A stretch of 64,000 nucleotides of DNA from Candidatus Latescibacterota bacterium (GTDB lineage Bacteria > Latescibacterota > UBA2968): NCBI GenBank assembly GCA_965222605.1, contig OZ244960.1, forward strand, positions 5,984,001 through 6,048,000, in the 5' to 3' direction. The notes beneath the pieces were generated by a model. That model made no database searches. It worked only from the letters and a program-made list of their open reading frames with translations, and had not been told where the DNA came from. A program made the position numbers and the translations under genes. Below are positions 1 to 64,000 of this stretch, piece after piece (position 1 is the stretch's first letter; the number at the start of each line of letters is the position of its first letter).

Positions 1-47
1 GTCATACGTCGGCGGGTATGGACGCCATTCTGGGGAGAGTTTGAACT

Positions 48-1097
48 GTGAGCGAAAAGGTGAAGATCGGACTGATCGGCGCCGGGGAGATCGGCGCTGT
101 ACACGCTGAGGCGTGGGTGCAGCTTGAGGATGTGGTGTTCGGCGTGGCCGGGGGTCGCAATCCCGACCAGGGCCGGGCACTTGCCACCCGGACGGGGGCC
201 ATCTTTTACGAGAGTGTGGATGCCATGCTCGTCGATGGGTCGATTCAGGGCGTGGACATCTGTGTTCCCAACTCCCTGCACCGCGAGTTTGCAGAGCGGG
301 CTTTTGTAGCGGGTAAGCATGTGATGTGCGAAAAGCCGATCGCGCTGACGCTGGAGGACGCAGATTCTATGATGGCCGCAGCTAACCGGGCTGGAAAGGT
401 TCTGTTTATAGCTCATGTGCTTCGCTTCTGGCCGGAATACGCGCTTGCGAAACAGTGGGTGGATGTCGAAATCGGAGGAGAGGTGCTTCTGGTAACTGCC
501 CGCCGGCTGGTTTCCGTGCTCGAGGCCACCACTGGCGCCGAAGGCTGGCGACGCGATCCAGCAAAAAGCGGGGGCGCTGTGATCGATCTTCAGGTTCACG
601 ATGTAGATTTTTTTAACTGGCTTCTGGGGAATCCAGTGCGTGTTTCTTCACAGGGGGTACGGAGCGCGGACGGAGCGATCAGCCATGTCTGGACGACCGT
701 AGATTACAAAAATGGAGCGAAGGGATTCTTTGAGGGAAGTTTCATGTTCAAGGGGAACCCGATCGCAATTGATTTCAGGCTGCTGAGCGAAAAAAAGTCC
801 GTGGAATTCATCTACGCGCCCGTCGAGTTCAAGCTGCACGGGATGCAGGGCCAGGAGGCCGGGGAGTCCTCACCTTCTCTTATGGAATATACCTGGGGTC
901 AGGAAGGGGTTTCGCTTTACGAGTCTGCGGAGGATTCGTTTGCCCTGGCGATGCGGGACCAGGTGGCGCATTTTGCACATTGCATCCACGAGGGTGCGGA
1001 CGAGCTTCTGGTGAAGCCCGAGGAGGCCAGGCGGGCGCTCGAAGTCTGCCTGGCCGCACAGGCTTCGTGCGAAGAAGGGCGTCCGGTCGATTTGTGA
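48..1097 (+). CDS. Gfo/Idh/MocA family NAD(P)-dependent oxidoreductase
   Basis: N-terminal Rossmann IGLIGAGEIG, HVMCEKP motif, GGAVIDLQVHDVD. Confidence 0.9.
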   Translation: MSEKVKIGLIGAGEIGAVHAEAWVQLEDVVFGVAGGRNPDQGRALATRTGAIFYESVDAMLVDGSIQGVDICVPNSLHREFAERAFVAGKHVMCEKPIALTLEDADSMMAAANRAGKVLFIAHVLRFWPEYALAKQWVDVEIGGEVLLVTARRLVSVLEATTGAEGWRRDPAKSGGAVIDLQVHDVDFFNWLLGNPVRVSSQGVRSADGAISHVWTTVDYKNGAKGFFEGSFMFKGNPIAIDFRLLSEKKSVEFIYAPVEFKLHGMQGQEAGESSPSLMEYTWGQEGVSLYESAEDSFALAMRDQVAHFAHCIHEGADELLVKPEEARRALEVCLAAQASCEEGRPVDL

Positions 1098-1192
1098 TGT
1101 GGCCGCGAGGTTATACACGCACCCCGGAGAAGTCCCGGCAACAGATCGCCTGACTGCCGGATTAAGATATTCCTTGCAGAAAGGAGTAAACG

Positions 1193-2023
1193 ATGGATAT
1201 CGAAGCCGGGCTCAAACGCCCAAAAATCGACGTACACAGCCACGTGGCCACTCAACCGAACTCGGATGCTTCCGCAGATGCCCTCATCGCCAGCGGAGAT
1301 CCCGTCGGTGTCACAGAGTACTGGTGTTCTCGCCCTATTGGCGGCGGCCGCATCGCCTCTGTGGATGAAGTCCGCAATTGCAACGACGGCGTCCTGCGCG
1401 CCGCGGAATACCGTCCGGACTACATCCGGGGCCTGTGTTATGTCATTCCGGGTTACGGAAAAGAAGCCACTGCCGAAATCGAACGCTGTCTGGGAGCCGG
1501 CATGATCGGCATCAAGCTCTACAACCAGTACAAACTCTGGGACCCCGCTGTCTGGCCCGTGCTCCAGCTCGCGGCGGAACGGCGCATCCCGGTCCTGGAA
1601 CACGCGGGTTATCTGACCGGCCGGGAGCATCTGGACAAGCAGCCGCTTATTTCTCATGGGGAAGATTTCACGAAGGCCAGTGAAAAATTCCCGGAGACCA
1701 TATTTATCCACGCCCACATCGGCGGTGGCGGAGACTGGGAATGGACCGTGCGTGCTATGCGAAACGCCTCGCCCAATGTCTATATTGACACCAGCGGCAG
1801 CAACCTGGACGACGGACAGATCGAATTCGCCGTCGCAGAACTCGGAGTGGATCGCGTCCTCTTCGGATCCGATGGCACGATGGCTGGCTGCATCGGCAAA
1901 GTTCTGGATGCCAAACTCACCGATAAAGAAAAAGAGCGCATTTTCTGGGACAATGCCGAACACATTTTGGCGCAACAAGGCGCGAAGGCCCTGCACGCGA
2001 ACTCGGAAGGAGTGGCTTCATGA
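1193..2023 (+). CDS. Amidohydrolase_2 family metal-dependent hydrolase
   Basis: IDVHSH metal motif, GIKL, LEHAG, AHIGG, DTSG, RVLFGSD; RBS AAGGAG upstream. Confidence 0.88.
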   Translation: MDIEAGLKRPKIDVHSHVATQPNSDASADALIASGDPVGVTEYWCSRPIGGGRIASVDEVRNCNDGVLRAAEYRPDYIRGLCYVIPGYGKEATAEIERCLGAGMIGIKLYNQYKLWDPAVWPVLQLAAERRIPVLEHAGYLTGREHLDKQPLISHGEDFTKASEKFPETIFIHAHIGGGGDWEWTVRAMRNASPNVYIDTSGSNLDDGQIEFAVAELGVDRVLFGSDGTMAGCIGKVLDAKLTDKEKERIFWDNAEHILAQQGAKALHANSEGVAS

Positions 2024-2790
2024 TCATCGATATCAATGCCTGGCTGGGTGTCTGGCCCTTTCGCGCCCTTCGGGACAACACCCCTGAAACTCTCGCCGCC
2101 CGGCTCGATCGCTGTGGCATCCAGAAAGCTGCTGTATCTCCTATCGAAGCGGTTTTCCACCGCAATGTACAGCTTGCCAATGAAAAACTGGTGGAAGACA
2201 TCGAGTCATTCAGAGATCGCTTTATTCCACTGGCTACCCTCAACCCCACTTATACCCACTGGGAAGACGATCTCAAAGCCTGTCACGAAGACTTGAACAT
2301 GAAGGGGGTTCGCCTCTTTCCACAGTACCAGAACTTCCCTATAGATGGCCCACTTGCCCAAAGCGTCGCAAAAGCCTGCGCCGAACGGAACCTGCCCATC
2401 TTTATTCCTCACCGTCTGGAAGATGTGCGCGAGCGCCACTGGATGGATCCCGGCAATGTTGTAGATGTCGGTGCCATTGCCAACCTGCTCGCGGCTGTCC
2501 CGGACGCCACCATCACAATCTCCAACCTGCGCGGCATGGTCAGTTGTGCCCTCTGGCAGCGGGAGGACCTGCGCGATAAATCCTGGTATCTGGATCTCTC
2601 CCTTGCCGAAGTCCACCGAGATGTGGAGGTCCTCGTGGAGCAGGGCGGTGCAAACCACCTTGTCTTCGGATCTCATGTTCCCTTTTCGTACCCGGGATCG
2701 GCGCTGGTCAAACGCGCGATCCTGAAAGTTGACAAAGATACGCTGGAAAACATCAGCTACCGGAACGCAAAAAAAATCCTGGGGCTGTAG
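2020..2790 (+). CDS. Amidohydrolase_2-like protein with degenerate metal ligands
   Basis: TIM-barrel amidohydrolase pattern (GVRLFP, LVFGSHVPF, NAKKILGL) but DINAW replaces DxHxH; ATGA overlap with the upstream gene. Confidence 0.8.
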   Translation: MIIDINAWLGVWPFRALRDNTPETLAARLDRCGIQKAAVSPIEAVFHRNVQLANEKLVEDIESFRDRFIPLATLNPTYTHWEDDLKACHEDLNMKGVRLFPQYQNFPIDGPLAQSVAKACAERNLPIFIPHRLEDVRERHWMDPGNVVDVGAIANLLAAVPDATITISNLRGMVSCALWQREDLRDKSWYLDLSLAEVHRDVEVLVEQGGANHLVFGSHVPFSYPGSALVKRAILKVDKDTLENISYRNAKKILGL

Positions 2791-2817
2791 GTCCCACCTC
2801 ACAGGAGAGCAATCCCG

Positions 2818-5661
2818 ATGGATGGCACACGAATACTGTCGTACCCGCGTACCCTTTATAAACCGTCCGATATCGAGAACGCCCGACGAAATGTCGAACG
2901 CTACAGGTGGGCGCGGGAAATTGTAGATGCATGGAAAGAGGATGTGGCATTTGTTTTGGAGCGGAATCGGGATTTTTTTGACGAGTTGATTCCCGAGTTG
3001 ACCCCTGGCACGCACTATGGGCAGAGCTGTCCCCACTGTGTCGGCAAGCAGTCGCTGATGGGCGCTGGTCGCTTCCGATGGACCGTCACTGAACCGGACC
3101 AGATCATCTGTGAGGCCTGTGGCACGGTTTACCCCAACCCGGACTATCCCGAGACCGGGGTGCTGGCATGTCCCCGGATGGGACAGATCTTTACCTACTA
3201 CGAGACGCCAGAAGAGCGCGCCCATCCCGATGACCGGGCTCGATACGCTTTCAGGTGGCTTGGAGATCGCCCCGAAATGACGAGTTTCACTGGTCTTATC
3301 CGTACTCGAAAGGTCGAATGGGCAAGCCGTCAGGCCCTTACGCTGGCCCGACTTTATGCACTCACCGGAGATATCGCCTGCGCCGAACGCGTTGTGTGGA
3401 TCCACGACCGCTTTGCCCGGGTGTTCCCCAATTATCTCTACCATTCTTACGATGGCAGTATTGCAGACTGGCCGCCCGCAGAAGTTGCCGCCAATATGGG
3501 GAAAAATGAAAATTTGGGCGGGCTTCGGGGTGGGCGATTCCCGAAGGGGGTGATCCGCCACGCGTACGGGTTGAACGAGTACGAGGATTATTCCACACTG
3601 TTCAACGGCTTCTGGGGCGCGGGGCGGTTGAGTACCCACGGCAAGGGGAGCGGTGCCGGGATGCTGCTCGATATGACAGTTGCGTACGATCTGGTCCGCG
3701 AAGCGCGTTTTGCCGATGAGCGCGATCTTCTCGATGAGGAGACCCGGAACCGCATTGTCCGGGATCTGCTTGTGGCCGGGTGTGTTGATGCGGAACAGCT
3801 CGATACGCTTTCCAATCTGGGTGTGGTCACTTTTTCCTTATCTGCTGCTGTCGGGCTTTTACTCGATCAGCCGGACAGGGTACGCCGGGCTGTCGATGGG
3901 TGGAACCGGATCATTGAGCAGCGCTACCATTTCGATGGTTTCTATACCGAAACACCTTCTTATGCCATCACCAATTTCGGGACTATGCGCGAACTGCCCG
4001 ACCTCCTGATGGGATATAGCGATCCGGAAGGTAACGAAGAAGGCGCGGGGGGAAAAACACTGAACCCGTTTGCCACCGGCCGGTTTCGACTGGCTCTCGA
4101 ATCCATGCTGCGGATGCTTGCTCCCGGTAACCGGTTACCCGTGATCGGAGATACTCACTTCGACAGCGGCATAAGCCCGATCTTCGCCGAAGTCATGGCC
4201 GCCCGACTGGGCGGGCGGTATGCCGGGCTTCTCGAAACGGTTCAGGACGCCGGGCTGGCGGAGAAGGGTAGCGAATATGCCCTCTGGTACCGGCCGTTCG
4301 ATCTTATCGCCCGGGGTGCGACAGAATTGCCGCTGCGCACAGAGTGGTTTCCGGGGTGGCATGTAGGGGTCATGCGCGGTGGATCAAAGAGAAATGATAC
4401 GGCACTCTATTTTAACGGCAATGAAAACCGGTGGACCGCGCATACCACCCATCGCCATCGCGATTGTTTGAGCATTAGCTTCTATGCCTTCGGCGAGGAA
4501 CTGGTCTCAGACCGGGGCTATTTCTCCGGCAGTTCCCAGTTGACACCGGACGGACGCTCTGGACAGCGCTGGACCAGCAGTACGCACGCCCACAACCTGG
4601 TTGTGGTTGACGAGGACGAACAGGCTTCCCAGGAATGCGGCTCCACCCTGGAACTTATCGGTTTTGCGCCGGGTATCGAGATCCTGCAGGCCTCTGGGAT
4701 CAATGTTTATCCCCAGTGTAGTCAGTACCGCCGGACCTGCGCCCTTGTTCAGGCACCGGGTGGTACCCATTATGTCGTCGATTTTTTTCGGGTATCGGGT
4801 GGCAGTACCCATCAGTACAGCTTCCATTGCAACGGATCATTGATCGATGCGAGTCCCAATCGGCCCACATCGCAGCCTGTAGAACTCTCAGAAGCCTGGA
4901 GCGACTGGCTTGAAAAACCACGCGTTATCACCCCGGATGCCCCCAATATCTTTACCTGGAGGTTCGGAGATGTGCGCCTCGACACGCGCCTCCTCAACAC
5001 CGGCGATACGCTCGACCGAGTGATCATTGCTGATGCTCCGGCATGGCGTCACGCCAACCTCGCGGAGTTTGAGAAGCCGCCGATCCAGCAGATCCTGGCC
5101 GAGCACCGAGCGGAGTATCCCAAAGGCGAACTGGTTACCCAATATGCCACCGTCCTGGTACCTTATCAAACAGCGGATTCTCCCGTCCTGGACGCGCGAT
5201 TGCTCGCCAACGATCCGGATTCGGGAGTGCTTGCCATTGAAGTGCGATTCGAAGACCGGACGGACTATATTGTCTCTACAGGCGACCAGCAGGAGCGGCA
5301 GTTCGGGCACGCTACTGTCGCTGGCGAGTTCGCATTTGCCTCGGTTGACACAGGTGGCCGTGCAGTCCAGACCTATCTGCTCAAAGGCACTCGCCTGATG
5401 TGCGGGGAGTTGCACATGAACTTTCCCGAACCCGAGATCCGCCTGGAGGTCGCGTCCGTAGCTGACAGGACTTTTCACCTCGCAGAACCCCCTTCCACGG
5501 GCGTCTCTGCCGGTTCGACGATGCTGGCGGGAGAAATGCCGCAGACGGGATACAGGATCGAGTCGGTTGGATCCGATTCGATCACAGTATGCGAATATCC
5601 CGCGATCGATTGTAAGCAGGCCGCCGTGCTCAATGCACGCTGGCTGTGTGCCGATTCGTAG
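2818..5661 (+). CDS. Heparinase II/III-like polysaccharide lyase-fold protein
   Basis: 947 aa ORF; HRHRDCLS..DRGY and STHAHNLVVVD motifs typical of the heparinase II/III C-terminal domain; DGFYTETPSY; RBS AGGAG. Confidence 0.75.
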   Translation: MDGTRILSYPRTLYKPSDIENARRNVERYRWAREIVDAWKEDVAFVLERNRDFFDELIPELTPGTHYGQSCPHCVGKQSLMGAGRFRWTVTEPDQIICEACGTVYPNPDYPETGVLACPRMGQIFTYYETPEERAHPDDRARYAFRWLGDRPEMTSFTGLIRTRKVEWASRQALTLARLYALTGDIACAERVVWIHDRFARVFPNYLYHSYDGSIADWPPAEVAANMGKNENLGGLRGGRFPKGVIRHAYGLNEYEDYSTLFNGFWGAGRLSTHGKGSGAGMLLDMTVAYDLVREARFADERDLLDEETRNRIVRDLLVAGCVDAEQLDTLSNLGVVTFSLSAAVGLLLDQPDRVRRAVDGWNRIIEQRYHFDGFYTETPSYAITNFGTMRELPDLLMGYSDPEGNEEGAGGKTLNPFATGRFRLALESMLRMLAPGNRLPVIGDTHFDSGISPIFAEVMAARLGGRYAGLLETVQDAGLAEKGSEYALWYRPFDLIARGATELPLRTEWFPGWHVGVMRGGSKRNDTALYFNGNENRWTAHTTHRHRDCLSISFYAFGEELVSDRGYFSGSSQLTPDGRSGQRWTSSTHAHNLVVVDEDEQASQECGSTLELIGFAPGIEILQASGINVYPQCSQYRRTCALVQAPGGTHYVVDFFRVSGGSTHQYSFHCNGSLIDASPNRPTSQPVELSEAWSDWLEKPRVITPDAPNIFTWRFGDVRLDTRLLNTGDTLDRVIIADAPAWRHANLAEFEKPPIQQILAEHRAEYPKGELVTQYATVLVPYQTADSPVLDARLLANDPDSGVLAIEVRFEDRTDYIVSTGDQQERQFGHATVAGEFAFASVDTGGRAVQTYLLKGTRLMCGELHMNFPEPEIRLEVASVADRTFHLAEPPSTGVSAGSTMLAGEMPQTGYRIESVGSDSITVCEYPAIDCKQAAVLNARWLCADS

Positions 5662-5734
5662 TCTGGTGAGAGACCAATCCGTTCTTCAAGGATCTGCGGT
5701 GATAAATCGCTATTAAAAAAATTAAGGAGGATCG

Positions 5735-6604
5735 ATGTCGCGGAAAGGCTATCGAGTGGACTGCCACACACATCTCTGGCGCTATCCGGGTGAGTTGACC
5801 GACGAATTGGCGCGCGAGACTTTTATTATGCGCAATCGGGAAGTGGATCTGGATATTACACCCGATATGCACACGGCAGCCGTGGCAGAGGTGGATTGCG
5901 CTATCGTGTTCGGGCTGCGGGCACCGCTGACCGGCTTTCTGACTGTCAACGATACAGTTGCAGATTACGTGCATACCCATCCGGAGAAGCTAATCGGTTT
6001 CGCTTCGATCTGTCCGACTGAGGACAACGCTCTTGAGGAGGTGGAGCGCGCGGTCAAAGAACTGGGGTTGCGGGGCCTGAAGATGAGCCCGATCTACGGT
6101 GGGTGGGACCCGCTGGATGCGGGTGCGCTGGCCATTTTTGCCAGGGCGGAGGAGTACGGGTTGCCCATTATGTTCCACCAGGGAGCGACTTTCCCGCGCA
6201 GAGCGCCGCTGAAGTATGCGAATCCCGTTCTGCTGGAAGAGATCGCGCTCCGGTTTCCGGATCTGAAGATGGTGATCGCCCATCTGGGGCATCCCTGGGA
6301 GGCGGAGACTATTGTCCTGATTCGGAAGCAGCCAAATGTGTTTTCGGATATTTCGGGTTTGTTCTACCGGCCCTGGCAGTTTTACAACTCGCTGCGGCTG
6401 GCGGTTGAGTACGGGGTTGTGGATAAACTGCTCTTTGGAACAGATTATCCTGTGGCTACTTTTGAGGAAACAGTGGAAGGACTGCACCAGGTGGTCCGGC
6501 TTTCTCAGGAGATGAGGCTGCCTCCGCTGCCGGAAGACCTGCCGGATCGGATTCTGTACCGCGATACTCTGGGGCTGCTGGGGCTGTCTGATACTGCGAC
6601 CTGA
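5735..6604 (+). CDS. Amidohydrolase_2 family hydrolase
   Basis: VDCHTH, GLRGLKMSP, MFHQG, AHLGHP, LLFGTDYP; RBS AAGGAGG. Confidence 0.9.
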   Translation: MSRKGYRVDCHTHLWRYPGELTDELARETFIMRNREVDLDITPDMHTAAVAEVDCAIVFGLRAPLTGFLTVNDTVADYVHTHPEKLIGFASICPTEDNALEEVERAVKELGLRGLKMSPIYGGWDPLDAGALAIFARAEEYGLPIMFHQGATFPRRAPLKYANPVLLEEIALRFPDLKMVIAHLGHPWEAETIVLIRKQPNVFSDISGLFYRPWQFYNSLRLAVEYGVVDKLLFGTDYPVATFEETVEGLHQVVRLSQEMRLPPLPEDLPDRILYRDTLGLLGLSDTAT

Positions 6605-6649
6605 TTGAAAACCGAGACTCCTCACACAGGATATTGAAAGGAGATACTG

Positions 6650-7936
6650 ATGGGAAAGCTGGCATTGATGGGTGGTCCGAAGGCGGTAACGCTCGACAGA
6701 AGGAGGTTCGCGGTTCCCCCTGTGAGCGAGGAGGCGATTGCGGTGGTGGTGGAACTGATGCGCAAGGGCGAGACCTCCGTTTCACCATTGGTCGCCGAGT
6801 TCGAGCGCGAGTTCGCCGAATACATCGGCTGTGAATACGGGCTGGCGCTTACCAGCGGTACGGCGGCGCTTCACACGGCCCTGTTCGCGGCGGGAGTGGG
6901 GCCTGGCGATGAGGTTATTGTTCCCTCCTATACATTTCCTACTACAGCGACGACGGTGCCGACTCTGGGGGGAATCACTGTCTTCGCCGATGTAGATCGC
7001 GATACGATGAATCTGGATCCTGCCGACATCGAGCGGAAGATTACGGGACGGACCCGTGCGATCGTGGTCTGCCACGTCTGGGGCAATCCTGCGGACATGG
7101 AGCCGATTCTGGAACTGGCACGTCCGCGGGGGATCGCCGTGATCGAGGACTGTTCGCACGCCCACGGGGCCATGTGGCAGGGGAAGAAGGTCGGTTCGGT
7201 AGGCGATGTCGGCTGTTTCAGTTGCCAGGGTTCCAAGCTAATTGCGGCGGGGGAGGGCGGTGTGCTCACGACCAATGACCGCGACCTGTACGAGCGCGCC
7301 ATCTTGCTGGGCCGCCCGGAAAAGCGCGCTGAAATCCGCGAGGAGTCATGGACGAAGCGTTTCGCCTTCACCGGAGTGGGCTTCAAGTACCGGCCCCACC
7401 CGCTGGGCATCGCAATCGCCCGCGAGCAACTTCACCACCTGGATGAGATGAATGAAATCCGCGACCACAACGGTGCGACCCTGGACGCCGGGCTGGCCGA
7501 TGTGGCCGATGTGGTGCCCCAGAGGGTGGGGCCGGGCTGCCGGCGTGTGTACCCCTACCACTACATGAGGTATGATCCGGACAAGCTTGGAGGTGTTTCG
7601 ACCGAGACCTTCCTGCGGGCACTCGCGGCGGAGGGTGTGGGCACCGGCCAAATCCGGTACGGACATTTGCACGGGAACGCGCTTTTCACGGAGGGATTTC
7701 CCTACGGTACGGAGCGTACGGCATCGAGCGTGCTGGGGCAGGAGACGCCGGAGTTTGCAAACGGCCCGCTTCCGGTGACAGAACATCTCAGGGAGTATTC
7801 CTTCCGCGCGGCTCCCCGGCTCGAAACGGAGTGTCGGGAACTGATCAACCAGTATCTGGATGCCTACCACAAGGTGGCTTCGGCCGCTGATGAACTCCTA
7901 ACTTACGAGAGGGAGTACGACGGCAAGGCTCCCTGA
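6650..7936 (+). CDS. DegT/DnrJ/EryC1/StrS family PLP-dependent aminotransferase
   Basis: SGTAALH, GPGDEVIVP, IEDCSHAHG, FSCQGSKLIAAGEGG with PLP lysine. Confidence 0.92.
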   Translation: MGKLALMGGPKAVTLDRRRFAVPPVSEEAIAVVVELMRKGETSVSPLVAEFEREFAEYIGCEYGLALTSGTAALHTALFAAGVGPGDEVIVPSYTFPTTATTVPTLGGITVFADVDRDTMNLDPADIERKITGRTRAIVVCHVWGNPADMEPILELARPRGIAVIEDCSHAHGAMWQGKKVGSVGDVGCFSCQGSKLIAAGEGGVLTTNDRDLYERAILLGRPEKRAEIREESWTKRFAFTGVGFKYRPHPLGIAIAREQLHHLDEMNEIRDHNGATLDAGLADVADVVPQRVGPGCRRVYPYHYMRYDPDKLGGVSTETFLRALAAEGVGTGQIRYGHLHGNALFTEGFPYGTERTASSVLGQETPEFANGPLPVTEHLREYSFRAAPRLETECRELINQYLDAYHKVASAADELLTYEREYDGKAP

Positions 7937-7993
7937 TGAATCCGTGAACACTGTTAATGGCAGAATATCCGCAATCCGATTCAGGAGAGTTCT

Positions 7994-8911
7994 ATGTCCA
8001 ATATCCAGACCCGCGTCCAGCAGATGGGGGACGCCGCTTTGAAACTGATCGATAGCCACCAGCACGTTTTTTGGCACGGGCGCGATGACGCCGGGCTGAT
8101 CGCCGATATGGACCAGTACCATATCGAGAAGGCCTGGGTGTTGACTTCGGAGCGGCCGGCTTCTATCACGAAGAACCTGGCGCCGTATGACCCCCGCTGG
8201 AAAGGTAGTGATGACAACGCACCCACGCTGCCGCTGGACGGCGTGATCGAGGCCTGCCGTCGGTATCCGGAACGATTGATTCCGGGGTACTGCCCCAATC
8301 CACTGGATCCGAGGGCGATTCAGAAGCTATCGGGCGCGATCGACATCTTCGGGATTCGGGTTCTGGGCGAGTGGAAGTTCCAGACATTATTCGATGACCC
8401 TCGCTGTATTGAGATGTTTCGGTTCGCAGGCAGCAAGGGCCTTCCCGTGGTACTCCACCTCGACATCCCGTACGTTCCGCCCAAAGGTGGAACGTACGAT
8501 CCAAATTGGATAGGTGGGACGATCCACAACCTCGAGCGGGCACTGGTCGCCTGTCCAGATACGATATTCATCGGGCATGCACCGGGATTCTGGCGGGAGT
8601 TGAGAGGCGATGCCGACGAATATCCCCAGGTGAGCCACCGCGACCCGCTGGTGCGCGGTGGCAGACTGCCGGATATGTTTGACCAGTATGCGAATCTGCG
8701 TGCCGACCTTTCGGCCGGTAGTGGAATCAGAGCGCTCACGGCCGATCCGGAATTCTCTCGAGAGATGCTGATTGCGTACGCCGACCGGTTCCTATTCGGT
8801 CGGGACTACTATGGCGGCGAACTCCTCGCGTTTCTGGGCGGCCTGGATCTTCCTGAGGATGTGTGGCGGAAGATCGGGCGAGAGAATGCGGAGGGGCTTG
8901 TTCCTGTTTAG
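7994..8911 (+). CDS. Amidohydrolase_2 family hydrolase
   Basis: IDSHQH, GEWK, VLHLD, GHAPGFW, DLSAGSG, FLFGRD. Confidence 0.85.
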   Translation: MSNIQTRVQQMGDAALKLIDSHQHVFWHGRDDAGLIADMDQYHIEKAWVLTSERPASITKNLAPYDPRWKGSDDNAPTLPLDGVIEACRRYPERLIPGYCPNPLDPRAIQKLSGAIDIFGIRVLGEWKFQTLFDDPRCIEMFRFAGSKGLPVVLHLDIPYVPPKGGTYDPNWIGGTIHNLERALVACPDTIFIGHAPGFWRELRGDADEYPQVSHRDPLVRGGRLPDMFDQYANLRADLSAGSGIRALTADPEFSREMLIAYADRFLFGRDYYGGELLAFLGGLDLPEDVWRKIGRENAEGLVPV

Positions 8912-8971
8912 CCCGATTTCATACCGCGCGACCATCTTTGTATCAGGCAAAGTTTTCAGGATAAAGCAGCG

Positions 8972-10984
8972 ATGGCCATTCAGCTACGAGAGGACTGCCA
9001 AGAGAGAACCAGATCCATGACGCGCTCCGTGCTTCTCGGCCTCGGCCTGGTCGTCGGGATTGATGTGCTGGCTATCTATGTGAAATACCTGCTTCCCCGA
9101 GGCCCGATGATGGCCTACAGCCATGTGCCTATGGTCGTGCTAATCGGCTTTGTCCTGATGCTCCTGGCCGGAGCAGTTGTTGCGCGTGGAACGAGGCGGG
9201 CACTGTCGCCCTCGGAATGGCATACCATTCTGGCGATGGGAATGGTCGGGGCAGCGGTCCTGTTCTACGGGTATTCCGGCTACCTTATTTCCTACATGGG
9301 CGCGCCGCACTACTTCGCCACGGGTGAAAACGAATGGGCCAATTATCTGCACCCCTATATTGCAGAGTGGCTGTTTCCCGAAAACGAAGAGAAAGCGGTG
9401 ACCTGGTTCTGGGAGGGACTACCCAGGGGCGCGCAATTGCCGTGGGGGAAGTGGATCTTACCCCTGTTCTGGTGGGGCGGATTGACCGTTGCCGCTTTTG
9501 TCCTCTATGCCTGCGTCACCACCATCTTCCGCAAACAGTGGATACACTATGAAAAAGTGGCCTTTCCGGCTATGGCTCCGCTGGTCGAAATGGCCTCCAA
9601 TCCGGGAGATGGAAAGGGATTTCTCCCGGCGTTCACGCGGAATGCGCTCTTCTGGCTCGGCTTCTGGCTCGTCTTCGGGATGATCGCCTGGAACTGTGTC
9701 AACTACTTCATCCCCACCTTTCCCCAATTCCCCATCTACGCGCAAGGCAGTGCGGCACACCAGGGAGGGCGATGGATCTGGATCGATCGAAATTTTCCGC
9801 CTATCTACGGCATCCTCGATATTTTTACTATCTGCTTTTCCTATTTCGCAACTGTGGAAGTTCTGTTCAGCATCTGGTTTTTCGATCTGCTCTTTATCCT
9901 CGAAGGGGGCCTGCTCAACCGGATCGGATTTGTGGCTACTTCGCCCTATTACTACTCGGGGGTCTGCTTCTGGCAGACGAAGGGAGCCTTCTTCTTTCTG
10001 GTGCTTTCTACCATCTGGGCGGCGCGTTCGCAGATCCGGGATGTGTTTTGGAAGGCACTTGACTCCCAGGCCCCGGTTGACGATAGGGACGAACCGCTCT
10101 CCTACCGCACGGCTGTTGCAGGGTTGGCTATCAGCCTGATCTACATCTGGGTCTGGTTGATCCGGATCGGATTTGATCCTTTTCAGGCGGTACTTCTGAT
10201 CTTCGGGGCGATCTTCACCTATTTGGGATTGGCGAGAATCCTGTCCGATACAGGGTTGCCTTATGTCAACGCCCCCGTTTGGGGAGGATGGGGCCTGGTA
10301 AGCCCCTTTCTGGATGGAGGATCCATCCACGCGAACACCCGGGTAGCTGCACGGACCTCGGGCGTCCTGTTATCCAATTTCAAGGGATCCTTTTTACCCG
10401 CTCTCAGCCAGGCCGGACGGGTGGCTGAGGGCGTGCAGGTGGAAAGCCGGCGACAGCTCACAGGCGCGGTTTTTCTGGCTTTTGTGACGAGTGTGGTCAC
10501 ATGCGTGGTGGTGACACTTTATCTGGGTTATCGACACGGAGCACTGAACTTTACAGGTTGGGTGGCGATCGGATCCGGCAATGCGCACTACGATCGCACC
10601 GCGAAATCCGTCAGATCCTTTCTGATGCAGGATACCGATGCACCGATCTTCATAGAACATCCTGACCAGTTCGCCTTTTTTGTGCTCGGCGCGCTGGCTA
10701 CCGCGGCGCTCTTTCTTCTCAGGCGTCGGTTCCCGTGGTGGCCGCTTCATCCGGCGGGCCTCGCCATTTCAGGCTCTTTTCTGGCTCGACGGACGAGTTT
10801 GACGGTTCTTGTAGCCTGGCTGATCAAGTGGATTACCGTAAAGGTAGGGGGAGCATCCTCCTACCAGAAATCCCGGCCCCTGTTTCTGGGCCTGCTCGTC
10901 GGCTATGTCATGGGTGTCGTGTTATCGCTCTTCATTGACCTGATCTGGTTTCCCGAGCAGGGCCACATGGTCCATCGACTTTAG
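8972..10984 (+). CDS. Polytopic membrane protein, DUF6785/DUF6784-like putative transporter
   Basis: Many hydrophobic segments; RKQW..EK..FP and RRRFPWWPLHPAG motifs; start may be the ATG near 9017. Confidence 0.7.
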   Translation: MAIQLREDCQERTRSMTRSVLLGLGLVVGIDVLAIYVKYLLPRGPMMAYSHVPMVVLIGFVLMLLAGAVVARGTRRALSPSEWHTILAMGMVGAAVLFYGYSGYLISYMGAPHYFATGENEWANYLHPYIAEWLFPENEEKAVTWFWEGLPRGAQLPWGKWILPLFWWGGLTVAAFVLYACVTTIFRKQWIHYEKVAFPAMAPLVEMASNPGDGKGFLPAFTRNALFWLGFWLVFGMIAWNCVNYFIPTFPQFPIYAQGSAAHQGGRWIWIDRNFPPIYGILDIFTICFSYFATVEVLFSIWFFDLLFILEGGLLNRIGFVATSPYYYSGVCFWQTKGAFFFLVLSTIWAARSQIRDVFWKALDSQAPVDDRDEPLSYRTAVAGLAISLIYIWVWLIRIGFDPFQAVLLIFGAIFTYLGLARILSDTGLPYVNAPVWGGWGLVSPFLDGGSIHANTRVAARTSGVLLSNFKGSFLPALSQAGRVAEGVQVESRRQLTGAVFLAFVTSVVTCVVVTLYLGYRHGALNFTGWVAIGSGNAHYDRTAKSVRSFLMQDTDAPIFIEHPDQFAFFVLGALATAALFLLRRRFPWWPLHPAGLAISGSFLARRTSLTVLVAWLIKWITVKVGGASSYQKSRPLFLGLLVGYVMGVVLSLFIDLIWFPEQGHMVHRL

Positions 10985-11023
10985 GTTTCGCGTTTTCCAC
11001 CGCGGGTATCGGACGCACACAGC

Positions 11024-12739
11024 CTAATCCCGCGTCCTCCGTATAGACATGGTTTCCCCTTCTTTGATCACCAGTATTTTGTTGGAAGATGTCTCTTCAA
11101 TTCGATCTACTCTTCCCGATGGCCATCGGACCTCTACAAGGTCTATTCGTTCTCGCTTTCCCAATCCAAAGTGCAACCGCAGGTCGTTAGCCGACTGGTA
11201 GCTGGCTGCGCTGTGTACCTCCTTTACCTGCCGCAGATCGCCGGATATCACGGTTACCCGCGTCCCGATTCCGTCCCGATTGGAAAATTTTGAGTTTTTC
11301 TTTAGTTCCGGAACACTTCCTTCTCCAACCAGCCTCACTATCAGCCAGTTGTTCCGGTTGCCTCCTTCATTCCGCAGCAGATCTGGCCGATCGGCGACAT
11401 TGACGACCAGCAGATCGACATCTCCGTCGTTGTCGATATCCCCCGCAGCCGTTCCCCGGCTCGATTTGAGAATGCTCAAACCAGGGCCGAAGCGTACCGA
11501 AGCATCCAGGAATTTCCCGTTACCCGTATTCTCGAAGAGCTTATTGCGCTGTTTGTAGGGAGACACGTCGGAGATAAGCTCGATGTTGTCCAGGACATGC
11601 CCGTTCGCGGCAAAGGCATCGACATCTCCATCGTTGTCCGCGTCTAAGAAGACCAGTCCGAATGTCAGGTCATTCAGTGTTGAGGCTAGGCCCGCTGTCT
11701 TCGTCGCATCCGTAAATGTTTCATCTCCGTTGTTCAGGTAGAGGGTATTTGTCTCCGTTGATAGGTGCCCGATCAGGATATCCGAATAGTCGTTCCCATC
11801 TACGTCCGCGATATCCACTCCCATTCCCGCTTCGGCGTGGCCCATCTCGTTGAATGACACGCCAGACAGCAGGGCGATTTCCTCAAATGTTCCGTCGCCG
11901 AGATTGGCAAAGAGGTAGTTCTCCATCGAATCGTTGGCCACATAGATATCCAGGTCTCCGTCGTTGTCGTAGTCGGTGCCCACCACTCCCAGTCCTCTCG
12001 CTCCCGGTCGGTAGATACCGGACTCGCGGGTTACATCTGTAAAGGTTCCATCTCCTTCGTTCCGGTAGAGCACGTCTGGAACTCCCGGGTAGATATCCGG
12101 GTGGCAATAGCCCAGCGTGGTTGTCCCGGGTATTCTGCAGTCCCTATCGCTTTTTAGAGTACAATCGATATAGTTGACCAGATAGAGGTCGAGGTCTCCG
12201 TCCCGGTCATAGTCGAGGAACATCGCGGTACTACCCCAGCGCGCATCCCCCACTCCGGTCCGGGTGGTCACATCCACAAAGGTTCCGTTTCCTTCATTGC
12301 GGTAAAGCACATTGGGGCCGAAGTTGGTCACGTAAAGATCCAGGTCCCCGTCGTTATTGTAATCTCCCACCGCACATCCCATACCGTAGCCCGGATCGCC
12401 CGTTGCTGACACTGCCGTCACATCCGTAAACCGCCACTCTCCGTCGTTTCTGTAAAGGCGGTTGGTCGGTATCACAGTCGTCTGATAGCCCGGTAGCGGT
12501 GCGCCATTGATCAGGTAGATGTCCAGATCCCCGTCGCCGTCGTAATCGAATAGCCCACAGCCAGGACCCATTGTCTCTACTTCGTACTTCCTGCCACTAG
12601 CTCCGTTGACGTGGATGAAGTCAATGCCCGCCTGGACAGATACCTCCACAAATTGCACCTCCTGGCACCAAACATCGAATACCCAGAAGAATAGAACGAT
12701 TCCAGTACAGAGTTTCATCCATACTCCTTGCGCTAACAA
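11024..12739 (-). CDS. CRTAC1/ASPIC-UnbV family FG-GAP repeat protein
   Basis: Repeated DYDxDGDLDxY motifs; C-terminal SYQSANDLRLHFGLG...VEVRWPSG; signal peptide; probable start at the ATG near 12718. Confidence 0.9.
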   Translation of the reverse strand: MLAQGVWMKLCTGIVLFFWVFDVWCQEVQFVEVSVQAGIDFIHVNGASGRKYEVETMGPGCGLFDYDGDGDLDIYLINGAPLPGYQTTVIPTNRLYRNDGEWRFTDVTAVSATGDPGYGMGCAVGDYNNDGDLDLYVTNFGPNVLYRNEGNGTFVDVTTRTGVGDARWGSTAMFLDYDRDGDLDLYLVNYIDCTLKSDRDCRIPGTTTLGYCHPDIYPGVPDVLYRNEGDGTFTDVTRESGIYRPGARGLGVVGTDYDNDGDLDIYVANDSMENYLFANLGDGTFEEIALLSGVSFNEMGHAEAGMGVDIADVDGNDYSDILIGHLSTETNTLYLNNGDETFTDATKTAGLASTLNDLTFGLVFLDADNDGDVDAFAANGHVLDNIELISDVSPYKQRNKLFENTGNGKFLDASVRFGPGLSILKSSRGTAAGDIDNDGDVDLLVVNVADRPDLLRNEGGNRNNWLIVRLVGEGSVPELKKNSKFSNRDGIGTRVTVISGDLRQVKEVHSAASYQSANDLRLHFGLGKRERIDLVEVRWPSGRVDRIEETSSNKILVIKEGETMSIRRTRD

Positions 12740-13124
12740 GTGGCGAGGTTGGTCAAGTATCGCTATTTCAACATGACCTGGGGATCGCTCTCATACGCAG
12801 AATCTATTTGAACCAGACGCTCTAAAGTCAGAGCGAATAATGCAAAATCTTAACTACAAATAATTATTGCAAATCAGGCGGTTCATTATCGGCATTATTA
12901 ATTTCTTTTATCCCGGAAGCGCTGAGAAACTTTTCTGCCAGCGGTCCAAAATGATCTTCTCTTGATTTTGTGTGTCATGTTTGCGAATTTATGGATAGGA
13001 AATCCCTTTGTCAATCCCTGTTTCCATTCCGCCCAGGCGCCTCGGGTTAGAGGGATTGAACGATTGTTGACTTATTCTTTTGAACCGCGGTCACTTTTCA
13101 CCTGAAGAAACATGGAGGTGTATT

Positions 13125-14405
13125 ATGATGCTCAAAGAGATAACAAATTTTGCTCCGGCATTGACGGACGAGACATTTGCAGAGTTGTTCGAAGCCTGTC
13201 GGCCCCAAAGAGAACGCTGGACAGATATCCCCTGGATCGGGGAACTCTGGGAGGGACGACAGAAGGCGGCGCGCGAGGAGAAGCCATTGTTCATCTGGGC
13301 GATGAACGGCCACCCTCTGGGTTGTACGTGAAATAATGGGGTTACGGGCCGTGCGCTCGTTTTTTCAGATCCGCGCGTGATCGCGCTTGTGAACGAACGG
13401 TTTATCCCGGTGGCTGTGAACAATTCCCGGTTGCAGCGACAAGCCGATGAAGAGGGCCGATTTTTGCGCTTGATCGCCTGGCAGGGGCGGTACGGGTATT
13501 CTTTTGAGGAAGCTCAGGCCCGGTTGGAGGCTATCGATCACGGGCTGAATCATCAAGGTCTATATGTAACAACGACAGAGGGAGAGGTGTTGGGCAGCCG
13601 CAACAGACTGTTTCCGGGTGGCAAGGTCCATGTTCAGAGTGTGGGTAGCGATCCAGACCGGTTTTTGTGGATGTTGAGACGGGCGCTGGTAAACTGGGAG
13701 AACCGCAAGACTCAGCGCGAGGCATTGGAAGTCGAAGATCTGGCGTATCGGGATCCCACATTTAGCTGGACGGCGTATCCGGAAGATGGGCTGGTTTTGC
13801 ATCTGGGTGTTAGGGACCTGCCCCGGCTGGTAGATACGCGGCCTCCGGGAATGAAGCGAGAGGCGCACAATCAGGATTACGTCTGGTTCCGACGGGAAGA
13901 GATGCTGTCTATGGTTCCACCGGATACGGCTGTGGGCGATGTTATTCCCATGCCCGAGGGGTTGGTCAGGCGGCTGGTGCGTTATCATCTGGCGGATTAT
14001 GTTCGGGGGGAAACGTCTTCGTGGTCGTCCGAGGCGATTCGGGATGCGTCTATGACGTTGACAGTGACTGATAAGACGCCAGAATGGGTGGATTTAAGGC
14101 TTTCCGGATCCGCGCGGTTGTTCGCGGAGGGGAGTTGGTACGAGGGTGCGTGTCAAAATCGGGGGCTGGATGCATCGCTTCTGGGATATTTGCGTTTTGA
14201 TCGGTCTGAGGAACGGTTCGTGCGATTCGATGTGGTGGCGGTGGGATCGCGGTGGGGCGGCACGGATTACAATGTACGGCAGGACGATTTGGAGCCTGCG
14301 CCGATCGGGATTGCGATGACGATTGCCGGGTCTGAGGCGAAGGATCGCACAGCGCCGCATGCGTGCCAGAGTCGAGGTGGTCTGAAATGGTATTTTAATG
14401 CGTGA
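13125..14405 (+). CDS. Candidate selenoprotein, thioredoxin-like N-terminal domain with C-T-U motif (UGA at 13329-13331), 426 aa if read through
   Basis: RBS GGAGGT at 13114-13119; ORFs 13080..13331 and 13377..14405 are in one frame, separated only by one TGA and 15 sense codons: GHPLGCT*NNGVTGRALVFSDPRVIALVNERFIPVAVN. Confidence 0.75.
13344..13360 (+). promoter_or_regulatory. Putative bacterial SECIS hairpin
   Basis: ACGGGC-CGTGC-GCTCGT stem-loop starting 12 nt after the UGA; apical loop 18 nt from the UGA with G then U near its 5' side. Confidence 0.55.
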
Positions 14406-14420
14406 TTTGATAGCCGGGAT

Positions 14421-15374
14421 GTGTTTTGTCGCATTTTGGGAGGGATGATGATACGGTGCGAACGCAGAGCAGAACTCGAGATCGAAACACCGCACCTTTG
14501 CGCGACGGTGCGGACAGAGGGGTACGTGAGCGGGATCAAAAGCAGATCGTTTGTAGATAAACGGACGGGCGCGACCGATCTGGGTTCGGGCCTGCACATT
14601 ATGGACTTTCTGCTCGTGCCGGGGTGGGGAGATGCAGAACAAAATCGGATCTACGACGGGAATCTGCCCAAGCGCGTGGTGGAAGGTCCCCAGATCTGTA
14701 CGCGGGCACGGCGGCTGGACTATGAGGTTATCCGGGGCGAAGCGTTTCTGGCCGTGCGGCAGTGGTTTACGTTCACGAGCGTGGTTGAAGGTTTCCAGGC
14801 CGGGTCGCGGTGGGAGCAGACGTTGCTATTTCTGCCAGATACGCGGTACGTGCTTTCGTGCGAACGGATCACCTGCGTCAATAGTGCGGACTGTCTGTTT
14901 TACCGGATCGACATGCCCGGCCACCTGCACCACAAGGGTGGAGACACTTTTACGCGGATTTACCTGAGCTACCACGGGTACATCGAGTCTTCAGAATTCC
15001 TGACGGATTTCCCCCCGGACGAAGGGTTCCTCTATCAGCGCAAAGATCACGATATTCCCGATCGGATTATCCGGGCGTATGAACAACGGAAAGAGGGCGG
15101 CACGGCCGTGTGGCTGGCGGGGATGACGCTGGACCCAGCGGCGGTGTACGAGGCGTGGTGCCACCAGCGGGGTTACGTCTGTTTCATCCAGGAACTGCAC
15201 GGTCGGAAGGTGACGGCAGGGGACGCGATCGGGGCCGCCTATGTGGTGGGATATTTCGATTCGGTGGCTGAGATGAATGCGGTCTATGACCAGTATCGAG
15301 GGGTGCGCTCGATTGCGGTAGATGAAAAGGGATACACCCTGCTGAATGAGGTAGAGAAAGCCGATGGGATTTAG
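14421..15374 (+). CDS. Hypothetical protein (galactose-mutarotase-like beta-sandwich fold possible)
   Basis: Long ORF co-oriented with the upstream gene; likely start at the ATG near 14445; no confident family motif. Confidence 0.6.
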   Translation: MFCRILGGMMIRCERRAELEIETPHLCATVRTEGYVSGIKSRSFVDKRTGATDLGSGLHIMDFLLVPGWGDAEQNRIYDGNLPKRVVEGPQICTRARRLDYEVIRGEAFLAVRQWFTFTSVVEGFQAGSRWEQTLLFLPDTRYVLSCERITCVNSADCLFYRIDMPGHLHHKGGDTFTRIYLSYHGYIESSEFLTDFPPDEGFLYQRKDHDIPDRIIRAYEQRKEGGTAVWLAGMTLDPAAVYEAWCHQRGYVCFIQELHGRKVTAGDAIGAAYVVGYFDSVAEMNAVYDQYRGVRSIAVDEKGYTLLNEVEKADGI

Positions 15375-15385
15375 AGCCATCGGCT
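15359..15385. terminator. Hairpin between convergent genes
   Basis: AGCCGATGG / CCATCGGCT 9-bp inverted repeat spanning the stop codon at 15374; no U-tract. Confidence 0.3.
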
Positions 15386-15480
15386 CAACCACCCTCAATA
15401 AACTCACCGCCTATGTCTGTAGCAATCTGCGTCCAGATTTCGTCCTTGGAAGGGCCGAAAGCAGATCTGAGAATACCCAT
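15385..15480 (-). pseudogene. Truncated 5' fragment of a hypothetical gene (MGILRSAFGPSKDEIW...)
   Basis: RBS GGAGG then ATG; ORF stops after about 31 aa; a second decayed copy lies at ~19609-19690. Confidence 0.45.
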
Positions 15481-15689
15481 CTTTTCCTCCATAGTTGAAA
15501 CGCCTGATAATCCCACAAATAGCCAATCGCTTCCGCGATCTACTTCAATTGTCCCTCTATCCAATCCATCCACTTTACAAGCTGTGAAAGGTATATAGAT
15601 ACCCTCTCGTTTGAAGAGTGTGTCAGGTGGATGTACAACTCTTCGGTCTCATCGAGAAAGTCGGTCCACTGTGGATATGACGTCTTTAA
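15400..15689. repeat. Diverged direct repeat, copy 1 (~290 bp)
   Basis: Aligns by eye with 19609-19892 (shared blocks aatctgcgtccagatt, taatcccacaaatag, atcgcttccgcgatctacttc, ctctatccaatccatccactt). Confidence 0.85.
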
Positions 15690-16349
15690 CACCGGTATTG
15701 TGTCAATGCCTTTAAGCGAACGAAAGCGTCCTTGTGCCATCAAGAGACAAGCCCCGCCTAATACGCTAAGGCGTGCCAACTTGCGGAGTTTTAGTCGTGT
15801 CTCATCGGGGAGAGAAAAGTCTGTTTTATTTTCCTTTTCTAATCTCGCTACATATCGAGTAAGATCCAAAGCTGGCTGAAAATATTCTCGCACCCACGAT
15901 GGAGTGAGAATCGGTAATTCGAACTCTCCTGTAAGATCACGTCCCCAAACAAGTGTGGCATCATAATGTAAACGAAATCCAAATGCTTGATGCCGTGACC
16001 GCAAGTCTTTGTTCGCCCCCGGTTGTCTGCCCTGCAAGACATCATCAATTGAACGGGGTAGGCGGAGTCCGGACACACCGGGCAACTCGCGATTAAGTTT
16101 TTCCTGCGTTTCTCTGCACCATTGGTGGTCAGTTTTTCTTAACGGTCCCTCAATGAAGGGATACAAATCAAGATCGGAAATGCCTGGAATGGCTTCATTT
16201 CTGTGAACACTGCCCCATACATAGATTGAAATGAGTCTCTCTGCAAAGTGGGCATGGTACTCCAAAATATGGTGCTGAATAAGTTGCACGAAGTATTGAT
16301 CGTCAAATAGATGTAAATTTTTGTATTTATCAGAGGTATTCAGTTTCAT
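15540..16349 (-). CDS. Nucleotidyltransferase domain protein (Pol-beta superfamily)
   Basis: SIYVWGSVHRNEAIPGISDLDL matches hG[GS]x(9-13)DhD. Confidence 0.75.
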   Translation of the reverse strand: MKLNTSDKYKNLHLFDDQYFVQLIQHHILEYHAHFAERLISIYVWGSVHRNEAIPGISDLDLYPFIEGPLRKTDHQWCRETQEKLNRELPGVSGLRLPRSIDDVLQGRQPGANKDLRSRHQAFGFRLHYDATLVWGRDLTGEFELPILTPSWVREYFQPALDLTRYVARLEKENKTDFSLPDETRLKLRKLARLSVLGGACLLMAQGRFRSLKGIDTIPVLKTSYPQWTDFLDETEELYIHLTHSSNERVSIYLSQLVKWMDWIEGQLK

Positions 16350-16546
16350 AAAGCGGCTACCTTTAGGCCAAATAGCAAATAGAACGGATAAAGTAAATTT
16401 AGATTACAAATATGTGTAAATCAAGTTTTCAGTCCAATCAGCGTATTGGCATCATCTGGCGAAGTGATGTGGGAACGCCAGACCAGAAATACATGTCTAA
16501 TGATTCAGGACCGAGGAGAGTAACCGATCTACCGGATAAATGAAAA

Positions 16547-18109
16547 ATGACCAGAACCACACATAAATCGCCTATTTCTATTGACCGGAGGGATTTTATT
16601 CACCTGGCCGGGCTCGGCGCAATGGGTGCGCTTGTTCTGGGGCTGGATGTTCCAGTTGTCGCACAAAAACAACCCAATTTTATTTTTATGCTTTCTGACG
16701 ATCAGGGTTGGGATGGCCTTTCGGTACAGATGGACGATGCGATTTCCGGATCAAAGAGCGACTTTTATCAAACGCCCAATTTGGAGAAATTTGCACAACA
16801 GGGCATGCGTTTTTCGGCTGCTTATTCGCCTTCGCCTGTCTGTTCGCCAACGCGATGTAGTCTTCAAACGGGCAAGAGTCCGGCGCAGAACCGCTGGACA
16901 AAGGCAGCCCCAATTAAGACCGCCGCAGATGGCTATAAACTCATCCCGCCGATGCATGGCAAAAATCTCTCCAATAGTGAGACGACAATTGCTAAAATGT
17001 TGAAACAGGCCGGTTATGCCACAGCACATTATGGCAAATGGCATCTCGGTGGCGGTGGTCCTGGAAACCACGGGTATGACGTACACGATGGAAATACAGG
17101 GAATAGGGATGCGGCTCCTTTTATCGATCCCAATCCGGTAGATATCTTCGGTATGTCCAGGCGTGCCAATGCGTTTATGGAGGAGAATACAGAAGCTGGC
17201 AAGCCGTTTTTTATTCAGTTGTCTTATTATGCTCTGCATTATCCTCAGAATGCACTGGCAAGTACGAGGCAGGCATACGAAAATCGACCGAAAGGGCGCG
17301 TCCATCGGGATGTCAACCGCGCGGCTATTACTGAAGACCTGGATACAGGTGTGGGTATGATCATGGATCAAGTTGAGAAACTCGGCATAGGTGGTCACAC
17401 GTATCTGATTTATATGTCCGATAATGGTGCTGGCGGCAACCGGGGTGTATTGCGCGGTGGGAAGGGGTCTTTGTGGGAAGGTGGTATTCGTGTGCCGTTG
17501 ATCATCCAGGGACCTGGTATAGAGCCAAATACATTATGTCACGAACGCGTGGTCGGCTTCGATCTGTTTCCCACGCTTTGCGAATTGGGAGGTGTGAGCC
17601 AGTCTCTGCCTGCAGGTATTGAGGGCGGTAGCATCACGTCGTTATTATCTGGTGGCAAGGGCGCGGTCGAGAGACCTCATGAGGAACTCGTTTTCCATTT
17701 CCCACATTATCAAAGTGCAGATGGACCGCATTCAGCTATTGTGCAAGGCGATCTCAAGTTGATCAAGTTTTACGAGACCGATGACGTGCGATTATACGAT
17801 TTGGTCAATGATATCGGAGAACAAAATGACCTGTCCAAAGATATGGGGGAAAAAGCGATGCACCTGCGCGAACGCCTCGAACAGTATCTCGATTCAGTTG
17901 ACGCTCAGATGCCTGTGCCCAATCCGAATTATGGGACAGACAAGTCAAGTGATTTTAATGGTGATGGTCAAATTGATCTCCGGGATTTTCTCGAATTTGC
18001 CAGAGCTTATGGGTCGGAGGAAGCCCGGTTTGATCTGGACAATAGCGGGCGTGTGGATTTTGCCGATTTTTTGAAGTTTGTACAGGATTTTGGAGATGGT
18101 GGGAATTAA
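16547..18109 (+). CDS. Tat-exported sulfatase (S1) with C-terminal dockerin-like/EF-hand repeats
   Basis: DRRDFI Tat motif; PNFIFMLSDDQG; CSPTR formylglycine motif; GKWHLG; tail DFNGDGQIDLRDF...DLDNSGRVDFADF. Confidence 0.9.
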   Translation: MTRTTHKSPISIDRRDFIHLAGLGAMGALVLGLDVPVVAQKQPNFIFMLSDDQGWDGLSVQMDDAISGSKSDFYQTPNLEKFAQQGMRFSAAYSPSPVCSPTRCSLQTGKSPAQNRWTKAAPIKTAADGYKLIPPMHGKNLSNSETTIAKMLKQAGYATAHYGKWHLGGGGPGNHGYDVHDGNTGNRDAAPFIDPNPVDIFGMSRRANAFMEENTEAGKPFFIQLSYYALHYPQNALASTRQAYENRPKGRVHRDVNRAAITEDLDTGVGMIMDQVEKLGIGGHTYLIYMSDNGAGGNRGVLRGGKGSLWEGGIRVPLIIQGPGIEPNTLCHERVVGFDLFPTLCELGGVSQSLPAGIEGGSITSLLSGGKGAVERPHEELVFHFPHYQSADGPHSAIVQGDLKLIKFYETDDVRLYDLVNDIGEQNDLSKDMGEKAMHLRERLEQYLDSVDAQMPVPNPNYGTDKSSDFNGDGQIDLRDFLEFARAYGSEEARFDLDNSGRVDFADFLKFVQDFGDGGN

Positions 18110-18126
18110 CAAAGAGGAGTGGCTCA

Positions 18127-19539
18127 ATGAAACGGAGAGAATTTCTCGGTGTGGTTGGTGCTGGTGTATGCGGGATGGCCGTTTCCAATGCGTTTGGTCA
18201 AGTTACGTCTAAGCGTTCCAATTTTGTATTTATTCAGGGTGAAGCGCAGGGTTGGACGAGTCTGTCTGTGCCAATGGATGATCGGGAGCCCAATTCGGCG
18301 AGTGATTTTCTTTATACGCCCAATTTGACGAAGCTGGCTGAAGATGGGATGCGTTTTTCGAATTTTTACGCGCCTTCCCCGCGATGCACACCGTCGCGAG
18401 TTTCATATCTTACGGGGAAAAGTCCGGCGAAATTGCGAATGACGTTTGTGAATCAAGTTGTTGGTAATACGAAACTGATTCCGCCAAGGCCCTTGTTGGA
18501 GATGCCGGTCGAAGAGATTACTATTGCCGATTATTTGAAACAGGAGGGGTATGTCGCGGCGCATTTTGGCAAGTGGCATATGGGGAGAAAAGATCCGGGT
18601 TTCCACGGTTTTGATGAGAGTGATGGCCCAAATAATAATGGTGGGCCTGAAAATGTTCGCGATCCCAATCCGAAGCAGGCGTATGCAATAGCCGAAAAAG
18701 GTATGGCGTTTATAGAGCGTCAGGTTGGAGCGAGAAATCCTTTCTATTTGCAGTTGGATCAATATTCGAGTCGGCGTGGAGAGCATGCCTTGCCGGAAAC
18801 GCTGAAGGAGATACAACAGCGTGCTGGTGGGACAGATAATAGGCGTTTGGGAGAAATAGCTGCTTGCCTGGATATTGATAAGACTATTGGTATGGTTCTG
18901 GATAAAATTGAGGAACTGAATATTGCCGATAACACGTATGTATTTTACTCTGCTGATCACGGCACGCCGGGACGGATGTCAAATGCGCCGCTGACGCTGG
19001 GGAAAGGCTCGGTTTGGGAGGGTGGTTTGCGCGTTCCACTATTGGTTCGGGGGCCGGGGATTATGGCTGGCGCGTTTGCTTATGCCCGGACAATGGGTAT
19101 TGATTTATTGCCGACCATTGCAGAATTGTCTCAGGGCAATAGCTCTTTGCCCGGGGATGTTGAAGGCGGGAGCCTTGTACCTATTTTGAGGAATCGGGGT
19201 AAAGGTGAAGTGAAGCGGTCACGCGAGGAACTCGTTTTTCATTTTCCACATTACGATATGGATCCCGCGGGACCTGCATCGGCAATTGTGTTGGGCAATT
19301 ACAAGCTGATCAAATTTTATGAGACCAATAAATTACACCTGTTTGATCTGAGTAAAGATATGGGTGAGAAGAACGATCTGGCAGATCGCAAACCAGAGGT
19401 TGTTGCGAAATTGCACGATCGGCTGAATGAATATTTATCCTCAGTTGATGCCCAAATGCCCCAGTCCAATCCGAATTACGATCCGAGTAAGCCGGTCGAT
19501 GAGCGAAGGCGGAGAAATAATCGGAGAAGGCGGGATTAG
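18127..19539 (+). CDS. Tat-exported sulfatase (S1), paralog of the upstream gene
   Basis: KRREFL Tat motif; CTPSR; GKWHMG; ADHG; shared EELVFHFPHY and KLIKFYET blocks. Confidence 0.88.
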   Translation: MKRREFLGVVGAGVCGMAVSNAFGQVTSKRSNFVFIQGEAQGWTSLSVPMDDREPNSASDFLYTPNLTKLAEDGMRFSNFYAPSPRCTPSRVSYLTGKSPAKLRMTFVNQVVGNTKLIPPRPLLEMPVEEITIADYLKQEGYVAAHFGKWHMGRKDPGFHGFDESDGPNNNGGPENVRDPNPKQAYAIAEKGMAFIERQVGARNPFYLQLDQYSSRRGEHALPETLKEIQQRAGGTDNRRLGEIAACLDIDKTIGMVLDKIEELNIADNTYVFYSADHGTPGRMSNAPLTLGKGSVWEGGLRVPLLVRGPGIMAGAFAYARTMGIDLLPTIAELSQGNSSLPGDVEGGSLVPILRNRGKGEVKRSREELVFHFPHYDMDPAGPASAIVLGNYKLIKFYETNKLHLFDLSKDMGEKNDLADRKPEVVAKLHDRLNEYLSSVDAQMPQSNPNYDPSKPVDERRRRNNRRRRD

Positions 19540-19608
19540 TATTGATTCTGCCTTCGTTTTTTTGTATCGCCTTGAGCCTCACCTTGTTTATAAATGGCGC
19601 GCATCCGA

Positions 19609-19892
19609 AAACTCACCGCCTATATCTGTAATCTGCGTCCAGATTCCGTCCTTGGAAGGATCGAAAACAGATCTGAACCCGCCTTTTCCTCCATCGTTTG
19701 CCGCGCTTAATAATCCCACAAATAGTGAATCGCTTCCGCGATCTACTTCTATTGTTCCTCTATCCAATCCATCCACTTCACGAGCCGTGAAAGGTATCTT
19801 GATACCCTTTCGTTTGAAAATGGTGTCAGGTGGATATACAACTCTCGGATCTCATCGAGAAAGTTGATCTACCGTGAGTATGACGCCTTTAA
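19609..19892. repeat. Diverged direct repeat, copy 2 (decayed nucleotidyltransferase 3' end plus 5' end of the next gene)
   Basis: Homologous to 15400-15689 with substitutions and small indels. Confidence 0.85.
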
Positions 19893-19989
19893 ACGACATT
19901 CTGCCCAATTTATGTTTTTATCTTTTATCTATTTAAAGACGTTTGTATATTGATTAGCTATTGGCGCAGATTACTAATTTTGCGGAGTT

Positions 19990-21555
19990 TTGATGAAAAT
20001 TCTTCTTACTTTTACGGGCTTTCATGACCCATATTCATTGGGTTTGGTTGGCGAAGAAGAGCAGCCTGGGCCCATTTTGTCTCTTATAGGGGCTGTGCCG
20101 TTTGACAAGGTCGTTCTCTTGTCAACACCTGCAACAGAGAGCCATACTGCTGGGACACGGGAGGCGCTTGAACGGACACATTCAGAGATATCTGTAGAAA
20201 TACTGGATTTTCCGCTTGCTGACCCTACGGATTACCATGCCATCATTCAGGAACTTCGAGAGAAGATTCCTCCGGTTCTGGGGAAATTCCCAGATGCGAA
20301 ATTCTCTATCTCAGTCGCCTCAGGGACACCGCAAATGCACGCGAGCTGGGTGCTCTTAACCGCTAGTGGAGAGATTCCTGCTCAGATCCTTCATGTTCGC
20401 CCGCCCAGGTTTGTTACGAAAGACCGACCTCTCGTATCAGAGGTCAAGCTGGCTCCGACCTATACGCAGCCTTTAAAGGAAGGGTTTAATCTCAAACTTG
20501 CTGAATTTCGACAAGAGTCAACAGCCCTCTTTTCACCAAGCGATGCGAAAGTGTCGGAAGTACCGGAACCCTACTTTACGCCAGATTTGGATGAAATCGT
20601 CGCGCAAATGGGGATTGTTGGAGAGCATCAGAGCGTTCGAAAGGCCATTGAAATTACGGATCAGCTTGCGGGATCAGACTTTCCGCTTCTTATTTTGGGA
20701 GAAACGGGCACGGGAAAGGAGTTATTTGCCAAACTTGCGCATCGGCTCAGTAGAAGGCCTCCAGACAAGTTTGTTACTTTGAGCAGTCCCAATATACCCC
20801 ATGAACTGGTTGAAAGTATGTTGTTTGGCCACAAAAAAGGCGCGTTTACCGGGGCTGTTCGTAATCAGACAGGTAAGTTTGAGCAAGCGGATGGAGGTAC
20901 GCTTTTTTTGGATGAAATCGGGGAACTCCCGCTGCCTACGCAGGCAAAATTGCTGCGTGTGTTGCAGGATGGTATTATTGAACCGCTCGGTAGCACAAAG
21001 AGCAAGCAGGTCAATGTGAGGATTGTTGCGGCGACAAATCGCGATCTGTTGGAAGAAATTAAAGCAGGAAATTTTCGGGAGGATCTGTATTACAGACTGC
21101 GAGGAGGAGAGATACGACTTCCTTCTTTACGGGAACGTAGAAGTGATGTTGGTAAGTTGGCACTGAATATCCTGGATCGCGTGAATGCCAGTTTGCGATA
21201 TCCAAAGCGGTTTACCCGGGAAGCCTTGAATCGTCTGGAGAGTTTTAGTTGGCCGGGGAATGTTCGTGAACTGGAATTTGTGATTGAGCGTTCAGCGCGG
21301 CTCGCTCGAAAGGAGTTGCTGGATGCAGATGACATCGTATTCGATGCGCCAGCTTCTGGAACAGACCCCTTTGCATCACTTCCGGAACCACATGATGGAT
21401 TCTATATGAACGATTATCTTAAGAGCGTGCGCAAGCAATTGATGCTTCGCGCCCTGGAAATTGCCAATGGGAATCAGAGCCAGGCGGCAAAGCTGTTGGG
21501 GGTTACGGCACAGGCCGTGCATAACTTCATCAAGGACGAAGATGGAAAGTCGTGA
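19990..21555 (+). CDS. Sigma-54-dependent enhancer-binding protein with N-terminal CARF/RtcR-like domain
   Basis: AAA+: GETGTGKE, LFGHKKGAFTGA, LFLDEIGEL, FREDLYYRL, WPGNVREL; Fis HTH GNQSQAAKLLG; N-terminus GFHDP..GPILS..DPTDY..ASGTPQMH is CARF/RtcR-like; no receiver domain. Confidence 0.88.
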   Translation: MMKILLTFTGFHDPYSLGLVGEEEQPGPILSLIGAVPFDKVVLLSTPATESHTAGTREALERTHSEISVEILDFPLADPTDYHAIIQELREKIPPVLGKFPDAKFSISVASGTPQMHASWVLLTASGEIPAQILHVRPPRFVTKDRPLVSEVKLAPTYTQPLKEGFNLKLAEFRQESTALFSPSDAKVSEVPEPYFTPDLDEIVAQMGIVGEHQSVRKAIEITDQLAGSDFPLLILGETGTGKELFAKLAHRLSRRPPDKFVTLSSPNIPHELVESMLFGHKKGAFTGAVRNQTGKFEQADGGTLFLDEIGELPLPTQAKLLRVLQDGIIEPLGSTKSKQVNVRIVAATNRDLLEEIKAGNFREDLYYRLRGGEIRLPSLRERRSDVGKLALNILDRVNASLRYPKRFTREALNRLESFSWPGNVRELEFVIERSARLARKELLDADDIVFDAPASGTDPFASLPEPHDGFYMNDYLKSVRKQLMLRALEIANGNQSQAAKLLGVTAQAVHNFIKDEDGKS

Positions 21556-21559
21556 AGAT

Positions 21560-21596
21560 TTAAACGTGGGTTGAAAAGGCTTTAACTTATCTTGAA
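21560..21596. promoter_or_regulatory. Tandem imperfect palindromes, candidate upstream activator sequences
   Basis: TTAAAC-GTGG-GTTGAA (21560-21575) and TTTAAC-TTAT-CTTGAA (21581-21596), 21 bp apart, ~75-110 bp upstream of the -24 element. Confidence 0.5.
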
Positions 21597-21628
21597 TGTA
21601 TCAGAGGAGGAAAATCAAGTTCGTATTT

Positions 21629-21641
21629 TAATGTATTGATT
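21629..21641 (-). promoter_or_regulatory. IHF-binding site
   Basis: TAATGTATTGATT is the reverse complement of AATCAATACATTA, an exact match to WATCAANNNNTTR, between the UAS and the promoter. Confidence 0.55.
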
Positions 21642-21670
21642 TTATAGGTTTTATGGTTTGTTTATGATTT

Positions 21671-21686
21671 TGGCACATGGTTTGCT
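21671..21686 (+). promoter_or_regulatory. Sigma-54 (-24/-12) promoter
   Basis: TGGCAC-ATGGT-TTGCT matches TGGCAC-N5-TTGCW with GG-N10-GC spacing. Confidence 0.85.
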
Positions 21687-21731
21687 GCACATAGTGATAA
21701 ACTATCACTCTTCACATTTAGGAGGCAGACT

Positions 21732-22013
21732 ATGGCAATGTTCAGAGTCGTAAATATAGTTGATGGAGACACATTTGATGTGTCGTCCTGGAAGTGGAAA
21801 GGACAGACAGGAACTCGGGTGCGCCCAACGGGTTACGATGCACCTGAGCTTTCATCATCTCAAGGACAAGCAGCTAAGAGAAAATTGACGAATCTAATTT
21901 TGGGGAAGGACGTTGAGTTGCGGCAGGCACACCGAATTGATAGAGGACGTCTCGTGTGCGACGTTTACTACAACGGGGTTTATCTGGCTCACTACTTTCC
22001 CGAATATCAATAG
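21732..22013 (+). CDS. Thermonuclease (SNase-like) small nuclease, no signal peptide
   Basis: IVDGDTF, RVR..GYDAPEL, DRGRLVCDVY; RBS AGGAGG at 21720-21725. Confidence 0.8.
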   Translation: MAMFRVVNIVDGDTFDVSSWKWKGQTGTRVRPTGYDAPELSSSQGQAAKRKLTNLILGKDVELRQAHRIDRGRLVCDVYYNGVYLAHYFPEYQ

Positions 22014-22028
22014 GTGGGGTATATCTAA

Positions 22029-22874
22029 GTGAAGCGGAAATTTCAGGTCTGCAATGGCTATTATCTTGAATTTGAGCAACTTGCCAGAGTATTGAATTTT
22101 CTAAAAGCCAATCTTGATGCTAAAAAGATTAGTCGGGCTGATCTGATGGATGGGACAGGGCTCTCAGAGCGGCAGATCGAAAGTCTGGTAAGTGTTGGAG
22201 CTGCGATGGATTTGATTCAGCGTGGCAAGCAGATCCTTAGCGAGTCCGGTAGATTGATTGCCGAGAATGATATTTTTATTGAGGCAAAGGGATCTCTGGA
22301 ATGGTGTCATTACAAAGGTGCTGGTAATTATCGAAACCTAATCTGGTACGATATTTTTAATGTCATTCTTCCCTATGAATCGCCTATGACGTCTGAAGGG
22401 TGGATGGCCCATCTAAGGGAGATTTTGGCTGGGCAGTACACGGACAGGACGATTGGCAAGCATCTTCAAGAGGAAGTTCGTTTTGTTGAGAACGCATACC
22501 TTGAACGGAATTTTGGACGTCTTGAACTGCTGTATCAGAGTTCAGAGAATTTCATAAGCCGTCGCCGTCATTCTAATCCCGATCCCAAGGTTTTTGCCGC
22601 CATTCTCTACGCCTATGCTGAGGTTCATAATGCGAATTTGCATCAGGTAAAAGATCTTGTGGAAACGGTGGGTGCTCCAGGTTTTTTGTTTGCTCTCGAC
22701 GAGGGTACACTCAGATTGATTTTAGAGGAACTGCATAAGCGCGGTTGGATTCGCTTTGAGGGTACTCATAATCTGGATCAGGTTCGGCTGAAAAGCGAAT
22801 TCTCGTACCTTGATTTTCTCGCAGCCTATTATGAAGATCGCGAACCCGAGGCAAAATCAGTCTCAAAAGGATAG
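22029..22874 (+). CDS. DUF4007 (SspB/BrxA-like winged-helix) protein
   Basis: LSESGRLIAENDIFIEAKGSLEWCHY, WYDIFN, APGFLFALDE and GTHNLDQV follow the DUF4007 pattern as I recall it. Confidence 0.65.
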   Translation: MKRKFQVCNGYYLEFEQLARVLNFLKANLDAKKISRADLMDGTGLSERQIESLVSVGAAMDLIQRGKQILSESGRLIAENDIFIEAKGSLEWCHYKGAGNYRNLIWYDIFNVILPYESPMTSEGWMAHLREILAGQYTDRTIGKHLQEEVRFVENAYLERNFGRLELLYQSSENFISRRRHSNPDPKVFAAILYAYAEVHNANLHQVKDLVETVGAPGFLFALDEGTLRLILEELHKRGWIRFEGTHNLDQVRLKSEFSYLDFLAAYYEDREPEAKSVSKG

Positions 22875-22884
22875 GGACGCATTC

Positions 22885-23352
22885 GTGAATGATGGCATCG
22901 ATATTATCAAGCAGGCAAAGGGATTGCCCCAAAGACCAAGGGGTAGAGCGTGTATTGTTTTGACGCACAAACATGAGGAGCAAAGGGCCTGGGCTAAGGA
23001 ACTGGCCGTGCAAATGGGTGCACATCATCTCGATCTGTTGGATCATTTTGCATCTCATCCAGATTTGACAGAGAATATTGGGCAATTTACAATTCAGAAC
23101 CTGTTCGATTTGCTGTCCTCAATGAGGAATCAGAAGGTTTTGATTGTGACCGGTTTGGAGTTTTTGTTGGCAACATGGACGGGCAGTCCTAGTGCGATGG
23201 AGCAATTTGCGCATCAGATTGAATCCTGGGATAAATCGCCAGCCTTGCTGATTGTCATGCAATACGATGGTGCGCTGGCTACCAGAAGGTTCACACGATA
23301 CCCTCAGTATAAATTCGTTGTAGATCAAAAGGAGACGTTTGCACTGTTATGA
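22885..23352 (+). CDS. Small degenerate P-loop-fold BREX accessory protein (BrxF/BrxB-like)
   Basis: ~155 aa from GTG 22885; alpha/beta pattern with KVLIVTGLEFLL at a Walker-B-like position, no Walker A; ATGA overlap with the MTase. Confidence 0.5.
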   Translation: MNDGIDIIKQAKGLPQRPRGRACIVLTHKHEEQRAWAKELAVQMGAHHLDLLDHFASHPDLTENIGQFTIQNLFDLLSSMRNQKVLIVTGLEFLLATWTGSPSAMEQFAHQIESWDKSPALLIVMQYDGALATRRFTRYPQYKFVVDQKETFALL

Positions 23353-26300
23353 AAAATCAAGGTCTTTTTAGCACATTATTCATTGAAGACATTCAGAAAG
23401 AAACAGAACTGGACGATATGGGCGGGGGTCGTATGACCGCCCTGGCTCAAGCCTGGCAAGCGTGCAATCGAGGCTCTGCTGATGATCTATGGGAAAGTTT
23501 TGTCAAGCAGGCGGTTAGTTACCTGGAGTTCGCGCCGCGCGCTGCACCGGCTGTTCCTGGAATTTATCTCCTGTATGAAGATTGGGGATTTAGGAACTGC
23601 CTTTCAGTGCTTTGTCTTGTTGATCCAAAAGGAGATATGGATGATACGCGTGTGGGGCACTTCTGGGTTGGCAAGCTTATTGCCGAACTGAAGGCCTGCA
23701 GTCTCAATTGGGGCATTTTGACGGATGGGAGTTGCTGGCGACTTTATTCCTTAAAGACAGCAAAGCCCTATGAAGAGTACGTTGAATTGCCTCTATCGAA
23801 TGCCCTTGAAAACAATGACGAAGCCGAATATGCTTTGTTTGAGCATTTTTTTCATCGTGATGTTTTTGTGCCAGAGCGACCTGATGAAGATGAGGATGAT
23901 GCAGAAGATGAGAAGGCTACTGTCAAGGAGCTTTACAAGTGCCGTCTGGATAGAGATGGAGAGCAATCTGAAGAGATTCTGGAGGAATATGTAAAATCTC
24001 CACTGCTGAATCAGGTTGATGAAGTCCTCCAATATATCTGCAACGGATTCATTGCGGATACGTCCCGCAAAGGGGGAGAGTACACGGAAGATGAGCGCCG
24101 CGAGATCTTTGAAAGTGCCGTCAAACTCCTCTACCGGTGTTTGTTCCTTTTTTATGCTGAATCACGTCATCTGTTGCCCTCAGATACAGAAAAAACCGAA
24201 GTCTATGAAGAGGGGCTTTCGATTTATGCGTTGTGCCGGGAGGCACATGGTTTTCGTTGGGGGAAGCGTAGTGACCACGGAGAGTATGATCTCTGGCAGC
24301 ACTTGAAAGGGCTGATCAGCGCGGTGAACGATGGCGACTCAGAATACGGGATTATGGGATACGATGGTGGCCTTTTCGACGATGAAGAGGAACTCTTTCT
24401 TGGGCAGCATCGACTGCGGAATGATTTCCTTGCTCGTGCCCTTTATCTGTTGGCTTTCGTTGAGCCTTATAATTCTGATCCAGAAGAAGAATATGAGATT
24501 CCCTATGAGGATCTGGAAGTTCGGCATCTGGGAGAACTGTATGAGAACATCCTGGAATTCAACGTTATGTTGGCCGAAGTAGATATGGTTCGGGTGCAGT
24601 CCAAGAAAGGCACTCAGATCCTTCCAAACACCGAAGTAAAGCAAAGGGCGTCGTCGCGCCTAATAAAAAAAGGGGATGTCTATTTTGGCGAGACTGCACT
24701 TGAGCGGAAGCAGACGGGATCGTATTACACACCGGAGTCATTGGTTCATTTCCTCAACCAGAAGGCTATTATACAGCCCTTAAAGGAGCGCTTTGAAAGT
24801 GATTTCAGGGAGCGGTTTGATCAATTTCTGGAGCAAGCTACTGAAGGATTTGATTCGTCAACGCGGAGCGGGGCCGTTCAATCTGCAGTCGCACTGATAG
24901 AGCGATTCGTGAACGAGGTTGTTCTGGATTTTAAAGTTTGCGATCCGGCAATGGGCAGTGGGCATTTCCTGGTTAATGCGTCAAACCAAATGACGGTTCT
25001 GGTGGTCGATCTGTTTACAGAAATCCCGGTAGCTGAGGGATTCAACTCTGACTTGAATTGTGAGATCAACTATTGGAGAAGGCTGATCACTCGACATTGT
25101 CTCTATGGAGTGGACCTGAATCCTTTGGCAGTTCATCTGGCCAGACTTTCTCTCTGGCTGAACAGCTTTGCGAGGGATCATAAATTGACATTTTTGGATC
25201 ACCATTTGCGGTGTGGGAATAGTCTGATTGGAATCCGATCCCTTAGCCAGCTTCGAAAAATACCTAAAAGGAAAAAGGATCGTCGCAGAAAAACAGATCA
25301 GGAAGAGCTTTTTGATTTGACCCAGTTGTCAAGTATCCTTGATGTTGCTGCTAATACGACACTGAAGATTACCGAAGTTGATGAGGACGATACAGATAGG
25401 CAGAAAGGCATGTTCAGTCAGGCTCAAGATGCTACTGCCGATTTTCATCCATTGGCAGATCTGTTTACAGCCTATTTAATGGATTTAGACATTCAGATAG
25501 TTGATTATAGGGATCTCTTCGAATGTTTGGCAACCGGAAAGTCTGTTTCTAAGACTTTAAATCCTTACTTACCGGAACTTTTGGAATCTATCGGTGCTTA
25601 TCGTGAGAAGCACCAATTCTACCATTGGCCGTTAGAATTCCCTGATGTTTTCGCTCCTGGAGCTATGGGAGGGTTCTCTGCAACAGTTGGAAATCCTCCG
25701 TGGGATATTTTGAAACCTAATTCGCAAGAATTTTTCTATGCGTATGATTCAAAGTTCCGCTCCTATAATAAAAAGGAAGCTAATAGTGTATGCGAGAAAA
25801 TACTCAACCAGAATCTAAGTATACAAGCAAAATGGGAAGATTACTGCGCACGTTTTAGCCAACAGAGTTCATATACAAGGGAACCCTTGACATATCAATT
25901 TCAGGGCAGAGGAGACATAAATACGTACAAGCTTTTCCTTGAGCTGTTCTTTATTCTACTAAATGATAGTGGGTATATTGGCATTCTTGTGCCTAGTGGA
26001 TTATATACAGACCAAGGATGCGCACTGCTGCGAAGATTGTTCTTTGAAAATACGCATGTGGATAGTTTGTTCTGTTTTGAGAATAAAGGTATTTTCAATA
26101 TTCACAGAAGTTATAAGTTTGTCACCTTCTGTACAAGGAAGGGTGAATCTTCTGGTAGGCTCAAATGTGCATTTATGGAACACGATCCAGATAGCTTACC
26201 TCGATTAGAGAAGAATTCGCTCGAAATAAATGTAAACCAAATAAAGAAACTTGCCCCAGAGAACCTAAATATTTTTGAGTTCCAAAATCAACAAGAAATA

Positions 26301-26610
26301 GACATTATCGAGAAGATATATTCCGATCATCCTCCATTAGGGCAGAAATCCAACTCCCCCTGGTCTGTGCTGTTCACTAGAGAGATAGACAATATGGGTG
26401 ACATGGAGATGCTAAATCAAGATGGTTTCGGGGTCCCTCTGTATGAAGGAAAGATGATTCACCAATACAATCCAAACTTCGCCAAAAATAACTATTGGAT
26501 TGACCCGGATAGAGCACGAACAAAACTCAAAAAGTTTCCGGAACAAAAACTGATAAATGCGGATCATTATCGTCTTGTAAATCGCCGCCAAGCACGGACA
26601 ACCGATACTA

Positions 26611-27511
26611 ACCTTTGGTGCTAGTAGATAAGAAGTTGTAAGTCGCCAGAAGTTTACCTATGCTGAATGAGTTAGCACCTCATTCATTCACAGCAGGGAG
26701 GTAAACTTCATGACGACTGAAATGCTGATCATTGACCTGTTCTGTCGGGTAGATGATCAAACGCAAGACCTTGAGAAACATCCTCAAGCCAAGCTCTATC
26801 CCAGCGAAGTCATCACGTTGGCCTTGCTTTTTGCGATTAAAGGGGTGGGCAATCGCGCCTATTATGATTGGCTGATAAACGATTGGCAGCACCTGTTTCC
26901 TAACTTACCTCATCGCACGCGCTTGTTTCGCCTCTTTTTAAGGCATCAACACGCCACAAGCCGATTTTTAGCCGAAAAGAGCGTGTTGGGCATCATTGAT
27001 AGCTATGGCATTGAGTTGATTCATCCGATCCGAGAAGGCAGAAGTCCTGCTCAGATCGGGAAGAAAGGCAAATCGAATTATCGCTGGATTGTCGGTGGCA
27101 AGCTCTGTCTGTTGATCAATCAATGGGGTCTCATCGTGGATTGGGACTGTCAGACAGCTAATGTTCACGATACCACCTTCCACCATCTCATCAAGCAGGT
27201 GCAATCAGACATGGTCGTCTTTGCCGATGTCGGCTTTCAAAAAGCGCAAGACAACCCAGAAAACTTAAAAATCTGTCCGCGTGGCACTTGGAATGAGCGC
27301 ATGGTGGTTGAAACCATCTTATCTATGATGACGCTCGTGTGGCATTTTAAGAAAGTCATGCATCGGGTCTGGAGCTATTTTGCAATGCGATTGGCTTTTA
27401 CCATGGCCGCCTTCAATATCTTGGTACAATGGCAGGGCTTTAAACCCGATGAAGATGGGTTCATTAACCTTGCCATCGCACACTTCAGAATATAACACTA
27501 GCACCAAAGGT
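26611..27511 (+). mobile_element. IS982-family insertion sequence, 901 bp, 5-bp target duplication TACTA
   Basis: Perfect terminal IR ACCTTTGGTGCTAGT (26611-26625) / ACTAGCACCAAAGGT (27497-27511); TACTA at 26606-26610 and 27512-27516. Confidence 0.9.
26710..27495 (+). CDS. IS982-family DDE transposase
   Basis: KLYPSEVITL N-terminus, IIDSYG, FADVGF, ERMVVETILS; RBS GGGAGG. Confidence 0.85.
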   Translation: MTTEMLIIDLFCRVDDQTQDLEKHPQAKLYPSEVITLALLFAIKGVGNRAYYDWLINDWQHLFPNLPHRTRLFRLFLRHQHATSRFLAEKSVLGIIDSYGIELIHPIREGRSPAQIGKKGKSNYRWIVGGKLCLLINQWGLIVDWDCQTANVHDTTFHHLIKQVQSDMVVFADVGFQKAQDNPENLKICPRGTWNERMVVETILSMMTLVWHFKKVMHRVWSYFAMRLAFTMAAFNILVQWQGFKPDEDGFINLAIAHFRI

Positions 27512-28386
27512 TACTAGAGCAATGATTGCGTGTATTCTGCCACCTAATACATTCATGTGGGATAACCTAGCTGTTACGAGAATTCTTGATCCATATGATA
27601 ATGAAGGTAAAGGAACGCTCTTAAATGAACCGGAATTGTGCTATCTTGCAGCAATATTAAATTCTTTTGTCTTTGACTTCGCACTAGGGATGCAGATCAA
27701 TGCGAATCTTAGTTTCTTCATTGTCTATGGAATCCCTGTTCCACGAAAGGCAAAGGGCGATTGGTTTTTCGATAAGATAATCCCACGCGTCGCCAGGTTA
27801 TCTTGTGTTAATCCATCATATGCTCAATTATGGGAAGAAATATACCTGCCTTCTTGGGTAGAAAGTGAATTGTGGTATGAAAAGCAAGGTATAGGCTATG
27901 ATACATACGGACCTGTACATGAGAAGGAAATCCGCGAAAATGTGTTGCAGTCTTTGGGAGATCTCACTCCGATTTGGTCAGAGAAATGTACAGCCAAAGA
28001 TTGGAACTCAAACAAAATGGATATTACACATAGATCTCAATTCCGAGCAGAGTTGGATGCTCTTGTTGCCCACTTATATAGTCTGAGCAGAGAGGATTTC
28101 ACGCATATTCTTGACACTTTCGAGGCACTGAAGCGGAAAGAGGTCGATAACTTTGGGGAGTTTGTATCCAAACGGAAATGTCTGGAGGAATATGATCGGT
28201 TGACACCGGTCATAGAGGCGTGGAATGACCCAGGAAAGTCTGAAATTTGAATTGAAGGGTTGAAGCAATCGGGTATGTCGAAAACAGCTCTTGAATAACT
28301 CGGCTTAGGAGAACTCTGACCCATATATTGCTTCCACAGTTGATGTGCCAAGGAAAATTCTGCCAATTCTGAAGAGGAAAGAAGCG

Positions 28387-31300
28387 ATGAGCAAAATTAA
28401 AGAGGTGGTAAACCTAAAGACTGGCTACGCGAACTTCGTGGTGTTGAAAAGTGCCTTTGAAGAAAGCCAAGAGAATGCTGATCGTATGGCAATGTACCGT
28501 CCCACCACTGCGCATCGCAGAGCATTTGAGCGTCTCTGTCGGGGATTGTATCAGCCTAACGACAAAAAATTCTACTTACTCAGTGGATCGTACGGTACAG
28601 GTAAATCGCATCTTTGTCTGATGTATGCAAATGCACTCAGCCGATCCAGCGGTGATACAGAGATCAAGGGGTTTTATGACAACTATGAGAAACTGGATGC
28701 CAATGCAGCAAAGCAACTGAGAAATATCCGTAAGGGCGGTCAGTACCTGGTTGCGATCTGTGATTACCACTCGGGAAGACGGTTTGAGGATGTGGTGTTA
28801 AAGGCTGTTTTTAAGGCCTGTAAATCCAAAGATCTTGATGCAGAGGTAGAAACAGAATTTGACGAGGCGGAACGCCAGTTGACGGATTGGGAGAGGCAGG
28901 CAGAGGATCCCGCTGCGATCCGCAATTACTATGAAGACTTTTCCAAAGCCCTCGAACGGACTGCGCCAGGGTTGACTGTTGACCAACTTCGTGCCGGTCT
29001 GACTGATTACAATTCTGAATCTTTGGAGCAGTTTAGGGTAGCCTACAAGCTTGCCCAGGGGGGAACAGAATTTCAAGCACAATCGGGTAATCTCATTCCA
29101 ATTGTTCAGAAATTGGTAAGAAGCACGGCGTTCAAAGCTCGGTTCAAGGGACTGGCTATCTTGTTTGATGAGTTTGGATTTACTCTGGAAAAGGCGGCGT
29201 ATTCAAAGGATGTGCTTCAGGGATTCATGGAAACCATCTGCCGAAATGAACCCAATGTTGTTTTTGTAGGTTGTATCCATAAAGACTTCAAAGCATATGC
29301 AGACAGATTTAGTCGGGATGATGCCTCTGTGATGAGCGCACGAATCACAACAGTTGATCTTTTGAATGAAGGTATTGAGGAAATTATCGGAGCAATCGTA
29401 GAGACAGAAAAGACAGGTCAAGTCTGGAACAGCGAAGTGAAACCCAAACTCGGTGTGCTGGACGCTCTATTGCCTGTGTGTGAAACACTCAAACTCTTCC
29501 CCTGGATCCCAGATACCAAGCGAATTCGTCAGCGTGTGCTTGAGGACATTTACGGTGTCCATCCCGCTGCTCTTGCGGCTTTACTCAGACTGTCTTCTGA
29601 GATAGGATCTGACGCCCGCAGCACCTTCACATTTTTCTCTGGTGAGGTAGGCGGGGCTGAGGGTTCCTATGCGGAGTTCATTGAAGACAGCGACTTGCTG
29701 GACAGTAGTGGGAAACTGAACCTTTACATCGTGGATAGGCTTTTCACATTTTTCCAAGGCGAACTGTCTCCCAGCAATGCCGAGTTGCGCGACACGCAGC
29801 GTCAATTGGTCAACGGCTATGTTGCAAGTTTTGATGCCATGCAAAAGGCAAGCGAGAATGAGTTAGTGAATGATCGCGAGGCTCTGCAGACTTCGATTCT
29901 ACAAACTATTCTGATCTATCAGTTGTCGCAGATTCCCACCACTTTGGATAATATCCAGTTTGGCCTATATGCCCTGACTTCAGGAGAAAAGAAGATCATA
30001 GAGACAAACTTAGATCTTCTCGCCAAAACGGGTGCCGTGTTCTTCCGGCAACAGTCAAAGACTTATGAACTTGCTGTCGGAAGCGGTGTTGATCCCTACG
30101 ACCTGATAAATCGCTATCTGGAAGATACGTCTAAGCATCCTGAAGATATGGTCAAGGCATTTCTTTCTGAAGTGAAAAGTCCGGAGGTTCTGGATGCCAA
30201 GCAGCACAATCTTACCTATGGTGAAGACAAACGCTTTCGAACTGTCTATGTGAGAGCGAAAGATATGGGCGAAAATCTTTGGGAAAAACTCAAGAAGGAA
30301 CAATTGGAAGCAGTATTAAAGCCCAACAGTAGCTACGAGGGCGTTGCTGTCTATGCGCTTTGTGAAGATGTTTCAGATATTCAGGTTGCCCGCGAAGCGG
30401 TGCAAGATATTCCGTGCGACGATTTCGTCGTTGGTGTTCCCGATGAGCCACAGCCCTTTACGGAGATGCTTCTCAAAGTCAGGGCATGTAGAAATGCTCT
30501 TGATCCACTATCTGAAGAAAAGCTGAATGCGCAAACCGAATCACGCCTGCGGGATCTTTTTGAGAATCCACAGGATGGATTTCTGCCAACACTTCAAAGT
30601 ATTTTCAAGCAGATTGATAGTGGCGAAGGTGCATGTTGGTACAGTAAGTCTGGAAAAGTCGTTGTGGGTCAGCCAAAGCAGCCGCATGGACCAGTTGATA
30701 CGCTGTGCGAGCAGATGTTTACCAAACGCTGCAAGATTAATCACACAGATTTGAACTGGGTACACGACGATAAATGGCGCACGGCTAGAAACAATGCTTT
30801 GAGACAGGCAGTGAACACGCTTCTGCAGCCTGATCGCGTGCAGATTGACAACGGAAATCCAGCCAGCCATGGAGAAAAACGCTATCTTGAACGGGTATTG
30901 CTGAAAGGTGCAGGAGCATTGAGGAAGATCGATGATGATGGCCCTGTGACGTTCTTTTTTTGTGAAAGTGATTCCAAGAAAATAGACGATAGCTTCCCTG
31001 TTCTAAAGGAACTCTGCGAACGGTTGTCAAATCTCAATTCTGGAGAAAGTCTTCCTATAGGAACATTCATTAACGACGCCAAAAACGCACCATACGGTTC
31101 TGGCGGAACGGCGCTGATGCTTGCCCTGGCACATGCAGTGCGAGCTTTAGGTGAGCGGTTGAGAATCTATAAAGATTCCACTATGATCACTGAATATCCT
31201 GTTGAAGAATACGGAGAATTATCAGCGCTTGTGTCCGATCCTGCTACCAGTGTGGTTTTTGAAGTCCGCGAGATTTCTGATATCCAAAGAAAACTGGTGG

Positions 31301-32457
31301 AAGCAGTCGCTACTACGGTCGGAGCACCGCCACTCAAACATGGCGAAACTCGATCTTTGAATGAAACATTTGAGGTTCTGGAATCCTGGTGGCGCAGTGT
31401 ACCACCGGTGGCAAAGATCACAGAGATTTACGAGAAGAAACATACAGACGGATTGAGGAAGTTCAAGGACGCATTTGATGATATCCGCAATGGTGACCGG
31501 TATGAATTTCTTCTCGGAGGGCTGCCCGCAATTTACGAAGATGAAATTGCAGACGATAAGTTGACTGAGGATGGTGTGAATGCCATTTCTCAAGCATTTT
31601 CCGCACATGTCAAACATTTGAACACTGGCTACCAAATTGTTACAGACAAAGTTGCGGAAGCTGTTTCGGAGATGTTCGGCGAGAAGGGGGATCTTGTTCA
31701 ATGCAAAACCGCTGTCGAAGCCTGGTATGAGGAATTGACACCGAGACAGCGCCAGGCAATGACTTACCAGGACAGTCCGGAGGCTGAAAGCCTGGTTCGG
31801 ATCTTGGGGGATTCTTCCATAGACTTTGAAACTCAATTGACGAACCGTTTGCCAAAAGATTTCGGTTTGGGGGAAGTGTCGGATTGGCCTACCCTTCACA
31901 TTGATGATTATACGGCCAAACTGAAACAGGCACTGGAGGCTGTTGACGCTGCCGCCATTGTCATTGACCCCCCAGAAATTGAAACGGTTGGCAATGCAAA
32001 GCAGATCAATTCTCAGAAATACGAACTCGCGAGTGGCGCTGAGATTCTCCTCAAGATACCTGATGGTGCGTCTTCCCTGATCTATAGCATATCGGAAACT
32101 GATTCAGAGACTGACCCCAAGACCGCCACAGATAGAGTTGTGAGCAAAGAGGACACGGATTTGGGCGATGTCGTTACAGACAAGCCTTTTTCTTATATTC
32201 GCACTCGTGCGATGGATGCTCAAGGAAATTACAGTGATCCAGTCTCCTTTACGGTCATCTACAAACCCCTTGAATACAAGCCCGTATTTAACGATCGGAA
32301 AGACGACCTCTTTGTTCGGGAAGCCCATTTCAAGATCCCTGAGACTGTGGATGATTTGAAAACTGTGCTCAAGGGGATATTAGAGGAATCAAAGACTCTT
32401 AAGATCATTGACGACAAACAGGCAAAGGCACTGATTGCCGTTATAGATGAACTTTGA
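28387..32457 (+). CDS. brxC: BrxC/PglY-like large P-loop ATPase (DUF6079-like) with C-terminal Ig/Fn3-like segment
   Basis: Walker A GSYGTGKS, Walker B ILFDEF, YGVHP; ~1356 aa from ATG 28387; lies between the MTase and PglZ. Confidence 0.8.
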   Translation: MSKIKEVVNLKTGYANFVVLKSAFEESQENADRMAMYRPTTAHRRAFERLCRGLYQPNDKKFYLLSGSYGTGKSHLCLMYANALSRSSGDTEIKGFYDNYEKLDANAAKQLRNIRKGGQYLVAICDYHSGRRFEDVVLKAVFKACKSKDLDAEVETEFDEAERQLTDWERQAEDPAAIRNYYEDFSKALERTAPGLTVDQLRAGLTDYNSESLEQFRVAYKLAQGGTEFQAQSGNLIPIVQKLVRSTAFKARFKGLAILFDEFGFTLEKAAYSKDVLQGFMETICRNEPNVVFVGCIHKDFKAYADRFSRDDASVMSARITTVDLLNEGIEEIIGAIVETEKTGQVWNSEVKPKLGVLDALLPVCETLKLFPWIPDTKRIRQRVLEDIYGVHPAALAALLRLSSEIGSDARSTFTFFSGEVGGAEGSYAEFIEDSDLLDSSGKLNLYIVDRLFTFFQGELSPSNAELRDTQRQLVNGYVASFDAMQKASENELVNDREALQTSILQTILIYQLSQIPTTLDNIQFGLYALTSGEKKIIETNLDLLAKTGAVFFRQQSKTYELAVGSGVDPYDLINRYLEDTSKHPEDMVKAFLSEVKSPEVLDAKQHNLTYGEDKRFRTVYVRAKDMGENLWEKLKKEQLEAVLKPNSSYEGVAVYALCEDVSDIQVAREAVQDIPCDDFVVGVPDEPQPFTEMLLKVRACRNALDPLSEEKLNAQTESRLRDLFENPQDGFLPTLQSIFKQIDSGEGACWYSKSGKVVVGQPKQPHGPVDTLCEQMFTKRCKINHTDLNWVHDDKWRTARNNALRQAVNTLLQPDRVQIDNGNPASHGEKRYLERVLLKGAGALRKIDDDGPVTFFFCESDSKKIDDSFPVLKELCERLSNLNSGESLPIGTFINDAKNAPYGSGGTALMLALAHAVRALGERLRIYKDSTMITEYPVEEYGELSALVSDPATSVVFEVREISDIQRKLVEAVATTVGAPPLKHGETRSLNETFEVLESWWRSVPPVAKITEIYEKKHTDGLRKFKDAFDDIRNGDRYEFLLGGLPAIYEDEIADDKLTEDGVNAISQAFSAHVKHLNTGYQIVTDKVAEAVSEMFGEKGDLVQCKTAVEAWYEELTPRQRQAMTYQDSPEAESLVRILGDSSIDFETQLTNRLPKDFGLGEVSDWPTLHIDDYTAKLKQALEAVDAAAIVIDPPEIETVGNAKQINSQKYELASGAEILLKIPDGASSLIYSISETDSETDPKTATDRVVSKEDTDLGDVVTDKPFSYIRTRAMDAQGNYSDPVSFTVIYKPLEYKPVFNDRKDDLFVREAHFKIPETVDDLKTVLKGILEESKTLKIIDDKQAKALIAVIDEL

Positions 32458-34871
32458 TCAGACTTATGGTCAATCAAACTGAACCATTTGAAATATGTTT
32501 TGTAGGATCGCAAAAGGGTGTTACACCCGAAGGCACTTTGCTCGTAATCACAGATCGAGACTACGTCAAAGCCTGCAAGGCTGTTAATGATGCCGCAAAC
32601 CGACCAAAAGGGGTCTGGGTGGCACAAAGGCCACATGTTGCCTGGTTTAAGGCCTACTGTAATCTACTTGATCTTAATTGCTGCGTTCGAGAACTTACCT
32701 CTCGTGTGATTTTGGCAGACAGGTGGGATGTTACAATACCCGATTGGTTGAATGACCAGAGGGTTGAGTCAGAGAAACTGCTCGACTTAGATATTTCCAC
32801 TGAGGGCGTTGATGATTTTGTAGATGTTGTGTTAGGTCATTTCCTGAGTCGATCCTTTTGTTCATCGAGATTAGACCCAGAGCATGTATCAGAGGTTCTT
32901 TCTGCAGTGGTGAGTTCAGAATACAAAACACATTCTGACCGGTATCCCATAATCAGCGACTGTTTGAGTGAGAAGTGTGTGCAGTGGGAAGAAAACACTG
33001 ATCAATCATGGATGGGAGAATTCAGCCGGAGCCTCGTAGATCAGCCAGATGCGCTCTGGCACGATTTGACTTTGTGGGCACTCCTCGGGCATTATTCAGA
33101 CCAGCTTATTGAGTTCGTCACTGGACCGCAGAGAGTTGTATTTTTGAGGTCAATACCTGTCGGACTTCTGTCCAGCCTGCGTCTTCATCCGGCTGCTGTA
33201 GATACAGCTCAAAATCAGATTCGGCTATTTTTCAATGATATTCTTCAAGACCCTGTATCTTCGACAGAGGATCTCAAGAAAGTTCTGGGTACTGTTTCTC
33301 GTCGGTTAGCCATAGAGTTCTCCTTTGTCGAGCAGATTTTAGAGAACTCAAGTTACGAATTACAGGCAAAGGATATTGAGCTTGTCGAAGAAGTCTTTAA
33401 GACCTGCCCAGGAGTCAGCTCTGTCAAGATTGATGCTCTGGATCGTTTTGTGCCACCTGCCAGACCCTCGGAACAAGACGCTGGTGACGCTTGGGGGGGA
33501 GCCCGATGGTTGGATTGGTCTGTAAAAGAATATATTCCCTACAGGCAATGGCAGATTCAGAACAAGCACTATGAGCGTAAACTCGAACAGACTGTTCAGG
33601 CATTCTCTGATTGGTATGTTGATGAATACATGACCATTCATCAGGATACGGGAAAAAGCCTTGTTCACCTTCTCAGTGAGTGGCGTGAGCATCTGGTAAA
33701 TGACGACCTTTCTTTGATATTGCTGATTGATTGTCTGCCCGTTGCTTTTTGGACGTTATTTGAGGAAGCAATGGGAAATATTGGGTTCCATCGCCACCAA
33801 CAGGAATATAGATTCGCCCCTTTACCGAGCCATACTGAAGTATGCAAACCCTTGTTGCTTGGTAGTGACTGGGAAAAGACGGATACCAAATACGACCGCT
33901 TGCTTCAAGAACGAGGACTCAGAGATTGGCCAGGCAAACAGGTTCTGTATTTGCACAATCTGCAGAAGCTGTCTGAAGCAGACCTGGGTGGCGGTGCATC
34001 TGTTCTTGTGCTGAACTTTCTCGCGGTTGACCGGACCCTACATGCGGACGTTGAGGCAGATGGCAGTACACATAGAGAAGAATTATTCAGATTGTTTGTT
34101 CGTCTTGCAGAAGCAGTAAAAGACCTTTTGAACCGATGGCAGGGAGATAAAGATAAATTCGGGGTGTATGCCGTTACGGATCACGGTGCAACAAAAATCA
34201 TTGATGATGAAAAAGCAACCTTGGACTCACAGATCGTGAATCGTCTGTTTGAGTACGAGAAACACCGGTTTGCTCAGATTCCCAAAGACTGCACAGACGA
34301 AATACCGGAGAATTTGTGGGCTTTTGGGTACAGATTTAAACCACCATTTAACAATCAAGACACGGTGTTCTTTATTCCTAAAGGTCACAATACGGTCAAG
34401 AAGGGCAACAAGACGACAGGTTTTGTACATGGTGGTGCGGCTCCAGAGGAGGTTATTGTACCTGCTGCCATTTTTCGGCCTGTCAAGGTTTCCTGGCGTG
34501 AACCTTTGGTGCGTTTCGTGGATCTTAGGACGGATCGTCAATCTGGGCACGCGATTTTTTATATCTTACGCGTTGTCCCAATCAGACTTGAAGTACAGAA
34601 TCCAAATGCAGAACCCATTAGTATTGTTAGAGTAGATGTTGTCAGTCCAGACGCTGATGTCAAGGAGTTCACAACTGGACAGATTGAGCCAGAATCAGTT
34701 GGCGAATTGTCGCTGAGTTGTTATTTCAAAAAGGCTGCGCAAGATCAAGAGGAACTACTGCTACAGATTACTTATGAACTTGCAGGCGGTGAATACACGA
34801 TGCAGGTTCTTACTGCTGCAGTATTTAGATCGGCCACTACTGGTGGTTTTAATTTGAAAGATTTAACATAG
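32454..34871 (+). CDS. pglZ: PglZ alkaline-phosphatase-superfamily protein
   Basis: LLIDCLP, PLPSHTE, VTDHG, FVHGGAAPEEVIVP; overlaps the brxC stop. Confidence 0.88.
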   Translation: MIRLMVNQTEPFEICFVGSQKGVTPEGTLLVITDRDYVKACKAVNDAANRPKGVWVAQRPHVAWFKAYCNLLDLNCCVRELTSRVILADRWDVTIPDWLNDQRVESEKLLDLDISTEGVDDFVDVVLGHFLSRSFCSSRLDPEHVSEVLSAVVSSEYKTHSDRYPIISDCLSEKCVQWEENTDQSWMGEFSRSLVDQPDALWHDLTLWALLGHYSDQLIEFVTGPQRVVFLRSIPVGLLSSLRLHPAAVDTAQNQIRLFFNDILQDPVSSTEDLKKVLGTVSRRLAIEFSFVEQILENSSYELQAKDIELVEEVFKTCPGVSSVKIDALDRFVPPARPSEQDAGDAWGGARWLDWSVKEYIPYRQWQIQNKHYERKLEQTVQAFSDWYVDEYMTIHQDTGKSLVHLLSEWREHLVNDDLSLILLIDCLPVAFWTLFEEAMGNIGFHRHQQEYRFAPLPSHTEVCKPLLLGSDWEKTDTKYDRLLQERGLRDWPGKQVLYLHNLQKLSEADLGGGASVLVLNFLAVDRTLHADVEADGSTHREELFRLFVRLAEAVKDLLNRWQGDKDKFGVYAVTDHGATKIIDDEKATLDSQIVNRLFEYEKHRFAQIPKDCTDEIPENLWAFGYRFKPPFNNQDTVFFIPKGHNTVKKGNKTTGFVHGGAAPEEVIVPAAIFRPVKVSWREPLVRFVDLRTDRQSGHAIFYILRVVPIRLEVQNPNAEPISIVRVDVVSPDADVKEFTTGQIEPESVGELSLSCYFKKAAQDQEELLLQITYELAGGEYTMQVLTAAVFRSATTGGFNLKDLT

Positions 34872-34885
34872 ATTGAGGTAAACAG

Positions 34886-36865
34886 ATGAGTCCATTTGAA
34901 GTGAAAGCCCGAGATTATTACGGGGAAGTCGTGATCAATAAAGGTTTGATGGGCAAGGCCGGTTTTGGTGCGCGTGCGATTCCTGTCTATGTGGGAGAGT
35001 GGATCATCAGCCAGTTCCTGGAGGGAGATGATTTAACAGAGGACGGCAGAGAGGAAATCGTCAGGATTGTATCCTCTTACTTGCCCCAGAAGGCAGATAA
35101 GAATCTACTCCTCAATCGCCTCAAGGAGCAGGAGGAAGTCCAGATTCTGGATGATTTTCGCGTAAATGTGAATCTGGCTCAAAATACCCATGAGTTGAGT
35201 ATTCCCATTTTAGACGAGACTCATGCGATGATTCAGAAAGGAATTGTTGACGAGAATCCCATGCTGCTCAAGACGGGGATGTGGGGAGTCGGCATGCTCA
35301 GGTATGTGCCCCCAGATGGAGAGGAAGTGAAGAAGGGACAAATCTGGATGGTGGATTTCAAACCTTTCCAAAATCCAGGTGTGGATCTGGACTACTTCAA
35401 AGAATGCCGACAACATTTTTCTTTGGACGAGTGGATTGATCTGCTGGTTTCGAGTAGCCAGTTTAACCCAGACGTTCTGAAACTTCCTCAGAAAATGCTT
35501 TTGCTTGGTCGTATTATTGCGCTGGTGGAACCTCGGGTCAATGTGGCTGAACTGGCCCCAAAGGGTACAGGCAAATCATTTATCTTTGACAACATTAGCC
35601 GTTATGCGGCAGTCATTCCCGGTGGTAAGCTGTCTGCCCCCACTCTTTTCTTCAACAGTGCCTCTAAACAGATGGGCTTGATTCCGAGATACGATGTTGT
35701 TGTTGTCGATGAGGTGCAGAAGATCCAGACAGACAATGCTGGCGAGGCTATGGCAGGACTGAAAATGTACCTCGAAAGTGGACGTTATCGCCGTGCGACA
35801 GGTGATATGGGTACATCGGAATCTGGGTTTGTAATGTTGGGGAACATAACCCTAGGCCCTGACCGAAGACCGCTTTATGAAACGAATGGGATCTTCGAAG
35901 AATTGCCTGCGGCGTTGCAGGAGTCTGCTTTTGTTGATCGCGTTCATGGCTTGCTTGAGGGATGGTTTATGCCAAGAATTACGCGGGATACACCTTCAAA
36001 AAGTCTGGGCTTCAAAGGTGACTTCTTCAGCGAAGTCCTCCATGAATTGCGAACAGATCTACAATATGCCGATTATGTTTCCCATATGCGCTTGCCCCAG
36101 TGCGAGGACATGCGAGATAACAAGGCCGTCGCTCGGCTTGCAGAAGGCTTCCTGAAGTTGCTGTTTCCCGACTTGAAGGTTAGCGAACAAGAATTCACTG
36201 AATACTGTGTAAACCCTGCGGTTCGTATGCGCCAACAAATTCGAGATGAGCTTGCCCGACTGGATCAAGAATTTAAGTGGGTAACTATAAAGAGTGAATA
36301 CCCAGATGAATTCCAGCTTTCACATCCAGACGAGAAACCAGGGCCGTTACCAGAAGCAGTAGAAAATGATCCCTTATCCCCCAATAGACAACCCGTTGAA
36401 GCCACATTGGATATCAAAGAGGGGCAAAAGGGCATTTCTTATTTGAAACTCTTTAGCCCTTATCTAACCGGAGCCACAGAGATTAGATTGGTTGACCCCT
36501 ATATCCGATATGATTATCAGATTTATAACCTCCTGAGCTTTTGTGAAATGATCGCTCCCGATCAAGGCAATATTAAGGTGTGTCTGGTGACTGGTACTGA
36601 CTCTGATTACCAGAAGCAGCAGGGTCTCGATGCTACTTTCAAAGATATTCAGAATCAGCTTGTTCAAGATCGGGTACTTCTGGATTATGAATTTAGCGAC
36701 ACAAAACACGACCGAATGATCGAGGCTGATACTGGCTGGCGAATTGTTATAGGACGGGGCCTGGATATCTTTCAGAAACCTGAAGGGAAATTTTCACTGG
36801 GATTTGTTGATCAGACGAAACGAAAGTGCAAAGAAACAACGATCACTTACGTCCGGAAAGAGTAG
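34886..36865 (+). CDS. brxL: BrxL AAA+ protein with C-terminal MIT_C (PLD-like) domain instead of a Lon protease domain
   Basis: EWIDLL, ELAPKGTGKS, DVVVVDEVQ, AFVDRVHG; tail DPYIR..YQIYNL...HDRMIEADTGWRIVIGRGLDIFQ. Confidence 0.85.
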   Translation: MSPFEVKARDYYGEVVINKGLMGKAGFGARAIPVYVGEWIISQFLEGDDLTEDGREEIVRIVSSYLPQKADKNLLLNRLKEQEEVQILDDFRVNVNLAQNTHELSIPILDETHAMIQKGIVDENPMLLKTGMWGVGMLRYVPPDGEEVKKGQIWMVDFKPFQNPGVDLDYFKECRQHFSLDEWIDLLVSSSQFNPDVLKLPQKMLLLGRIIALVEPRVNVAELAPKGTGKSFIFDNISRYAAVIPGGKLSAPTLFFNSASKQMGLIPRYDVVVVDEVQKIQTDNAGEAMAGLKMYLESGRYRRATGDMGTSESGFVMLGNITLGPDRRPLYETNGIFEELPAALQESAFVDRVHGLLEGWFMPRITRDTPSKSLGFKGDFFSEVLHELRTDLQYADYVSHMRLPQCEDMRDNKAVARLAEGFLKLLFPDLKVSEQEFTEYCVNPAVRMRQQIRDELARLDQEFKWVTIKSEYPDEFQLSHPDEKPGPLPEAVENDPLSPNRQPVEATLDIKEGQKGISYLKLFSPYLTGATEIRLVDPYIRYDYQIYNLLSFCEMIAPDQGNIKVCLVTGTDSDYQKQQGLDATFKDIQNQLVQDRVLLDYEFSDTKHDRMIEADTGWRIVIGRGLDIFQKPEGKFSLGFVDQTKRKCKETTITYVRKE

Positions 36866-36893
36866 GCGACTCGACTGGTTGATTATTTACCAC

Positions 36894-36930
36894 AAAGAGG
36901 AGTGAGTTCACTCACTCCTCTTTCCTTTTT
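36894..36930 (+). terminator. Rho-independent terminator ending the BREX-like operon
   Basis: 13-bp stem AAAGAGGAGTGAG-TTCA-CTCACTCCTCTTT followed by CCTTTTT, 28 nt after the brxL stop. Confidence 0.8.
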
Positions 36931-37211
36931 GGGCTTCAAGAGGCATTTAAATGCGTTCCAATCCAGGTTTAATATTCCGCTCCGATATCACTCATCAATC
37001 GCTTAATCAAGGGATTTATTGCAGGATTGAGTGGTTGGCACATATATTGCTCTACCTAAGGTATAACAGAAAAGGGGAGGTATCTCAGCAAGATGATACA
37101 CCTATTAAAATCCCTGATGAGCAGGTGGTTGCGGTCAAAGATGGGCAAATCGTCAAGGACGGCAACTGGTAGTTTTTCGCTGAATTCTCGATTATTGTAC
37201 AGGAGGGTGAA

Positions 37212-38324
37212 ATGGCGTTGAAGATTTTGCATACTGCGGATCTGCATTTGGGACTGAAATTCGCAGGCTATCCGGATGTCCAAAACAAACTCACTGAGGC
37301 GAGGTTTGAGGTGCTGGAAGGCTTGGTTGACCGAGCCAACTCAGAACAGTGTGACCTTTTTGTTCTGGCTGGTGACGTTTTTGATCGGGTAACCGTTGCC
37401 AGACGAGATATCAGCAGGTGTATTGATATCTTGAATGAATGCAATGGCCTGGTGATCTTACTGCCAGGCAACCACGACTATATGTCCAGTCAAAGCGACT
37501 TATGGAAGTACGTTGTTGAAAATGGTGGTGATCGGTTGTGTGTATTGGAGAAACAGGAGCCCGTTCCCTTGGATCACTATGATTTGGATGTTGTGCTCTA
37601 TCCCGGTCCTTGCACTGCCAAGCATTCTTCTGAGAATGCTATCGATTGGGTCAAAACGACCCATAAGGATCAGAGCACCAAATACCATATCGGAATTGCT
37701 CACGGGAATATTGAGGGGCTTGGTCTTGATGAACGGCGGAATTACTACCCGATGACCCGTGCAGAACTCCTTGAATGCGAAGTCGATCTGTGGCTGCTTG
37801 GTCATATCCACGTTCCATTCCCTGCTAAATCCGGTTCCAGCGAACGGATATATTATTCTGGCACGCCTGAACCGGATGGGTTCGATTGCCGCCATTGTGG
37901 ATGCGCCTGGATTATTGAGCTTGATAACAATAAGGCAATCAATGCACGGCAGATTTTCCCAGGAAAGTTTCAGTTTACACACCATGAGTTTGACTTGAGA
38001 ACGTCGGTGGACATAGAGAAATTGAAGAAATATTACACGGAAACGGACCGAACAAATCTGCTGGTAAAATTGAAGCTGACCGGGCGATTGCCCAGAGAAA
38101 CCTATGCAGAATTAGATTCTGTAAAATCTGTTATAAGAGATCATGTTTTTTATCTTCAGTGGGATGACAGCGATGTGGCTATAGAGATTACTCCCGATGT
38201 CATTGACCGGGAGTTTACCCAAGAATCTTTTCCATACAGGCTTTTAACGGAGCTTGCTCGCAGCGAAGAGGATGCAGAGGCACTACAGATTGGTTATGAA
38301 ATGATTCAGGAGGTGAAAGAATGA
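37212..38324 (+). CDS. SbcD/Mre11/YhaO-like metallophosphoesterase nuclease
   Basis: HTADLHLG, AGDVFD, PGNHD, IAHG, LGHIH, YSGTPE; RBS AGGAGG. Confidence 0.9.
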   Translation: MALKILHTADLHLGLKFAGYPDVQNKLTEARFEVLEGLVDRANSEQCDLFVLAGDVFDRVTVARRDISRCIDILNECNGLVILLPGNHDYMSSQSDLWKYVVENGGDRLCVLEKQEPVPLDHYDLDVVLYPGPCTAKHSSENAIDWVKTTHKDQSTKYHIGIAHGNIEGLGLDERRNYYPMTRAELLECEVDLWLLGHIHVPFPAKSGSSERIYYSGTPEPDGFDCRHCGCAWIIELDNNKAINARQIFPGKFQFTHHEFDLRTSVDIEKLKKYYTETDRTNLLVKLKLTGRLPRETYAELDSVKSVIRDHVFYLQWDDSDVAIEITPDVIDREFTQESFPYRLLTELARSEEDAEALQIGYEMIQEVKE

Positions 38325-40741
38325 TACTCAAGAGCATAGCTCTCAAGCCTTTTGGCGGGCTGACAGATGCACAACTCGCTTTCAAACCTGGACTCAATGT
38401 CATTCACGGACCGAATGAAGCAGGAAAATCAACGATTTTCAATGCGCTTCAACGGGTGCTTTTTACACCAGCGCACCTAACCCCTTCCGTGTTTAGAAGG
38501 GAGATGGAATCCTTCTTGCCGTTAGAAGGTGGGGATACCATCGTCGTGTCTCTATGTCTGGATCTAAACGGAAATACGTATGCACTCAAGAGAACCTGGG
38601 GTGCTACAAAGTCTGTGGAACTTACGTTGCCAAGAGGTTCTATCATTACAGACGAAGATGCGGTCCAAGGACGTCTGATATCGCTGCTGCCAGCTAAAGA
38701 GGGGACGTTCAAAACAGTGCTAATGACGTACCAATCCGAGCTACCCAAAACGATTGAGGAATTGGAGGCTCAACAGGAACCTATTCAGACCCTTAGTACG
38801 ATCCTCCGAAGGGCTGTTTTCGAGACGGATGGTGTCTCGGTAGATCAGTTCAAGCAGAATATCGAATCCGAATACACTGCATACTACAGTCGGTGGGATC
38901 GCGAACGCGGATGCCCTGAAAGTGATCGGCGTTATAAAATAAATGTCGGCAAGATCCTCCAGGCCCATTACGGTCTGGAAGATACACGGACGGCTTTGAA
39001 GGAAGCCAAGGTCTACGAGGTTGAACTGGACGAAATTAACAGCGAGATCAGTGCTTGCAGTAACACAATTGAAACCATCGAAGCCTATATCAAAGAAAAT
39101 GAGAGGGTCGTAGAGGATGCACGCCAGCGTCAGTCATTGAATGACAGACAGGTTGCCATTGACGCCCGTATGGAAAAACTCCGAAAAGATAACAGAGATT
39201 GGCCTATCACTGAAAACGAAGCGGCCCGGATTGAGGTATTGTTGCCTGGGCTCAAGAAAAAAGAGAACGCGCTGGTTTTGGAACAAGAAGTGACAATAAA
39301 AAAGGAAGAGAGAAATCAATTACGAAGACAATTCGAGCAGGTTGAGCAGAGACGGCAAGAACTTGAGGGTGCGGAGCAGGTAGCCCAACAAACTCCAAAA
39401 CTTACAGCCGATGACCTGGAAGAGTTGCGAGTCACAGATGCGAAACTCAACGAGCTTAAGGCAAGCGTAAATGCGGGCAAACTCTCTGTCCGTTTGTTGG
39501 CAAACAATGCCCTTTCCATTTTAGTTCAAGAAGGTCTTTCTGAACCGCAGCCCCAAGAAATAGGATCTGGGGAGCATATCTCTTACGATGAAGGAGGCAG
39601 AGTAAAGATTAGTCATCAGGACTGGGAGATAGACATTTCATCTGGTGAGAGTAATTTTGATGCACTTGTGCAGGAGTTTGAGGAGACTAATCGGCATCTC
39701 ACCGCTCTGCTTGAACAGCACGATGTTGAGAATCTAAATGAAGCTATTGGCATCAATAATGGCTATATGACGAGTCTTCAAAGCGTCAACTCTGCAAAGA
39801 ACAATCTGAAAGCGGCGTTGGCTGGGGAGACCTATGAAGAACTCAAAGCGAAAGTTGCACAGATTGGGACAACAGAAGATTCCCGTGATTTGAAGAGCAT
39901 TCAGGAAGATCTGTATAATGTGAAGGCTGAGATCAGTGAACGTGAACGCTCCTTAGGACAGAACCAACAACGAATCCAGGAACTGATTGATACCTACGGC
40001 AGTTCGGACCAATTGCTATTGAAGCTTGCCGAAGAGGCAAAGAAGGAGAGAGATGTACAGGACAAGATCGAAAATCTTGTCCCGCTACCCGATGATGTTG
40101 ACGATATTGATTCTTTCATCGAAATGTACGAAGAGAAGCAGGCTGAGTTGACGAAAACGAACAATCATAATACAGACCTGTTAATTCAGCGTGCGAATGT
40201 AGAGAGAAACGAACCAGAATTACCTGCCGAAGAATTAAACAACCGGCTTGTAGAATTGACCGAAAATTTCAAGAAAATAAATAAACGAGGCGAAGCCGTC
40301 GCAAGGATAAAAGACCTGACAGATCGGCTGATGGAGGAGATGGATTCAAATACCTATAGAGGACTGACAGGCGATCTGGAGCGATATGTGGTGTCGATGA
40401 CAGAGAACCGGTATGCCCAAATCGATATGGAGGAGAGCCTTCCGCGGGGATTTGTTCGACAAGATGGTGTGACATTACCATACGATCTGTTATCCGCCGG
40501 GACGAAGGATGTTCTGGCCCTATCGCTTCGCCTTGCTATGGCCAACCATTTTTTGATGGACGCAAATGGTATGCTTATGCTTGACGACCCGCTTGTGGAT
40601 CTGGATCCTCGTCGACAGGAAAAGGCGGCTGAGGCCTTTAGAGATTTCGCAGAACAGAAGCAGGTGATTATCTTTACATGCCACCCTCATCATGCGGAAC
40701 TTCTGGGTGGTAATCGGATCGAGCTTGAGGGGAATAGTTGA
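38321..40741 (+). CDS. SbcC/Rad50/YhaN-like SMC-type ATPase
   Basis: GPNEAGKS, long coiled coil, LSAG signature, LDDPLVDLD, FTCH; ATGA overlap. Confidence 0.9.
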   Translation: MILKSIALKPFGGLTDAQLAFKPGLNVIHGPNEAGKSTIFNALQRVLFTPAHLTPSVFRREMESFLPLEGGDTIVVSLCLDLNGNTYALKRTWGATKSVELTLPRGSIITDEDAVQGRLISLLPAKEGTFKTVLMTYQSELPKTIEELEAQQEPIQTLSTILRRAVFETDGVSVDQFKQNIESEYTAYYSRWDRERGCPESDRRYKINVGKILQAHYGLEDTRTALKEAKVYEVELDEINSEISACSNTIETIEAYIKENERVVEDARQRQSLNDRQVAIDARMEKLRKDNRDWPITENEAARIEVLLPGLKKKENALVLEQEVTIKKEERNQLRRQFEQVEQRRQELEGAEQVAQQTPKLTADDLEELRVTDAKLNELKASVNAGKLSVRLLANNALSILVQEGLSEPQPQEIGSGEHISYDEGGRVKISHQDWEIDISSGESNFDALVQEFEETNRHLTALLEQHDVENLNEAIGINNGYMTSLQSVNSAKNNLKAALAGETYEELKAKVAQIGTTEDSRDLKSIQEDLYNVKAEISERERSLGQNQQRIQELIDTYGSSDQLLLKLAEEAKKERDVQDKIENLVPLPDDVDDIDSFIEMYEEKQAELTKTNNHNTDLLIQRANVERNEPELPAEELNNRLVELTENFKKINKRGEAVARIKDLTDRLMEEMDSNTYRGLTGDLERYVVSMTENRYAQIDMEESLPRGFVRQDGVTLPYDLLSAGTKDVLALSLRLAMANHFLMDANGMLMLDDPLVDLDPRRQEKAAEAFRDFAEQKQVIIFTCHPHHAELLGGNRIELEGNS

Positions 40742-40822
40742 CGTTTTTATCACAAGAGATCCCGAGATGGACAGAGAACACGACAAACATCCGTCAGGGC
40801 CTGATCCCAGAGTGCTTTGGTT

Positions 40823-42445
40823 TCATGAACCGCTTCCTGCGGACCATGTATTGCCACCTGCCCGGACGGTTCCTTCTGCTTCTATAAACTCCGCGCAGTG
40901 GATCCCGCCGCCCAGACCGTTGACAGATGTGATTTTGTGGCCCATTTCGATCAATCCATTCACGATATTATCGGACAAGGCACGGGTCACACTTACCGGC
41001 TCGTGGGTTTGTACATGCATCCTCGGTCCATTGACAGCCTCGAAGGATGTTGCGCCGTAATCGACGATTTTTTGGGCCGCACGAGCGTTCACAGAGATGA
41101 TACGCCTGCCGCCTGGCATTCCAATCGCTACATCCCGACCTGGAAGCTGAATGATGAGCGGAACTGTATTGTTCAGCGGTCGCTTGAGCGAAGCCACAGA
41201 ATTTTTGCGACCGGGTCTGGGATCTAATCTGCACATCCCATGTCCCAGAATGATGCCTGTTTCCGGCACCGTAACAAGGGAACCGAAAGCGCCGCCTTGA
41301 GAAATTGTTACGGACGCCACATTTCCTTCGGCATCTGCAGAAGAGACGTGGAGCGTACCATCATTTGAATCACCCATTGGCGGTGGCACAAGCTGGTCCA
41401 CCCCATTGGGAAACTGGCGCAGTGTTTCCACTCGACCGGCTGCATAATCTTTGCTCAGCAGTTGCTCGACCGGTACATCCACATGGTTTGGATCCGCGAG
41501 ATGAAGAAGGCGATCTCGCCAGACCAGCTTGAGAAGCTCGGCGAATCGGTGCCAGTACTCGACCGTGTCATCCGGTAGGGGATCGAAGCATTCCCACATG
41601 TTGAGCAATTGCAAGCTGGACAATCCGCCGTTGGGCAAAATCGCGCCATGCACGGATGCCTCGCGGTAGGTCGTGGTATATGGTTCGGTCACTCCTGGTT
41701 TGAAGGCAGCCATATCTTCCATTGTCAAAATACCGCCAGTGGCCTGAACGTGATCCACTATTTTATGGCCGATTTCTCCCGTATAGAAATCCTGCCATCC
41801 GGCTTCTGAAACTCTTGCAAGGGTTTTTTCCATATCGCGGCGGTGCCAGATTTCATCTGCTGTTGGAACACGTCCTTCGGGCATCAGATGTTTTTCTGTT
41901 GCTTCAAATTTGCGGATCACGTCCTGGAGATTTTTGATCGCACCTGCAGTAGAACTGAAGAGAAAGCCATCCTCGAGTAGCTTCAGCGATGGTGCTATCA
42001 CATCGGACCATTTGAGTTTTCCCCACTTTTCCCAAATGGTGCCCATGCCTGCCATCATACCCGGGGGACCAATGGCGAGAGGTCCATGGACGTTGGCATT
42101 GTCCTTTACGCTGCAGTTGTATTCATTTCCATTGATGCCTCTGGGGGTACGCGCTGGCAGGATGGTGTACATGTGTTCGTGAGCCGCTTTGGGCGAAATC
42201 GAATTGGCGTCTATCGACCAGACTTTGCCTGTGGCACCTTCCAGGATTACGGCACACAGTACATAACCACCCACACCCGTGGACTGTGGCTGTAACATGC
42301 AGCATGCCATACTGGTCGCCACTGCTGCATCAAAGGCGTTACCACCCTGTTCGAGTATTCTCGCACCGACTCTTGCCGCCTCTGGAGGTCCGGCTGCAAC
42401 TGCTCCTGTTGTGCTGGTAACTTCGTATCCTTCAGTCATATTCAA
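40823..42445 (-). CDS. ggt: Gamma-glutamyltransferase family protein
   Basis: GGNAFDAAVA, GVGG, catalytic Thr in GTLHVSSADAEGN, FGSLV, GMPGG. Confidence 0.85.
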   Translation of the reverse strand: MNMTEGYEVTSTTGAVAAGPPEAARVGARILEQGGNAFDAAVATSMACCMLQPQSTGVGGYVLCAVILEGATGKVWSIDANSISPKAAHEHMYTILPARTPRGINGNEYNCSVKDNANVHGPLAIGPPGMMAGMGTIWEKWGKLKWSDVIAPSLKLLEDGFLFSSTAGAIKNLQDVIRKFEATEKHLMPEGRVPTADEIWHRRDMEKTLARVSEAGWQDFYTGEIGHKIVDHVQATGGILTMEDMAAFKPGVTEPYTTTYREASVHGAILPNGGLSSLQLLNMWECFDPLPDDTVEYWHRFAELLKLVWRDRLLHLADPNHVDVPVEQLLSKDYAAGRVETLRQFPNGVDQLVPPPMGDSNDGTLHVSSADAEGNVASVTISQGGAFGSLVTVPETGIILGHGMCRLDPRPGRKNSVASLKRPLNNTVPLIIQLPGRDVAIGMPGGRRIISVNARAAQKIVDYGATSFEAVNGPRMHVQTHEPVSVTRALSDNIVNGLIEMGHKITSVNGLGGGIHCAEFIEAEGTVRAGGNTWSAGSGS

Positions 42446-42452
42446 TTTTTTC

Positions 42453-43195
42453 CTATTTTATTGCATATTGCATCAATTTTTCTTCGTCGATTTCAATACC
42501 CAGTCCCGGGCGGTCGGGCAGTTCGAGATAACTGCCGTTTCGGGTGAGGGATTGCTTGAGAATCTGATCGCTTTTTAGCTGGAAGCTCTGGTCGAAGTGT
42601 TCCATGATGACAAAGTTGAGAATGCCTGCCGATAGCTGAAGTTGCGCAGCGGTAGAAAGGACGTTGCCTGCGCCAACTGCAGGGGCGAGTGGGATGTCGA
42701 AGGTTTCGGCGAGGTGGGCGATGCGCTGGCTGCCCGTGATGCCTGTTCGCGCGAGGTCGGGCAGAGGACGTAGCAGGGTACGTCGAGGGCTTTGCCCGAA
42801 AGATCCCAGAGGGCGTTGTTGATGCCCGCAAGGGCGGCCGCGAGATAACCCGAGCGGTAACCTCGACCGCGCATGGTGCCGTAGGTCATGTCGTAGAGCT
42901 TTTCGCGAGCGAGCGGATTTTCGCCGATGAGAATGGGGGCAAACAGGCGATCTACGACTGCTTTGGTGGCTTCGGGAACGAGCAGGGATTGGCCTTCGCC
43001 CCATCCGACAAGGCCATTGTCGGCGGTGATTTTGACAAAGAGTGCTTCGGCATAACGCGCAGCTGCCATGTCGTCGATGGGAGGCGTTGTGTCGTAGGAG
43101 AGCGATTTGCGAGGACGCACATAATCGGGAATGTTCTCAGCGATATTGAGACGAGGTAATTTGACGACGTAGGCGTCGATTTGTTCTATTCGCAT
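42453..43195 (-). pseudogene. Mandelate racemase/muconate lactonizing enzyme with internal deletion and frameshift
   Basis: N-terminus (GWGE..NALWDLSGKALDVPCYVL) switches frame near 42765 directly into C-terminal LPDLARTGITG...LPDRPGLGIEID; the central barrel is missing. Confidence 0.75.
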
Positions 43196-43233
43196 CTATG
43201 ACTCCTGTAAACCTTGCAAGATGCTTTCTCGTT

Positions 43234-44385
43234 TTATGGGTCGATCAAATTGTCGTTAATATAATCCCAGTTGAAATCAAATCCCAGACCTGGTAGCTGG
43301 GGTAGGATGACATTACCGTCGTCATCCAGGGGATCGACGATGGAATTCAAATAGGGTGGCGGAGTTTCGTAGTCGAAGTCGGGGCGTAAGAGGCCGCGTT
43401 CAAAGTATTCACAGGTTGCTTCTGTTGTTGCGCCCAGGATTTGACTGTTTGCCCATCCGCCGCCATGCATTTCACACTGAATGCCAAAAGCCTGTGCCAC
43501 ATTCACCATTTTGTATGAACCAGTAATGCCGCCAAAGTTGTCGTCGATGCGCAGCATGTCAGATGCACCCTGGAGCACCCATTCGGCGCGTGTGAAGACA
43601 CCGCCGGGAATGTGTTCTGGTGCGAGAATGGCAATGTCCAACTCGCGGGTCAATCGTCGGTATGCTTCTGTTCGCGTTTCGATCATGGGATGTTCCAGCC
43701 AGTAGTAATTCAGTTTTTCCAGTTCGCGGCCGACCCAAAGCGATTGCTCTAAAGTATAGACGCCAAAGGGGTCTAACATCAAGACCATGTCGTCGCCGAC
43801 AGCTTCGCGCACGGCCTTGCATACTTCCACGTCTTCTTTGGGAAATCCGGGCACCTGTGGGGCAGGTTCCCATGTATGTGGATTCCAGCAGATGTACGCG
43901 TGAACTTTGTAGGCTTTGTAACCCTGTTCTTTGCAGGCAAGTGCATGTGCCGCATAGTCTTCGGGTTTTCCTATGTTGGGATAAGTGCTGGCATAAGCTT
44001 TTACTTTGTCGCGAGCACCGCCGAGGATCTTGTGTACGGGCAGGTCAACCATTCTGCCCAGCAGGTCCCAAAGGGCGCAATCGACTGCGCCCATAACATG
44101 CTCGGGCAAGCTGTGACCGAAGGTGACCAACTGGTCCATCCAGTTCCAGATTGTTTCACGCGCAAGAGGATCTTCACCGATCAACATGCGCTTGATTGGA
44201 CCTTCAAGATATCGCCGGTCGCCGCCGATCATATATCCGTCAAGCCCTTCATCAGTTGCGATTTTGAAGATCGATCCGGCCGATTCTTTTTGTTCCTCTC
44301 CCCAGACGCCGTAACCCCACTTACTCGGTCGAGATCTGCCGCCTGGCGCACGGAATGTGATGACTTCGATGTCTGTAATTTTCAT
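43234..44385 (-). CDS. Mandelate racemase/muconate lactonizing (enolase superfamily) enzyme
   Basis: DCALWDLLG, YKAYKVH, LMLDP, WLEHP, APE, CEMH, PQLPGLG. Confidence 0.9.
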   Translation of the reverse strand: MKITDIEVITFRAPGGRSRPSKWGYGVWGEEQKESAGSIFKIATDEGLDGYMIGGDRRYLEGPIKRMLIGEDPLARETIWNWMDQLVTFGHSLPEHVMGAVDCALWDLLGRMVDLPVHKILGGARDKVKAYASTYPNIGKPEDYAAHALACKEQGYKAYKVHAYICWNPHTWEPAPQVPGFPKEDVEVCKAVREAVGDDMVLMLDPFGVYTLEQSLWVGRELEKLNYYWLEHPMIETRTEAYRRLTRELDIAILAPEHIPGGVFTRAEWVLQGASDMLRIDDNFGGITGSYKMVNVAQAFGIQCEMHGGGWANSQILGATTEATCEYFERGLLRPDFDYETPPPYLNSIVDPLDDDGNVILPQLPGLGFDFNWDYINDNLIDP

Positions 44386-44423
44386 GGAATCCTCAATTCA
44401 ATTTTCTGGTTTATTGTGCAGGA

Positions 44424-45158
44424 TCAAGCCCGGGTTGTGGGGAGGGCGTTGAATCCCAAAAGTTGTCGCAGGAGCGGGGTTGCGCGGTTCATGACTTTTT
44501 TTGTTGCGAGGCTCATCTGATCCTGCTGGGTTTTGAGGATGGAACGGTTGTAAAATCCGAGCAACGCCACGCGCTCGCGGTCGGTCTGGTTTGCGCCCGA
44601 TCCATGCCAGGTTGCGCCGTTTAAGATCATGACCGAGCCTTTTGGTCCCTCGACCTGGATTTCGTCTGGATATGTTTGATCTGGTTTCGGCCTGGTGTCG
44701 AGTCTTTTGTGACTGCCGGGCACACAGCGGGTGGAGCCGTTTTTGGGATAAAAGTCGTCGAGGAACCAGACGCTGTTGGCTGAAAGCGCAAAAGAAGGTC
44801 GGGGCGTGGGCAGTGTGCCCAATGGAAAATCGATGTGCAAATTGCCTGCTGGCGTGCCGGGACCGATAATGTTGGCTGTAAATGAACTCAAGACCAGGTC
44901 TTTGCCCAGCAGATATTGCTGAGCTTCGATGATGCGCGGGTGTTGTATGGCCTGTTCAAAGACTTCGTGTTTGTTTACCAGATTCCAGACGCGACTCGCG
45001 TTTTCGAGATGGCTGTAATCTCGTCCGGCTTTGATATCTTCCTGAGCCAGTTCCAGCGCGAGGTTGCGCATGGTGTCTGCTTCATCGACGCTGATGACAT
45101 TTTCGAGAATGAGGTAGCCCTGTTCGTCGAGGTGTTGTTTTTCGCTGTCGGTGAGCAT
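44424..45158 (-). CDS. Phytanoyl-CoA dioxygenase (PhyH) family 2OG-Fe(II) oxygenase
   Basis: EQGYLILENV, HID, NGSTRCVPGSH, WHGSGAN...R. Confidence 0.88.
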   Translation of the reverse strand: MLTDSEKQHLDEQGYLILENVISVDEADTMRNLALELAQEDIKAGRDYSHLENASRVWNLVNKHEVFEQAIQHPRIIEAQQYLLGKDLVLSSFTANIIGPGTPAGNLHIDFPLGTLPTPRPSFALSANSVWFLDDFYPKNGSTRCVPGSHKRLDTRPKPDQTYPDEIQVEGPKGSVMILNGATWHGSGANQTDRERVALLGFYNRSILKTQQDQMSLATKKVMNRATPLLRQLLGFNALPTTRA

Positions 45159-45313
45159 AAGGTTGCCTTTTGGATGTTTTTATAATGGAGCGGGAACCGT
45201 TGCCTTCTGGGAAGATACGATAAAGGCTGAGATATTTCAAATGTTGTGGGTGGGGCCGAGCGCATCCGTGACGAGAGGAATGAGCCTGTAACCCGTAACC
45301 TGAACCCTGTCTA

Positions 45314-46744
45314 TTATGCAACGCCCCAGCCAGGATACTTATCCGGATCAGCAAACTCCTGTCCCAATTCCAAAAAGCCACGGGGGCCACGTCTGCCGTA
45401 TTCAAATGGATCTTTTGTACCTTCCATCCAACGATGCAATCTTTCTTCCATTTCTTGAAGTACTGGCCGCGCTTCAGCAGAATTCGCCAGGTTAACCATC
45501 TCGATCGGATCTTCCTGCCGGTCAAACAGCCAGGGGCCTCGCTCATTAGCAAACCAACGCGCATACGTATAGCGTTCGTTACGCACACCGCGCCAACGCC
45601 CAACCCAACCGTCGCGATTGGGCCAACCATGTGCCATATTCTGCAAATAGACAGACTCCGATCCACCAGGCGTTAACTCCGTATCTGCAGGTGCTTCACC
45701 ACCATGCCACACGCTCGAAATATCTCGCCCTTGTAAACCTTCTGGCAACGGCACGCCACAAGCACCAAGCAATGTAGGTACAATATCAATCGCACCAAAG
45801 AAAGCATCCGTTCGTGTACCAGCTTCAATAGCATCAGGCCAACGCACCACAAACGGCACATGGCAAGATTCTTCATAAGGTGTTGCCTTTGAAGCCCGCA
45901 TTGACTCGTCCAACCATCTACTACTGGGTTTGCCATACCCATGGCTTGAAAGGTGATCTCCATGATCTGATGTATAACAGACAATTGTATTGTCCTTGAC
46001 CCCTAAGCGATCCAGAGCTTCCAACAATCGCCCCATCTCTGCATCAAGTCCTGTACAACACCCGTAATAGTCTGCAAGTTCCTCATGTGCCCATGCTTTC
46101 ATCTCGTCTGGTACATTGCCCGGCACATCCATGTCCGCAGGATCATAAATATTATATTCGTCGGGATACTGCTTATATGGCCAGTGAGGAGGTCGCCAGG
46201 ACACAAAGACGGCAAATGGATCGTCTGTTCGAGCATCCAGGTGTTTTTCCATAAATTGAATAGCCAAATCCGTTTCGTTCGTTGGAGCCCAGCCTCCGTA
46301 AAAGTTCGGGCCCTCATCATTTTCGTAATAAGTTCTGTCGAAGTAGGCGCCCCGCCCTCTCCCTCCTGCCAGCGCCGCAAGATAATCCAGTCCGTACCGA
46401 TTGTCGTCGCCGTACGGCCCTTTACCCAGATGCCATGTACCCACGTGCGCAGTGCCATACCCATGCTCGCGCAAAGTGCCTGGCAACGTCGGGATATCTC
46501 GTCGCGGACTGTACTCATTATCAATCACCAAATTTTGCCAACCATACCGACCGGTTAACAAAATCGCTCGATAAGGCGAACACAGCGGGTGGTTGGAAAA
46601 CATATTGTCACACACCATTCCTTTAGCTGCCATCGCATCCAAAACAGGCGTTTTGATCACGTCATTGCCATTCGCACCCAGCGCGCTATAACGTTGCTGA
46701 TCAGAAAATACGAACAGAATATTTGGGCGTTTCTCATTACTCAT
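45314..46744 (-). CDS. Sulfatase (S1)
   Basis: RPNILFVFSDQQR, CSPYRAILLTG, WHLG, SDHGD; ATG 46744 with AAGGA RBS. Confidence 0.9.
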   Translation of the reverse strand: MSNEKRPNILFVFSDQQRYSALGANGNDVIKTPVLDAMAAKGMVCDNMFSNHPLCSPYRAILLTGRYGWQNLVIDNEYSPRRDIPTLPGTLREHGYGTAHVGTWHLGKGPYGDDNRYGLDYLAALAGGRGRGAYFDRTYYENDEGPNFYGGWAPTNETDLAIQFMEKHLDARTDDPFAVFVSWRPPHWPYKQYPDEYNIYDPADMDVPGNVPDEMKAWAHEELADYYGCCTGLDAEMGRLLEALDRLGVKDNTIVCYTSDHGDHLSSHGYGKPSSRWLDESMRASKATPYEESCHVPFVVRWPDAIEAGTRTDAFFGAIDIVPTLLGACGVPLPEGLQGRDISSVWHGGEAPADTELTPGGSESVYLQNMAHGWPNRDGWVGRWRGVRNERYTYARWFANERGPWLFDRQEDPIEMVNLANSAEARPVLQEMEERLHRWMEGTKDPFEYGRRGPRGFLELGQEFADPDKYPGWGVA

Positions 46745-46861
46745 GGGAATTCCTTTCATTTTACCTGCGGAAACCACGTCCTTTGGGCGTGGTCAGAGAA
46801 AATGGGCTTTGCCGTAAAAGTTGATGTTGACAAACATTTCATACTGATTATAGTTATCAAT

Positions 46862-47953
46862 ATGATACTTACTTTACAAATACAACTGCTACCGGATACG
46901 GACACAGCACAGAAGTTAAAAGCTACTGTTGAGCGGTTCAACGAAGCTGCCAATTGGCTTGCACCGAAGGCTTATGAGCGCAAGCTGGCAAACGGCATTG
47001 CGTTACACAAGCTATATTACTACGAGTTGCGGGCGCGATTTAGCCTTTCGTCCCAGATGGCCTGTCGCTGTATTGCCCAGGTTGTAGAGGCATATAAGCG
47101 CGACAAAGCGGTGCAACCGTCGTTTCGTCGCCATGCTGCTATGCCTTACGATCAACGCCTGTATAGCTTCAAGGGCATAGACCGGGTATCTCTGCTCACG
47201 TTGGAAGGGCGCGTGCTTGTGCCGATGCTTATGGGTAATTACCAGCGTGAGCAGTTCGGCTATGCCAAAGGACAAGCAGACCTTGTGTTGCGCAAAGACG
47301 GCAAGTGGTTCTTGCTTGTCTCTGTCGATGTTCCAGATGGCACGCCAATACCTGCTACTGATTTTATCGGCGTTGATCTCGGCGTGACGAACATCGCTGT
47401 CACCGATGATGGCGAGACTTTTTCCGGCGACACAGTTGAAAACGTCCGCCAGAAAATGCACAAGCTGAAGAAGTCGCTCCAGCAGAAGGCATCCGATAGG
47501 GTCAAGCAAGGCAAGAGACCCAAGAATGTTCGCAGAAAACTCTCTGCCATCTCTGGCCGGGAGAGCAGGTTTCGTAGAAACACCAACCATATCCTCTCTA
47601 AACGCATCGTTGAGAAGGCCAAAGACACTGGCAAAGCAATTGCTCTTGAAGACTTGAAAGGCATCCGCAAGAGCCAGACCCGGTTTCGCAAGCCTCAGCG
47701 TGCAAAGATGTCTGGATGGTCTTTCTTCCAACTTCGCACCTTTATCGAATACAAGGCCAAGCGTGCTGGTATCCACATAGAACCTGTTGACCCCAAATAT
47801 ACCAGCCAGACGTGTGCCGAATGCGGGCATTGTGAGAAAGACAATAGACCTACCCAGGCATCCTTCCTGTGCAAAGTGTGTGGTCATAAAGACCATGCCG
47901 ACCGCAACGCTGCTCGGAACATCCGAGCAAGGGCTTTGTGTCAACAAGCCTAA
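46862..47953 (+). CDS. tnpB: TnpB RNA-guided endonuclease
   Basis: RuvC GVDLG, IALEDL, HADRNAARNI; Zn finger CAEC..CKVC; W..FQLRTFIEYKA; start MILTLQIQL. Confidence 0.92.
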   Translation: MILTLQIQLLPDTDTAQKLKATVERFNEAANWLAPKAYERKLANGIALHKLYYYELRARFSLSSQMACRCIAQVVEAYKRDKAVQPSFRRHAAMPYDQRLYSFKGIDRVSLLTLEGRVLVPMLMGNYQREQFGYAKGQADLVLRKDGKWFLLVSVDVPDGTPIPATDFIGVDLGVTNIAVTDDGETFSGDTVENVRQKMHKLKKSLQQKASDRVKQGKRPKNVRRKLSAISGRESRFRRNTNHILSKRIVEKAKDTGKAIALEDLKGIRKSQTRFRKPQRAKMSGWSFFQLRTFIEYKAKRAGIHIEPVDPKYTSQTCAECGHCEKDNRPTQASFLCKVCGHKDHADRNAARNIRARALCQQA

Positions 47954-48017
47954 TGTAGCGAATCGCCCCTCTGGGTGTGACAGCTACAAGCCACCGCCTC
48001 TGGCGGTGGTAGTTGAT
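47800..48017 (+). ncRNA. Putative omegaRNA/reRNA scaffold of TnpB
   Basis: Inferred from the usual location overlapping the tnpB 3' end and right-end hairpin; 5' boundary is a guess. Confidence 0.4.
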
Positions 48018-48021
48018 ATGG

Positions 48022-48700
48022 TTACAGGATGGGCTTGAGCATGTTGCTCAACAAGCGGTCGGCCACAGGGTCTGTACCCAGGTTTTCGACAATGCGATGT
48101 GTGCACAGGACATATTTGCCATTGCCGTGGTCGATTTGTGTGAGATCAGCGCCGTGAAAGGCTTCGGTGACGCCGATGTAGTTCTGTTTGTGTTTGAGGC
48201 CCGCATACCAGTCGTAGGTGATGTTGCCGCCGATCCAATCGGTTTTGGGTTCTACAATGGACCACTGGGAGGAGATGTTTTGATATTCTTGTCCCATCAG
48301 GCAATTTGAGGGCAAGCCATCGTAAAAGGGGTGGTCTTTGACGACATGACTGCAAGGCGTCCACAATCCTTTGCCAGTATAGAGAGATAGTGAGAATGGG
48401 AAAAGGATATCTTTGTCGATGTAGCGAGACATACGGCTTTTTCCCGGCACCATTTTGAGAAGGTGCATGGCCGGCAGGTTGAGGAAGAGTGCTGTGCCGC
48501 CGTTTTCAACCCATGTGGCGAGATCGGTGAAGCGGGTATCGGTTTTGCCCAGCGCGAGCAGATTGTCATAATTTCTCTGTGCCATAGGCATGCCGGGATA
48601 GTTGTGTACATCGTTAATGACAATTGGCTCGTAGGAACCCGGCAGGTAAATGCTGCATCCATCGGCAAACCCGCTGGCTTCGTCGATGATCATGCGTGTG
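48022..48700 (-). pseudogene. 5'-truncated remnant of a glycoside hydrolase-like (GH2-like) gene
   Basis: TRMIIDEASG...DVHNY segment fused to a C-terminal WVENGGTAL..DPVADRLLSN segment; no credible start. Confidence 0.45.
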
Positions 48701-49002
48701 TGACTATTGATTCCAACCTTCATGCATCGTTGAATGTGACTGAGCTTGCCAAGGTATTGCAGGTAGGGCGCACAAAACTTTTTCTCGCATTCCGCGAGAA
48801 GTTGGGGATTACACCAGTTATGTATTTGCGTCGGGCACGCATTGCGCGGGTCAAGCAGTTGCTTGAGCACTCTGATCGCACGTTAGAAGATATTGCGCAC
48901 GCTACGGGTTTTGCGAATGTGAAGTATTTGATGAAGACATTTCGAGAATTGGAAGGAATGACTGCTGGAGAGTGGCGAAAAAAACATGTGGGGCTTCGGT
49001 GA
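48700..49002 (+). pseudogene. AraC-family HTH remnant lacking its N-terminal sensor domain
   Basis: LNVTELAKVL..F...GITPVMYLRRARIARVKQLL..LEDIAHATGF...FRELEGMTAGEWR. Confidence 0.7.
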
Positions 49003-49105
49003 CTTGACGTGAGAGGTTGGAGAAAATTGAGGTTGAAGAGATAAGGCTGCGAATTATTTCGCAGCCTTTTACTGATATGGACTCGCCATGCTCGCGTTCG
49101 GGAAA

Positions 49106-51124
49106 TCACGGACTGATCTGGGCGAGTACTTGCGCCGCTTCCACCGGATTTTCCAGTTTGGACGCCACTTCCTCGCGCAGCAAGCGGCGCGCCTCGGCTA
49201 CGGGGATATTTTTTTTAGAGGCCGTGCGTCCGGCGGCTCTTTTCGCGTATTCAACGAAGGCCTCCAGGGCGTCCTGATACGGTTCCTCGCGTCGAGAGAG
49301 GGGGCGGGGAAATTGCTCCAGAAACCGCTCTTCTGGCTTGTTGAGCACCCAGTGGTAATACAGGTCCAGGTCGAATGCCGGTCCTGAGGCCTGCGCCAGG
49401 GCGGCAGCCACCTCGTGGAGCGGTGCTTCCGAGGCCATGAGCGTCTTAGCCTGCTCGGCTGCGTGCCACTGCGCGCCCAAGATGAAGGTGACTTCGATGG
49501 CATCGGCAAAAAATCCGATGCGTTCCCGAACAAGTGCATCGTCACCGGCGAGTTTCAGGGCTTCGGCGAGATAGCTTCTCAGTTCGGCAATTTTCCCTGG
49601 GGTGTAGGGCGAGATGGTATTCAAGCCCGCCCCATCGACGAAGGTAAGATTTTGGCAGAGCTCGAAGTATTTCTTCATCTGCGAAGCGGCTTTGTGAAAG
49701 AAGTTCGCATAAAATGCTTCCAGTTCCTTTTCCCAGTCGTAGTCCACATTCCATAGAAGCTTGAAGTAGAAGTAGTACTTGTGGCCGTCCAGGCCCCAAT
49801 TGGGGTAGCATTCCACATAGACGCCGTTGCAACGCCGGGCGTTGGCATACCGCAGGTAGTGCGCCACGGCGGGAAAGCTCATGTTCGGGGCGGCCTTCCG
49901 ATTCCGGCCGAAGTACCAGTCATAGAGGGCATAGGAGGCGAAATTTTCGCCGAACCGGTTGATGGCATTTTGCCACTTTTGCAGATTGGGCCAGGGCATG
50001 AGCGGTGCCTTCCAGCGCTCGACATCTACGAGTCCGTCTCTGCCCTGTTCACCCAGATCCATGGATTTGTTGACGAGGAAGGGATAGAGACTTGGCTCGA
50101 TCTCCATGTTTTCAGGTACGCCCAAGGTGCCAGCATACCCCAGGTATCCCAGGTACCGATCGGGGAATTCGTCGCGCACCTGGCGGGCCACCTGGTTTGC
50201 AAAGGTGAGGAAATAACGCGCGTACTGATCGCCGTGCCCGATGGCCTCGGGACTTTTCGCTTCGGCATAGAGGGCTTTGCAGTCTTCGCACTGGCACCAG
50301 TTTCTGTTGTCGTTCATGCCGATGCCCACGGCGGCGGTGCCCTCTTGAAACTGCTTATGGGCCCACCCGGCCGCGATGTCTGCGGCTTTGGGGTGGAGCA
50401 GGCAGACCTGCCACTGCCTGGCTTTGGGATCCGTCTCAGGATCGGGTTTTACCCGCGTGCCGTCCCTTTTCATGCTGTACAGATCGGGATATTCCTCTGC
50501 GTATTCTTTGGGATCGAAGATCTGGTGGAAGGTGTGCTGCTGCATCTTGCGAAAGGACGGGTCGGTGGACTGCCGCAGGCGGGGATGCACCAGGGCGCTG
50601 CCCACGCGCCATCGGAAGCTGGGGCGTTGAACTTCGTTGAAGGTCGGCACGTCGATGGATGACAGCTTCGGCACATGGGTGCCGAACGCCTGCGGCATGT
50701 ACCAGCGCACTCCGGCGCATCGCTCCAGAAATTCTTGGCAGCCCCACCGGGTCGAAACATCGCTCTTTCCCAGGATGGCAAGCGTATTGCCCCGAACTTT
50801 CAGGGCGAAGGCGTCCGGTAGCGTTTCCTCGTCGAGCATGTCGCCGATGATCTTCTTTGCCTCGGGCGTGGCACCCACGTGAATTCGAGGAGCGTCTTCG
50901 GGTACCGGTTGGGAGGGTTTTCCCACGATGAGTCGGACCTGGAGGCTGGCCGCTTTCCACAGGTAGGTTACGATGTCCTGGGCACCTGCGCGTTCGCCTT
51001 CGGACGGTTTATCAGGCACAAAGACGTAAGCCGGGTTGTGAAATGCCGTGCTCGGGGATTCTGCGGCGATGACCGATGCCAGAATCAGGAGGATAGCAAT
51101 GCAGAAGATCCAATTCATTTTCAA
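49106..51124 (-). CDS. Secreted DUF4838-like protein (GH20/GH67-type N-terminal domain)
   Basis: Signal peptide; FLERCAGVRWYMP, QRPSFRWR, QVCLLHP, MND..WCQCEDC, KLLWN. Confidence 0.72.
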   Translation of the reverse strand: MKMNWIFCIAILLILASVIAAESPSTAFHNPAYVFVPDKPSEGERAGAQDIVTYLWKAASLQVRLIVGKPSQPVPEDAPRIHVGATPEAKKIIGDMLDEETLPDAFALKVRGNTLAILGKSDVSTRWGCQEFLERCAGVRWYMPQAFGTHVPKLSSIDVPTFNEVQRPSFRWRVGSALVHPRLRQSTDPSFRKMQQHTFHQIFDPKEYAEEYPDLYSMKRDGTRVKPDPETDPKARQWQVCLLHPKAADIAAGWAHKQFQEGTAAVGIGMNDNRNWCQCEDCKALYAEAKSPEAIGHGDQYARYFLTFANQVARQVRDEFPDRYLGYLGYAGTLGVPENMEIEPSLYPFLVNKSMDLGEQGRDGLVDVERWKAPLMPWPNLQKWQNAINRFGENFASYALYDWYFGRNRKAAPNMSFPAVAHYLRYANARRCNGVYVECYPNWGLDGHKYYFYFKLLWNVDYDWEKELEAFYANFFHKAASQMKKYFELCQNLTFVDGAGLNTISPYTPGKIAELRSYLAEALKLAGDDALVRERIGFFADAIEVTFILGAQWHAAEQAKTLMASEAPLHEVAAALAQASGPAFDLDLYYHWVLNKPEERFLEQFPRPLSRREEPYQDALEAFVEYAKRAAGRTASKKNIPVAEARRLLREEVASKLENPVEAAQVLAQISP

Positions 51125-51164
51125 GCTCCTTTCTTAACTTGAGCAAAGGACATATCGGTATGGG

Positions 51165-51407
51165 TTACGCCGTATAGATGGCGTAAAGTCTGGGAGAGTC
51201 GTGATAGGTTGTGCTGCAATCCGGGCTGTGCAACTTAGCGCGGACCTGGATGGTGCGTCCGCCCAGCGTCAATGTTTTGTCTTCCAGGCGCATTAGCGGG
51301 TTGCCGGCATATTTGAAAGCTTCTTCGCGCACCAGCGAAGTGCGCGTTTCGGAAGCGACGAGATTGGTGTCAACCATTAAAAGGGCGTGAGGGTCCCAGA
51401 TCATCAA
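51165..51407 (-). pseudogene. Short remnant, probably an internally deleted beta-propeller hydrolase gene
   Basis: N-terminal LLMVD...KYAGNPLM joined directly to C-terminal GRTIQVRAKL...RLYAI. Confidence 0.35.
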
Positions 51408-51418
51408 AAATCCTTTCT

Positions 51419-52765
51419 TCAGGTTTCAAAGGTCCAGGTCTCGGGCATTGCCTCTGAGTACCGGAGTTCAGCGTAGTGAATCCCACCTGCGGCCATGGCC
51501 GCTTCGGTCAGCGGTGCTTCGCCGGGCTGTGGGTCGGCGGTCATTTGCCGGTCAATGGTGCGGAAGATGAGCAACTGCCGGTCGCCCTGATGGGGACAGA
51601 GTTTGGCCATGTCTGCGAAGGGGTTGGGGAACGGAATGCCTTCGGCGCGCAGATCCACAACTACCCGGGGCTCGGAATAGGCGAAAGTTTCGGGATCCAC
51701 TTCAAAGACATAGAGAGGATTGCGCTTGTCATTATAAGGCGAGCGTTTCCTGTCGTTGATGAACAGCCGCAGGACCCCATCCGCACAACGGAAGCTGTGG
51801 CGCGGGCACACGCTGCCGGTGCGCACGACCGGTTCTCCGAGACCCGAGAACGGATCGTCAGTGCGATACCAGACGGTGCCGGCCTCAATGTTGAAGCTTC
51901 GGGCGGCTACGACCCAATAGCTATTGAAGCGGCTGATGCTGGTTTCTCCGACCACTCGGCCCGGAATAAGGATCAGGGGGCCGGTGCGTGTCCATTCGAA
52001 GAGCCTGGTCTGCGCGTTCCATGTGTACGCCACCGGTGCCACTCGACCCTGTGTTCTCTTTTGACCGGGTAGCGATCCAAAGGTCTCGCAGGCCACCCAC
52101 GCCGTGCAGGTATCGTTCGTCGGTACCGGAGGCGTCATTGCGTGGTTCATAAACTGTGCCTCATCCAGGCTGCAGAAAGCTTCACCACTCTTGTAGCCCT
52201 TTTGCCGGAGTTGCTGCGGGGGTAGCAAAACTTCGATGTCGTCTTCCGCATCGTTCAGCCGGAACTGCATCCACTCCACCCGCAACAGTAGCCGGTTGAT
52301 CTCGGGCCCTTCCGGCCACAGGTCCTGATGCGTGTTGGACTGCAACAGCCTGCCGTCTTGCTCCAGCAGCGCCCGGCGATACCATTTTACCGCAAAGACG
52401 TTCTGGTTGGGCATCGGTTTCCCATTCCGCGTCGCCCCTTTGGGCACGCCGAAGGCCATCGGCATTCCATGCGCCTTCCTCAGCGAGAACCCCAGATCCA
52501 GAGGGTCCCACCGGCTCAGGTACTGTGCAACCATGCCTTCTTTTAGCACAGGCCCATCCGGCGATTCCTCTCTCAACTGGTACACAATGCTCCGCACGGC
52601 GTCCCAACCGTTCGGATCCAGCGTAGAGAAAAACAGAAGCCAGCGATTCCGGCTTACGCGCAGGGCACCGGTGCCGTGGGCCGGAATGACACCATCTGAT
52701 TTACGCTCTCCAGGGATCGAGAGATCAGTTGCAAGTGGGCCTTTGTAGCAAATGCTTTTGAGCAT
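51419..52765 (-). CDS. Hypothetical protein (possible beta-propeller hydrolase)
   Basis: 448 aa ORF with AAAGGA RBS, co-oriented with neighbours. Confidence 0.55.
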   Translation of the reverse strand: MLKSICYKGPLATDLSIPGERKSDGVIPAHGTGALRVSRNRWLLFFSTLDPNGWDAVRSIVYQLREESPDGPVLKEGMVAQYLSRWDPLDLGFSLRKAHGMPMAFGVPKGATRNGKPMPNQNVFAVKWYRRALLEQDGRLLQSNTHQDLWPEGPEINRLLLRVEWMQFRLNDAEDDIEVLLPPQQLRQKGYKSGEAFCSLDEAQFMNHAMTPPVPTNDTCTAWVACETFGSLPGQKRTQGRVAPVAYTWNAQTRLFEWTRTGPLILIPGRVVGETSISRFNSYWVVAARSFNIEAGTVWYRTDDPFSGLGEPVVRTGSVCPRHSFRCADGVLRLFINDRKRSPYNDKRNPLYVFEVDPETFAYSEPRVVVDLRAEGIPFPNPFADMAKLCPHQGDRQLLIFRTIDRQMTADPQPGEAPLTEAAMAAGGIHYAELRYSEAMPETWTFET

Positions 52766-52893
52766 GGAAGGTTCCTTTCGAAAGACCTATAAAAAGAGCC
52801 ATCCTTGAGAGTACGGCCCCCAAAGATGGCTCTGGATTGCCAGCGGTCAACCGGAAGCTCAAATCCGGACTGCATCCGGGAACCCACAGGCCC

Positions 52894-53904
52894 TTAAAAC
52901 TCGCCGCTAAGGGTGAGCCTGAGGGGGGGAGTGAGCAAATAGCCGAAGTCGGTATAGGAGAGGTCAAGCATCAGTTTCCGTCCTTGTGTAACCTCGTATT
53001 TCACCCCTGCGCCCAGGCTAAAGGTCTCTGCGTCATAGTTGAACTTATACCCGCCCCGCAAGGCCAGAACGTTGCCCAGCCACAATTCTCCGCCTATATG
53101 ATATCGCTGGTCGTAATCGATGGCGTAGATGCTTTCGAAGGCCACGGTCAGATAGACAGGATCACCGTTCTTGCCGTAAAGCTCGTCTGAGATAGCCATG
53201 TGGTAATTGAGCGGCATCCAGAAAGATACCTGTTCGTACTGGCCGTCTCTGCCCAGATTGCGCAAAGACATGGCCACGCGGAGATTGCGGAATCCGGTGT
53301 GAAAAATCGTGCCGACGCCGAAGACGCCGGTGTTGAAAGACCGGTCCAGGATGGCCTCGTGTACCCAGGAAAAACTCAGGCCAAAGCTGAGCTTGTCGGT
53401 GAACCTCAGAGCGTAGATCGCACTCAGGGCCATATCTTTTGCGTTGATGATGCGTCCGGTACCGCCGGGCTCCCAGATTGTGGTCTCCTCCACGTCCTCC
53501 GGTTTCAGATAGACCAGACTGATGCCGAGCACCCCTGTTCTGGAGGATCCCGTATTGTAGGCCAGTGCGCCGGAAAACAATTGCGTTCTGGCTACCCAGC
53601 GCGTGTAGGAGGTGGTCCAGGCCAATTTTGGGATGTCCGCCAGACCAGCCGGGTTCCAGAACGCGGCACTGATGTCGTCGGCCACTGAAGTATAAGCATC
53701 GGCCATGCCGGCTCCGCGGGCACTCTGGCTGAGCTTGAGAAAGTTCAGCCCGGTCGTGGCCAGGCGTTCCTGCTGTTTGGACCCCAGTTCATCTATACTT
53801 TCATGCGTTGAATCGATCTGGAACTGCTGAGCCTGCGCTACATTCGCCATCAGGAGAAGGCCCATCGGCAGCAATGCCGCAAGCGTGAAAGTCTTGAGTT
53901 TCAT
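52894..53904 (-). CDS. PorV/PorQ-like (UPF0164) outer-membrane beta-barrel
   Basis: Signal peptide; FLKLSQSARGAGMADAY..DDISAAFWNPAGL; terminal Phe. Confidence 0.85.
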   Translation of the reverse strand: MKLKTFTLAALLPMGLLLMANVAQAQQFQIDSTHESIDELGSKQQERLATTGLNFLKLSQSARGAGMADAYTSVADDISAAFWNPAGLADIPKLAWTTSYTRWVARTQLFSGALAYNTGSSRTGVLGISLVYLKPEDVEETTIWEPGGTGRIINAKDMALSAIYALRFTDKLSFGLSFSWVHEAILDRSFNTGVFGVGTIFHTGFRNLRVAMSLRNLGRDGQYEQVSFWMPLNYHMAISDELYGKNGDPVYLTVAFESIYAIDYDQRYHIGGELWLGNVLALRGGYKFNYDAETFSLGAGVKYEVTQGRKLMLDLSYTDFGYLLTPPLRLTLSGEF

Positions 53905-53919
53905 CTGAACGTCTCCTTT

Positions 53920-56169
53920 TTAGCGAATAATGTAGAAGGTTCCCGTCTGAATTGTCCCTTCGCTTCCGGGCACAAGTGACTCGACCGCGTAATAATAAAT
54001 GCCACTGGCGGCCTGGGTGATGTAGTTTATGGTTTTCGTCTGCCACTCAGCCTCTGCGAGGAGCGAATCGTCGTGTTCGATAATATCGACCAGGTCGCCC
54101 GAGAGTGTATAGATATAGATGTTGCACTTTCGCGGGATGTTCGTAAAGCGGAGCCTGTCGATCTGGCCCGGGTACCGGTGCGGACTGTCCGCCTCCAGGA
54201 TGAACGGATTGGGAACCACCTTGACCTTCTCCTGAAGCGCGTCCAGAGCCTGCGTGCCGGGCACTTTGGGAGATTTGTCGCCCCATTCCTTTTGGAATGG
54301 CGCCCACCGCCCTCCTTTTAGCCCGGATTTCACGCTCTCCTGGATGTGCGCGGGCAGGTCGGCCACGGTTGATTTCCCGTTCGTCCAGTCGGGATGGCCC
54401 TCGGCCACGGCCTGGACCGTGTAACGGTAGGCAAAGCCCGCCACGGACTCATTATCTACATAGACGTATTCCCCGCCCGAAGCGGAGCCAGCCGATACGG
54501 TGGCGATCTGTTCCCAGGGGCCGAAAGGGAGCCACTCGCTGCGAAAGATCTCGTAACCCGTGATGTCGGGCATGCTCGTATCGGGATTTACGGCATTGTC
54601 GATCTGGGCAGACCAGGTAATTTGCAGATGCGCATCGGGGGTGATAGAGGTTTCGAACCCAGTATCGGGCGGTGCGTCGGGCACATCCCAGCCGTTTTTA
54701 TAAGCAAACCTGGCCGCCAGCAGGTTCTGCACGATGGCGTCCACGCCCAGTGACAACTCGTCCTGGTTGCCCTTCAGTGCCCATGTCGCCATGTCTTCGC
54801 CTTTGATCTGGGAACCCGCTCCGGCCACATAAGCGAATACGATCATACCCGATTCTCCCGGTGCCAGCGCATAGGGGCCAAAGGTGAGCGCAGTCCAGTG
54901 CTGTCCGATCTCGGCCGGATTTTCCTGGATGCCGCCCACCAATATATCCTGCATCTGTTGCGGATTGTGAAGGCTCGGGTTCGGATCGGTATGGTTGGGA
55001 GCATTTAGCTCCAACCATCGAACCGAAGATGGTTGGTCGCCATCCGGTTCGACATAATTTTTGCCAGCATCTTCGCCTGCAAAAGCGAAATCCCCGGGCT
55101 GGTTGGTATAAGCAATGGGGGCCACGCCGATGACCTGGTAGGCCATGAGTTGCCCATCCACCAGCACCCGTCGCCGGACGATATTTCTGCTGGCGATCAC
55201 ATCGAACCACATAGGCCCGCCCCGATCGTCGTAGGGAGTGGTGGGGTTGTCGTCGTCATAGGCGTAGAGTAGCTTCAAGCCGGGAGGAACGGTTTTTCCT
55301 TCCCGTCCGTAGCGATCGGTGGGGTAATTGGGTGCGTCCGAGTAGGCCAGCCAGTTATCCGCATACCTGGGGCCAGCCCTCCAGTGCGTGCCCCACCCGG
55401 GATAGAATTCCTCGTATTCGTTGGGGTTGAACCACTGGGCCGTAGAGACGTAAAGCGGATCGATTGCTTCTTCAGGGAGGTCGCGCACCCCGTTTCCATT
55501 TGTGTCTCCGGTATTGGTGAATTCGAGCTTGATGACGATAAAATCGTCGAAATCCGGAAAGCTGTATCCGTAGGCCTTTCGGACGAAAGTGATCCCTTGA
55601 GAAGTGGTCCACTTGTTGACGATAATCTGTTCGGGGAAATTATCGTCGGCTGTGTAGTCCCAGAACCGGTGATTAGCGATGTTGATGCCCACGGGAGAAT
55701 TCGGGTCGAAGGGCACTCGCCCCGGGTACCAGTTTCCCACCACGTGATTTGTGCCGTCGCGTGGGAAGTGCTCAGTGCCCAGGTGAGCCTCGGAACCTTC
55801 GCCGGGGTTGTACTGCATGCCGTGGACCTGTCCGAAGTCGGGCGGCAGATCTCTCGGGCCAGTCCAGACGGTCTGGAGTTCTCCATCCTGCCGGGTCAAA
55901 ATGTAAATCCCATGGCCCTGAGAATTGTCTGTGAAATAACCCGATCCTGATGTGATCCTGCCCGAATCGCCGGGATGGCCGGCAGCCAGGTACCGGGGAT
56001 AGGCCAGCTTGCCTCGAATGGCCCAGTACGCATCAAAATCGTGGCCGTCGTTGCCGAAATTGGTCTGAAGCAACGAACGGCTCATAATTTGAGCACCTGC
56101 GTCGGCTCCGAGAACAAGGATGACAACCGCAGCCTGAATGGCGGTAATTCGAATATTTCGTAGGGTCAT
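53920..56169 (-). CDS. Secreted protein with Fn3-like domain and T9SS-CTD-like C-terminus
   Basis: Signal peptide from ATG 56169 (RBS AGGAG); GYEIFRS; KVVPNPF...LRFTNIP..CNIYIYTLSGDLV...ASGIYYY. Confidence 0.75.
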   Translation of the reverse strand: MTLRNIRITAIQAAVVILVLGADAGAQIMSRSLLQTNFGNDGHDFDAYWAIRGKLAYPRYLAAGHPGDSGRITSGSGYFTDNSQGHGIYILTRQDGELQTVWTGPRDLPPDFGQVHGMQYNPGEGSEAHLGTEHFPRDGTNHVVGNWYPGRVPFDPNSPVGINIANHRFWDYTADDNFPEQIIVNKWTTSQGITFVRKAYGYSFPDFDDFIVIKLEFTNTGDTNGNGVRDLPEEAIDPLYVSTAQWFNPNEYEEFYPGWGTHWRAGPRYADNWLAYSDAPNYPTDRYGREGKTVPPGLKLLYAYDDDNPTTPYDDRGGPMWFDVIASRNIVRRRVLVDGQLMAYQVIGVAPIAYTNQPGDFAFAGEDAGKNYVEPDGDQPSSVRWLELNAPNHTDPNPSLHNPQQMQDILVGGIQENPAEIGQHWTALTFGPYALAPGESGMIVFAYVAGAGSQIKGEDMATWALKGNQDELSLGVDAIVQNLLAARFAYKNGWDVPDAPPDTGFETSITPDAHLQITWSAQIDNAVNPDTSMPDITGYEIFRSEWLPFGPWEQIATVSAGSASGGEYVYVDNESVAGFAYRYTVQAVAEGHPDWTNGKSTVADLPAHIQESVKSGLKGGRWAPFQKEWGDKSPKVPGTQALDALQEKVKVVPNPFILEADSPHRYPGQIDRLRFTNIPRKCNIYIYTLSGDLVDIIEHDDSLLAEAEWQTKTINYITQAASGIYYYAVESLVPGSEGTIQTGTFYIIR

Positions 56170-56224
56170 ACCTGTATCTCTCCTCTGTTTATGCCGGGTT
56201 GCGAACCCGCGCCCCGGGTCATGT

Positions 56225-59200
56225 TCAAAACATAATGCGGAGACCCAGTTCGGTCTGGCGGGATCGGGCCGTGTAGCGCCGGCGATCATTGATATCTCCG
56301 TGCGCGTTGAACACGGAATTGTCGGGACGCGGCATTGCCAGGCCCCACTCTACCCAGTCCACGGTATTGTCGATACGCCCCAGATTCTTTTCGTTGAACA
56401 GGTTGAAAACGCTCAAGAAGACCTGGGCCTGCACGCGGTCGGTGAGATGTATCGATTTCATCGCCTGCAGGTCGAACCGGCTTTCGATCGGTCGCGTTCG
56501 GAATTCGGGTTGACCTCCTGTGGGCGGCTGGTATTTGAAAGTCTGGCCGTTCTGTATCCGATAGAGCACATTGATGTTGAAGTTGCGCAGCAAGACATTT
56601 ACCCAGGGCGCGCCCATGTCCAGGTCCCACGGGGTTGTGAAGACCATCTGGATCTTGCCCGAGTTGCGCACATCACCGGGCTTGAGGCCCCATTCGTGAA
56701 TGCCGCGCAACTGGCTGGCACCGAAGAGATAGACCCCTGGCTCTTCTTCGTACGGAATTGCCAGATCGTATTCGCCCTGCCGGAAGCCGCTACCGTTGGT
56801 ATCGCCGCGCTCGACCCGCCCGTTAAAACTGCGGAACTGGTTGTTGGCTCGTGCGCCGTATCTTTCTATGTCTTGCTGTGTCATCTGCTTTGGAATGCGG
56901 GCTCCCGTGACCGGGTCAACCGTGAGTAACGTCCAGTTGCCGTTGGCCACATAGAGCGAATCAACTGCAATGCGTTTGATGGCGTTGCCCTTTCCCACAA
57001 AGTGGGTGTTGGAAGTCCATTGCATGTTGTAGGCAACCTGGAAGGAAAAGCCGTAGCTGAAACGCTTGCGAACTGCCAGTTCAAACCCCCGCGCTTCTTC
57101 CACGCGGTTGTTTTCGCGCGGGGTTTGGGCCTGTACACCGCCCTTGGGATCGCGGAAGGAAGAATGGGGCGCCCCGAGCTGGTCCCACTCGGACCGGTAG
57201 TAAGTCGTCAGCGAGGCGGTATAATCCGACACGAAGTTCCAGTCTCCGCCTACCTCGAACTGGAGAGATTTCTCCGGCTTGATATGGGCGTTGCCCGTAA
57301 ATGTGCCACCGTAAGCGGCGATCATATTGTTCCATTCTTCCTGAGGGCCGATCTGGCTGTCTTTGTTCAGATCCAGCGAGGCCTGTTTCTTGTTTGAGAA
57401 ATAGGCATTGCCGTAATAGGCGAAAAGCTCGGGATATTGAATAAAAAGTCCCGATGAGAAATGCATGGCTGCCCGGTCGGAAATGGGGTGAGAAATGCCC
57501 AGTCTGGGACTGATGTTAAAGGTGGAGGCCACATCCACGGTGGGCGTCAGATCCCGGGTGGTGAAGTACTGGGTGTCGCTCCGGGAAAAGAACGTGGTGT
57601 TGACCGGCCATTTATCTCTGAGGTTGAAGTAATCAAACCGCAGGCCGGCGTTGATGACCATGCCCTCGAACTCCATCTTGTCCTGGACGTAAAACGCGCC
57701 CTGGACCGGGTTGACCGGTTCGGCTATCTGTCGGTCCCCGCCGTAGAAGAATACATAGGTGTTGTTGACATTCCGGTAGGTGTCGCGCCGCCAGGTCCAC
57801 CAGGCGTTGTACAAGACCCATTCGGTGCCGGCTTTGAAGAAGTGCCCCTTGGTCACCTGGCTGGACAGGTCGGCTTTGAGCGTGTAGCGCTGCCGGTCAA
57901 AGAGTTGATAGTGAGGCCGCTCGGTGCCCAGGTAGAACTTGCGGTTCGCGTCTCTGCGCACTGCACCGACCTGAGTGGGTACGCTGGACGTATCCTGGAG
58001 GCTGCGGCCGCGCGAAAGGCGCACTTCGTAAAAGGTCCGGGGAGACACTATGTGGGTGAGCACCAGGTACTCTAGGTCTTCCCGGAATCTGAATTGACCC
58101 GAAGCGGACCAGTCCGCGGGTAGGAACAGGTTTTGATAGTTCTGACCGATGCCCCGGACAGAAGCCTGCCCTTCGTTGGGCTCCCAGGCACTGTAGGTCT
58201 GCAGTACCAGGCCGGCCTTCAGCTTCACATGGGGCGTCATTCGCCAGGTAACAGAACTCGATCCCTGGATGTTGTCGGGGGCGTGAATGAACCGGTTGCC
58301 CGCTCTGAACCCCACGTTTTCGGGGCCGGGAAACACACTGGCTTCGCGGTCGTGCTTGCCAGACAACGTGAACGATATGTGTCTGGTGAGCGGCCCTGAG
58401 ACCGTGGCTTCAAACCCGTGTCCCATCACGCCCGTATAGTCCGTTCGCTCGTGTATCCGTCGCTCTGCTTCCGGATCTGTCTCCTGCTCCCAGGCCGAAT
58501 CTCCCCACTTGACCGCGCCCCGGTGGATCGGCGCGTCATAGACGTTTGCGCCCCAGTGTTTTTTACCGGGCGGTGTGTTTCGGTATTCCAGCCATCCGTG
58601 GTGGGCCTGTCCGCCCTCTTTGGTCACCACGTTGATCACACCGGCCTGCGAGTTGCCATATTCGGCTGGCGTCACCCCCGTGATAACCGATATTTCCTGG
58701 ATGGCACTCTTGTTGATGCCGGTAAACATCCGGGCACCCTGACCGTCTTGGTGCAAAATGCGTACCCCATCTACCACAAAGGCCACGTCGGTGGGCCGGT
58801 AGTTGGATCCCTGATTGCCCAGAGCTGCGTCCCCGCCCCGTACCCGGTAGGCCCCGTCTTGAGACACCCCTGGCTGGAGGGCAACCAACTCGTCGGTCGT
58901 GCGCACGATGGGCAACCGCTCGATCTCGACCGATGAGACCGTGTATTTCGAGGTGGTCTTATCCGGCTCCACGGGTGGACGTTCTGCGATGACCAGCATC
59001 TCTTCTGCCTGAATCTCGGTTTCTGTAAGCTGGAAGTTCACCTGCGTTGTATAATCGGACCGCACTTGCACGTCCGACTGGGTCATCTTTGCATACCCGA
59101 CCATAGACGCTGCCAGCGAATAAGTGCCTGGTTCCAGGGATAAAATCACGTAGAACCCGTCCGGGTCTGTGGTCGCGCCCCGCTGTGTGCCTTCAAGGAC

Positions 59201-59338
59201 GACATTCGCCCCGGGCAACGGACTCCCGGTCGCGTCCCGAACAAATCCGTTGATCTTTCCCAGGACGCCTGCCTCGACTGCCGAACAGGTCAGGGCCAGG
59301 ATCAGGGTAAAGATGCAAAACCTGTATTTTATGAACAT
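56225..59338 (-). CDS. TonB-dependent receptor with carboxypeptidase-regulatory-like N-domain
   Basis: GKINGFVRD..LPGANV, LQPGV, VRGG, AEYGN..GVINVVTK, FYVQDKMEF, SPRLGISHP, terminal Phe. Confidence 0.9.
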   Translation of the reverse strand: MFIKYRFCIFTLILALTCSAVEAGVLGKINGFVRDATGSPLPGANVVLEGTQRGATTDPDGFYVILSLEPGTYSLAASMVGYAKMTQSDVQVRSDYTTQVNFQLTETEIQAEEMLVIAERPPVEPDKTTSKYTVSSVEIERLPIVRTTDELVALQPGVSQDGAYRVRGGDAALGNQGSNYRPTDVAFVVDGVRILHQDGQGARMFTGINKSAIQEISVITGVTPAEYGNSQAGVINVVTKEGGQAHHGWLEYRNTPPGKKHWGANVYDAPIHRGAVKWGDSAWEQETDPEAERRIHERTDYTGVMGHGFEATVSGPLTRHISFTLSGKHDREASVFPGPENVGFRAGNRFIHAPDNIQGSSSVTWRMTPHVKLKAGLVLQTYSAWEPNEGQASVRGIGQNYQNLFLPADWSASGQFRFREDLEYLVLTHIVSPRTFYEVRLSRGRSLQDTSSVPTQVGAVRRDANRKFYLGTERPHYQLFDRQRYTLKADLSSQVTKGHFFKAGTEWVLYNAWWTWRRDTYRNVNNTYVFFYGGDRQIAEPVNPVQGAFYVQDKMEFEGMVINAGLRFDYFNLRDKWPVNTTFFSRSDTQYFTTRDLTPTVDVASTFNISPRLGISHPISDRAAMHFSSGLFIQYPELFAYYGNAYFSNKKQASLDLNKDSQIGPQEEWNNMIAAYGGTFTGNAHIKPEKSLQFEVGGDWNFVSDYTASLTTYYRSEWDQLGAPHSSFRDPKGGVQAQTPRENNRVEEARGFELAVRKRFSYGFSFQVAYNMQWTSNTHFVGKGNAIKRIAVDSLYVANGNWTLLTVDPVTGARIPKQMTQQDIERYGARANNQFRSFNGRVERGDTNGSGFRQGEYDLAIPYEEEPGVYLFGASQLRGIHEWGLKPGDVRNSGKIQMVFTTPWDLDMGAPWVNVLLRNFNINVLYRIQNGQTFKYQPPTGGQPEFRTRPIESRFDLQAMKSIHLTDRVQAQVFLSVFNLFNEKNLGRIDNTVDWVEWGLAMPRPDNSVFNAHGDINDRRRYTARSRQTELGLRIMF

Positions 59339-59361
59339 CGTTCTGCCTCCTCTCATGGGCG

Positions 59362-60108
59362 TCACGACTTCTGGAAATAGAATTTCAGCCCGACTCCAAT
59401 TTGGAAAAATTGCAGTGGAAATGCCTGGCGGTTGAATCCCCAGGCCGCCATAGGCCGCAACTCTCCCATGACAATGTGATAGCGAGCCCGCAGGTCCAGG
59501 GCCACCTTATCTGAAAGAAAACGCTGTACACCGAACCCCACGTTCATGCCCAGAGCCGCCTTTTCGTTGATCTGCGGATTCAGGTGTTTCGTCGGATCCA
59601 GGGGTGGGTTTTTCTGGCCGGGATAGATGAAGTTGCGACGCTCGGACCTGTACCCGTAGATCCCGGCTCCCAAGGCGATATAAGAGCGGAACATCTTTCC
59701 CTCAAATCCTTCGCCCCAGGGGGCGACCACCACGTTGAACACCGCGCTGTGAAACCGAATTTGAGATACGGCTGCAGGGCTCAGGTATGTTTGCCCATCC
59801 ACGGCCCAGGTAAACGTCTGTTTCGCCTCTTCGCCGTTGTCGAAATTGGAATAGTGATATTCCACTTCCATCATCAATCGGGAAGAGCGCAGGTGGTGCC
59901 AGGTTGCGCCGAATTGCTCCGTTCCTGAAAACCGGCTACCCATTCCCAGCACCGGAAGGCTGTACCCGCCGAAGGTGCCTACGCCCCAGCCGCGCGTGGT
60001 CTGCGCCTCTGCAGGGTAGGTCGCCCCCAGAATTCCCAGCAGGCAGAGCCATAGTTTTATTTTTTTAAGTTTCAAACCTTTATCCTCCGTTAAAAGGCAT
60101 CTGACCAA
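59362..60108 (-). CDS. Outer-membrane beta-barrel (OmpA-like membrane domain) protein
   Basis: Signal peptide; alternating amphipathic strands, YIALGAG, GMNVGFG, IGVGLKFYF; start may be the TTG near 60075. Confidence 0.7.
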   Translation of the reverse strand: MVRCLLTEDKGLKLKKIKLWLCLLGILGATYPAEAQTTRGWGVGTFGGYSLPVLGMGSRFSGTEQFGATWHHLRSSRLMMEVEYHYSNFDNGEEAKQTFTWAVDGQTYLSPAAVSQIRFHSAVFNVVVAPWGEGFEGKMFRSYIALGAGIYGYRSERRNFIYPGQKNPPLDPTKHLNPQINEKAALGMNVGFGVQRFLSDKVALDLRARYHIVMGELRPMAAWGFNRQAFPLQFFQIGVGLKFYFQKS

Positions 60109-60419
60109 CCCGATGCCAAATCCTATACCTGTTTAAAATCTTTAACGGGTGCCTTCATTCCGGGCACCATAAATACGCATCAAAGGCACCACCTCCTTGT
60201 GCGGGACAGGGGATACCGGACGGGCGTAACTCTCTGGTAACCGGGCAGATACACAACAGACCGGATGCGCTGCACCTGCACCGGGATTTGGAGACCTCCG
60301 GTATTGGACTTGACAAAGTGTAGAAAATTCATATTTTTGGGGCGGACGTGTGACGATGCGAATCGTTGATTACACGTCTCGACTGCGCCGTTAGCCTTGA
60401 CTCTCGCCAAAGTGCCGGG

Positions 60420-61169
60420 CTAACGGCTTTTTTTATTGAACCGGCCATTATTGAACCTGATAGACGAAATATTCCTGGTCAGGTGGGTGTACAGTTCTAG
60501 CATTGCCCTGGAGGCATCACCTTTGCAAAGAGCCTCTACGATGTTTTCGTGCTCCTGCATGGTTTTAGGATTTCCGTTGCTGTGATACAGACGGTCGGGG
60601 TCGTCGTACATCTTGAAGCGTATCGCTTCCACCACCAGATGCTCCTGCTCTTGAAAAACTTCGCTATGCGAAGCCCGAAGCAATGCCAGGTGAAACCGAA
60701 TTTCTTCAGCAGCCATGCTCTCCCCTCGTGCAGCTTTCGGGTGCATATCCTCAACTATTTTCTTTAATTTTGCAAAATCCTCATCGGTGGCGTAAATGGC
60801 TGCAAGCGATACGGACCCCACTTCAAGGGCACATCGAAGCCTGTAGAGATCGACGATATTTTCAGTAGAAATCAGGACCAGATCATCCCGGAGGCGATTG
60901 GGATCGAAGGCTTTGATAAAAGCCCCCCGGCCGTGCTGTTTGTCGATAATCCCTTCGCCCACCAGCACACTTAGAGCCTCCCGAATTACCCGATGACTCA
61001 CACCAAAAGCACTGGAAAGTTGCCGTTCGGAAGGCAAATGGTCGCCTTCCCGGAGATCTTCAACCAGGATAAAACGCTTGAGGATCATCACGGCCTTGTC
61101 GGCAAGAGATATTCGGGCAATCTCTCCCAGGGTATAAGAAGATATAGTGTTAGATAAGGATGGACTCAC
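60420..61169 (-). CDS. FadR/GntR family transcriptional regulator
   Basis: GDHLPSERQLSSAFGVSHRVIREAL..G.GAF HTH; FCD domain R..LE, FH, EH..I. Confidence 0.9.
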   Translation of the reverse strand: MSPSLSNTISSYTLGEIARISLADKAVMILKRFILVEDLREGDHLPSERQLSSAFGVSHRVIREALSVLVGEGIIDKQHGRGAFIKAFDPNRLRDDLVLISTENIVDLYRLRCALEVGSVSLAAIYATDEDFAKLKKIVEDMHPKAARGESMAAEEIRFHLALLRASHSEVFQEQEHLVVEAIRFKMYDDPDRLYHSNGNPKTMQEHENIVEALCKGDASRAMLELYTHLTRNISSIRFNNGRFNKKSR

Positions 61170-61225
61170 GTAGATTTTTTACCGGGAAGATGAAGGGAAA
61201 CCTCTTGTCAATAACATTCTTCAAT

Positions 61226-61266
61226 AGTATATTTACTGTTTACATGATGACAACAGTAAATATACT
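61226..61266. promoter_or_regulatory. 15-bp perfect inverted repeat in the divergent promoter region (operator or hairpin)
   Basis: AGTATATTTACTGTT-N11-AACAGTAAATATACT. Confidence 0.6.
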
Positions 61267-61286
61267 GAAAATAAGGTGCCTGTCAA
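61259..61286 (-). promoter_or_regulatory. Sigma-70-type promoter for the GntR gene
   Basis: Minus strand TTGACA-16 nt-TATATT. Confidence 0.55.
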
Positions 61287-61374
61287 TAGTATTTTCCGGC
61301 TTTTTTGACGCATTTTGGGGAATTTCGATGTCTATCCACCGTCTCGCCCTGAATGTGCATCCCGGGAGGTTAAA

Positions 61375-63822
61375 ATGAAGGTTTTTGCCTGGCTGGCAAT
61401 CTGTCTCTGGGTCCTGGCAGCACCCTTTGTCGCGCAGGCGGACAACGCCTTCCTTTCCGCTCATTTGGACACCGAACGGGATTCGTCGGTAGCCGCGGGG
61501 GGCCTGTTGGTGCGCGACCGGGGTATAGATGCGGCCGTCGATACCCTGGTCCGTCTGGTCGAGGCGCATCCGGAAGACGCGGTTCTTCTAACGCGGCTTG
61601 GGCATGCCTATCTCAAGGTCAAAGATTTCGACGCGGCCGGGCAGGCTTTCGGCAGAGCCAGGAAACTCGACCCGGGCTTACCCGATGCCTGTGTAGGCCA
61701 GGGGCTGGTCTATGTAGAGCGGCCAGCCAGGGGCATGGCAGCTTATTACAATTTCCGCCGGGCGGTGGGCGCAGCCAAACAGGCAATCCGGATCGATTCG
61801 ACGTACGCACCGGCCTACCGGTTGCTGGGGACGATCTATGCACGCTTCGATGAAGACTACGATAAAGCTGTTGAATATTTCACAAGGTACCTCGATCTGG
61901 TGCCCGGCTATCTGGACGGTCTGTACCCCTTTGGACTCGCTTGCGTCCAGACTGGACAATATGAAAGGATTGATCATTACATCACCCCCCGCATCGATGT
62001 GCAGCCTCACCAGATCGACTTGCTGCCGCTTGTAGCCCAGGCGCACTTCTTCCAAGAACGCTACGAAGGAGCTCTGGAAGTTTTCGAGCGTTATTTGCAG
62101 AAGCTGGATGGCGCAGAGCGGCAGCTTTATACGGATATTTCCCTCATCGCTTCCCAGAAAGAAATCCAGGATTACCGGGCCACGTCCGGGGATGCGCGTA
62201 TCGCCTATCTGGAGCAGTTCTGGGCCAGGCGAGACCCGGATATTCTGAGCAGTATCAACGAACGCATCATCGAACACTACCGCCGGGTTTGGTACGCCCG
62301 CACCTTTTTTTCTTACAATGCCCATCCCTGGGACCGGCGTGGCGAGGTTTATATTCGATATGGAGAGCCGGATCACCGCTCGCGGTCCACACGCAGGCAT
62401 TTTACCCAGAGTTCTGCCGTTGAGGTTGTGCGCAACCGGATGGCCGCTACGCTCTACGGTCCCGAGGCTGCTTACCTCACGTTCACCGGCCCGATTTTCC
62501 CAGTGCGCGCCCGCCGTAGCGCCAGTGCTGCGGTTCGTTTCGGAGAGGACCGGTCTGAGCCTGGAACGGAAGACCTTGAGGCCGACATCAGCACGGCTCG
62601 GGGCGAGGGGGTGGAGGGGGAAGAACTTCCCACATCCGTTTTTGCAGGCTCCGACGCAGCTAATCCTGCAAATATCCACAGCAACCCCCAGGTCGGTGTT
62701 CTGGAAGGCAAGCTCAATTTCGGGGGCTATATGCCTGTAACCCTGGGCAACGAAAATGCAACCGTGCCCTGGGAGACCTGGACCTATACGCAGATCGGTG
62801 GGGGCCTCGAAATCACCTTTACGGATGAACGGGGAACCGGGCAGTTTGATTTTGCTCCCATTCCCCCGCCCAATCTGGATGCGAATCTCAAGCAGCTTTC
62901 TCTGCTCTCCGAATTTGCTCCCACCCTCGTCTATGAGAACACAATTGCTACTGCTCCAGACCACTACCGCCCGTTTTTCCAGCATCCCCATCTGGACTTC
63001 TACTACGATCTGGCAGGTTTCCGAGGCCAGGACGGTCGAACGGTTCTGGAAATCTACTACGCCCTTCCGGGTGAGCAGATCGAACTGGTCGAAAAAGCGG
63101 ACTCGGCCTATGCGTATGTCCGGTGCGCGGTGGCCCTGGCTGATGGGAATTTTACCGAAATCTACCGGACTGCCATAAAACAGATCTACGGGGTGGCAAC
63201 TGGTTTCGACCAGCAAAAAGGGGCGTTTTTGCCCGAAATTCTCAGACTCAATGTGCCCCCAGGCCACTACGAACTCCAGGTACAGGTTAAAGACCTGACC
63301 TCGGATCGCACCGGCATTTACCGACAATCTGTAGATGTGCCTGACTATGGTGACGAGCGCCTGTTGCTCAGCGACATCCTTCTGGCCGCTTCGATTGGGG
63401 AGGCGGGCTCAATGGAAAAATTCCAGAAAGGGGATATTTGGGTCGTTCCCATGCCCACCCGAACCTTCGGCAAAGGTCAGAAAATCTATATCTACTACGA
63501 AATTTACAATCTGAAGCGGGACGAATTCGGCCGCACTCGGTACAAAGCACAGTACAGAGTACGGCCCGTCTCGGAGAAATCGATCGGCGACCTCAGCGTC
63601 CTCTTATCGGGACTGAGCACCCTGTTGAAAAGCCGAAAGCCTCAGGTTTCGATAGACTACGAACAGGTCGGCTCGGATCAGGAGGTCGAAACGGCGTATT
63701 TCGAACTCGATTTGACCAAAACAAAAATGGGGATCAAAGCACTGGAAGTCACGGTCACAGACCTGGTCAGCGGTCAATCTGAAATCCGTGAGATTAACTT
63801 TTCCTACGGTCAGGGCCGCTAA
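61375..63822 (+). CDS. TPR + GWxTD-domain-like secreted protein
   Basis: RBS GGAGG; signal peptide; TPRs; FWARRDP..NERIIEHYRRVWYA..WDRRGEVYIRYGEPD; ETWTY. Confidence 0.85.
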   Translation: MKVFAWLAICLWVLAAPFVAQADNAFLSAHLDTERDSSVAAGGLLVRDRGIDAAVDTLVRLVEAHPEDAVLLTRLGHAYLKVKDFDAAGQAFGRARKLDPGLPDACVGQGLVYVERPARGMAAYYNFRRAVGAAKQAIRIDSTYAPAYRLLGTIYARFDEDYDKAVEYFTRYLDLVPGYLDGLYPFGLACVQTGQYERIDHYITPRIDVQPHQIDLLPLVAQAHFFQERYEGALEVFERYLQKLDGAERQLYTDISLIASQKEIQDYRATSGDARIAYLEQFWARRDPDILSSINERIIEHYRRVWYARTFFSYNAHPWDRRGEVYIRYGEPDHRSRSTRRHFTQSSAVEVVRNRMAATLYGPEAAYLTFTGPIFPVRARRSASAAVRFGEDRSEPGTEDLEADISTARGEGVEGEELPTSVFAGSDAANPANIHSNPQVGVLEGKLNFGGYMPVTLGNENATVPWETWTYTQIGGGLEITFTDERGTGQFDFAPIPPPNLDANLKQLSLLSEFAPTLVYENTIATAPDHYRPFFQHPHLDFYYDLAGFRGQDGRTVLEIYYALPGEQIELVEKADSAYAYVRCAVALADGNFTEIYRTAIKQIYGVATGFDQQKGAFLPEILRLNVPPGHYELQVQVKDLTSDRTGIYRQSVDVPDYGDERLLLSDILLAASIGEAGSMEKFQKGDIWVVPMPTRTFGKGQKIYIYYEIYNLKRDEFGRTRYKAQYRVRPVSEKSIGDLSVLLSGLSTLLKSRKPQVSIDYEQVGSDQEVETAYFELDLTKTKMGIKALEVTVTDLVSGQSEIREINFSYGQGR

Positions 63823-63912
63823 GATAGATTGGTATTGGTATATAGGAGAGGTCCACCGACCCTGGACCTTTGTCATAACCAAAACCTCCGGTACCGGGGC
63901 AAGATAAAAATT

Positions 63913-63943
63913 AGGGAACGGCACAAAAGCCGTTCCCTTTTTT
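63913..63943 (+). terminator. Rho-independent terminator
   Basis: AGGGAACGGC-ACAAAA-GCCGTTCCCT followed by TTTTT. Confidence 0.8.
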
Positions 63944-64000
63944 CGGCCTCTGTTACCTCTTGTGTTGCGAGCATTCTCCTTGACACTTCCCCTTGAACAT

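Follow-up and report, generated by a model that had tools for sequence, protein, structure and literature searches.

A probable two-domain selenoprotein with an in-frame UGA in a thioredoxin-like fold, encoded by Candidatus Latescibacterota and cut in two by standard annotation

Catalogued thioredoxin-fold selenoproteins, among them the UxxC thioredoxins, the CxxU Trx7/PDZ proteins (NF041199), the UxxC GOS_C proteins (NF045500), and the "Sec.1" CxU proteins (PF13192), have a UGA codon at a thioredoxin-like redox site and a SECIS element immediately downstream, and the locus described here resembles them in both respects; CxU spacing is also found in some of them (2026 review, Table 1). However, our protein was matched at an E value of ≤1 by no Pfam or NCBIfam model of these families, and its domain architecture and motif differ from theirs. 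The VPGUxxT types 1 and 2 (NF041382 and NF041383; "OS_HP5") are likewise thioredoxin-like, larger than a bare thioredoxin (profile of 287 positions), and equipped with one Sec, after which comes x-x-(non-Cys), a likeness that does not imply positional homology of the two Secs; the motif here is G-C-[TV]-U-N-N-G rather than V-P-G-U-x-x-T, and the length is 426 amino acids. The Thioredoxin_7 (PF13899), DsbD C-terminal (gamma), DsbH, and DUF255-type domains have their fold in common with this protein, whereas the site here reads C-x-U-N-N-G, with Gly replacing the second Cys of their CxxC, and a beta-rich domain of ∼220 residues, not seen in those families, is fused to it. Compared with Thioredoxin_7 domains, there is also a five-residue insertion (MNGHP) in the beta1-alpha1 loop.

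In the window, that is, the whole 64,000-nt stretch of contig OZ244960.1 that was analyzed, positions 13125 to 14405 of the forward strand form one frame that is interrupted by only one TGA, at codon 69, and this is very probably one gene for a selenium-containing redox-type protein rather than two hypothetical genes. Besides the ATG at 13125, a second ATG is present at 13128; the peptide ahead of the TGA ends in AMNGHPLGCT, and 357 sense codons follow until the stop. The original prediction, made from the letters alone, had read these elements correctly, including a strong ribosome-binding site at 13114, a TGA straight after GHPLGCT, and a 426-residue read-through product. The features of the locus are as follows.

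13114-13118, + strand: Shine-Dalgarno sequence GGAGG, 6 nt 5' of the ATG at 13125, by direct reading
13125..14405, + strand: complete gene of a very probable selenoprotein, 426 codons including Sec69, translated with TGA as U
13209..13721, + strand: thioredoxin-fold domain, residues ∼29 to 199, the UGA falling between beta1 and alpha1
13323..13325, + strand: codon TGT for Cys67, two residues ahead of Sec and nearly invariant in a 25-sequence alignment
13329..13331, + strand: in-frame UGA, very probably Sec codon 69, in the same column in 46/46 and 75/75 loci
13344..13360, + strand: SECIS-like hairpin, 12 nt after the UGA, with stem 13344-13349/13355-13360 and loop 13350-13354 (CGUGC)
13737..14402, + strand: beta-rich C-terminal domain, residues ∼205 to 426 (∼220 residues), with a conserved RWGG-T-YN-R-DD-PAP-G motif
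14403-14405, + strand: stop codon TGA, which ends the 426-codon gene

A search of the phylum returned 52 matches, of which 47 covered codon 69, each with exactly one in-frame TGA (47/47), the other five being C-terminal fragments; the matches were spread over 45 of the 168 genomes of the phylum. The TGA fell in the same alignment column in all phylum loci that were read and in all site-covering loci from named public genomes, from which a 76th locus (L138), ending before the site, was left out. Record titles of the latter set name Latescibacterota, Poribacteria, Pirellulaceae, Phycisphaerae, Isosphaeraceae, and others, and this set is biased toward Sec forms by its retrieval with a pattern of the Sec-type motif region. 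The 46-locus and 75-locus sets overlap and jointly comprise 80 distinct 171-nt stretches. The motif G-C-[TV]-U-N-N-G was recorded in all loci of both sets, and five of the 121 loci (L049, L103, L133, L135, and L137) have S, A, or G in place of Cys67. In addition, protein conservation in the 25-sequence alignment extended past the TGA even in sequences only 41% identical, and homologs were alignable across residues 1 to 426, with an ATG at the aligned start in most of them. The check proposed with the original prediction, namely, whether homologs carry TGA or Cys at codon 69 and are conserved before and after it, thus came out in its favor. Codon 69 very probably encodes selenocysteine, and from the sequences we infer that Sec is actually inserted there.

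We consider it highly likely that the gene encodes a 426-residue two-domain selenoprotein in which a hairpin-directed Sec69 lies in a thioredoxin-fold site with a putative redox mechanism resolved by Cys67. SelB and tRNA-Sec would decode the UGA of codon 69 under the direction of the 17-nt hairpin, placing Sec69 where the nucleophilic first Cys of CxxC would otherwise stand, with Cys67 two residues upstream. The selenolate of Sec69 might then attack a substrate, either oxidized or electrophilic, that the C-terminal domain holds in place, and the adduct would be resolved by Cys67, the candidate resolving residue, through a selenenylsulfide or, in the few members without Cys67, by an external thiol. 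Such a protein would function as a selenol-based oxidoreductase, and it is probably cytoplasmic, with no signal peptide visible.

The AlphaFold2 model (pLDDT of 84.7 and pTM of 0.84, but with pLDDT below 50 at residues 70 to 74, beside the site) aligned over residues 29 to 195 with 3f9u_B in VIA-align (Z of 11.6, rmsd of 3.2, 125 residues aligned), followed by 2lst (Z of 10.3), 3ph9 (Z of 9.6), 3ira (Z of 9.2), and the DsbH structure 2ju5 (Z of 8.9). Moreover, hhalign against Thioredoxin_7 domains from this genome and its relatives (probability of 69.5%, E value of 4.3e-5) placed U-N-N-G on C-T-N-C, so that the first Cys of CxxC corresponds to Sec69 and the second to Gly. The original prediction of a thioredoxin-like protein with UGA at the CxxC redox site therefore holds for the fold and for the placement of Sec on the first Cys, but not for the pair itself, which is C-x-U-x-x-G rather than of the CxxC type. 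The usual cis-Pro before strand beta3 was not evident, HQG being found there instead. A sequence profile search of the PDB gave nothing meaningful, the best hit being an acyl-CoA carboxylase stretch at an E value of 0.45.

The C-terminal domain was modeled confidently (pLDDT of 91.6), and, as anticipated, it is a large domain of no known family, beta-rich and without a clear structural match; Foldseek against the PDB returned nothing at an E value of ≤0.001 with either the full model or this domain alone. Antiparallel barrels, of the outer-membrane type and others, were considered and set aside, the VIA-align Z scores of ≤6.8 reflecting a common arrangement and not homology. A role in holding the substrate may be suggested for this domain. 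In the ESM Atlas, both this domain and the downstream gene fell in unnamed clusters only, which were commonest in Planctomycetota.

A profile search recovered 2,956 cluster representatives at an E value of ≤0.001 and 375 at ≤1e-30. Most of the best 150 library matches start directly after the Sec codon, while 13 of these 150 are uninterrupted full-length proteins. In a by-eye alignment of these 13 distant non-Sec homologs, anchored on G-x-P-x-G, four (P0129, P0162, P0192, and P0169) had Cys at the Sec position, and the other nine had A, S, D, R, G, or N. The expectation that Sec would be exchanged for Cys was thus borne out in 4/13 and not in the 9/13 that have neither residue, which indicates that the wider family is not uniformly redox-active. 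Above roughly 28% identity, no relative with Cys in place of Sec was seen.

It is possible, though on balance unlikely, that the selenoprotein is real but that Sec69 has a role other than thiol-disulfide-type redox chemistry, serving as a metal or metalloid ligand together with His63 and Cys67 (H-x3-C-x-U) or as a one-residue peroxidatic or sulfur/selenium-transfer center, as in UxxT/UxxG selenoproteins. The second CxxC position is Gly and not Cys, Ser, or Thr, and the five loci without Cys67 mean that the Cys67-Sec69 couple cannot be universal; likewise, the distant homologs without Sec or Cys retain the fold and often Cys67. His63 is replaced solely by Asn or Asp, each capable of acting as a ligand, and UxxG and CxU occur in non-oxidoreductase selenoproteins in the table of the 2026 review (arsenite methyltransferase, rhodanese forms, and UshA-like proteins). 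However, Sec69 sits exactly at the nucleophile position of thioredoxin-fold oxidoreductases, Cys67 is kept in all but the five of 121 loci, and no recurring adjacent metal-handling genes were seen in the 11 loci scanned.

Bacterial Sec is encoded by UGA with a 3' SECIS, as the original prediction had noted, and a covarying SECIS-like hairpin follows the TGA here. In the RNAalifold consensus of 36 sequences (alignment consensus energy of −9.69), the hairpin had six pairs, none of them broken and three changed on both sides. With a seventh flanking pair, 92.7% of cells paired, compared with 81.2 ± 1.4% in shuffled alignments (0/500 reached the observed value) and at most 61.6% in a slid-register control. 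The 59 distinct 40-mers comprised 16 stem variants, with the loop CGUG[C/A/U] in 57 and all six pairs intact in 50, the remaining nine being mismatched in the two outer pairs. Compensatory stem changes (ACG..CGT to GTG..CAC and GGC..CTC to CGC..CGC) alter amino acids, a sign that selection acts on the RNA. The bSECIS model (2026 review, section 5) allows a loop of 3 to 9 nt, a stem of 4 to 16 bp, a G within the first two loop positions, a UGA-to-loop distance of 16 to 37 nt, and an MFE of ≤−7.5 kcal/mol. The hairpin fits this geometry (loop of 5 nt with G then U at positions 2 and 3, stem of 6 bp, and UGA-to-loop distance of 18 nt), but the 17 nt alone fold at −6.5 kcal/mol, weaker than −7.5 and not better than shuffles (z of −1.29). 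The 40 nt from the UGA have an MFE of −11.8, but as a different, longer fold, and single-sequence folding of the 81 nt at 13320-13400 gave no signal (z of +0.87). Because single-sequence folding is weak, the case for the hairpin rests on covariation across homologs. A similar hairpin lies 13 nt after the TGA of selD in the same genome.

Could the locus instead hold two genes, with the TGA stopping a 68-residue peptide, the hairpin and T-run acting as a terminator or attenuator, and the 342-amino-acid ORF being translated independently? Translation table 11 yields exactly such ORFs (83 amino acids ending at 13331 and 342 amino acids from GTG 13377), the hairpin followed by TTTTTT matches a terminator-like consensus and scores as terminator-like in this genus, and public gene calls contain the downstream part alone (80% coverage, 300 to 350 amino acids, the few named ones being "hypothetical protein"), a mis-call into two hypothetical genes that had been foreseen. 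We nevertheless regard this explanation as very improbable. No purine-rich Shine-Dalgarno sequence was found before GTG 13377 by direct reading, in keeping with the earlier remark that the ORF called there had no clear ribosome-binding site. The stretch from the TGA to 13377 is conserved as protein and has a coding codon-position pattern: entropies at the first, second, and third positions are 0.62/0.54/0.98 there and 0.68/0.47/1.24 upstream of the TGA, the third exceeding the other two in both. Moreover, just 32 of the 80 distinct sequences have a start codon at the equivalent of 13377, against 48 with another codon, and 14/80 lack any in-frame start within 32 codons; the halves are thus not conserved as separate genes. 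The T-run is lost in distant homologs while stem and loop persist, full-length uninterrupted homologs exist, and the TGA would split a single thioredoxin fold between beta1 and alpha1.

The genome contains the selenium machinery whose presence had been named as a check, with selA (576 bits), selB (387.7 bits), and selD (365 bits) all over the curated cutoffs and with one tRNA-SeC(tca) adjoining selD, which is itself of the Sec type with one TGA. Among genomes having a TGA-bearing homolog, 41 of 42 have selA; since selA is also common in the phylum (131/168 genomes), this co-occurrence discriminates weakly. A crude genome scan for TGA, a spacer, a 6-bp stem, and a GU loop within an open frame, which misses selD by design, gave 18 matches, including the two copies of this selenoprotein family and a possible MoeB-like site, while the others looked like noise. 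Reading of the UGA as Trp or Gly through a reassigned code, or by near-cognate suppression, could appeal to the W at the Sec site in one JGI gene call (P0048) and is scarcely credible: the gene's own stop is TGA, selA, selB, and the open frames around them have no internal TGA, no tRNA with anticodon tca other than tRNA-SeC was found in the genome, the SECIS-like hairpin is conserved at a SelB-appropriate distance, and the recurring sense-codon alternative is Cys (4/13), not Trp or Gly. A pseudogene formed by recent nonsense mutation of a Cys codon, from which TGA is one base away (TGT, TGC), is refuted by conservation: several phyla share the TGA, across 80 distinct sequences, and the coding sequence before and after it is under purifying selection.

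Pfam searches returned no family at an E value of ≤1, nor any over this region in 15 distant homologs, and the gathering threshold of PF13899 was not reached. The sole NCBIfam family with any match was NF041383 (17.7 bits against a cutoff of 275, residues 34 to 105), which matched 5 of 25 family members with a best E value of 0.0022; true members of NF041383 over the cutoff were found in 0/168 genomes of the phylum. The weak NF041383 matches in the phylum fall in another part of that profile. The protein was not found among the 119 families of the 2026 review, although it could sit under a generic "Trx-like" label in the data of older selenoproteome surveys, such as GOS Dataset S2. By title and abstract, the selenoprotein literature held nothing relevant for Latescibacteria, only hydrogenases for Poribacteria, and nothing for Planctomycetota with SECIS. 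These results are consistent with the earlier suggestion of an undescribed family: the family is widespread, is cut in two by standard annotation, and is not listed in the catalogues searched. We tentatively propose, as a reading with somewhat less than even support, that it is an uncatalogued, nearly Sec-obligate family, widespread in Latescibacterota, Poribacteria, and Planctomycetota, in which the unusual C-x-U-x-x-G site and the beta-rich domain would make a new kind of two-domain enzyme, with Sec-less relatives perhaps serving as extracytoplasmic sensors of Ser/Thr kinases.

With a family model in which UGA stands for Sec, many records would be corrected, and the selenoproteomes of these three largely uncultured groups would gain one family. 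Strict Sec retention, beside a Gly in place of the second Cys of CxxC and a Cys at −2, would offer a compact test of why Sec is used over Cys, and the unmatched C-terminal domain with its apparent reuse on Ser/Thr kinases marks a ligand or substrate worth finding.

Synteny with the downstream 317-amino-acid gene (14421-15374) and the upstream FG-GAP/ASPIC gene was seen within the genus only, and the neighbors vary in 11 more distant loci (PALP in four, DRL_cat in three, DegT in two, and also SDR, Ldh_2, and GFO_IDH_MocA). Assignment of a pathway from these 11 loci was rejected, since they are interrelated and the pattern is too weak. Metatranscriptomic contigs from a single study (two libraries) represent portions of the gene of an ∼92%-identical relative, a hint, silent on decoding, that the relative's gene is transcribed, as contigs of RNA libraries may derive from DNA; one of them, of 665 nt, spans 13051-13715 and crosses the TGA.

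The candidate selenoprotein gene has the following features:

13114-13118, forward strand: Shine-Dalgarno sequence GGAGG, 6 nt ahead of the ATG at 13125
13125-14405, forward strand: candidate selenoprotein gene, read-through frame from ATG 13125 to the stop TGA at 14403-14405
13329-13331, forward strand: in-frame TGA (codon 69), with 357 sense codons between it and the stop
13344-13360, forward strand: 17-nt hairpin ACGGGC-CGUGC-GCUCGU, starting 12 nt past the UGA

These features agree with the original prediction of a frame that is opened by a strong ribosome binding site at 13114 and runs on for 357 sense codons beyond a TGA. The protein up to the TGA reads MMLKEITN...FIWAMNGHPLGCT. Translation table 11 splits the locus into an 83-aa ORF that stops at TGA 13331 and a 342-aa ORF from the GTG at 13377, ahead of which no Shine-Dalgarno sequence was found, as had also been predicted.

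Searching 168 genomes of the same phylum with the read-through protein gave 52 matches in 45 genomes, and exactly one in-frame TGA was present in all 47 matches covering codon 69; the remaining five were C-terminal fragments, four without a stop (one spanning residues 164-426) and one with a TAA. Alignments to the query were made for 46 of the 47 places, including the window's own (G051:C206, at a contig edge, was omitted), and the TGA occupied the same column in all 46, within the motif NG[HN]P[LIVF]G[C/S][TV]-U-NNG[VI]. A scan of named public genomes, which is biased to the Sec-type subfamily because its seed pattern, P[LM]F[IL]WAMN, came from the motif region, yielded 76 loci, with TGA in 75 of the 75 covering the site (locus L138 stops short of it). 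Titles of the scanned records named Latescibacterota, Poribacteria, Pirellulaceae, Phycisphaerae/Phycisphaerales, Isosphaeraceae, "Gemmatimonadota/Gemmatimonadetes" and one "Bacillota" MAG. The two sets overlap because many genomes are common to both; pooled, they comprised 80 distinct sequences of 171 nt surrounding the site. As to whether homologs hold TGA or Cys at codon 69, both sets had TGA, between flanks conserved on either side. The same genome also carries a 68%-identical paralog (locus L046, 501-1823, forward strand), ∼8.5 kb upstream of where the window begins, with the TGA in frame and the hairpin (ACGGGC-CGTGC-GCTCGT) unchanged, and one relative (G042) has three family copies.

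Conservation was unbroken across the TGA in a 25-sequence alignment with identities down to 41%, in which W32, W37, W42, R45, P54, F56, W58, M60-G62, P64, G66, U69, N70-G72 and R76 were invariant. Base entropy by codon position among the 80 distinct sequences was 0.68/0.47/1.24 in the 24 codons upstream of the TGA and 0.62/0.54/0.98 in the 15 codons from the TGA to the 13377 equivalent, and the coding signature (position 3 > 1 > 2) was found in both regions and past the second. Of the 80 sequences, only 32 had a start codon at the 13377 equivalent; the other 48 had ATT, ATC, GTC, GTT, GTA or GCA there, and 14 of the 80 lacked any in-frame ATG, GTG or TTG in the 32 codons past the TGA.

For the hairpin, RNAalifold on 36 sequences (35 distinct) returned exactly the same six pairs, none of them broken in any sequence, with two-sided changes at three (A-U/G-C/G-U; C-G/U-A; G-U/G-C/C-G). 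With a seventh, flanking pair included, 92.7% of cells paired versus 81.2 ± 1.4 in column shuffles (0/500 reached the observed value), while registers slid by 1 to 3 columns gave 20.8 to 61.6%; the covariation score was 0.508 versus 0.283 ± 0.023. Several of the compensatory changes alter encoded residues (for example, in UNNGV[T/V][G/R]R[A/E][L/R][V/T], T..V becomes V..T and G..L becomes R..R), for which selection on the RNA is a simpler explanation than selection on the protein. Across all loci, 16 stem variants occurred among 59 distinct 40-mers, with standard pairing in 59/59 at the four inner pairs, in 56 and 53 at the two outer pairs and in 50/59 at all six, and the loops were CGUGC (31), CGUGA (20), CGUGU (6) and CGGGC (2). 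The bacterial SECIS model, as given in a 2026 review, has a loop of 3 to 9 nt, a stem of 4 to 16 bp, 16 to 37 nt from UGA to loop and, within the first two positions of the loop, a G that G or U often follows (PMC13188914). The hairpin matches this geometry (loop of 5 nt, stem of 6 bp, G-U at loop positions 2 and 3, spacing of 18 nt). On its own it reaches -6.5 kcal/mol, whereas the published model requires ≤-7.5; the 40-nt minimum free energy in the window (-11.8) belongs to a different, longer fold without alignment support. Moreover, the hairpin also scored as terminator-like because a T-run comes after it in the genus (hairpin plus TTTTTT, 13344-13369, forward strand, matching a terminator-like consensus); this run encodes a conserved Phe and is lost in distant homologs. 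In principle, Sec decoding could face competition from termination or pausing of transcription within the gene.

The genome, a single contig of 6.34 Mb, was checked for selA, selB, selC and selD: selA (576 bits) adjoins selB (387.7 bits), selD (365 bits) contains one TGA, all three lie above curated cutoffs, and a 98-nt tRNA-SeC(tca) is located ∼100 nt downstream of selD, with no second tRNA with anticodon tca reported in the genome. This selD (locus L013, ∼1501-2424, outside the window) is itself a selenoprotein gene (SCGG-U-ASK), and its hairpin, AUCCAG-CGGUG-CUGGAU, 13 nt past the UGA, is comparable to that of the present gene. In the phylum, selA was above cutoff in 131 of 168 genomes and in 41 of the 42 whose full-length homolog carries the TGA; the one genome without such a selA (G044) is an 80%-complete MAG. 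This co-occurrence is consistent with Sec dependence and discriminates weakly. Observed together, the conserved UGA, the covarying SECIS-type hairpin, the full set of Sec machinery genes and the placement of Sec where a thioredoxin fold has its nucleophile support the predicted Sec protein, and the gene is very probably a genuine selenoprotein gene.

A Pfam scan of the read-through protein gave nothing at E ≤ 1, and NCBIfam gave one weak match, NF041383 (VPGUxxT thioredoxin-like selenoprotein, type 2), at 17.7 bits against a cutoff of 275, which recurred in 5 of 25 family members. In an AlphaFold2 model from the 25-sequence alignment (pLDDT 84.7, pTM 0.84; low confidence at residues 70-74), residues ∼29-199 are predicted to form a single thioredoxin fold, in keeping with the thioredoxin-like pattern first proposed, and the TGA position lies between strand beta1 (55-60) and helix alpha1.

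Structural matches of the thioredoxin-fold model
3f9u_B, C-terminal domain of a putative exported cytochrome c biogenesis-related protein: Z 11.6, rmsd 3.2, 125 aligned
2lst, thioredoxin: Z 10.3
3ph9, AGR3: Z 9.6
3ira: Z 9.2
2ju5, DsbH: Z 8.9

Against a Thioredoxin_7 profile built from DsbD-like and DUF255-like proteins of the same genome and its relatives, hhalign (probability 69.5%, E 4.3e-5) aligned the first Cys of C-T-N-C with Sec69 and the second with Gly72; the site is therefore C67-x-U69-N-N-G72. The UGA was thus correctly placed at the usual CxxC site, at its first Cys, but the second Cys is replaced by Gly. Relative to Thioredoxin_7 domains, the beta1-alpha1 loop of the selenoprotein contains five extra residues (MNGHP). 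Of the 121 loci listed in the overlapping phylum and public sets, five have S, A or G in place of Cys67. Sec69 would be the attacking selenolate, with the adduct resolved by Cys67 as a selenenylsulfide, or by an external thiol where Cys67 is absent, and with the substrate held by the C-terminal domain; we give this chemistry as a whole roughly an even chance of being right. The main alternative, that the Sec69 site binds a metal or chalcogen or is a one-residue peroxidatic or transfer site, is possible and somewhat unlikely.

Modeled alone from 49 sequences, the C-terminal domain (residues ∼205-426) had a pLDDT of 91.6 and long antiparallel strands with a few helices. Foldseek found no match to it at E ≤ 0.001 and VIA no clear match (top Z 6.8), in keeping with the claim of a large domain of no known family. 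Its invariant residues in the 25-sequence alignment, many of them polar, included Y218, P219, H248, N249, W254, E259, D291, W300, R346, D369, R376-W377-G378, T380, R385 and D388.

Among 1.84 billion cluster representatives searched with a profile, 2956 proteins matched at E ≤ 0.001, of which 375 reached E ≤ 1e-30. Among the best 150 of the 2956, 13 were full length and 137 started at profile position 70 at least (Sec being position 66), indicating gene calls that begin directly past the UGA. Public calls for close relatives are 300- to 350-aa pieces with ∼80% query coverage, the few named ones being "hypothetical protein," in line with the anticipated mis-calling of the gene by pipelines. One JGI call (P0048) has W at the Sec codon (GCVWNNG), its contig apparently translated with TGA as Trp. 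When the 13 full-length proteins were lined up by eye on the G-x-P-x-G motif, the residues at the Sec position were C (4), A (2), S (2), D (2) and R, G and N (1 each), and 8 of the proteins keep Cys67. In four of the 13 (P0127, P0148, P0169 and P0173), the two-domain module makes up the C-terminus of a Ser/Thr kinase (Pkinase matches), one also with Kelch repeats, which suggests reuse of the Sec-less module as an extracytoplasmic sensor domain; N-terminal hydrophobic leaders were seen by eye in others. These residues, modules and leaders indicate that the family has relatives that lack Sec, are partly non-redox and probably sit outside the cytoplasm. With no signal peptide visible at its conserved N-terminus, the Sec form is the compact and probably cytoplasmic one.

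In the table of a May 2026 review, 119 families or subfamilies of prokaryotic selenoproteins are given with their identifiers in Pfam, NCBIfam or CDD (PMC13188914); among the Pfam and NCBIfam models in that table, none matched the selenoprotein at E ≤ 1 except the subthreshold NF041383. The 2008 GOS survey introduced new families GOS_A to GOS_C, of which GOS_C is Trx-like with UxxC (PMC2398784); its model, NF045500, does not match the selenoprotein. Literature searches on selenoproteins in Latescibacteria, Poribacteria, or Planctomycetota and SECIS found nothing relevant. With no Pfam or NCBIfam model over threshold and nothing relevant in the literature, we consider the family uncatalogued within the reach of these searches, which is consistent with the suggestion of an undescribed family. 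The kind is already well known, namely, bacterial selenoproteins with a thioredoxin fold and a SECIS inside the coding region; this is very probably a real recoding event, ordinary in kind, in a widespread and apparently undescribed two-domain family.

The neighboring genes in the window are as follows:

11024-12739, reverse strand: FG-GAP/ASPIC-UnbV repeat protein
14421-15374, forward strand: 317-aa protein, starting 16 nt past the selenoprotein stop
16547-18109, forward strand: sulfatase with a C-terminal EF-hand/dockerin-like tail

The 317-aa gene has no Pfam family, its Atlas neighbors are unnamed clusters with Planctomycetota commonest, and it is linked to the selenoprotein gene only within the genus, to which synteny of the neighborhood is also confined. 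Neighbors vary in more distant loci, with a PLP-dependent PALP enzyme in 4/11 and a DRL_cat/SAF oxidoreductase in 3/11 (recurring at loci L032, L035, L036, L038, L041 and L044), counts that are not independent because the loci are related to each other. They could point to metabolism of small molecules or amino acids, and gene context gives no firm pathway. In addition, a crude TGA-plus-hairpin scan of the same genome picked up a site near 3673966 (reverse strand, outside the window), ...APS-U-DEAGVLGVLPGTIG, which may resemble the MoeB/ThiF active-site region. MoeB is among the selenoprotein families listed in the 2026 review (PMC13188914).

Follow-up and report, generated by a model that had tools for sequence, protein, structure and literature searches.

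An RtcR-like CARF activator with a predicted σ54 control cassette and two promoters at a BREX-like defence locus

The window, the whole 64,000-nucleotide stretch of Candidatus Latescibacterota contig OZ244960.1 that was analysed, contains an RtcR-like CARF–AAA+–HTH σ54 activator attached to defence genes, and we consider it likely that this protein drives two promoters through a cassette of UAS palindromes and an IHF-like site. In the proposed mechanism, the Fis-type HTH would bind both palindromes (TTCAACC-N2-GGTTGAA), which directly follow the activator stop codon and are separated by two helical turns; bending of the DNA approximately 42 nt before the −24 element, whether intrinsic or caused by an IHF/HU-type protein, would loop the bound oligomer onto the σ54 holoenzyme. 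The CARF domain would receive an infection- or RNA-damage-linked signal, perhaps an oligonucleotide ligand or a partner protein, and ATP hydrolysis would then open the promoter. Promoter A would drive the gene of a small nuclease-like protein (mini-SNase), followed by those of DUF4007, p180, a methylase, BrxC/SspC, PglZ and BrxL–MIT_C, and promoter B, positioned after the terminator, would drive a Metallophos and LmuB-like SMC pair. The activator, its cis-elements and the mini-SNase would together form a portable module joined to varied cargo. Binding of the activator to these sites, in vivo dependence on σ54, the nature of the inducing signal and a role in defence are all predictions from sequence.

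The activator and its putative control elements

The activator and the elements assigned to the two promoters are as follows.

19990–21555, + strand: CARF–AAA+–HTH σ54 enhancer-binding protein, RtcR-like (Pfam, PADLOC, NCBIfam)
21560–21575, no strand assigned: UAS site A1, TTAAACgtggGTTGAA / TTAAACGTGGGTTGAA, score 21.7 on the relatives' matrix
21581–21596, no strand assigned: UAS site A2, TTTAACttatCTTGAA / TTTAACTTATCTTGAA, score 9.8 on the relatives' matrix
21629–21641, − strand: IHF-like site, exact match to WATCAANNNNTTR (consensus; position kept in relatives)
21671–21686, + strand: predicted σ54 promoter A, TGGCAC-N5-TTGCT, TGGCACatggtTTGCT, exact −24/−12 match
21693–21709, + strand: leader 7-bp inverted repeat (AGTGATA..TATCACT), from the sequence
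36935–36972, no strand assigned: second UAS pair, B1 (36935–36950, matrix score 7.2) and B2 (36957–36972, 15.8)
36993–37005, + strand: IHF-like site B, 1 mismatch, −43 from promoter B
37036–37051, + strand: predicted σ54 promoter B, TGGCAC-N5-TTGCT, exact match

The activator frame is intact and comprises 521 residues counted from the TTG at 19990, or 520 from the in-frame ATG at 19993, which is probably the true start because the resulting MKILLTFTGFHDP agrees with the family consensus. Pfam identifies Sigma54_activat (1.3e-63), AAA_lid_14 and HTH_8 (1.5e-5), and the PADLOC model PDLC01995 ('RtcR_PspF2--CARF_AAA_HTH') spans residues 2–516, its full length (2.1e-126). The GAFTGA motif of the bacterial enhancer-binding protein, which the original prediction described as intact, was read directly from the sequence (20839–20856), and the columns of Walker A (GETGTGKE), DE and GAFTGA are invariant or near-invariant in 24 homologues. 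The amino-terminal domain, described there as CARF-like, matches Pfam Cas_Csm6_CARF with 29.4 bits (cut-off 27.5) and the PADLOC Csx1/Csm6 CARF model over residues 1–138 (9.3e-15). Its AF2 model, with pLDDT above 90 over approximately residues 1–140 (80 for 131–140, dropping afterwards), agrees with this assignment: a Foldseek search, which had been proposed as a check, returned Csm6 (6tug, 1.5e-9) as top match, and the best PDB neighbours are the CARF domains of Csm6, Cam1, Cad1 and Can2. The family profile also matches the 6tug sequence (1.5e-4). The CARF domain, the GAFTGA-bearing AAA+ domain, the Fis-type HTH, the full-length PADLOC match and the defence neighbourhood together place the protein among RtcR-like CARF enhancer-binding proteins. 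rpoN, on which the original prediction depended, was detected in the genome (profile score 200 bits, 515-aa frame), as were four HU/IHF-family genes.

The closest structural and profile neighbours of the CARF domain, the cA6-binding CARF domains of Csm6, might suggest that it senses cyclic oligoadenylate from a Type III CRISPR system or another cyclase, a reading that we regard as very unlikely. A search for Csm1 or Cmr2 (Cas10) in the single-contig genome, which is 98.7% complete, was negative, and there is therefore no evident source for a host Type III cyclic oligoadenylate signal; among the recurrent gene clusters of 80 related loci, as far as these clusters were annotated, no cas genes turned up. 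In addition, the family motif SGTPQMH stands where many CARFs have a basic residue after strand 4. A passage of Makarova et al. (PMC4012209) describes RtcR-type CARFs as being without that residue and suggests a different ligand.

The 176-bp intergenic region between the activator stop codon and the mini-SNase start (21556–21731) has the length originally given, and its two phased palindromes are indeed spaced 21 bp apart, with A2 located 90 nt from the −24 element. A1 is strong on the relatives' matrix and A2 weak, compared with a family median of 22.7. The IHF-like site, at −42 relative to the −24 element, is an exact consensus match as predicted, on the minus strand, but is in itself no more than expected by chance, since the window contains 3 such matches against 2.44 expected. 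An IHF-like match with at most one mismatch occurs in 29 of 62 relatives, compared with 11% of shuffles, and clusters at −43 to −41 and −30 to −28. The −24/−12 promoter proved as perfect as had been claimed, with two exact matches in the window against 0.05 expected; it has the −24 GG, the −12 GC and the exact spacing, in a genome containing rpoN. Judged by sequence and conservation, it also has activator sites approximately 80–150 bp upstream and a bend site between these and the promoter. Downstream of it, leader hairpins of differing sequence occur in many relatives, with weak folding z-scores.

The second site pair and exact promoter (36935–37051) precede the Metallophos/LmuB-like gene pair. 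Spacing between B1 and B2 is 22 bp, and the 79 nt from B2 to the −24 element are one helical turn shorter than the corresponding distance at promoter A; B1 is a weak match (7.2, against the family median of 22.7). With thresholds fixed when site B was already known, a scan of the whole 6.34-Mb genome returned only two site pairs, both at this locus and 63–74 nt before an exact σ54 promoter. The activator would have two targets in the genome, promoters A and B. The locus ends at a convergent γ-glutamyltranspeptidase gene.

A search of homologous loci, also proposed with the original prediction, revealed a conserved arrangement of UAS and −24/−12 elements with spacing fixed across phyla. Among 76 related loci from many phyla in which the downstream sequence extends for 450 nt or more, 59 contain the site pair together with a σ54-like promoter; the pair is spaced 21 bp apart in 51 of these, and the second site lies 89–94 nt from the −24 element in 58 (about 93 nt overall). 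The family consensus is TTCAACC-N2-GGTTGAA, present twice, 21 bp apart. Just 3′ of the activator gene, the pair was found in 67 of 78 loci, and 48 of the 78 have a strict σ54 promoter downstream of the activator; pair, σ54-like promoter and mini-SNase occur together in 50 of 76. In three loci (L003, L005 and L078) the pair and a σ54-like promoter are located directly upstream of other defence genes. The related loci cannot be treated as independent of one another, and many of them are contigs of metagenome-assembled genomes (MAGs) whose taxonomic assignment may be wrong; nearly identical activators occur in MAGs assigned to different phyla. A cultivated carrier of a related locus is Pseudoalteromonas phenolica (L022).

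The BREX-like operon and its disruption

The genes and other features downstream of the two promoters are as follows.

21732–22013, + strand: mini-SNase, 93 aa, staphylococcal-nuclease fold, first gene of the operon (Pfam, AF2, Foldseek)
22029–22874, + strand: DUF4007 protein, SspB-like / BrxA-like (Pfam DUF4007 1.7e-15)
22810–23352, + strand: 'p180', open reading frame for a protein without known family
23065–23093, + strand: σ70-like site TTGACA-17-TACAAT, 11/12, a consensus match only
23349–26610, + strand: N-part of an N6-adenine methyltransferase (Type IIG / DrmMI / PglX-like), cut by the insertion sequence (IS; profiles, L052)
26611–27511, + strand: IS982-like element, 901 bp, with 15-bp terminal inverted repeats (repeats, duplication, copies)
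27512–28250, + strand: C-part of the methyltransferase (PADLOC; comparison with relatives)
28345–32457, + strand: BrxC/SspC-like ATPase, 1370 aa (PADLOC SspC 8.5e-39, BrxC 7e-11)
32454–34871, + strand: divergent PglZ, 805 aa (NCBIfam BREX_PglZ_4 4.9e-7, PADLOC PglZ 1.4e-6)
34886–36865, + strand: BrxL with a C-terminal MIT_C (PLD-like) domain (TIGR02688; Pfam BrxL_N, BrxL_ATPase, MIT_C)
36894–36923, + strand: intrinsic terminator, 13-bp stem then T-run (sequence)
37212–38324, + strand: Metallophos (SbcD/Mre11-type) phosphoesterase (Pfam Metallophos 5.6e-16)
38321–40741, + strand: SMC-like ATPase, SbcC / LmuB-like (Pfam AAA_23, AAA_27, SMC_N; PADLOC LmuB 2.6e-26)

Neighbouring genes between 21732 and 36865 overlap or leave little space between them, and the operon ends, as had been foreseen, in one strong terminator. 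The 'seven co-oriented defence genes' of the original prediction correspond to seven native genes, one of them disrupted, but to nine co-oriented open reading frames, as these include one IS transposase and two halves of one methylase.

In PADLOC, the DUF4007 protein matches SspB (1.5e-8) and the C-terminal part of BrxP (3.1e-8). The p180 protein has no family match in Pfam, NCBIfam or PADLOC; together with DUF4007 and the methylase, it is conserved in 17 metagenome loci. Since alignments with relatives begin at approximately residue 24–26, its translation probably starts near 22880. The methylase N-part is 54% identical to an intact 1314-aa protein of the related locus L052. BrxL scores 431 bits with TIGR02688 (cut-off 329) and 5.3e-46 with MIT_C, and PglZ, which has no Pfam match, reaches 28.7 bits with BREX_PglZ_4 against a cut-off of 140. 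Among 168 genomes of the phylum, this PglZ occurs in one, the present genome.

BREX type 4 is described in part of PMC12839542 as comprising BrxP, BrxC, PglZ, BrxL and DUF4007. The present locus shares DUF4007 and BrxL, and has a BrxC-like ATPase that fits SspC better than BrxC and a candidate PglZ that matches weakly, its best named model being of type 4. It differs in that a 1331-aa Type IIG-like N6-adenine methylase and p180 replace the PAPS reductase, and in that the local BrxL ends in MIT_C instead of a Lon-like domain. No PAPS_reduct match was found in the locus; the two in the genome, at 5.25 Mb and 1.61 Mb, lie outside the window (5.984–6.048 Mb). Because the system contains no PAPS reductase, it is, by its gene content, a BREX-4-like methylase variant; canonical type 4, which includes BrxP (PAPS reductase), was rejected. 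A PglX-type methylase, as in BREX types 1/2/3/5/6, was likewise rejected, the BREX_1_MTaseX score being 52.9 bits against a cut-off of 500 and the matches to Type IIG (3.1e-81) and DrmMI (2.9e-76) being better.

The element interrupting the methylase has the family features of IS982, namely a DDE transposase (frame 26710–27495), inverted repeats, a 5-bp target duplication (TACTA) and several copies; the transposase scores 32.4 bits with DDE_Tnp_1_3 (cut-off 27) and 70.3 with the IS982 model, under its cut-off of 130. The genome carries nine identical full-length copies including this one, together with one 891-bp copy at 100% identity and one at 95.7%. Because the copies are identical, the insertion looks recent and the element recently active. 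Its removal in silico, along with one target copy, restores a single 1331-aa methylase frame, and the two parts are contiguous in all nine metagenome loci that reach the C-terminal part, as well as in L052. A methylase is needed for BREX-type function. With this gene split, the BREX-like part is therefore probably not working in this strain. In RNA-library assembled contigs of a relative 92–94% identical, at low depth, one contig joins 21495 to 37195, a 15.7-kb deletion that removes the operon and the last 19 codons of the activator. Together, the insertion and this deletion suggest that the module is decaying or costly.

We give even chances to the reading that the locus is a decaying remnant, whose cassette may fire while the split methylase leaves no BREX-like defence. 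The duplicated target, the identical copies, the uninterrupted methylase of relatives and the contig that lacks the operon all favour it; on the other side, the remaining operon genes all keep full-length open frames, the recent-looking insertion could be polymorphic, and split methylase halves may sometimes still function. As regards the regulator itself, this reading is compatible with the two-promoter activator preferred here.

The mini-SNase and changing cargo

The genes that the original prediction placed under promoter A are indeed located downstream of it, although the conserved mini-SNase at their head had not been singled out. It is the conserved downstream partner of the activator, present in 54 of 80 loci at 54–72% identity. 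Pfam SNase (PF00565) gives 17.3 bits, under its cut-off of 21, the L038 orthologue has no Pfam SNase match, and a PDB search with the family profile, at E values up to 1, retrieved no SNase chain. The AF2 model (pLDDT 92.6) shows a five-strand OB barrel plus helix and retrieves staphylococcal nuclease first in Foldseek (1.8e-5, TMq 0.69), all 49 top matches listed being staphylococcal nuclease (E about 2e-5 to 5e-5, TMq 0.59–0.70). The motifs DGDT, RVRP, YDAPE and DRGR are conserved, with the columns D13, R31, E39 and R73, which may correspond to the Ca2+-binding and catalytic residues D21, R35, E43 and R87 of staphylococcal nuclease; the position of the second Ca2+ aspartate (D40-equivalent) is asparagine in about a fifth of relatives. 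The protein resembles staphylococcal nuclease in its barrel and helix, and perhaps in its motifs, but has only 93 residues, without the C-terminal helices or an evident signal peptide.

The original reading of the activator as a BREX switch needs correcting. The usual cargo of activator loci is a Type I R-M operon (about 48–50 of 80), with hsdR-hsdM-hsdS directly after the mini-SNase, whereas BREX-like genes are the cargo in 2 of the 80 loci identified through the activator. Of 6 distinct BREX-like loci identified through the methylase, 1 carries the activator; a BREX-specific regulator was thus ruled out. On the activator tree, well-supported branches require the Type I R-M label to have changed at least eight times and BREX-like cargo at least twice.

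That the mini-SNase, and not the cargo, is the conserved partner would also fit an activator that mainly controls the mini-SNase with or without the first few genes, the methylase onward being constitutive from internal σ70 promoters; the system would therefore not be an 'inducible BREX'. We judge this improbable. The σ70-like site, 256 bp upstream of the methylase, could give constitutive expression, modification systems need standing methylation, and the IS might supply outward transcription. However, a single such site is within chance (0.21 expected on the operon's strand), the genes are tightly packed up to one strong terminator, and hsdR-hsdM-hsdS adjoins the mini-SNase in relatives. Even under promoter A, some basal expression is argued for, because a fully silent modification-based system would meet an unmodified chromosome on induction.

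More tentatively, and on balance doubtfully, the conserved unit could be a self-contained, horizontally mobile 'alarm switch', in which the mini-SNase is a part of the circuit and not an effector. In this view, the protein would generate or degrade the oligonucleotides or nucleic-acid ends read by the CARF domain, a feedback comparable to that of RtcA in the Rtc loop and of the ring nucleases in Type III signalling. If so, the near-identical activators across phyla and their changing cargo would reflect the spread of the switch itself.

Relation to known regulators and significance

RtcR of E. coli and Salmonella, which activates rtcBA, shares with the activator the CARF–AAA+–HTH architecture, σ54 logic and a CARF domain gating the ATPase; RtcR without its CARF domain is constitutively active. 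An ordinary RtcR regulating RNA repair is nevertheless extremely improbable and was rejected. NCBIfam RtcR (NF038308) is the best full-length named model (1.1e-89, residues 35–509), and NCBI names some relatives 'RtcR family', but the score of 301.7 bits falls far short of the 650 bits set as equivalog cut-off, a scan of 15 downstream and flanking proteins revealed neither RtcA nor RtcB domains under either promoter, and the cargo of the 80 relatives consists of defence genes, not rtcBA.

BrxR, a WYL repressor of BREX type 1 acting on a σ70 promoter, is likewise a ligand-sensing transcription factor upstream of a BREX operon, but it represses, and its WYL domain is not a CARF fold.

CARF enhancer-binding proteins near restriction loci had been suspected to be on record, and the concept is already in print as a computational prediction, in parts of papers from 2014 (PMC4012209) and 2024 (PMC11090510). 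Makarova et al. (2014) describe in one section RtcR-like CARF activators that often occur beside R-M systems (PADLOC RtcR_PspF1/2). The present protein is a full-length member of this class, most of whose relatives head Type I R-M operons, and its locus differs from the class as described there in its BREX-like cargo and two promoters. Passages of the 2024 paper place RtcR-like genes in superoperons including BREX and propose UAS binding by analogy; as there, the gene leads a co-oriented series of defence genes, but the present locus has no CoCoNuT (McrBC-type) genes. In the available text of PMC11090510 the words 'SNase' and 'staphylococcal' have no matches, and from that of PMC4012209 the mini-SNase and cis-elements are absent. 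The mini-SNase is, as a conserved first gene, previously unremarked, and our literature search found no bench work on this activator class.

The importance of this particular locus is limited because its cargo is IS-disrupted and among the rarer combinations, although its sequence suggests that a single activator can control a defence regulon with two promoters. To our knowledge, when bacteria express costly defence systems is largely not understood. The characterised defence regulators known to us, such as BrxR and CapW, are repressors. The class analysed here, predicted since 2014, would instead be a positive, ligand-gated, σ54-locked defence switch, which the binding-site consensus, the bend site and the distance of approximately 93 nt (59 loci) make directly testable.

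The activator and its CARF domain

The activator, a sigma-54 bacterial enhancer-binding protein (bEBP) of 521 residues, is encoded by the open reading frame (ORF) 19990–21555 (+), in which an in-frame ATG at 19993, giving MKILLTFTGFHDP in agreement with the family consensus, is the likelier start than the first codon of the ORF. Pfam matches comprise Sigma54_activat (1.3e-63), AAA_lid_14 and HTH_8. The GAFTGA motif was read directly from the translation; across 24 homologues, its columns vary little or not at all, as do those of Walker A (GETGTGKE) and the DE pair of Walker B. The closest of the 8000-plus homologues are P0001 (91%) and P0002 and P0003 (78%).

The CARF-like character that the original prediction assigned to the N-terminal domain is borne out by Pfam and PADLOC models and by the Csm6 fold neighbours of its AlphaFold2 model. 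In Pfam, the N terminus matches Cas_Csm6_CARF with 29.4 bits (cut-off 27.5) and RtcR with 22.6 bits, slightly below the cut-off of 23.1; the PADLOC model RtcR_PspF2--CARF_AAA_HTH spans residues 2–516 (2.1e-126), and PADLOC CARF+HEPN Csx1/Csm6 models match residues 1–138 (9.3e-15). The NCBIfam RtcR equivalog aligns with residues 35–509 at 301.7 against a cut-off of 650, and the activator is, from its sequence, classed as an RtcR-like bEBP rather than RtcR itself. The AlphaFold2 model of residues 1–200 (32 sequences) has pLDDT above 90 over approximately residues 1–140 (80 at 131–140, dropping beyond) and strands and helices that alternate as in a Rossmann-like fold. In the PDB, it comes closest to CARF domains, led by Enterococcus italicus Csm6 with a cA6 analogue (1.5e-9) and including S. 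thermophilus Csm6', Cam1, Cdn1, Cad1 and Can2. A PDB sequence search with the single N-domain returned 0 matches; the family profile reached the same E. italicus Csm6 at sequence level (1.5e-4). From these profile and structural neighbours, the N-domain is assigned as a CARF domain.

The genome encodes a second CARF-bEBP (locus L083, C1:968297–969808), which scores 652 bits with PDLC01995, against 419 for the window's activator, and is only ~38% identical to the window's activator family. TGGCACgaaatATGCT lies 58 nt 3' of its gene, followed, to ~977500, by fragmented AAA_15/DUF3696-type ATPase genes and partner genes. No TTCAACC-type site pair was found at this locus, which presumably uses another UAS.

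Two predicted enhancer–promoter cassettes and a conserved first gene

The 176-bp gap between the activator gene and the BREX-like operon (operon A), at 21556–21731, contains the elements of cassette A:

Elements of cassette A
21560–21575, palindrome 1: TTAAACgtggGTTGAA
21581–21596, palindrome 2, 21 bp beyond the first: TTTAACttatCTTGAA
21629–21641, minus strand, IHF-like site, exact match: WATCAANNNNTTR
21671–21686, sigma-54 promoter A: TGGCACatggtTTGCT

The palindrome pair, the -24/-12 promoter and the length of the gap were all confirmed where the original prediction had placed them, and the rpoN gene that it presupposed was found in the genome. Promoter A is followed by AGGAGG and then by an ATG at 21732. 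In the window, the sigma-54 promoter pattern has two matches where 0.05 would be expected. The IHF site, also part of the prediction, is exact and its position is conserved in relatives, but the motif by itself is within chance (3 found in the window against 2.44 expected); four HU/IHF-family genes are present in the genome.

Conservation was assessed in 80 activator-encoding loci from one-genome-per-species contigs, 47–60% identical, whose source MAGs or isolates carry the labels Thermodesulfobacteriota, Myxococcota, Nitrospirota, Planctomycetota, Verrucomicrobiota, Acidobacteriota, Gemmatimonadota, Pseudomonadota and others, and which share ancestry, so that the counts are not independent. 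One of the loci, L022, is that of the cultivable species Pseudoalteromonas phenolica. Loci with too little downstream sequence were left out (2 of the 80 from the strict-promoter and site-pair counts, 4 of the 80 from the combined count), as was L047 from the promoter and IHF counts, its sole regex match lying inside the SNase gene. A strict TGGCA[CT]-N5-TTGC[AT] promoter lies no more than 600 nt 3' of the activator in 48 of 78 loci, mostly 113–163 nt past the match end. Promoter-anchored alignment of the relatives showed the palindrome in two copies with the consensus TTCAACC-N2-GGTTGAA, and a matrix built from the relatives' sites located a pair directly 3' of the activator gene in 67/78 loci. 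Pair and sigma-54-like promoter occur together in 59 of the 76 loci whose downstream sequence reaches 450 nt or more, so that both the UAS and the -24/-12 element recur in homologous loci. Among these 59, the palindromes are spaced by 21 bp in 51, as in the window, and the start of the second site precedes the -24 element by 89–94 nt in 58 (median 93; 90 nt in the window). Between UAS and promoter, a site with no more than one mismatch to the IHF consensus occurs in 29/62 loci, against 11% of shuffled segments, and at two positions only, -43 to -41 and -30 to -28; the exact site of the window is at -42. Such constant geometry amid diverging sequence is as would be expected of a working enhancer–bend–promoter unit.

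In approximately 50 loci, the leader between the -12 element and the ribosome-binding site (21687–21731 in the window) mostly contains a 5–12-bp hairpin of locus-specific sequence, which is not claimed as a real structure owing to weak folding z-scores (median -0.6; below -2 in 9 of 50). An Rfam search of 19000–41000 found nothing. Four loci (L055, L064, L065 and L075) carry a site pair upstream of an RmuC-family gene that itself precedes the activator, with a sigma-54-like promoter after the pair in L064 and L065; this arrangement would make the activator gene part of an operon under its own control.

Downstream of the activator, only the small first gene of the operon (21732–22013) is widely shared; tblastn of the window's proteins detected it in 54 of the 80 loci with 54–72% identity. 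It starts 137–234 nt after the activator in the relatives and accompanies both site pair and promoter in 50 of 76 loci. The 93–94-residue product has conserved motifs IDGDTF, RVRPxGYDAPE and DRGRLVC, and scores 17.3 with Pfam SNase, below the cut-off of 21. Its AlphaFold2 model (pLDDT 92.6) has staphylococcal nuclease as neighbour in 49 of the 49 top PDB matches listed (E ~2e-5 to 5e-5, TMq 0.59–0.70), and its conserved residues are those that we take to correspond to SNase D21, R35, E43 and R87; the position equivalent to SNase D40 is Asn in several relatives. The protein is thus classed as a mini-SNase, which differs from SNase in lacking its C-terminal helices. A PDB search with the mini-SNase profile gave chance-level matches only, and the predicted complex of CARF residues 1–160 with the mini-SNase (score 0.02, mark 0.32) carries no weight on binding either way. 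The mini-SNase, conserved and the first product of the operon, could act as a cheap early effector; alternatively, it could be a feedback element working on the signal. On viral contigs, the mini-SNase profile picked out 80 loci, all of them SNase-like and none with the activator. Two of these, L114 and L115, on predicted viral contigs, encode look-alikes (~95–105 residues, 47–48% identical) that keep the C-terminal NLADYFPEY motif; the mini-SNase type thus also occurs outside the cassette.

Promoter B (37036–37051), the window's second exact match to the sigma-54 pattern, lies directly after the terminator closing operon A. Upstream of it are two sites 22 bp apart, at 36935–36950 (matrix score 7.2) and 36957–36972 (15.8), and an IHF-like site with one mismatch at -43; the distance from the second site to the -24 element is 79 nt, one helical turn shorter than at promoter A. 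A scan of both strands of the 6.34-Mb genome for pairs 20–22 bp apart (summed score at least 22, each at least 5) found exactly two, those of cassettes A and B, each 63–74 nt before an exact sigma-54 promoter. Because these thresholds were chosen once the second cassette was known, the fair claim is that, elsewhere in the genome, no pair equals the weaker of the two. Promoter B precedes genes for a Metallophos (SbcD/Mre11-type) protein and an SMC-like ATPase, whose best defence-family match is Lamassu LmuB (2.6e-26); a similar pair of genes stands behind the activator, after Type I R-M genes, in L080 and L081. A short open stretch without a clear start codon (37083–37173) follows promoter B ahead of the Metallophos gene; in it, a relative sampled in sequencing run X5 has a 10-base deletion at 37102.

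BREX-like cargo and its disruption

The cargo of operon A resembles BREX type 4, described in a 2026 survey (PMC12839542) as a phosphorothioation system with BrxP, DUF4007, BrxC(SspC), PglZ and BrxL; it shares this core but carries a methylase in place of the PAPS reductase, which is absent from the locus. The DUF4007 protein is SspB-like and also matches the C-terminal part of BrxP, and p180 matched no family. The large N6-adenine methyltransferase is best matched by Type IIG (3.1e-81) and DrmMI (2.9e-76) models, with PglX models far below their cut-offs, and the 1370-residue ATPase matches SspC (8.5e-39) better than BrxC (7e-11). The divergent PglZ protein has no Pfam match; its top named model is BREX-4 PglZ (4.9e-7, 28.7 bits against a cut-off of 140). 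BrxL (34886–36865) scores above the cut-off with TIGR02688 (431 bits) and ends in an MIT_C / PLD-like domain (5.3e-46) rather than a Lon-like one. In L024, a gene behind the activator (6482–9166) joins the same MIT_C domain to a dynamin-type GTPase; this dynamin–MIT_C protein accounts for the 'BrxL' match there, and the locus was not counted as BREX-like. PglZ was found in this genome only among 168 of the phylum, and in none of 20 other genomes of the genus. The flanks comprise sulfatase genes and a terminator upstream and a convergent gamma-glutamyltranspeptidase gene downstream, and the locus is thus regarded as a strain-specific island of ~21 kb.

The cargo behind the activator differs among the relatives. 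ORF clustering placed an HsdR-like cluster in 50 and a merged HsdM/HsdS cluster in 48 of the 80 loci, and an AAA_15/DUF3696 ATPase in 27, with its partner in 20; DUF3800, protein-kinase (PD-T4-6 / mad6-like) and AriA-like genes are interspersed. BREX-like genes occur in L052 and L060 only. In a FastTree of 77 activators, built without five of the 80 rows that were short or interrupted, well-supported branches force at least two changes of the BREX-like cargo label, and the window's activator sits on a long unresolved branch. Six loci (L016, L018, L019, L027, L033 and L036) have near-identical activators (branch lengths 0–0.06) on contigs labelled Planctomycetota, Nitrospirota and Thermodesulfobacteriota, reflecting either recent cross-phylum transfer or binning errors.

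The reverse test, anchored on the methylase in metagenome contigs, gave 17 loci (L095–L108, L110, L111 and L113) with the same DUF4007–p180–methylase(–BrxC–PglZ–BrxL) order; with L052 and L060, they show the methylase-bearing BREX-4-like system to be conserved, mostly without the activator. No such system was found in main-text parts of PMC12839542, whose supplements may include one. Seven of the 17 have at least 1.5 kb upstream, representing six distinct loci, as L096 and L097 look identical. The activator is present in one of the six, L102, where a single good UAS and a TGGCAC-N5-CTGCG promoter accompany it and the mini-SNase is missing; no sigma-54-like motif was found upstream of the others. 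The BREX-like system can thus carry the activator as an extra but does not include it among its components. Five methylase-anchored loci (L095, L096, L100, L103 and L104) have small ORFs of 76–96 residues before DUF4007; orthologous operons of the L100 and L096 type are intact. The original prediction inferred a ligand-gated, inducible BREX; a BREX-like operon does lie behind the activator here, but the activator is no BREX-specific regulator (BREX-like cargo in 2 of 80 activator loci; activator in 1 of 6 methylase loci).

The methylase of this copy is split by a 901-bp IS982-like element (26611–27511), which has inverted repeats of 15 bp, encodes a DDE transposase and is flanked by a 5-bp target duplication. 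The genome has nine identical full copies, this one included, one of 891 bp (100%) and one at 95.7%; the identical copies indicate recent activity. Removal of the element in silico restores a single 1331-residue methylase frame, against 1314 residues in L052. Contigs from X5 (organism C, ~93–96% identical) cover the activator, cassette A, mini-SNase, DUF4007 and much else, including cassette B; uncovered stretches, such as 25576–28231 in X5, carry no weight as absences. An apparent joint across the element in run X4 (26625 to 27497) was disregarded, one side being only 20 letters long.

Another X4 contig (organism B, a ~93% relative) joins 21495 straight to 37195 with a 3-letter overlap (21491–21495 to 37191–37195), and the same joint occurs in a contig of run X2 at depth 18.6 beside the main 25. 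The joint leaves out 15,699 bases, namely all of the BREX-like operon, cassettes A and B, and the activator's final 19 codons (part of the HTH), so that the activator frame abuts the Metallophos start. The joint in both runs establishes that a form without the operon and these codons exists, and the 15.7-kb gap looks like a microhomology deletion. Deletion and insertion element together suggest that the module is being lost. The single RNA-library match, a marine metatranscriptome (X1, word share 0.06), yielded contigs of a 92–94% relative at depth 3–6 that cover parts of DUF4007, p180, methylase, BrxC, the PglZ start, BrxL and Metallophos; they are silent on transcription, starts and induction.

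Signal, proposed mechanism and earlier predictions

By analogy with RtcR and other bEBPs, an oligomer of the activator would occupy the two palindromes and be brought to the sigma-54 holoenzyme by a bend at approximately -42, and its CARF domain would hold back the ATPase as long as no signal is received. The CARF model is most like cA6-binding Csm6 CARFs; Cas10 (TIGR02578, TIGR02577) was not detected in the genome, and the family has SGTPQMH in place of the basic residue found in many CARFs. Another ligand has been suggested for RtcR-type CARFs from their lack of that residue (Makarova et al. 2014, PMC4012209), and the leading printed guess is RNA ends made by infection or ribotoxins, as for RtcR (PMC4012209, PMC11090510). 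Modification–restriction cargo silent until induced would leave the chromosome unmodified at induction, so basal or internal-promoter expression is likely; an internal sigma-70-like site at 23065–23093 (11/12 match, 0.21 expected by chance) is a candidate source.

Both the class and the idea had been predicted in print before. RtcR-like CARF / NtrC-AAA+ / HTH proteins unlinked to Rtc were described as often lying beside R-M systems, and as likely sigma-54-dependent activators of downstream genes that sense infection-derived ligands (PMC4012209). RtcR homologues were later placed at the head of superoperons with Type I R-M, BREX, Druantia III and CoCoNuTs, with UAS binding proposed by analogy (Bell et al. 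2024, PMC11090510). The BREX survey (PMC12839542) has no match for RtcR, and CARF in its reference list only. A literature search found no experimental study of an RtcR-like CARF activator in defence, in keeping with the original prediction, which named no experimental description for BREX; the concept itself, in the light of these passages from 2014 and 2024, was not new. Overall, its observation is confirmed and its interpretation only partly supported.

To these predictions, the analysis adds a conserved arrangement of cis-elements with its consensus, a mini-SNase as the first gene that most relatives share, a putative regulon of two promoters, the infrequent, non-obligate association with BREX-like cargo, and the disruption of the copy found here, a novelty bounded by the supplements of PMC4012209, PMC11090510 and PMC12839542, which may already list these neighbourhoods or the mini-SNase. 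Although its importance is tempered by the published concept and by the broken cargo of this genome, the switch is now specified closely enough to test, and the feature is a further member of a predicted class, with testable detail.

Follow-up and report, generated by a model that had tools for sequence, protein, structure and literature searches.

A probable methylation-based BREX-family cassette of an undescribed lineage, on a type-4/Ssp-like chassis, in a Latescibacterota genome

The six-gene cassette found in a 64,000-nucleotide stretch of a Candidatus Latescibacterota genome (hereafter the window) is a member of a widely conserved, unnamed branch of the BREX anti-phage family. The core order that we propose is DUF4007 protein, P-loop adaptor, methyltransferase, an optional cargo slot, SspC-like BrxC, PglZ, and a BrxL with an HKD-type tail. 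We consider it probable that the locus is a single transcription unit and that it specifies a BREX-family defence system based on methylation, belonging to a lineage undescribed in the typed models or in the literature that we found. Sequence comparisons support a type-4/Ssp-like chassis for this system. Methylation, a target motif and phage restriction by the cassette family are properties that we infer by analogy.

All six open reading frames (ORFs) lie on the + strand at the positions of Table 1 and are tightly coupled, as originally predicted: neighbouring genes overlap by 4 nt or stand at most 15 nt apart, except at an insertion sequence (IS) and in the 95-143 nt ahead of BrxC. The unit begins earlier than the DUF4007 gene, with an exact sigma-54 promoter and a 93-aa gene upstream. 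None of the eight ORFs scanned has a Pfam match to a PAPS reductase, cysteine desulfurase, helicase or kinase domain, which also agrees with the prediction. Positions 16001-40000 form a low-GC island (0.43-0.48, versus 0.53-0.60 in most flanking bins), and the cassette PglZ was found in none of the 40 relatives searched (20 congeneric, 4 from the family and 16 from the order). The cassette probably entered the genome on this island.

Table 1. Positions of the cassette and its neighbours in the window
Feature	Position	Strand	Basis or remark
RtcR-like CARF + sigma-54 AAA+ + HTH activator	19990..21555	+	likely regulator of the unit
Exact sigma-54 promoter consensus, TGGCAC-N5-TTGC	21671..21685	+	47 nt before the 93-aa gene
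93-aa gene, first of operon, possibly small SNase-like	21732..22013	+	sub-cut-off Pfam match
DUF4007/SspB-like protein, in BrxA position	22029..22874	+	Pfam and fold
p180, BrxB/BrxF-like inactive P-loop protein	22810..23352 (maximal ORF)	+	alignment and AF2 fold
N6-adenine methyltransferase, N-terminal ~1087 codons to IS junction	23349..26610	+	Pfam/PADLOC
IS982-like element, 901 bp, transposase ORF 26710-27495	26611..27511	+	terminal inverted repeats and direct repeat
Methyltransferase C-terminal ~245 codons, displaced by IS	27512..28250	+	frame continuity, homologues
BrxC/SspC-like AAA+ ATPase	28345..32457	+	PADLOC, motifs
Divergent PglZ	32454..34871	+	weak model matches
BrxL with C-terminal MIT_C/PLD (HKD-type) domain	34886..36865	+	Pfam, TIGR02688
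Intrinsic terminator closing the operon	36894..36923	+	13-bp stem, 6 GC pairs, T-rich tail
Neighbouring unit: second sigma-54 promoter, metallophosphoesterase, SMC/AAA ATPase	37036..40741	+	

The first cassette protein passes the Pfam model for DUF4007 (PF13182; 57.4 bits, cut-off 27) and scores 32.4 bits against SspB and 30.3 bits against BrxP in PADLOC. Its AF2 model (pLDDT 89.6) matches SspB (6JUF/6LB9) in Foldseek with E 2e-7 and TMq 0.72; hits ranking below SspB reach only E 3e-3 and a TM of ~0.2. The Pfam match and the fold together rule out an ordinary BrxA, as had been anticipated.

The second gene had been predicted to be BrxF/B-like. Its 180-aa product (p180) has no match in Pfam, PADLOC or NCBIfam, and its AF2 model (pLDDT 87.4) has a P-loop/AAA+ fold. 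Homologues align from about residue 25, and the real start is therefore probably the GTG at 22882. Walker A is lost from the window copy and kept in aligned homologues from Ktedonobacteria, one of which matches BrxF in PADLOC. The fold scores Z 6.9 against the BrxB chain 9zll_G, a value tied with many unrelated P-loop proteins. The modelling and alignments support the view that p180 is BrxB/BrxF-like, with a P-loop NTPase fold minus Walker A.

The third gene, which the IS splits into ORFs at 23349-26624 and 27522-28250, encodes a protein with Pfam matches to Eco57I (75.3 bits), MmeI_Mtase and N6_Mtase and with the motifs DPAMGSGHF and NPPW. In PADLOC it scores 271.6 bits as type IIG and 255.3 as DrmMI, and only 34.8 as PglX. 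It is likely a gamma-class N6-adenine methyltransferase of ~1330 aa, DrmMI/type-IIG-like and not PglX. PD-ExK-like positions at its N-terminus are not conserved in the family; the methyltransferase is therefore not a self-sufficient type IIG enzyme.

The remaining three genes encode the BrxC-like ATPase, PglZ and BrxL. The ATPase, which more likely starts at ATG 28393 than at 28345, scores 131.1 bits against SspC versus 38.7 against BrxC in PADLOC, has no Pfam or NCBIfam match, and shows Walker A (GSYGTGKS) and Walker B (ILFDEF) motifs. PglZ is divergent: NCBIfam gives 28.7 bits for type 4 (cut-off 140), 17.9 for type 1 (270) and 15.4 for type 3 (250), PADLOC gives at most 25 bits, and the Pfam PglZ model does not reach it at E<=0.001. 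Its homologues carry precomputed PF08665, and TDHG(A) at 575-579 and HGG at 659-661 are invariant. BrxL matches BrxL_N, BrxL_ATPase (328.8 bits) and MIT_C (156.5 bits) in Pfam, and H608-x-R610-x4-D615 in its tail is invariant in 19/19 aligned family members. Catalytic motifs are thus kept in the methyltransferase, BrxC, PglZ and the BrxL tail.

For neither PglZ nor the methyltransferase does any typed BREX model score above its cut-off, and none of the described BREX types has this gene order; the suggestion of an unclassified subtype holds. The proposed PglZ and BrxC trees were quick searches with SH-aLRT support only, long-branch and composition warnings, and types 2 and 5 left out. PglZ forms its own clade (SH-aLRT 99), grouped with type 4 and the Ktedonobacteria clade (89) and separate from the proteins of types 1/6-like and 3. 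BrxC likewise forms its own clade (100), grouped with type-4 BrxC, SspC and the Ktedonobacteria clade (98). The type 1/6-like clade excludes both proteins (separating branches 92/89 and 98), and the cassette clade, the Ktedonobacteria clade, type 4 and SspC form a polytomy. BrxL agrees in its identities: 46% with the Ktedonobacteria protein, 34-36% with type-4 copies and 26-30% with type 1-like ones. The original prediction of a type-4-like chassis is supported on all three counts.

A rearranged, highly diverged type 1 BREX, with BrxA, BrxB, PglX, BrxC, PglZ and BrxL reordered, would fill the same six slots: DNA-binding protein, inactive P-loop adaptor, methyltransferase, ATPase, PglZ and BrxL. 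The equivalog model TIGR02688 is reached by the cassette BrxL (431 bits, cut-off 329), and the type-1/6-like comparator L092 also aligns through its C-terminal tail. Further, BrxL proteins with an MIT_C/HKD tail have been described before, and section 19 of PMC12839542 reports them as type-1-specific (1030/2913 taxa). We nevertheless regard this explanation as unlikely, given the 17.9 bits of the type-1 PglZ model, the 52.9 bits of the methyltransferase against NCBIfam BREX-1 PglX (cut-off 500), the DUF4007/SspB-like first protein, the placement of PglZ and BrxC in both trees, the lower BrxL identity to type-1-like copies (versus 34-46% to type 4/Ktedonobacteria copies), and a gene order that is not that of type 1.

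The reading of a separate, methylation-based lineage draws further on conserved synteny. The search for syntenic intact loci recovered the same order from PglZ and from methyltransferase seeds. Among 32 close genome loci seeded with PglZ (L011 and L013 being one contig under two names), BrxC lies upstream of PglZ in 28 and BrxL downstream in 31, the remaining four and one, respectively, having no room for it. The methyltransferase is found in 16 of these loci by tblastn, and in L009 after extension; it is present wherever the flank allows, bar one rearranged exception. L026 has 6.5 kb upstream without a methyltransferase and an N-terminally truncated BrxC. DUF4007 sits just upstream in all five genomes extended, the copy in genome G005 being on a separate short contig. 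Seeding with the methyltransferase gave 80 metagenome loci, with p180 in 74/74 of those having at least 600 nt upstream and DUF4007 in 58/58 having at least 1600 nt. Where the downstream flank is 7 kb or longer, BrxC follows in 26/26 loci (29/32 at 5 kb, 32/36 at 3 kb); PglZ comes after BrxC in 20/20, and BrxL after PglZ in 10/10. The N-terminal 500 residues of the methyltransferase match 1140 protein clusters at E<=1e-5, of which the best 120 are 62-100% identical.

Most loci carry cargo genes between the methyltransferase and BrxC, such as AbiE, Schlafen/AlbA_2, GmrSD, KAP NTPase, YhcG or MazF; in 23/35 metagenome loci there is 0.8-6.7 kb of unrelated cargo. The two halves of the cassette are therefore physically separable, as expected if two independent systems were merely adjacent, one of DUF4007, p180 and a type-IIG/DrmMI-like methyltransferase, the other a decayed type-4-like BrxC-PglZ-BrxL minus BrxP. 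The methyltransferase's top PADLOC matches, type IIG and DrmMI, fit this division, and a Fischerella methyltransferase near brxL, brxZ and sspB is viewed as possibly independent in PMC12914056. Yet the association is strict from both seeds, with the single exception noted; the BrxC, PglZ and BrxL ORFs are intact across phyla with conserved catalytic residues, unlike a remnant; and the family does not keep the nuclease-like motif at the N-terminus of its methyltransferase. Moreover, structure prediction pairs p180, from the upstream half, with PglZ, from the downstream half. The predicted complex of p180 with PglZ residues 1-400 has an ipSAE of 0.85 versus 0.00 for the best control, clearing a benchmark mark that 58/80 solved complexes and 2/110 mismatched pairs reach. 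Runs share at least 96% of contacts with a partner pLDDT of at least 81, and the predicted interface covers PglZ 34-73, including the invariant Y37, V38, C41 and W64. Because a similar complex, 9zll, is among the solved structures, likeness to it may account for the pass; the modelling supports, and does not show, binding of p180 to the PglZ N-terminus. Two independent systems are, on this evidence, very unlikely.

The same genome holds a complete SspA-SspB-SspC-SspD locus with PbeA/PbeC-like genes at ~1.60 Mb. Conceivably, the chassis could read phosphorothioate from that locus in trans, as the Ktedonobacteria form may, the methyltransferase being an add-on. The cassette DUF4007 is SspB-like and its BrxC is SspC-like, and the methyltransferase-less chassis adjoins ssp genes in 4/4 Ktedonobacteria loci. 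Against this, the Ssp locus is 4.4 Mb from the cassette and has its own Pbe-like partners, and the methyltransferase is invariably present in the family. PAPS-reductase or Ssp matches are absent from the flanks of all 43 family loci (L001-L032, L040-L050), whereas BrxP is present in 3/3 type-4 loci. A second, canonical DUF4007 occurs in only 2 of 10 other carrier genomes; these are metagenome-assembled genomes, in which absence (here in 8/10) is not proof. We judge dependence on phosphorothioate highly improbable.

The window copy of this system is probably inactive. The IS lies between 5-bp target duplications (26606-26610 and 27512-27516) and has terminal inverted repeats; its transposase matches Pfam DDE_Tnp_1_3 and scores 70.3 bits against NCBIfam IS982, below the cut-off of 130. 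Eleven copies occur genome-wide: nine at 100% over 901 bp, one at 100% over 891 bp and one at 96%. With the IS and one duplicate removed, the methyltransferase frame runs through the junction, and in homologues (e.g., L005, L011 and L031) the C-terminal segment is contiguous with the N-terminal part. In type 1 BREX, loss of the methyltransferase also disables restriction. Because a recently active IS split this gene, both modification and restriction are, by analogy, most likely off.

A regulatory layer and the 93-aa gene, which the original prediction overlooked, precede the cassette. The RtcR-like protein matches Sigma54_activat (214 bits), Cas_Csm6_CARF and RtcR in Pfam and RtcR_PspF2--CARF_AAA_HTH in PADLOC (420.9 bits). 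The exact sigma-54 consensus occurs twice in 64 kb, versus 0.12 expected, and two matches were reached in 1/100 shuffles. The 93-aa protein matches Pfam SNase below the cut-off (E 0.0069; 17.3 bits, cut-off 21) and has no PDB sequence match. G005 has an RtcR-like gene in the equivalent position (56% identity to the window copy), an exact sigma-54 site between it and the next gene, and there a 54%-identical homologue of the 93-aa protein (s93); no other cassette locus has such a homologue at E<=1e-5. The RtcR-like gene is a minority feature among cassette loci, seen in the window, G005 and L164/L165 and perhaps in L179 and L121. The terminator starts 29 nt past the BrxL stop. Beyond it, a second exact sigma-54 promoter (37036-37050) precedes a metallophosphoesterase (37212-38324) and an SMC/AAA ATPase (38321-40741), with Pfam matches to Metallophos, AAA_23, AAA_15 and SMC_N and LmuB as the top PADLOC match (91 bits); this unit was not seen beside the cassette in other loci.

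We propose that the RtcR-like CARF/sigma-54 activator would control the cassette. If the system works as type 1 BREX does, the methyltransferase would read sequence and mark a host motif with m6A, together with BrxC, PglZ, the DUF4007 DNA-binding protein and the adaptor, which is predicted to dock on the PglZ N-terminus. The same methyltransferase-containing complex would engage incoming DNA that lacks the mark. Replication of that DNA would then be blocked, or the DNA cut, through PglZ as a metal-dependent nuclease and through BrxL, a ring translocase whose PLD tail (HxR...D) would be a nuclease. In evolutionary terms, the phosphorothioation module of a type-4/Ssp-like chassis would have been swapped for a methyltransferase.

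Among known systems, SspABCD shares the SspB fold of the first cassette protein and the SspC likeness of the ATPase, whose best match is to SspC models; the cassette locus, however, lacks SspA and SspD and has PglZ and BrxL, and on the SspB and SspC models the genome's canonical proteins reach 362 and 558 bits, versus 32 and 131 for those of the cassette. Type 1 (brxA-brxB-brxC-pglX-pglZ-brxL) shares six equivalent functional roles, a methylation-based logic, a BrxL-HKD with the H-x-R...D motif, and a BrxB-like adaptor predicted on the PglZ N-terminus (compare the Acinetobacter BrxC-BrxB-PglZ complex, 9zll). It differs in having BrxA where the cassette has a DUF4007/SspB fold, in a PglX where the cassette has a type IIG/DrmMI-like enzyme upstream of BrxC, and in PglZ and BrxC of other clades, type-1 models falling far below cut-off. 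RtcR-led superoperons include BREX among their defence systems, according to Bell et al. (eLife 2024, PMC11090510). The window resembles them in its RtcR-like activator 5' of co-directional defence genes, without their CoCoNuT/McrBC genes.

Of the typed systems in the trees, BREX type 4 (brxP-brxC-pglZ-brxL; loci L037-L039) lies closest in both PglZ and BrxC. It also supplies the top, though weak, NCBIfam PglZ match, has a DUF4007 domain, and has a BrxL nearer than type-1 copies. In the cassette, though, a 1330-aa adenine methyltransferase replaces the PAPS-reductase BrxP, DUF4007 is a stand-alone protein, and BrxL has an HKD tail, which PMC12839542 describes type-4 BrxL as lacking. The cassette also encodes its BrxB-like P-loop protein on its own, whereas 292/457 type-4 taxa have it fused to PglZ (section 21 of that paper). 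The Ktedonobacteria form (L033-L036) differs in having no methyltransferase, a small protein that retains Walker A (GEPRCGKS), a 475-aa BrxL without the C-terminal domain, and an Ssp phosphorothioation module (sspB-sspC-sspD) 2-6 kb downstream. It nonetheless shares the order DUF4007, small P-loop protein, BrxC, PglZ and BrxL, falls in the same superclade, and has the closest BrxL outside the family (46-50% identity).

The cassette is, on the evidence assembled here, a conserved and common BREX lineage of the methylation type, carried on a chassis that resembles those of type 4 BREX and Ssp systems. It lies outside the current type models, yet as a system it varies on a kind already known. The original prediction had described a type-4-like chassis with a methyltransferase in place of phosphorothioation; that interpretation is supported, and the mechanism is inferred by analogy. 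Closely packed + strand ORFs fill 21.7-36.9 kb of the window, and their positions, together with Pfam, PADLOC and NCBIfam matches (see the table), bear out the six coupled genes that had been proposed. A Pfam scan of eight ORFs found no PAPS-reductase, desulfurase, helicase or kinase domain, in agreement with the earlier reading of the sequence.

Features of the cassette and its immediate flanks (window coordinates; scores in bits)
Feature	Position	Strand	Evidence or remark
RtcR-like CARF/sigma-54 activator	19990-21555	+	Pfam; PADLOC RtcR_PspF2 420.9; directly upstream of the unit
Sigma-54 promoter	21671-21685	+	Exact consensus, 47 nt before the 93-aa gene
93-aa gene	21732-22013	+	Directly upstream of DUF4007
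DUF4007 protein	22029-22874	+	Pfam PF13182 57.4 (cut-off 27); PADLOC best SspB 32.4, BrxP 30.3
p180, putative BrxB/BrxF-like P-loop protein, 180-aa ORF	22810-23352	+	No match in Pfam, PADLOC or NCBIfam
Adenine methyltransferase, N-part	23349-26624	+	Eco57I, MmeI_Mtase and N6_Mtase domains
Inverted repeat, 20 bases	26606-26625
Insertion sequence, 901 bp	26611-27511		5-bp direct repeat on both flanks
DDE transposase	26710-27495	+
Inverted repeat, 20 bases	27497-27516
Methyltransferase, C-part, 242 aa	27522-28250	+	Weak match to methyltransferase C-termini
BrxC/SspC-like ATPase, 1370 aa	28345-32457	+	PADLOC SspC 131.1, BrxC 38.7; no Pfam or NCBIfam match
PglZ, 805 aa	32454-34871	+	Below the cut-off of every curated model
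BrxL	34886-36865	+	BrxL_N; BrxL_ATPase 328.8; MIT_C 156.5; TIGR02688 431.1 (cut-off 329)
Terminator	36894-36923	+	13-bp stem, downstream of BrxL
Sigma-54 promoter 2	37036-37050	+	Exact consensus, precedes a metallophosphoesterase/SMC-ATPase pair

The methyltransferase is interrupted by an insertion sequence. Once the element and one copy of the direct repeat are discounted, the frame runs on from the upstream to the downstream piece, and in homologues the two pieces form a single gene of about 1300-1350 aa. The element is present 11 times in this genome (nine copies 100% identical over the full 901 bp, one 100% identical over 891 bp and one at 96%); these near-identical copies fix its boundaries and show recent activity. 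The remaining genes of the unit align full-length to their homologues. Judged from the sequence, the insertion appears young, and an active element within the methyltransferase has probably inactivated or silenced the cassette in this genome.

In the methyltransferase itself, motifs I and IV are intact. PADLOC ranks the type IIG model first (271.6 bits), then DrmMI (255.3) and PglX (34.8); the NCBIfam BREX-1 PglX model NF033452 scores it at 52.9 bits (cut-off 500), and the methyltransferase models of BREX types 2, 5 and 6 give 16.8-30 bits against cut-offs of 400-900. A sequence search of the PDB returned no match at E<=0.001. We considered an active type IIG enzyme and rejected it, because the N-terminal PD-(D/E)xK-like positions are not conserved among eight aligned members of the family, where the candidate D/E...E-x-K positions read, for example, A-P-P or Q-L-R. 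Within the family, identity is 59-65% over the first 500 residues and only 32-55% over residues 746-1087, a pattern that fits a variable target-recognition region, which the latter segment probably includes. A tree of residues 746-1087 disagrees in topology with the BrxC tree; since this is the most divergent segment, that tree is uninformative on whether the methyltransferase was co-inherited.

The protein that opens the six-gene core is not an ordinary BrxA, as had been anticipated: it belongs to Pfam DUF4007 and has the SspB fold. Its AF2 model (pLDDT 89.6, pTM 0.90) matches SspB crystal structures in Foldseek at E 2e-7 and TMq 0.72, with the next best match at E 3e-3 and a TM of about 0.2, and BrxA is not among the 50 Foldseek matches listed. 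A DUF4007 profile search of PDB sequences reached SspB only at E 0.12, too weak for the relationship to be seen other than by fold search.

p180, whose likely start is at 22882, is modeled by AF2 as a P-loop/AAA+ fold (pLDDT 87.4). Foldseek gave nothing below E 1e-3 for this model, its matches being AAA+ domains with E between about 1e-3 and 1e-2, and VIA-align gave generic P-loop matches (Z 6-8.3), among which BrxB (9zll_G; Z 6.9, rmsd 3.7, 133 aligned residues) stands level with unrelated P-loop proteins. Searching 1.84 billion representatives with a profile yielded 162 relatives at E<=1e-3, most of them about 150-165 aa long. Relatives of p180 score only 20.8-23.2 bits on the PADLOC BrxF model (20.8 for the homologues from Ktedonobacteria). 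The Walker A lysine motif is missing from the p180 family and kept in the Ktedonobacteria homologues; eroded Walker motifs on a small P-loop fold also mark BrxB/BrxF, the inactive STAND-like adaptors of the PglZ N-terminus, to which p180 may belong. One of the 162 relatives, P0058 (470 aa), fuses a Ser/Thr kinase (PADLOC PD-T4-6, 202 bits) to a p180-like domain at residues 328-445, a layout that recalls the kinase and inactive-STAND arrangement reported for PglW of type 2 BREX.

Complex prediction suggests a partner for p180. With PglZ residues 1-400 it reaches an ipSAE of 0.85, against 0.00 for the best control. In benchmarks, 58 of 80 solved complexes attain that mark, as do 2 of 110 mismatched pairs. 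Contacts coincide between runs to 96% or more, with a partner pLDDT no lower than 81. The predicted interface comprises PglZ residues 34-73 and includes four invariant residues. p180 is predicted to bind the PglZ N-terminus. Because an Acinetobacter BrxC-BrxB-PglZ complex has been solved (9zll), the pass is to be read as likeness to BrxB and not as proof of binding.

The three downstream proteins have conserved catalytic motifs. BrxC has both Walker A and Walker B. PglZ gives weak yet specific matches, to PglZ models alone; TDHG and HGG do not vary within the family, a precomputed PF08665 assignment is attached to 21 of 23 homologues, and the family profile matches the PDB PglZ chain 9zn5_B at E 0.0024. 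In BrxL, H608-x-R610-x4-D615 is invariant in all 19 members, which corresponds to the H-R-D form described for BrxL-HKD in the available text of PMC12839542. In the host genome, the Pfam PglZ model at E<=1e-5 has a single match, a frame of about 530 aa at G000:C1:4418670-4419245, and misses the cassette protein, which shows the cassette PglZ to be far diverged from that model. Similar frames of about 520-535 aa occur in 159 of 168 genomes of the phylum; the one longer example that was typed (L093) scores as PorX (662.9 bits).

The affinities of the chassis were examined with quick IQ-TREE phylogenies of PglZ (33 sequences) and BrxC/SspC (27 sequences), which cover types 1, 3, 4 and 6-like as comparators and both come with warnings on long branches and composition. 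By NCBIfam the comparators are type 1 (L082), type 3 (L084, L085, L088, L094 and L096), PorX (L093) or, below the cut-off, type 6-like (L091 and L092); L083 and L095 are labeled by similarity alone, and type 4 (L037-L039) was recognized by BrxP and, for L037, by strong PADLOC matches to BrxC and PglZ. In the PglZ tree the cassette family forms a clade of 16 rows (SH-aLRT 99), which joins a clade from Ktedonobacteria and type 4 in an internally polytomous group of 22 rows (SH-aLRT 89); type 1/6-like and type 3 sequences are separate (SH-aLRT 99 each). In the BrxC tree the family (SH-aLRT 100) groups with the Ktedonobacteria clade, type-4 BrxC and SspC (SH-aLRT 98), and the type 1/6-like and type 3 sequences fall elsewhere. 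The identities of BrxL point the same way, with Ktedonobacteria at 46%, type 4 at 34-36% and type-1-like proteins at 26-30%. The type-4-like chassis that had been read from the sequence is supported by PglZ, BrxC and BrxL, with Ktedonobacteria on the same side.

This sister form, found in four loci of Ktedonobacter/Dictyobacter (L033-L036), consists of DUF4007, a 163-aa P-loop protein with an intact Walker A, BrxC, PglZ and a 475-aa BrxL, and has no methyltransferase. An Ssp operon (sspB, sspC, sspD) lies 2-6 kb downstream in all four, with sspD seen where the flank reaches; in one (L035) the chassis is interrupted and fragmented. The flanks of cassette-family loci yielded no Ssp or PAPS-reductase match, and a second, canonical DUF4007 was not found in 8 of 10 other carrier genomes. 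The host genome does carry a complete SspA-SspB-SspC-SspD set (PADLOC 430, 362, 558 and 313 bits) at G000:C1:1598000-1617000, followed by PbeA-like, PbeC/DndD-like, NsnA-like and SIR2/ThsA-like genes, which together make up another defence island, 4.4 Mb away from the cassette.

A search for intact syntenic loci, suggested alongside the original prediction, recovered a conserved cassette from PglZ and from methyltransferase seeds alike. Scanning one genome per species with PglZ gave 32 close loci at 33-48% identity (L011 and L013, both among them, are a single contig under two names), from Thermodesulfobacteriota, Syntrophales, Planctomycetota, Verrucomicrobiota, Kiritimatiellae, Lentisphaerota, Omnitrophota, Gemmatimonadota and one gammaproteobacterium. 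By tblastn, BrxC precedes PglZ in 28 of the 32, the other four contigs beginning within or just ahead of PglZ, and BrxL follows in 31, the remaining contig ending there. The methyltransferase is visible in 16, and DUF4007 with p180 in six (L005, L011, L013, L014, L015 and L031; L002 shows a partial p180 only); L014 and L015 are complete. One locus that at first appeared to lack the methyltransferase (L009) proved on extension to encode DUF4007, then a protein of 156 aa and an Eco57I-type methyltransferase of 1397 aa, with cargo after it. In the other loci where no methyltransferase is visible the contig ends too soon, except in L026, where BrxC is truncated N-terminally and the other strand carries a gene of RecD2 type. 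DUF4007 was found in all five genomes that were extended, just upstream on the same contig in four and on a separate short contig in the fifth (G005).

A word-indexed search with PglZ as seed returned 23 clusters, an undercount, given that the N-terminal 500 residues of the methyltransferase returned 1140 clusters at E<=1e-5; the family is thus large, and it is spread over many phyla. Among 80 methyltransferase-seeded metagenome loci, p180 is present in 74/74 with at least 600 nt upstream and DUF4007 in 58/58 with at least 1600 nt. BrxC is present in 26/26 loci with at least 7 kb downstream, 29/32 with at least 5 kb and 32/36 with at least 3 kb; PglZ follows BrxC in 20/20, and BrxL follows PglZ in 10/10. 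Damaged copies also occur: L022 has an insert of about 2 kb (3568-5673; ORFs of 184 and 406 aa) between BrxC and PglZ, L163 has a 1.1-kb gap from BrxC to PglZ (10431-11538), and in L029, a MAG contig of very low coverage, BrxC contains a single in-frame stop.

The interval between the methyltransferase and BrxC is a variable cargo slot. Of 35 loci, 12 have a slot of at most 128 nt, and in the other 23 it spans 0.8-6.7 kb. The cargo includes AbiEi/AbiEii, Schlafen/AlbA_2-HATPase_c_4-HTH, YhcG nuclease, KAP NTPase, IrrE-HTH, GmrSD_N, MazF, ParA-like and DUF4062 genes, among others; the slot is filled in L007, L009, L012, L016, L018, L023, L025, L027, L030 and many of the metagenome loci L102-L181. 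The cassette PglZ is absent from all 40 relatives of the window genome that were searched, and the region is low in GC; these facts mark the cassette as an acquired island.

The window holds two exact sigma-54 consensus sites, where 0.12 would be expected, and they share no upstream activator site besides the -24 element. The carrier genome G005 repeats the series of RtcR-like gene (56% identity), exact sigma-54 site, 93-aa homologue (54%) and DUF4007, and two metagenome loci (L164 and L165) have an RtcR-like gene with a relaxed site. Sigma-54 control as a trait of the whole family was rejected, since a relaxed motif lies within 700 nt upstream of DUF4007 in only 2 of 58 metagenome loci; these two are L164 and L165, near-identical to each other, and among the earlier loci the exact site is confined to L043/L050. 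In L164, L165 and L179, an RtcR-like gene sits directly upstream of DUF4007 and about 1.4 kb separates p180 from the methyltransferase. RtcR-led defence superoperons, with BREX as a possible member, are already described in the available text of PMC11090510.

The 93-aa protein is tentatively SNase-like, from a sub-threshold Pfam match; a PDB sequence search gave nothing meaningful. Downstream of the cassette, 37036-40741 encodes a 370-aa calcineurin-like phosphoesterase and an 806-aa SMC/AAA ATPase, whose best PADLOC match is LmuB (91 bits). Other loci did not show this SbcCD-like pair next to the cassette, and it is possibly co-regulated with the cassette by the RtcR-like activator. Just upstream of the activator gene, within the low-GC stretch, are two genes for sulfatases (16547-19539), of which one ends in an EF-hand/dockerin-like C-terminal tail.

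BREX systems are common, and how they recognize and arrest phage DNA is still unsettled. A lineage that keeps type-4/Ssp-like BrxC, PglZ and BrxL and swaps phosphorothioation for adenine methylation would be a natural experiment for telling mark-reading from restricting parts. A broader reading, which we offer as a possible but somewhat doubtful one, is that this is a seventh BREX lineage, and a widespread one, whose chassis (BrxB-like adaptor, SspC-like BrxC, PglZ and BrxL) works whatever the chemical nature of the self-mark. The sisters would use a fused BrxP (type 4) or a neighboring SspBCD operon (Ktedonobacteria), and the cassette a dedicated DrmMI/IIG-like m6A methyltransferase recruited through a DNA-binding partner that resembles SspB. 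On this view that partner would be the conserved piece that couples the BREX machine to whichever modification enzyme is in use, and one sub-branch would have come under infection-sensing RtcR/CARF sigma-54 control. At least one methyltransferase match bears the name of a cultured strain, Desulfosarcina variabilis str. Montpellier; if that strain carries the entire cassette, the system is testable.

The PglZ and methyltransferase fall below the type-specific NCBIfam cut-offs and BrxC has no match there, so that model-based annotation is expected to under-call the cassette. Literature searches on DUF4007 and BREX subtypes gave two papers of relevance. The available text of the first, a re-survey of BREX (PMC12839542; NAR 2026), equates DUF4007 with BrxA-like modules, places BrxB-like modules in all BREX types, regards BrxL-HKD as type-1-specific and type-4 BrxL as lacking the C-terminal domain, defines helicase-bearing BR systems, and states that unassigned matches were discarded; that text contains no description of a DUF4007, methyltransferase, BrxC, PglZ and BrxL cassette. 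The second (PMC12914056; Nat Commun 2026) reports, in its available portion, a Fischerella neighborhood with dndBCDE, brxL, brxZ, sspB and a methyltransferase, and suggests that this enzyme may act independently.

As had been proposed, the cassette appears to fit no single one of the subtypes compared here. Type 1 begins with BrxA and runs brxA-brxB-brxC-pglX-pglZ-brxL, whereas the cassette begins with an SspB-fold DUF4007 protein and places the methyltransferase before BrxC; its PglZ scores 17.9 bits on TIGR02687 (cut-off 270; 798.7 for the true type-1 comparator L082), and its methyltransferase does not reach NF033452. Unlike type 4, it has no BrxP PAPS-reductase modification protein: PF01507 has two matches in the host genome, 0.7 and 4.4 Mb from the cassette, BrxP/SspD has none in 43 family loci (L001-L032 and L040-L050), and PglZ scores 28.7 bits on NF033445 (cut-off 140). 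Type 3 is characterized by BrxHII and PglXI, whereas the cassette operon has no helicase domain, scores 15.4 bits against 250 for PglZ and forms a separate clade in both trees. For types 2, 5 and 6 the comparison is by models and domains, the trees covering types 1, 3, 4 and 6-like: no kinase domain (as in PglW of type 2) or helicase domain (as in types 5 and 6) is present, and the PglZ models of these three types report nothing at E<=0.01. Of SspABCD, only SspB-like and SspC-like proteins are present, scoring respectively about a tenth and a quarter of what the canonical SspB and SspC in this genome score, with neither SspA (cysteine desulfurase) nor SspD (PAPS reductase). The methyltransferase lacks the conserved fused PD-(D/E)xK nuclease of type IIG restriction-modification; it matches DrmMI, but the operon lacks the DrmA helicase and DrmB (DUF1998) of class 1 DISARM. 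BR type 3, in the available account of PMC12839542, combines a DUF499 ATPase, methyltransferase, Swi2/Snf2 helicase, stand-alone PglZ and iSTAND, whereas the cassette has no helicase, a PglZ with a long N-terminal region, and a BrxL. That BrxL passes TIGR02688, as in types 1 and 4. Further, the features of the BREX superfamily are present: a PglZ of the alkaline-phosphatase fold, recognized by model matches, motifs and PF08665 in homologues, and adjoining it a BrxC/PglY-type AAA+ ATPase whose tree position is within the BrxC/SspC radiation.
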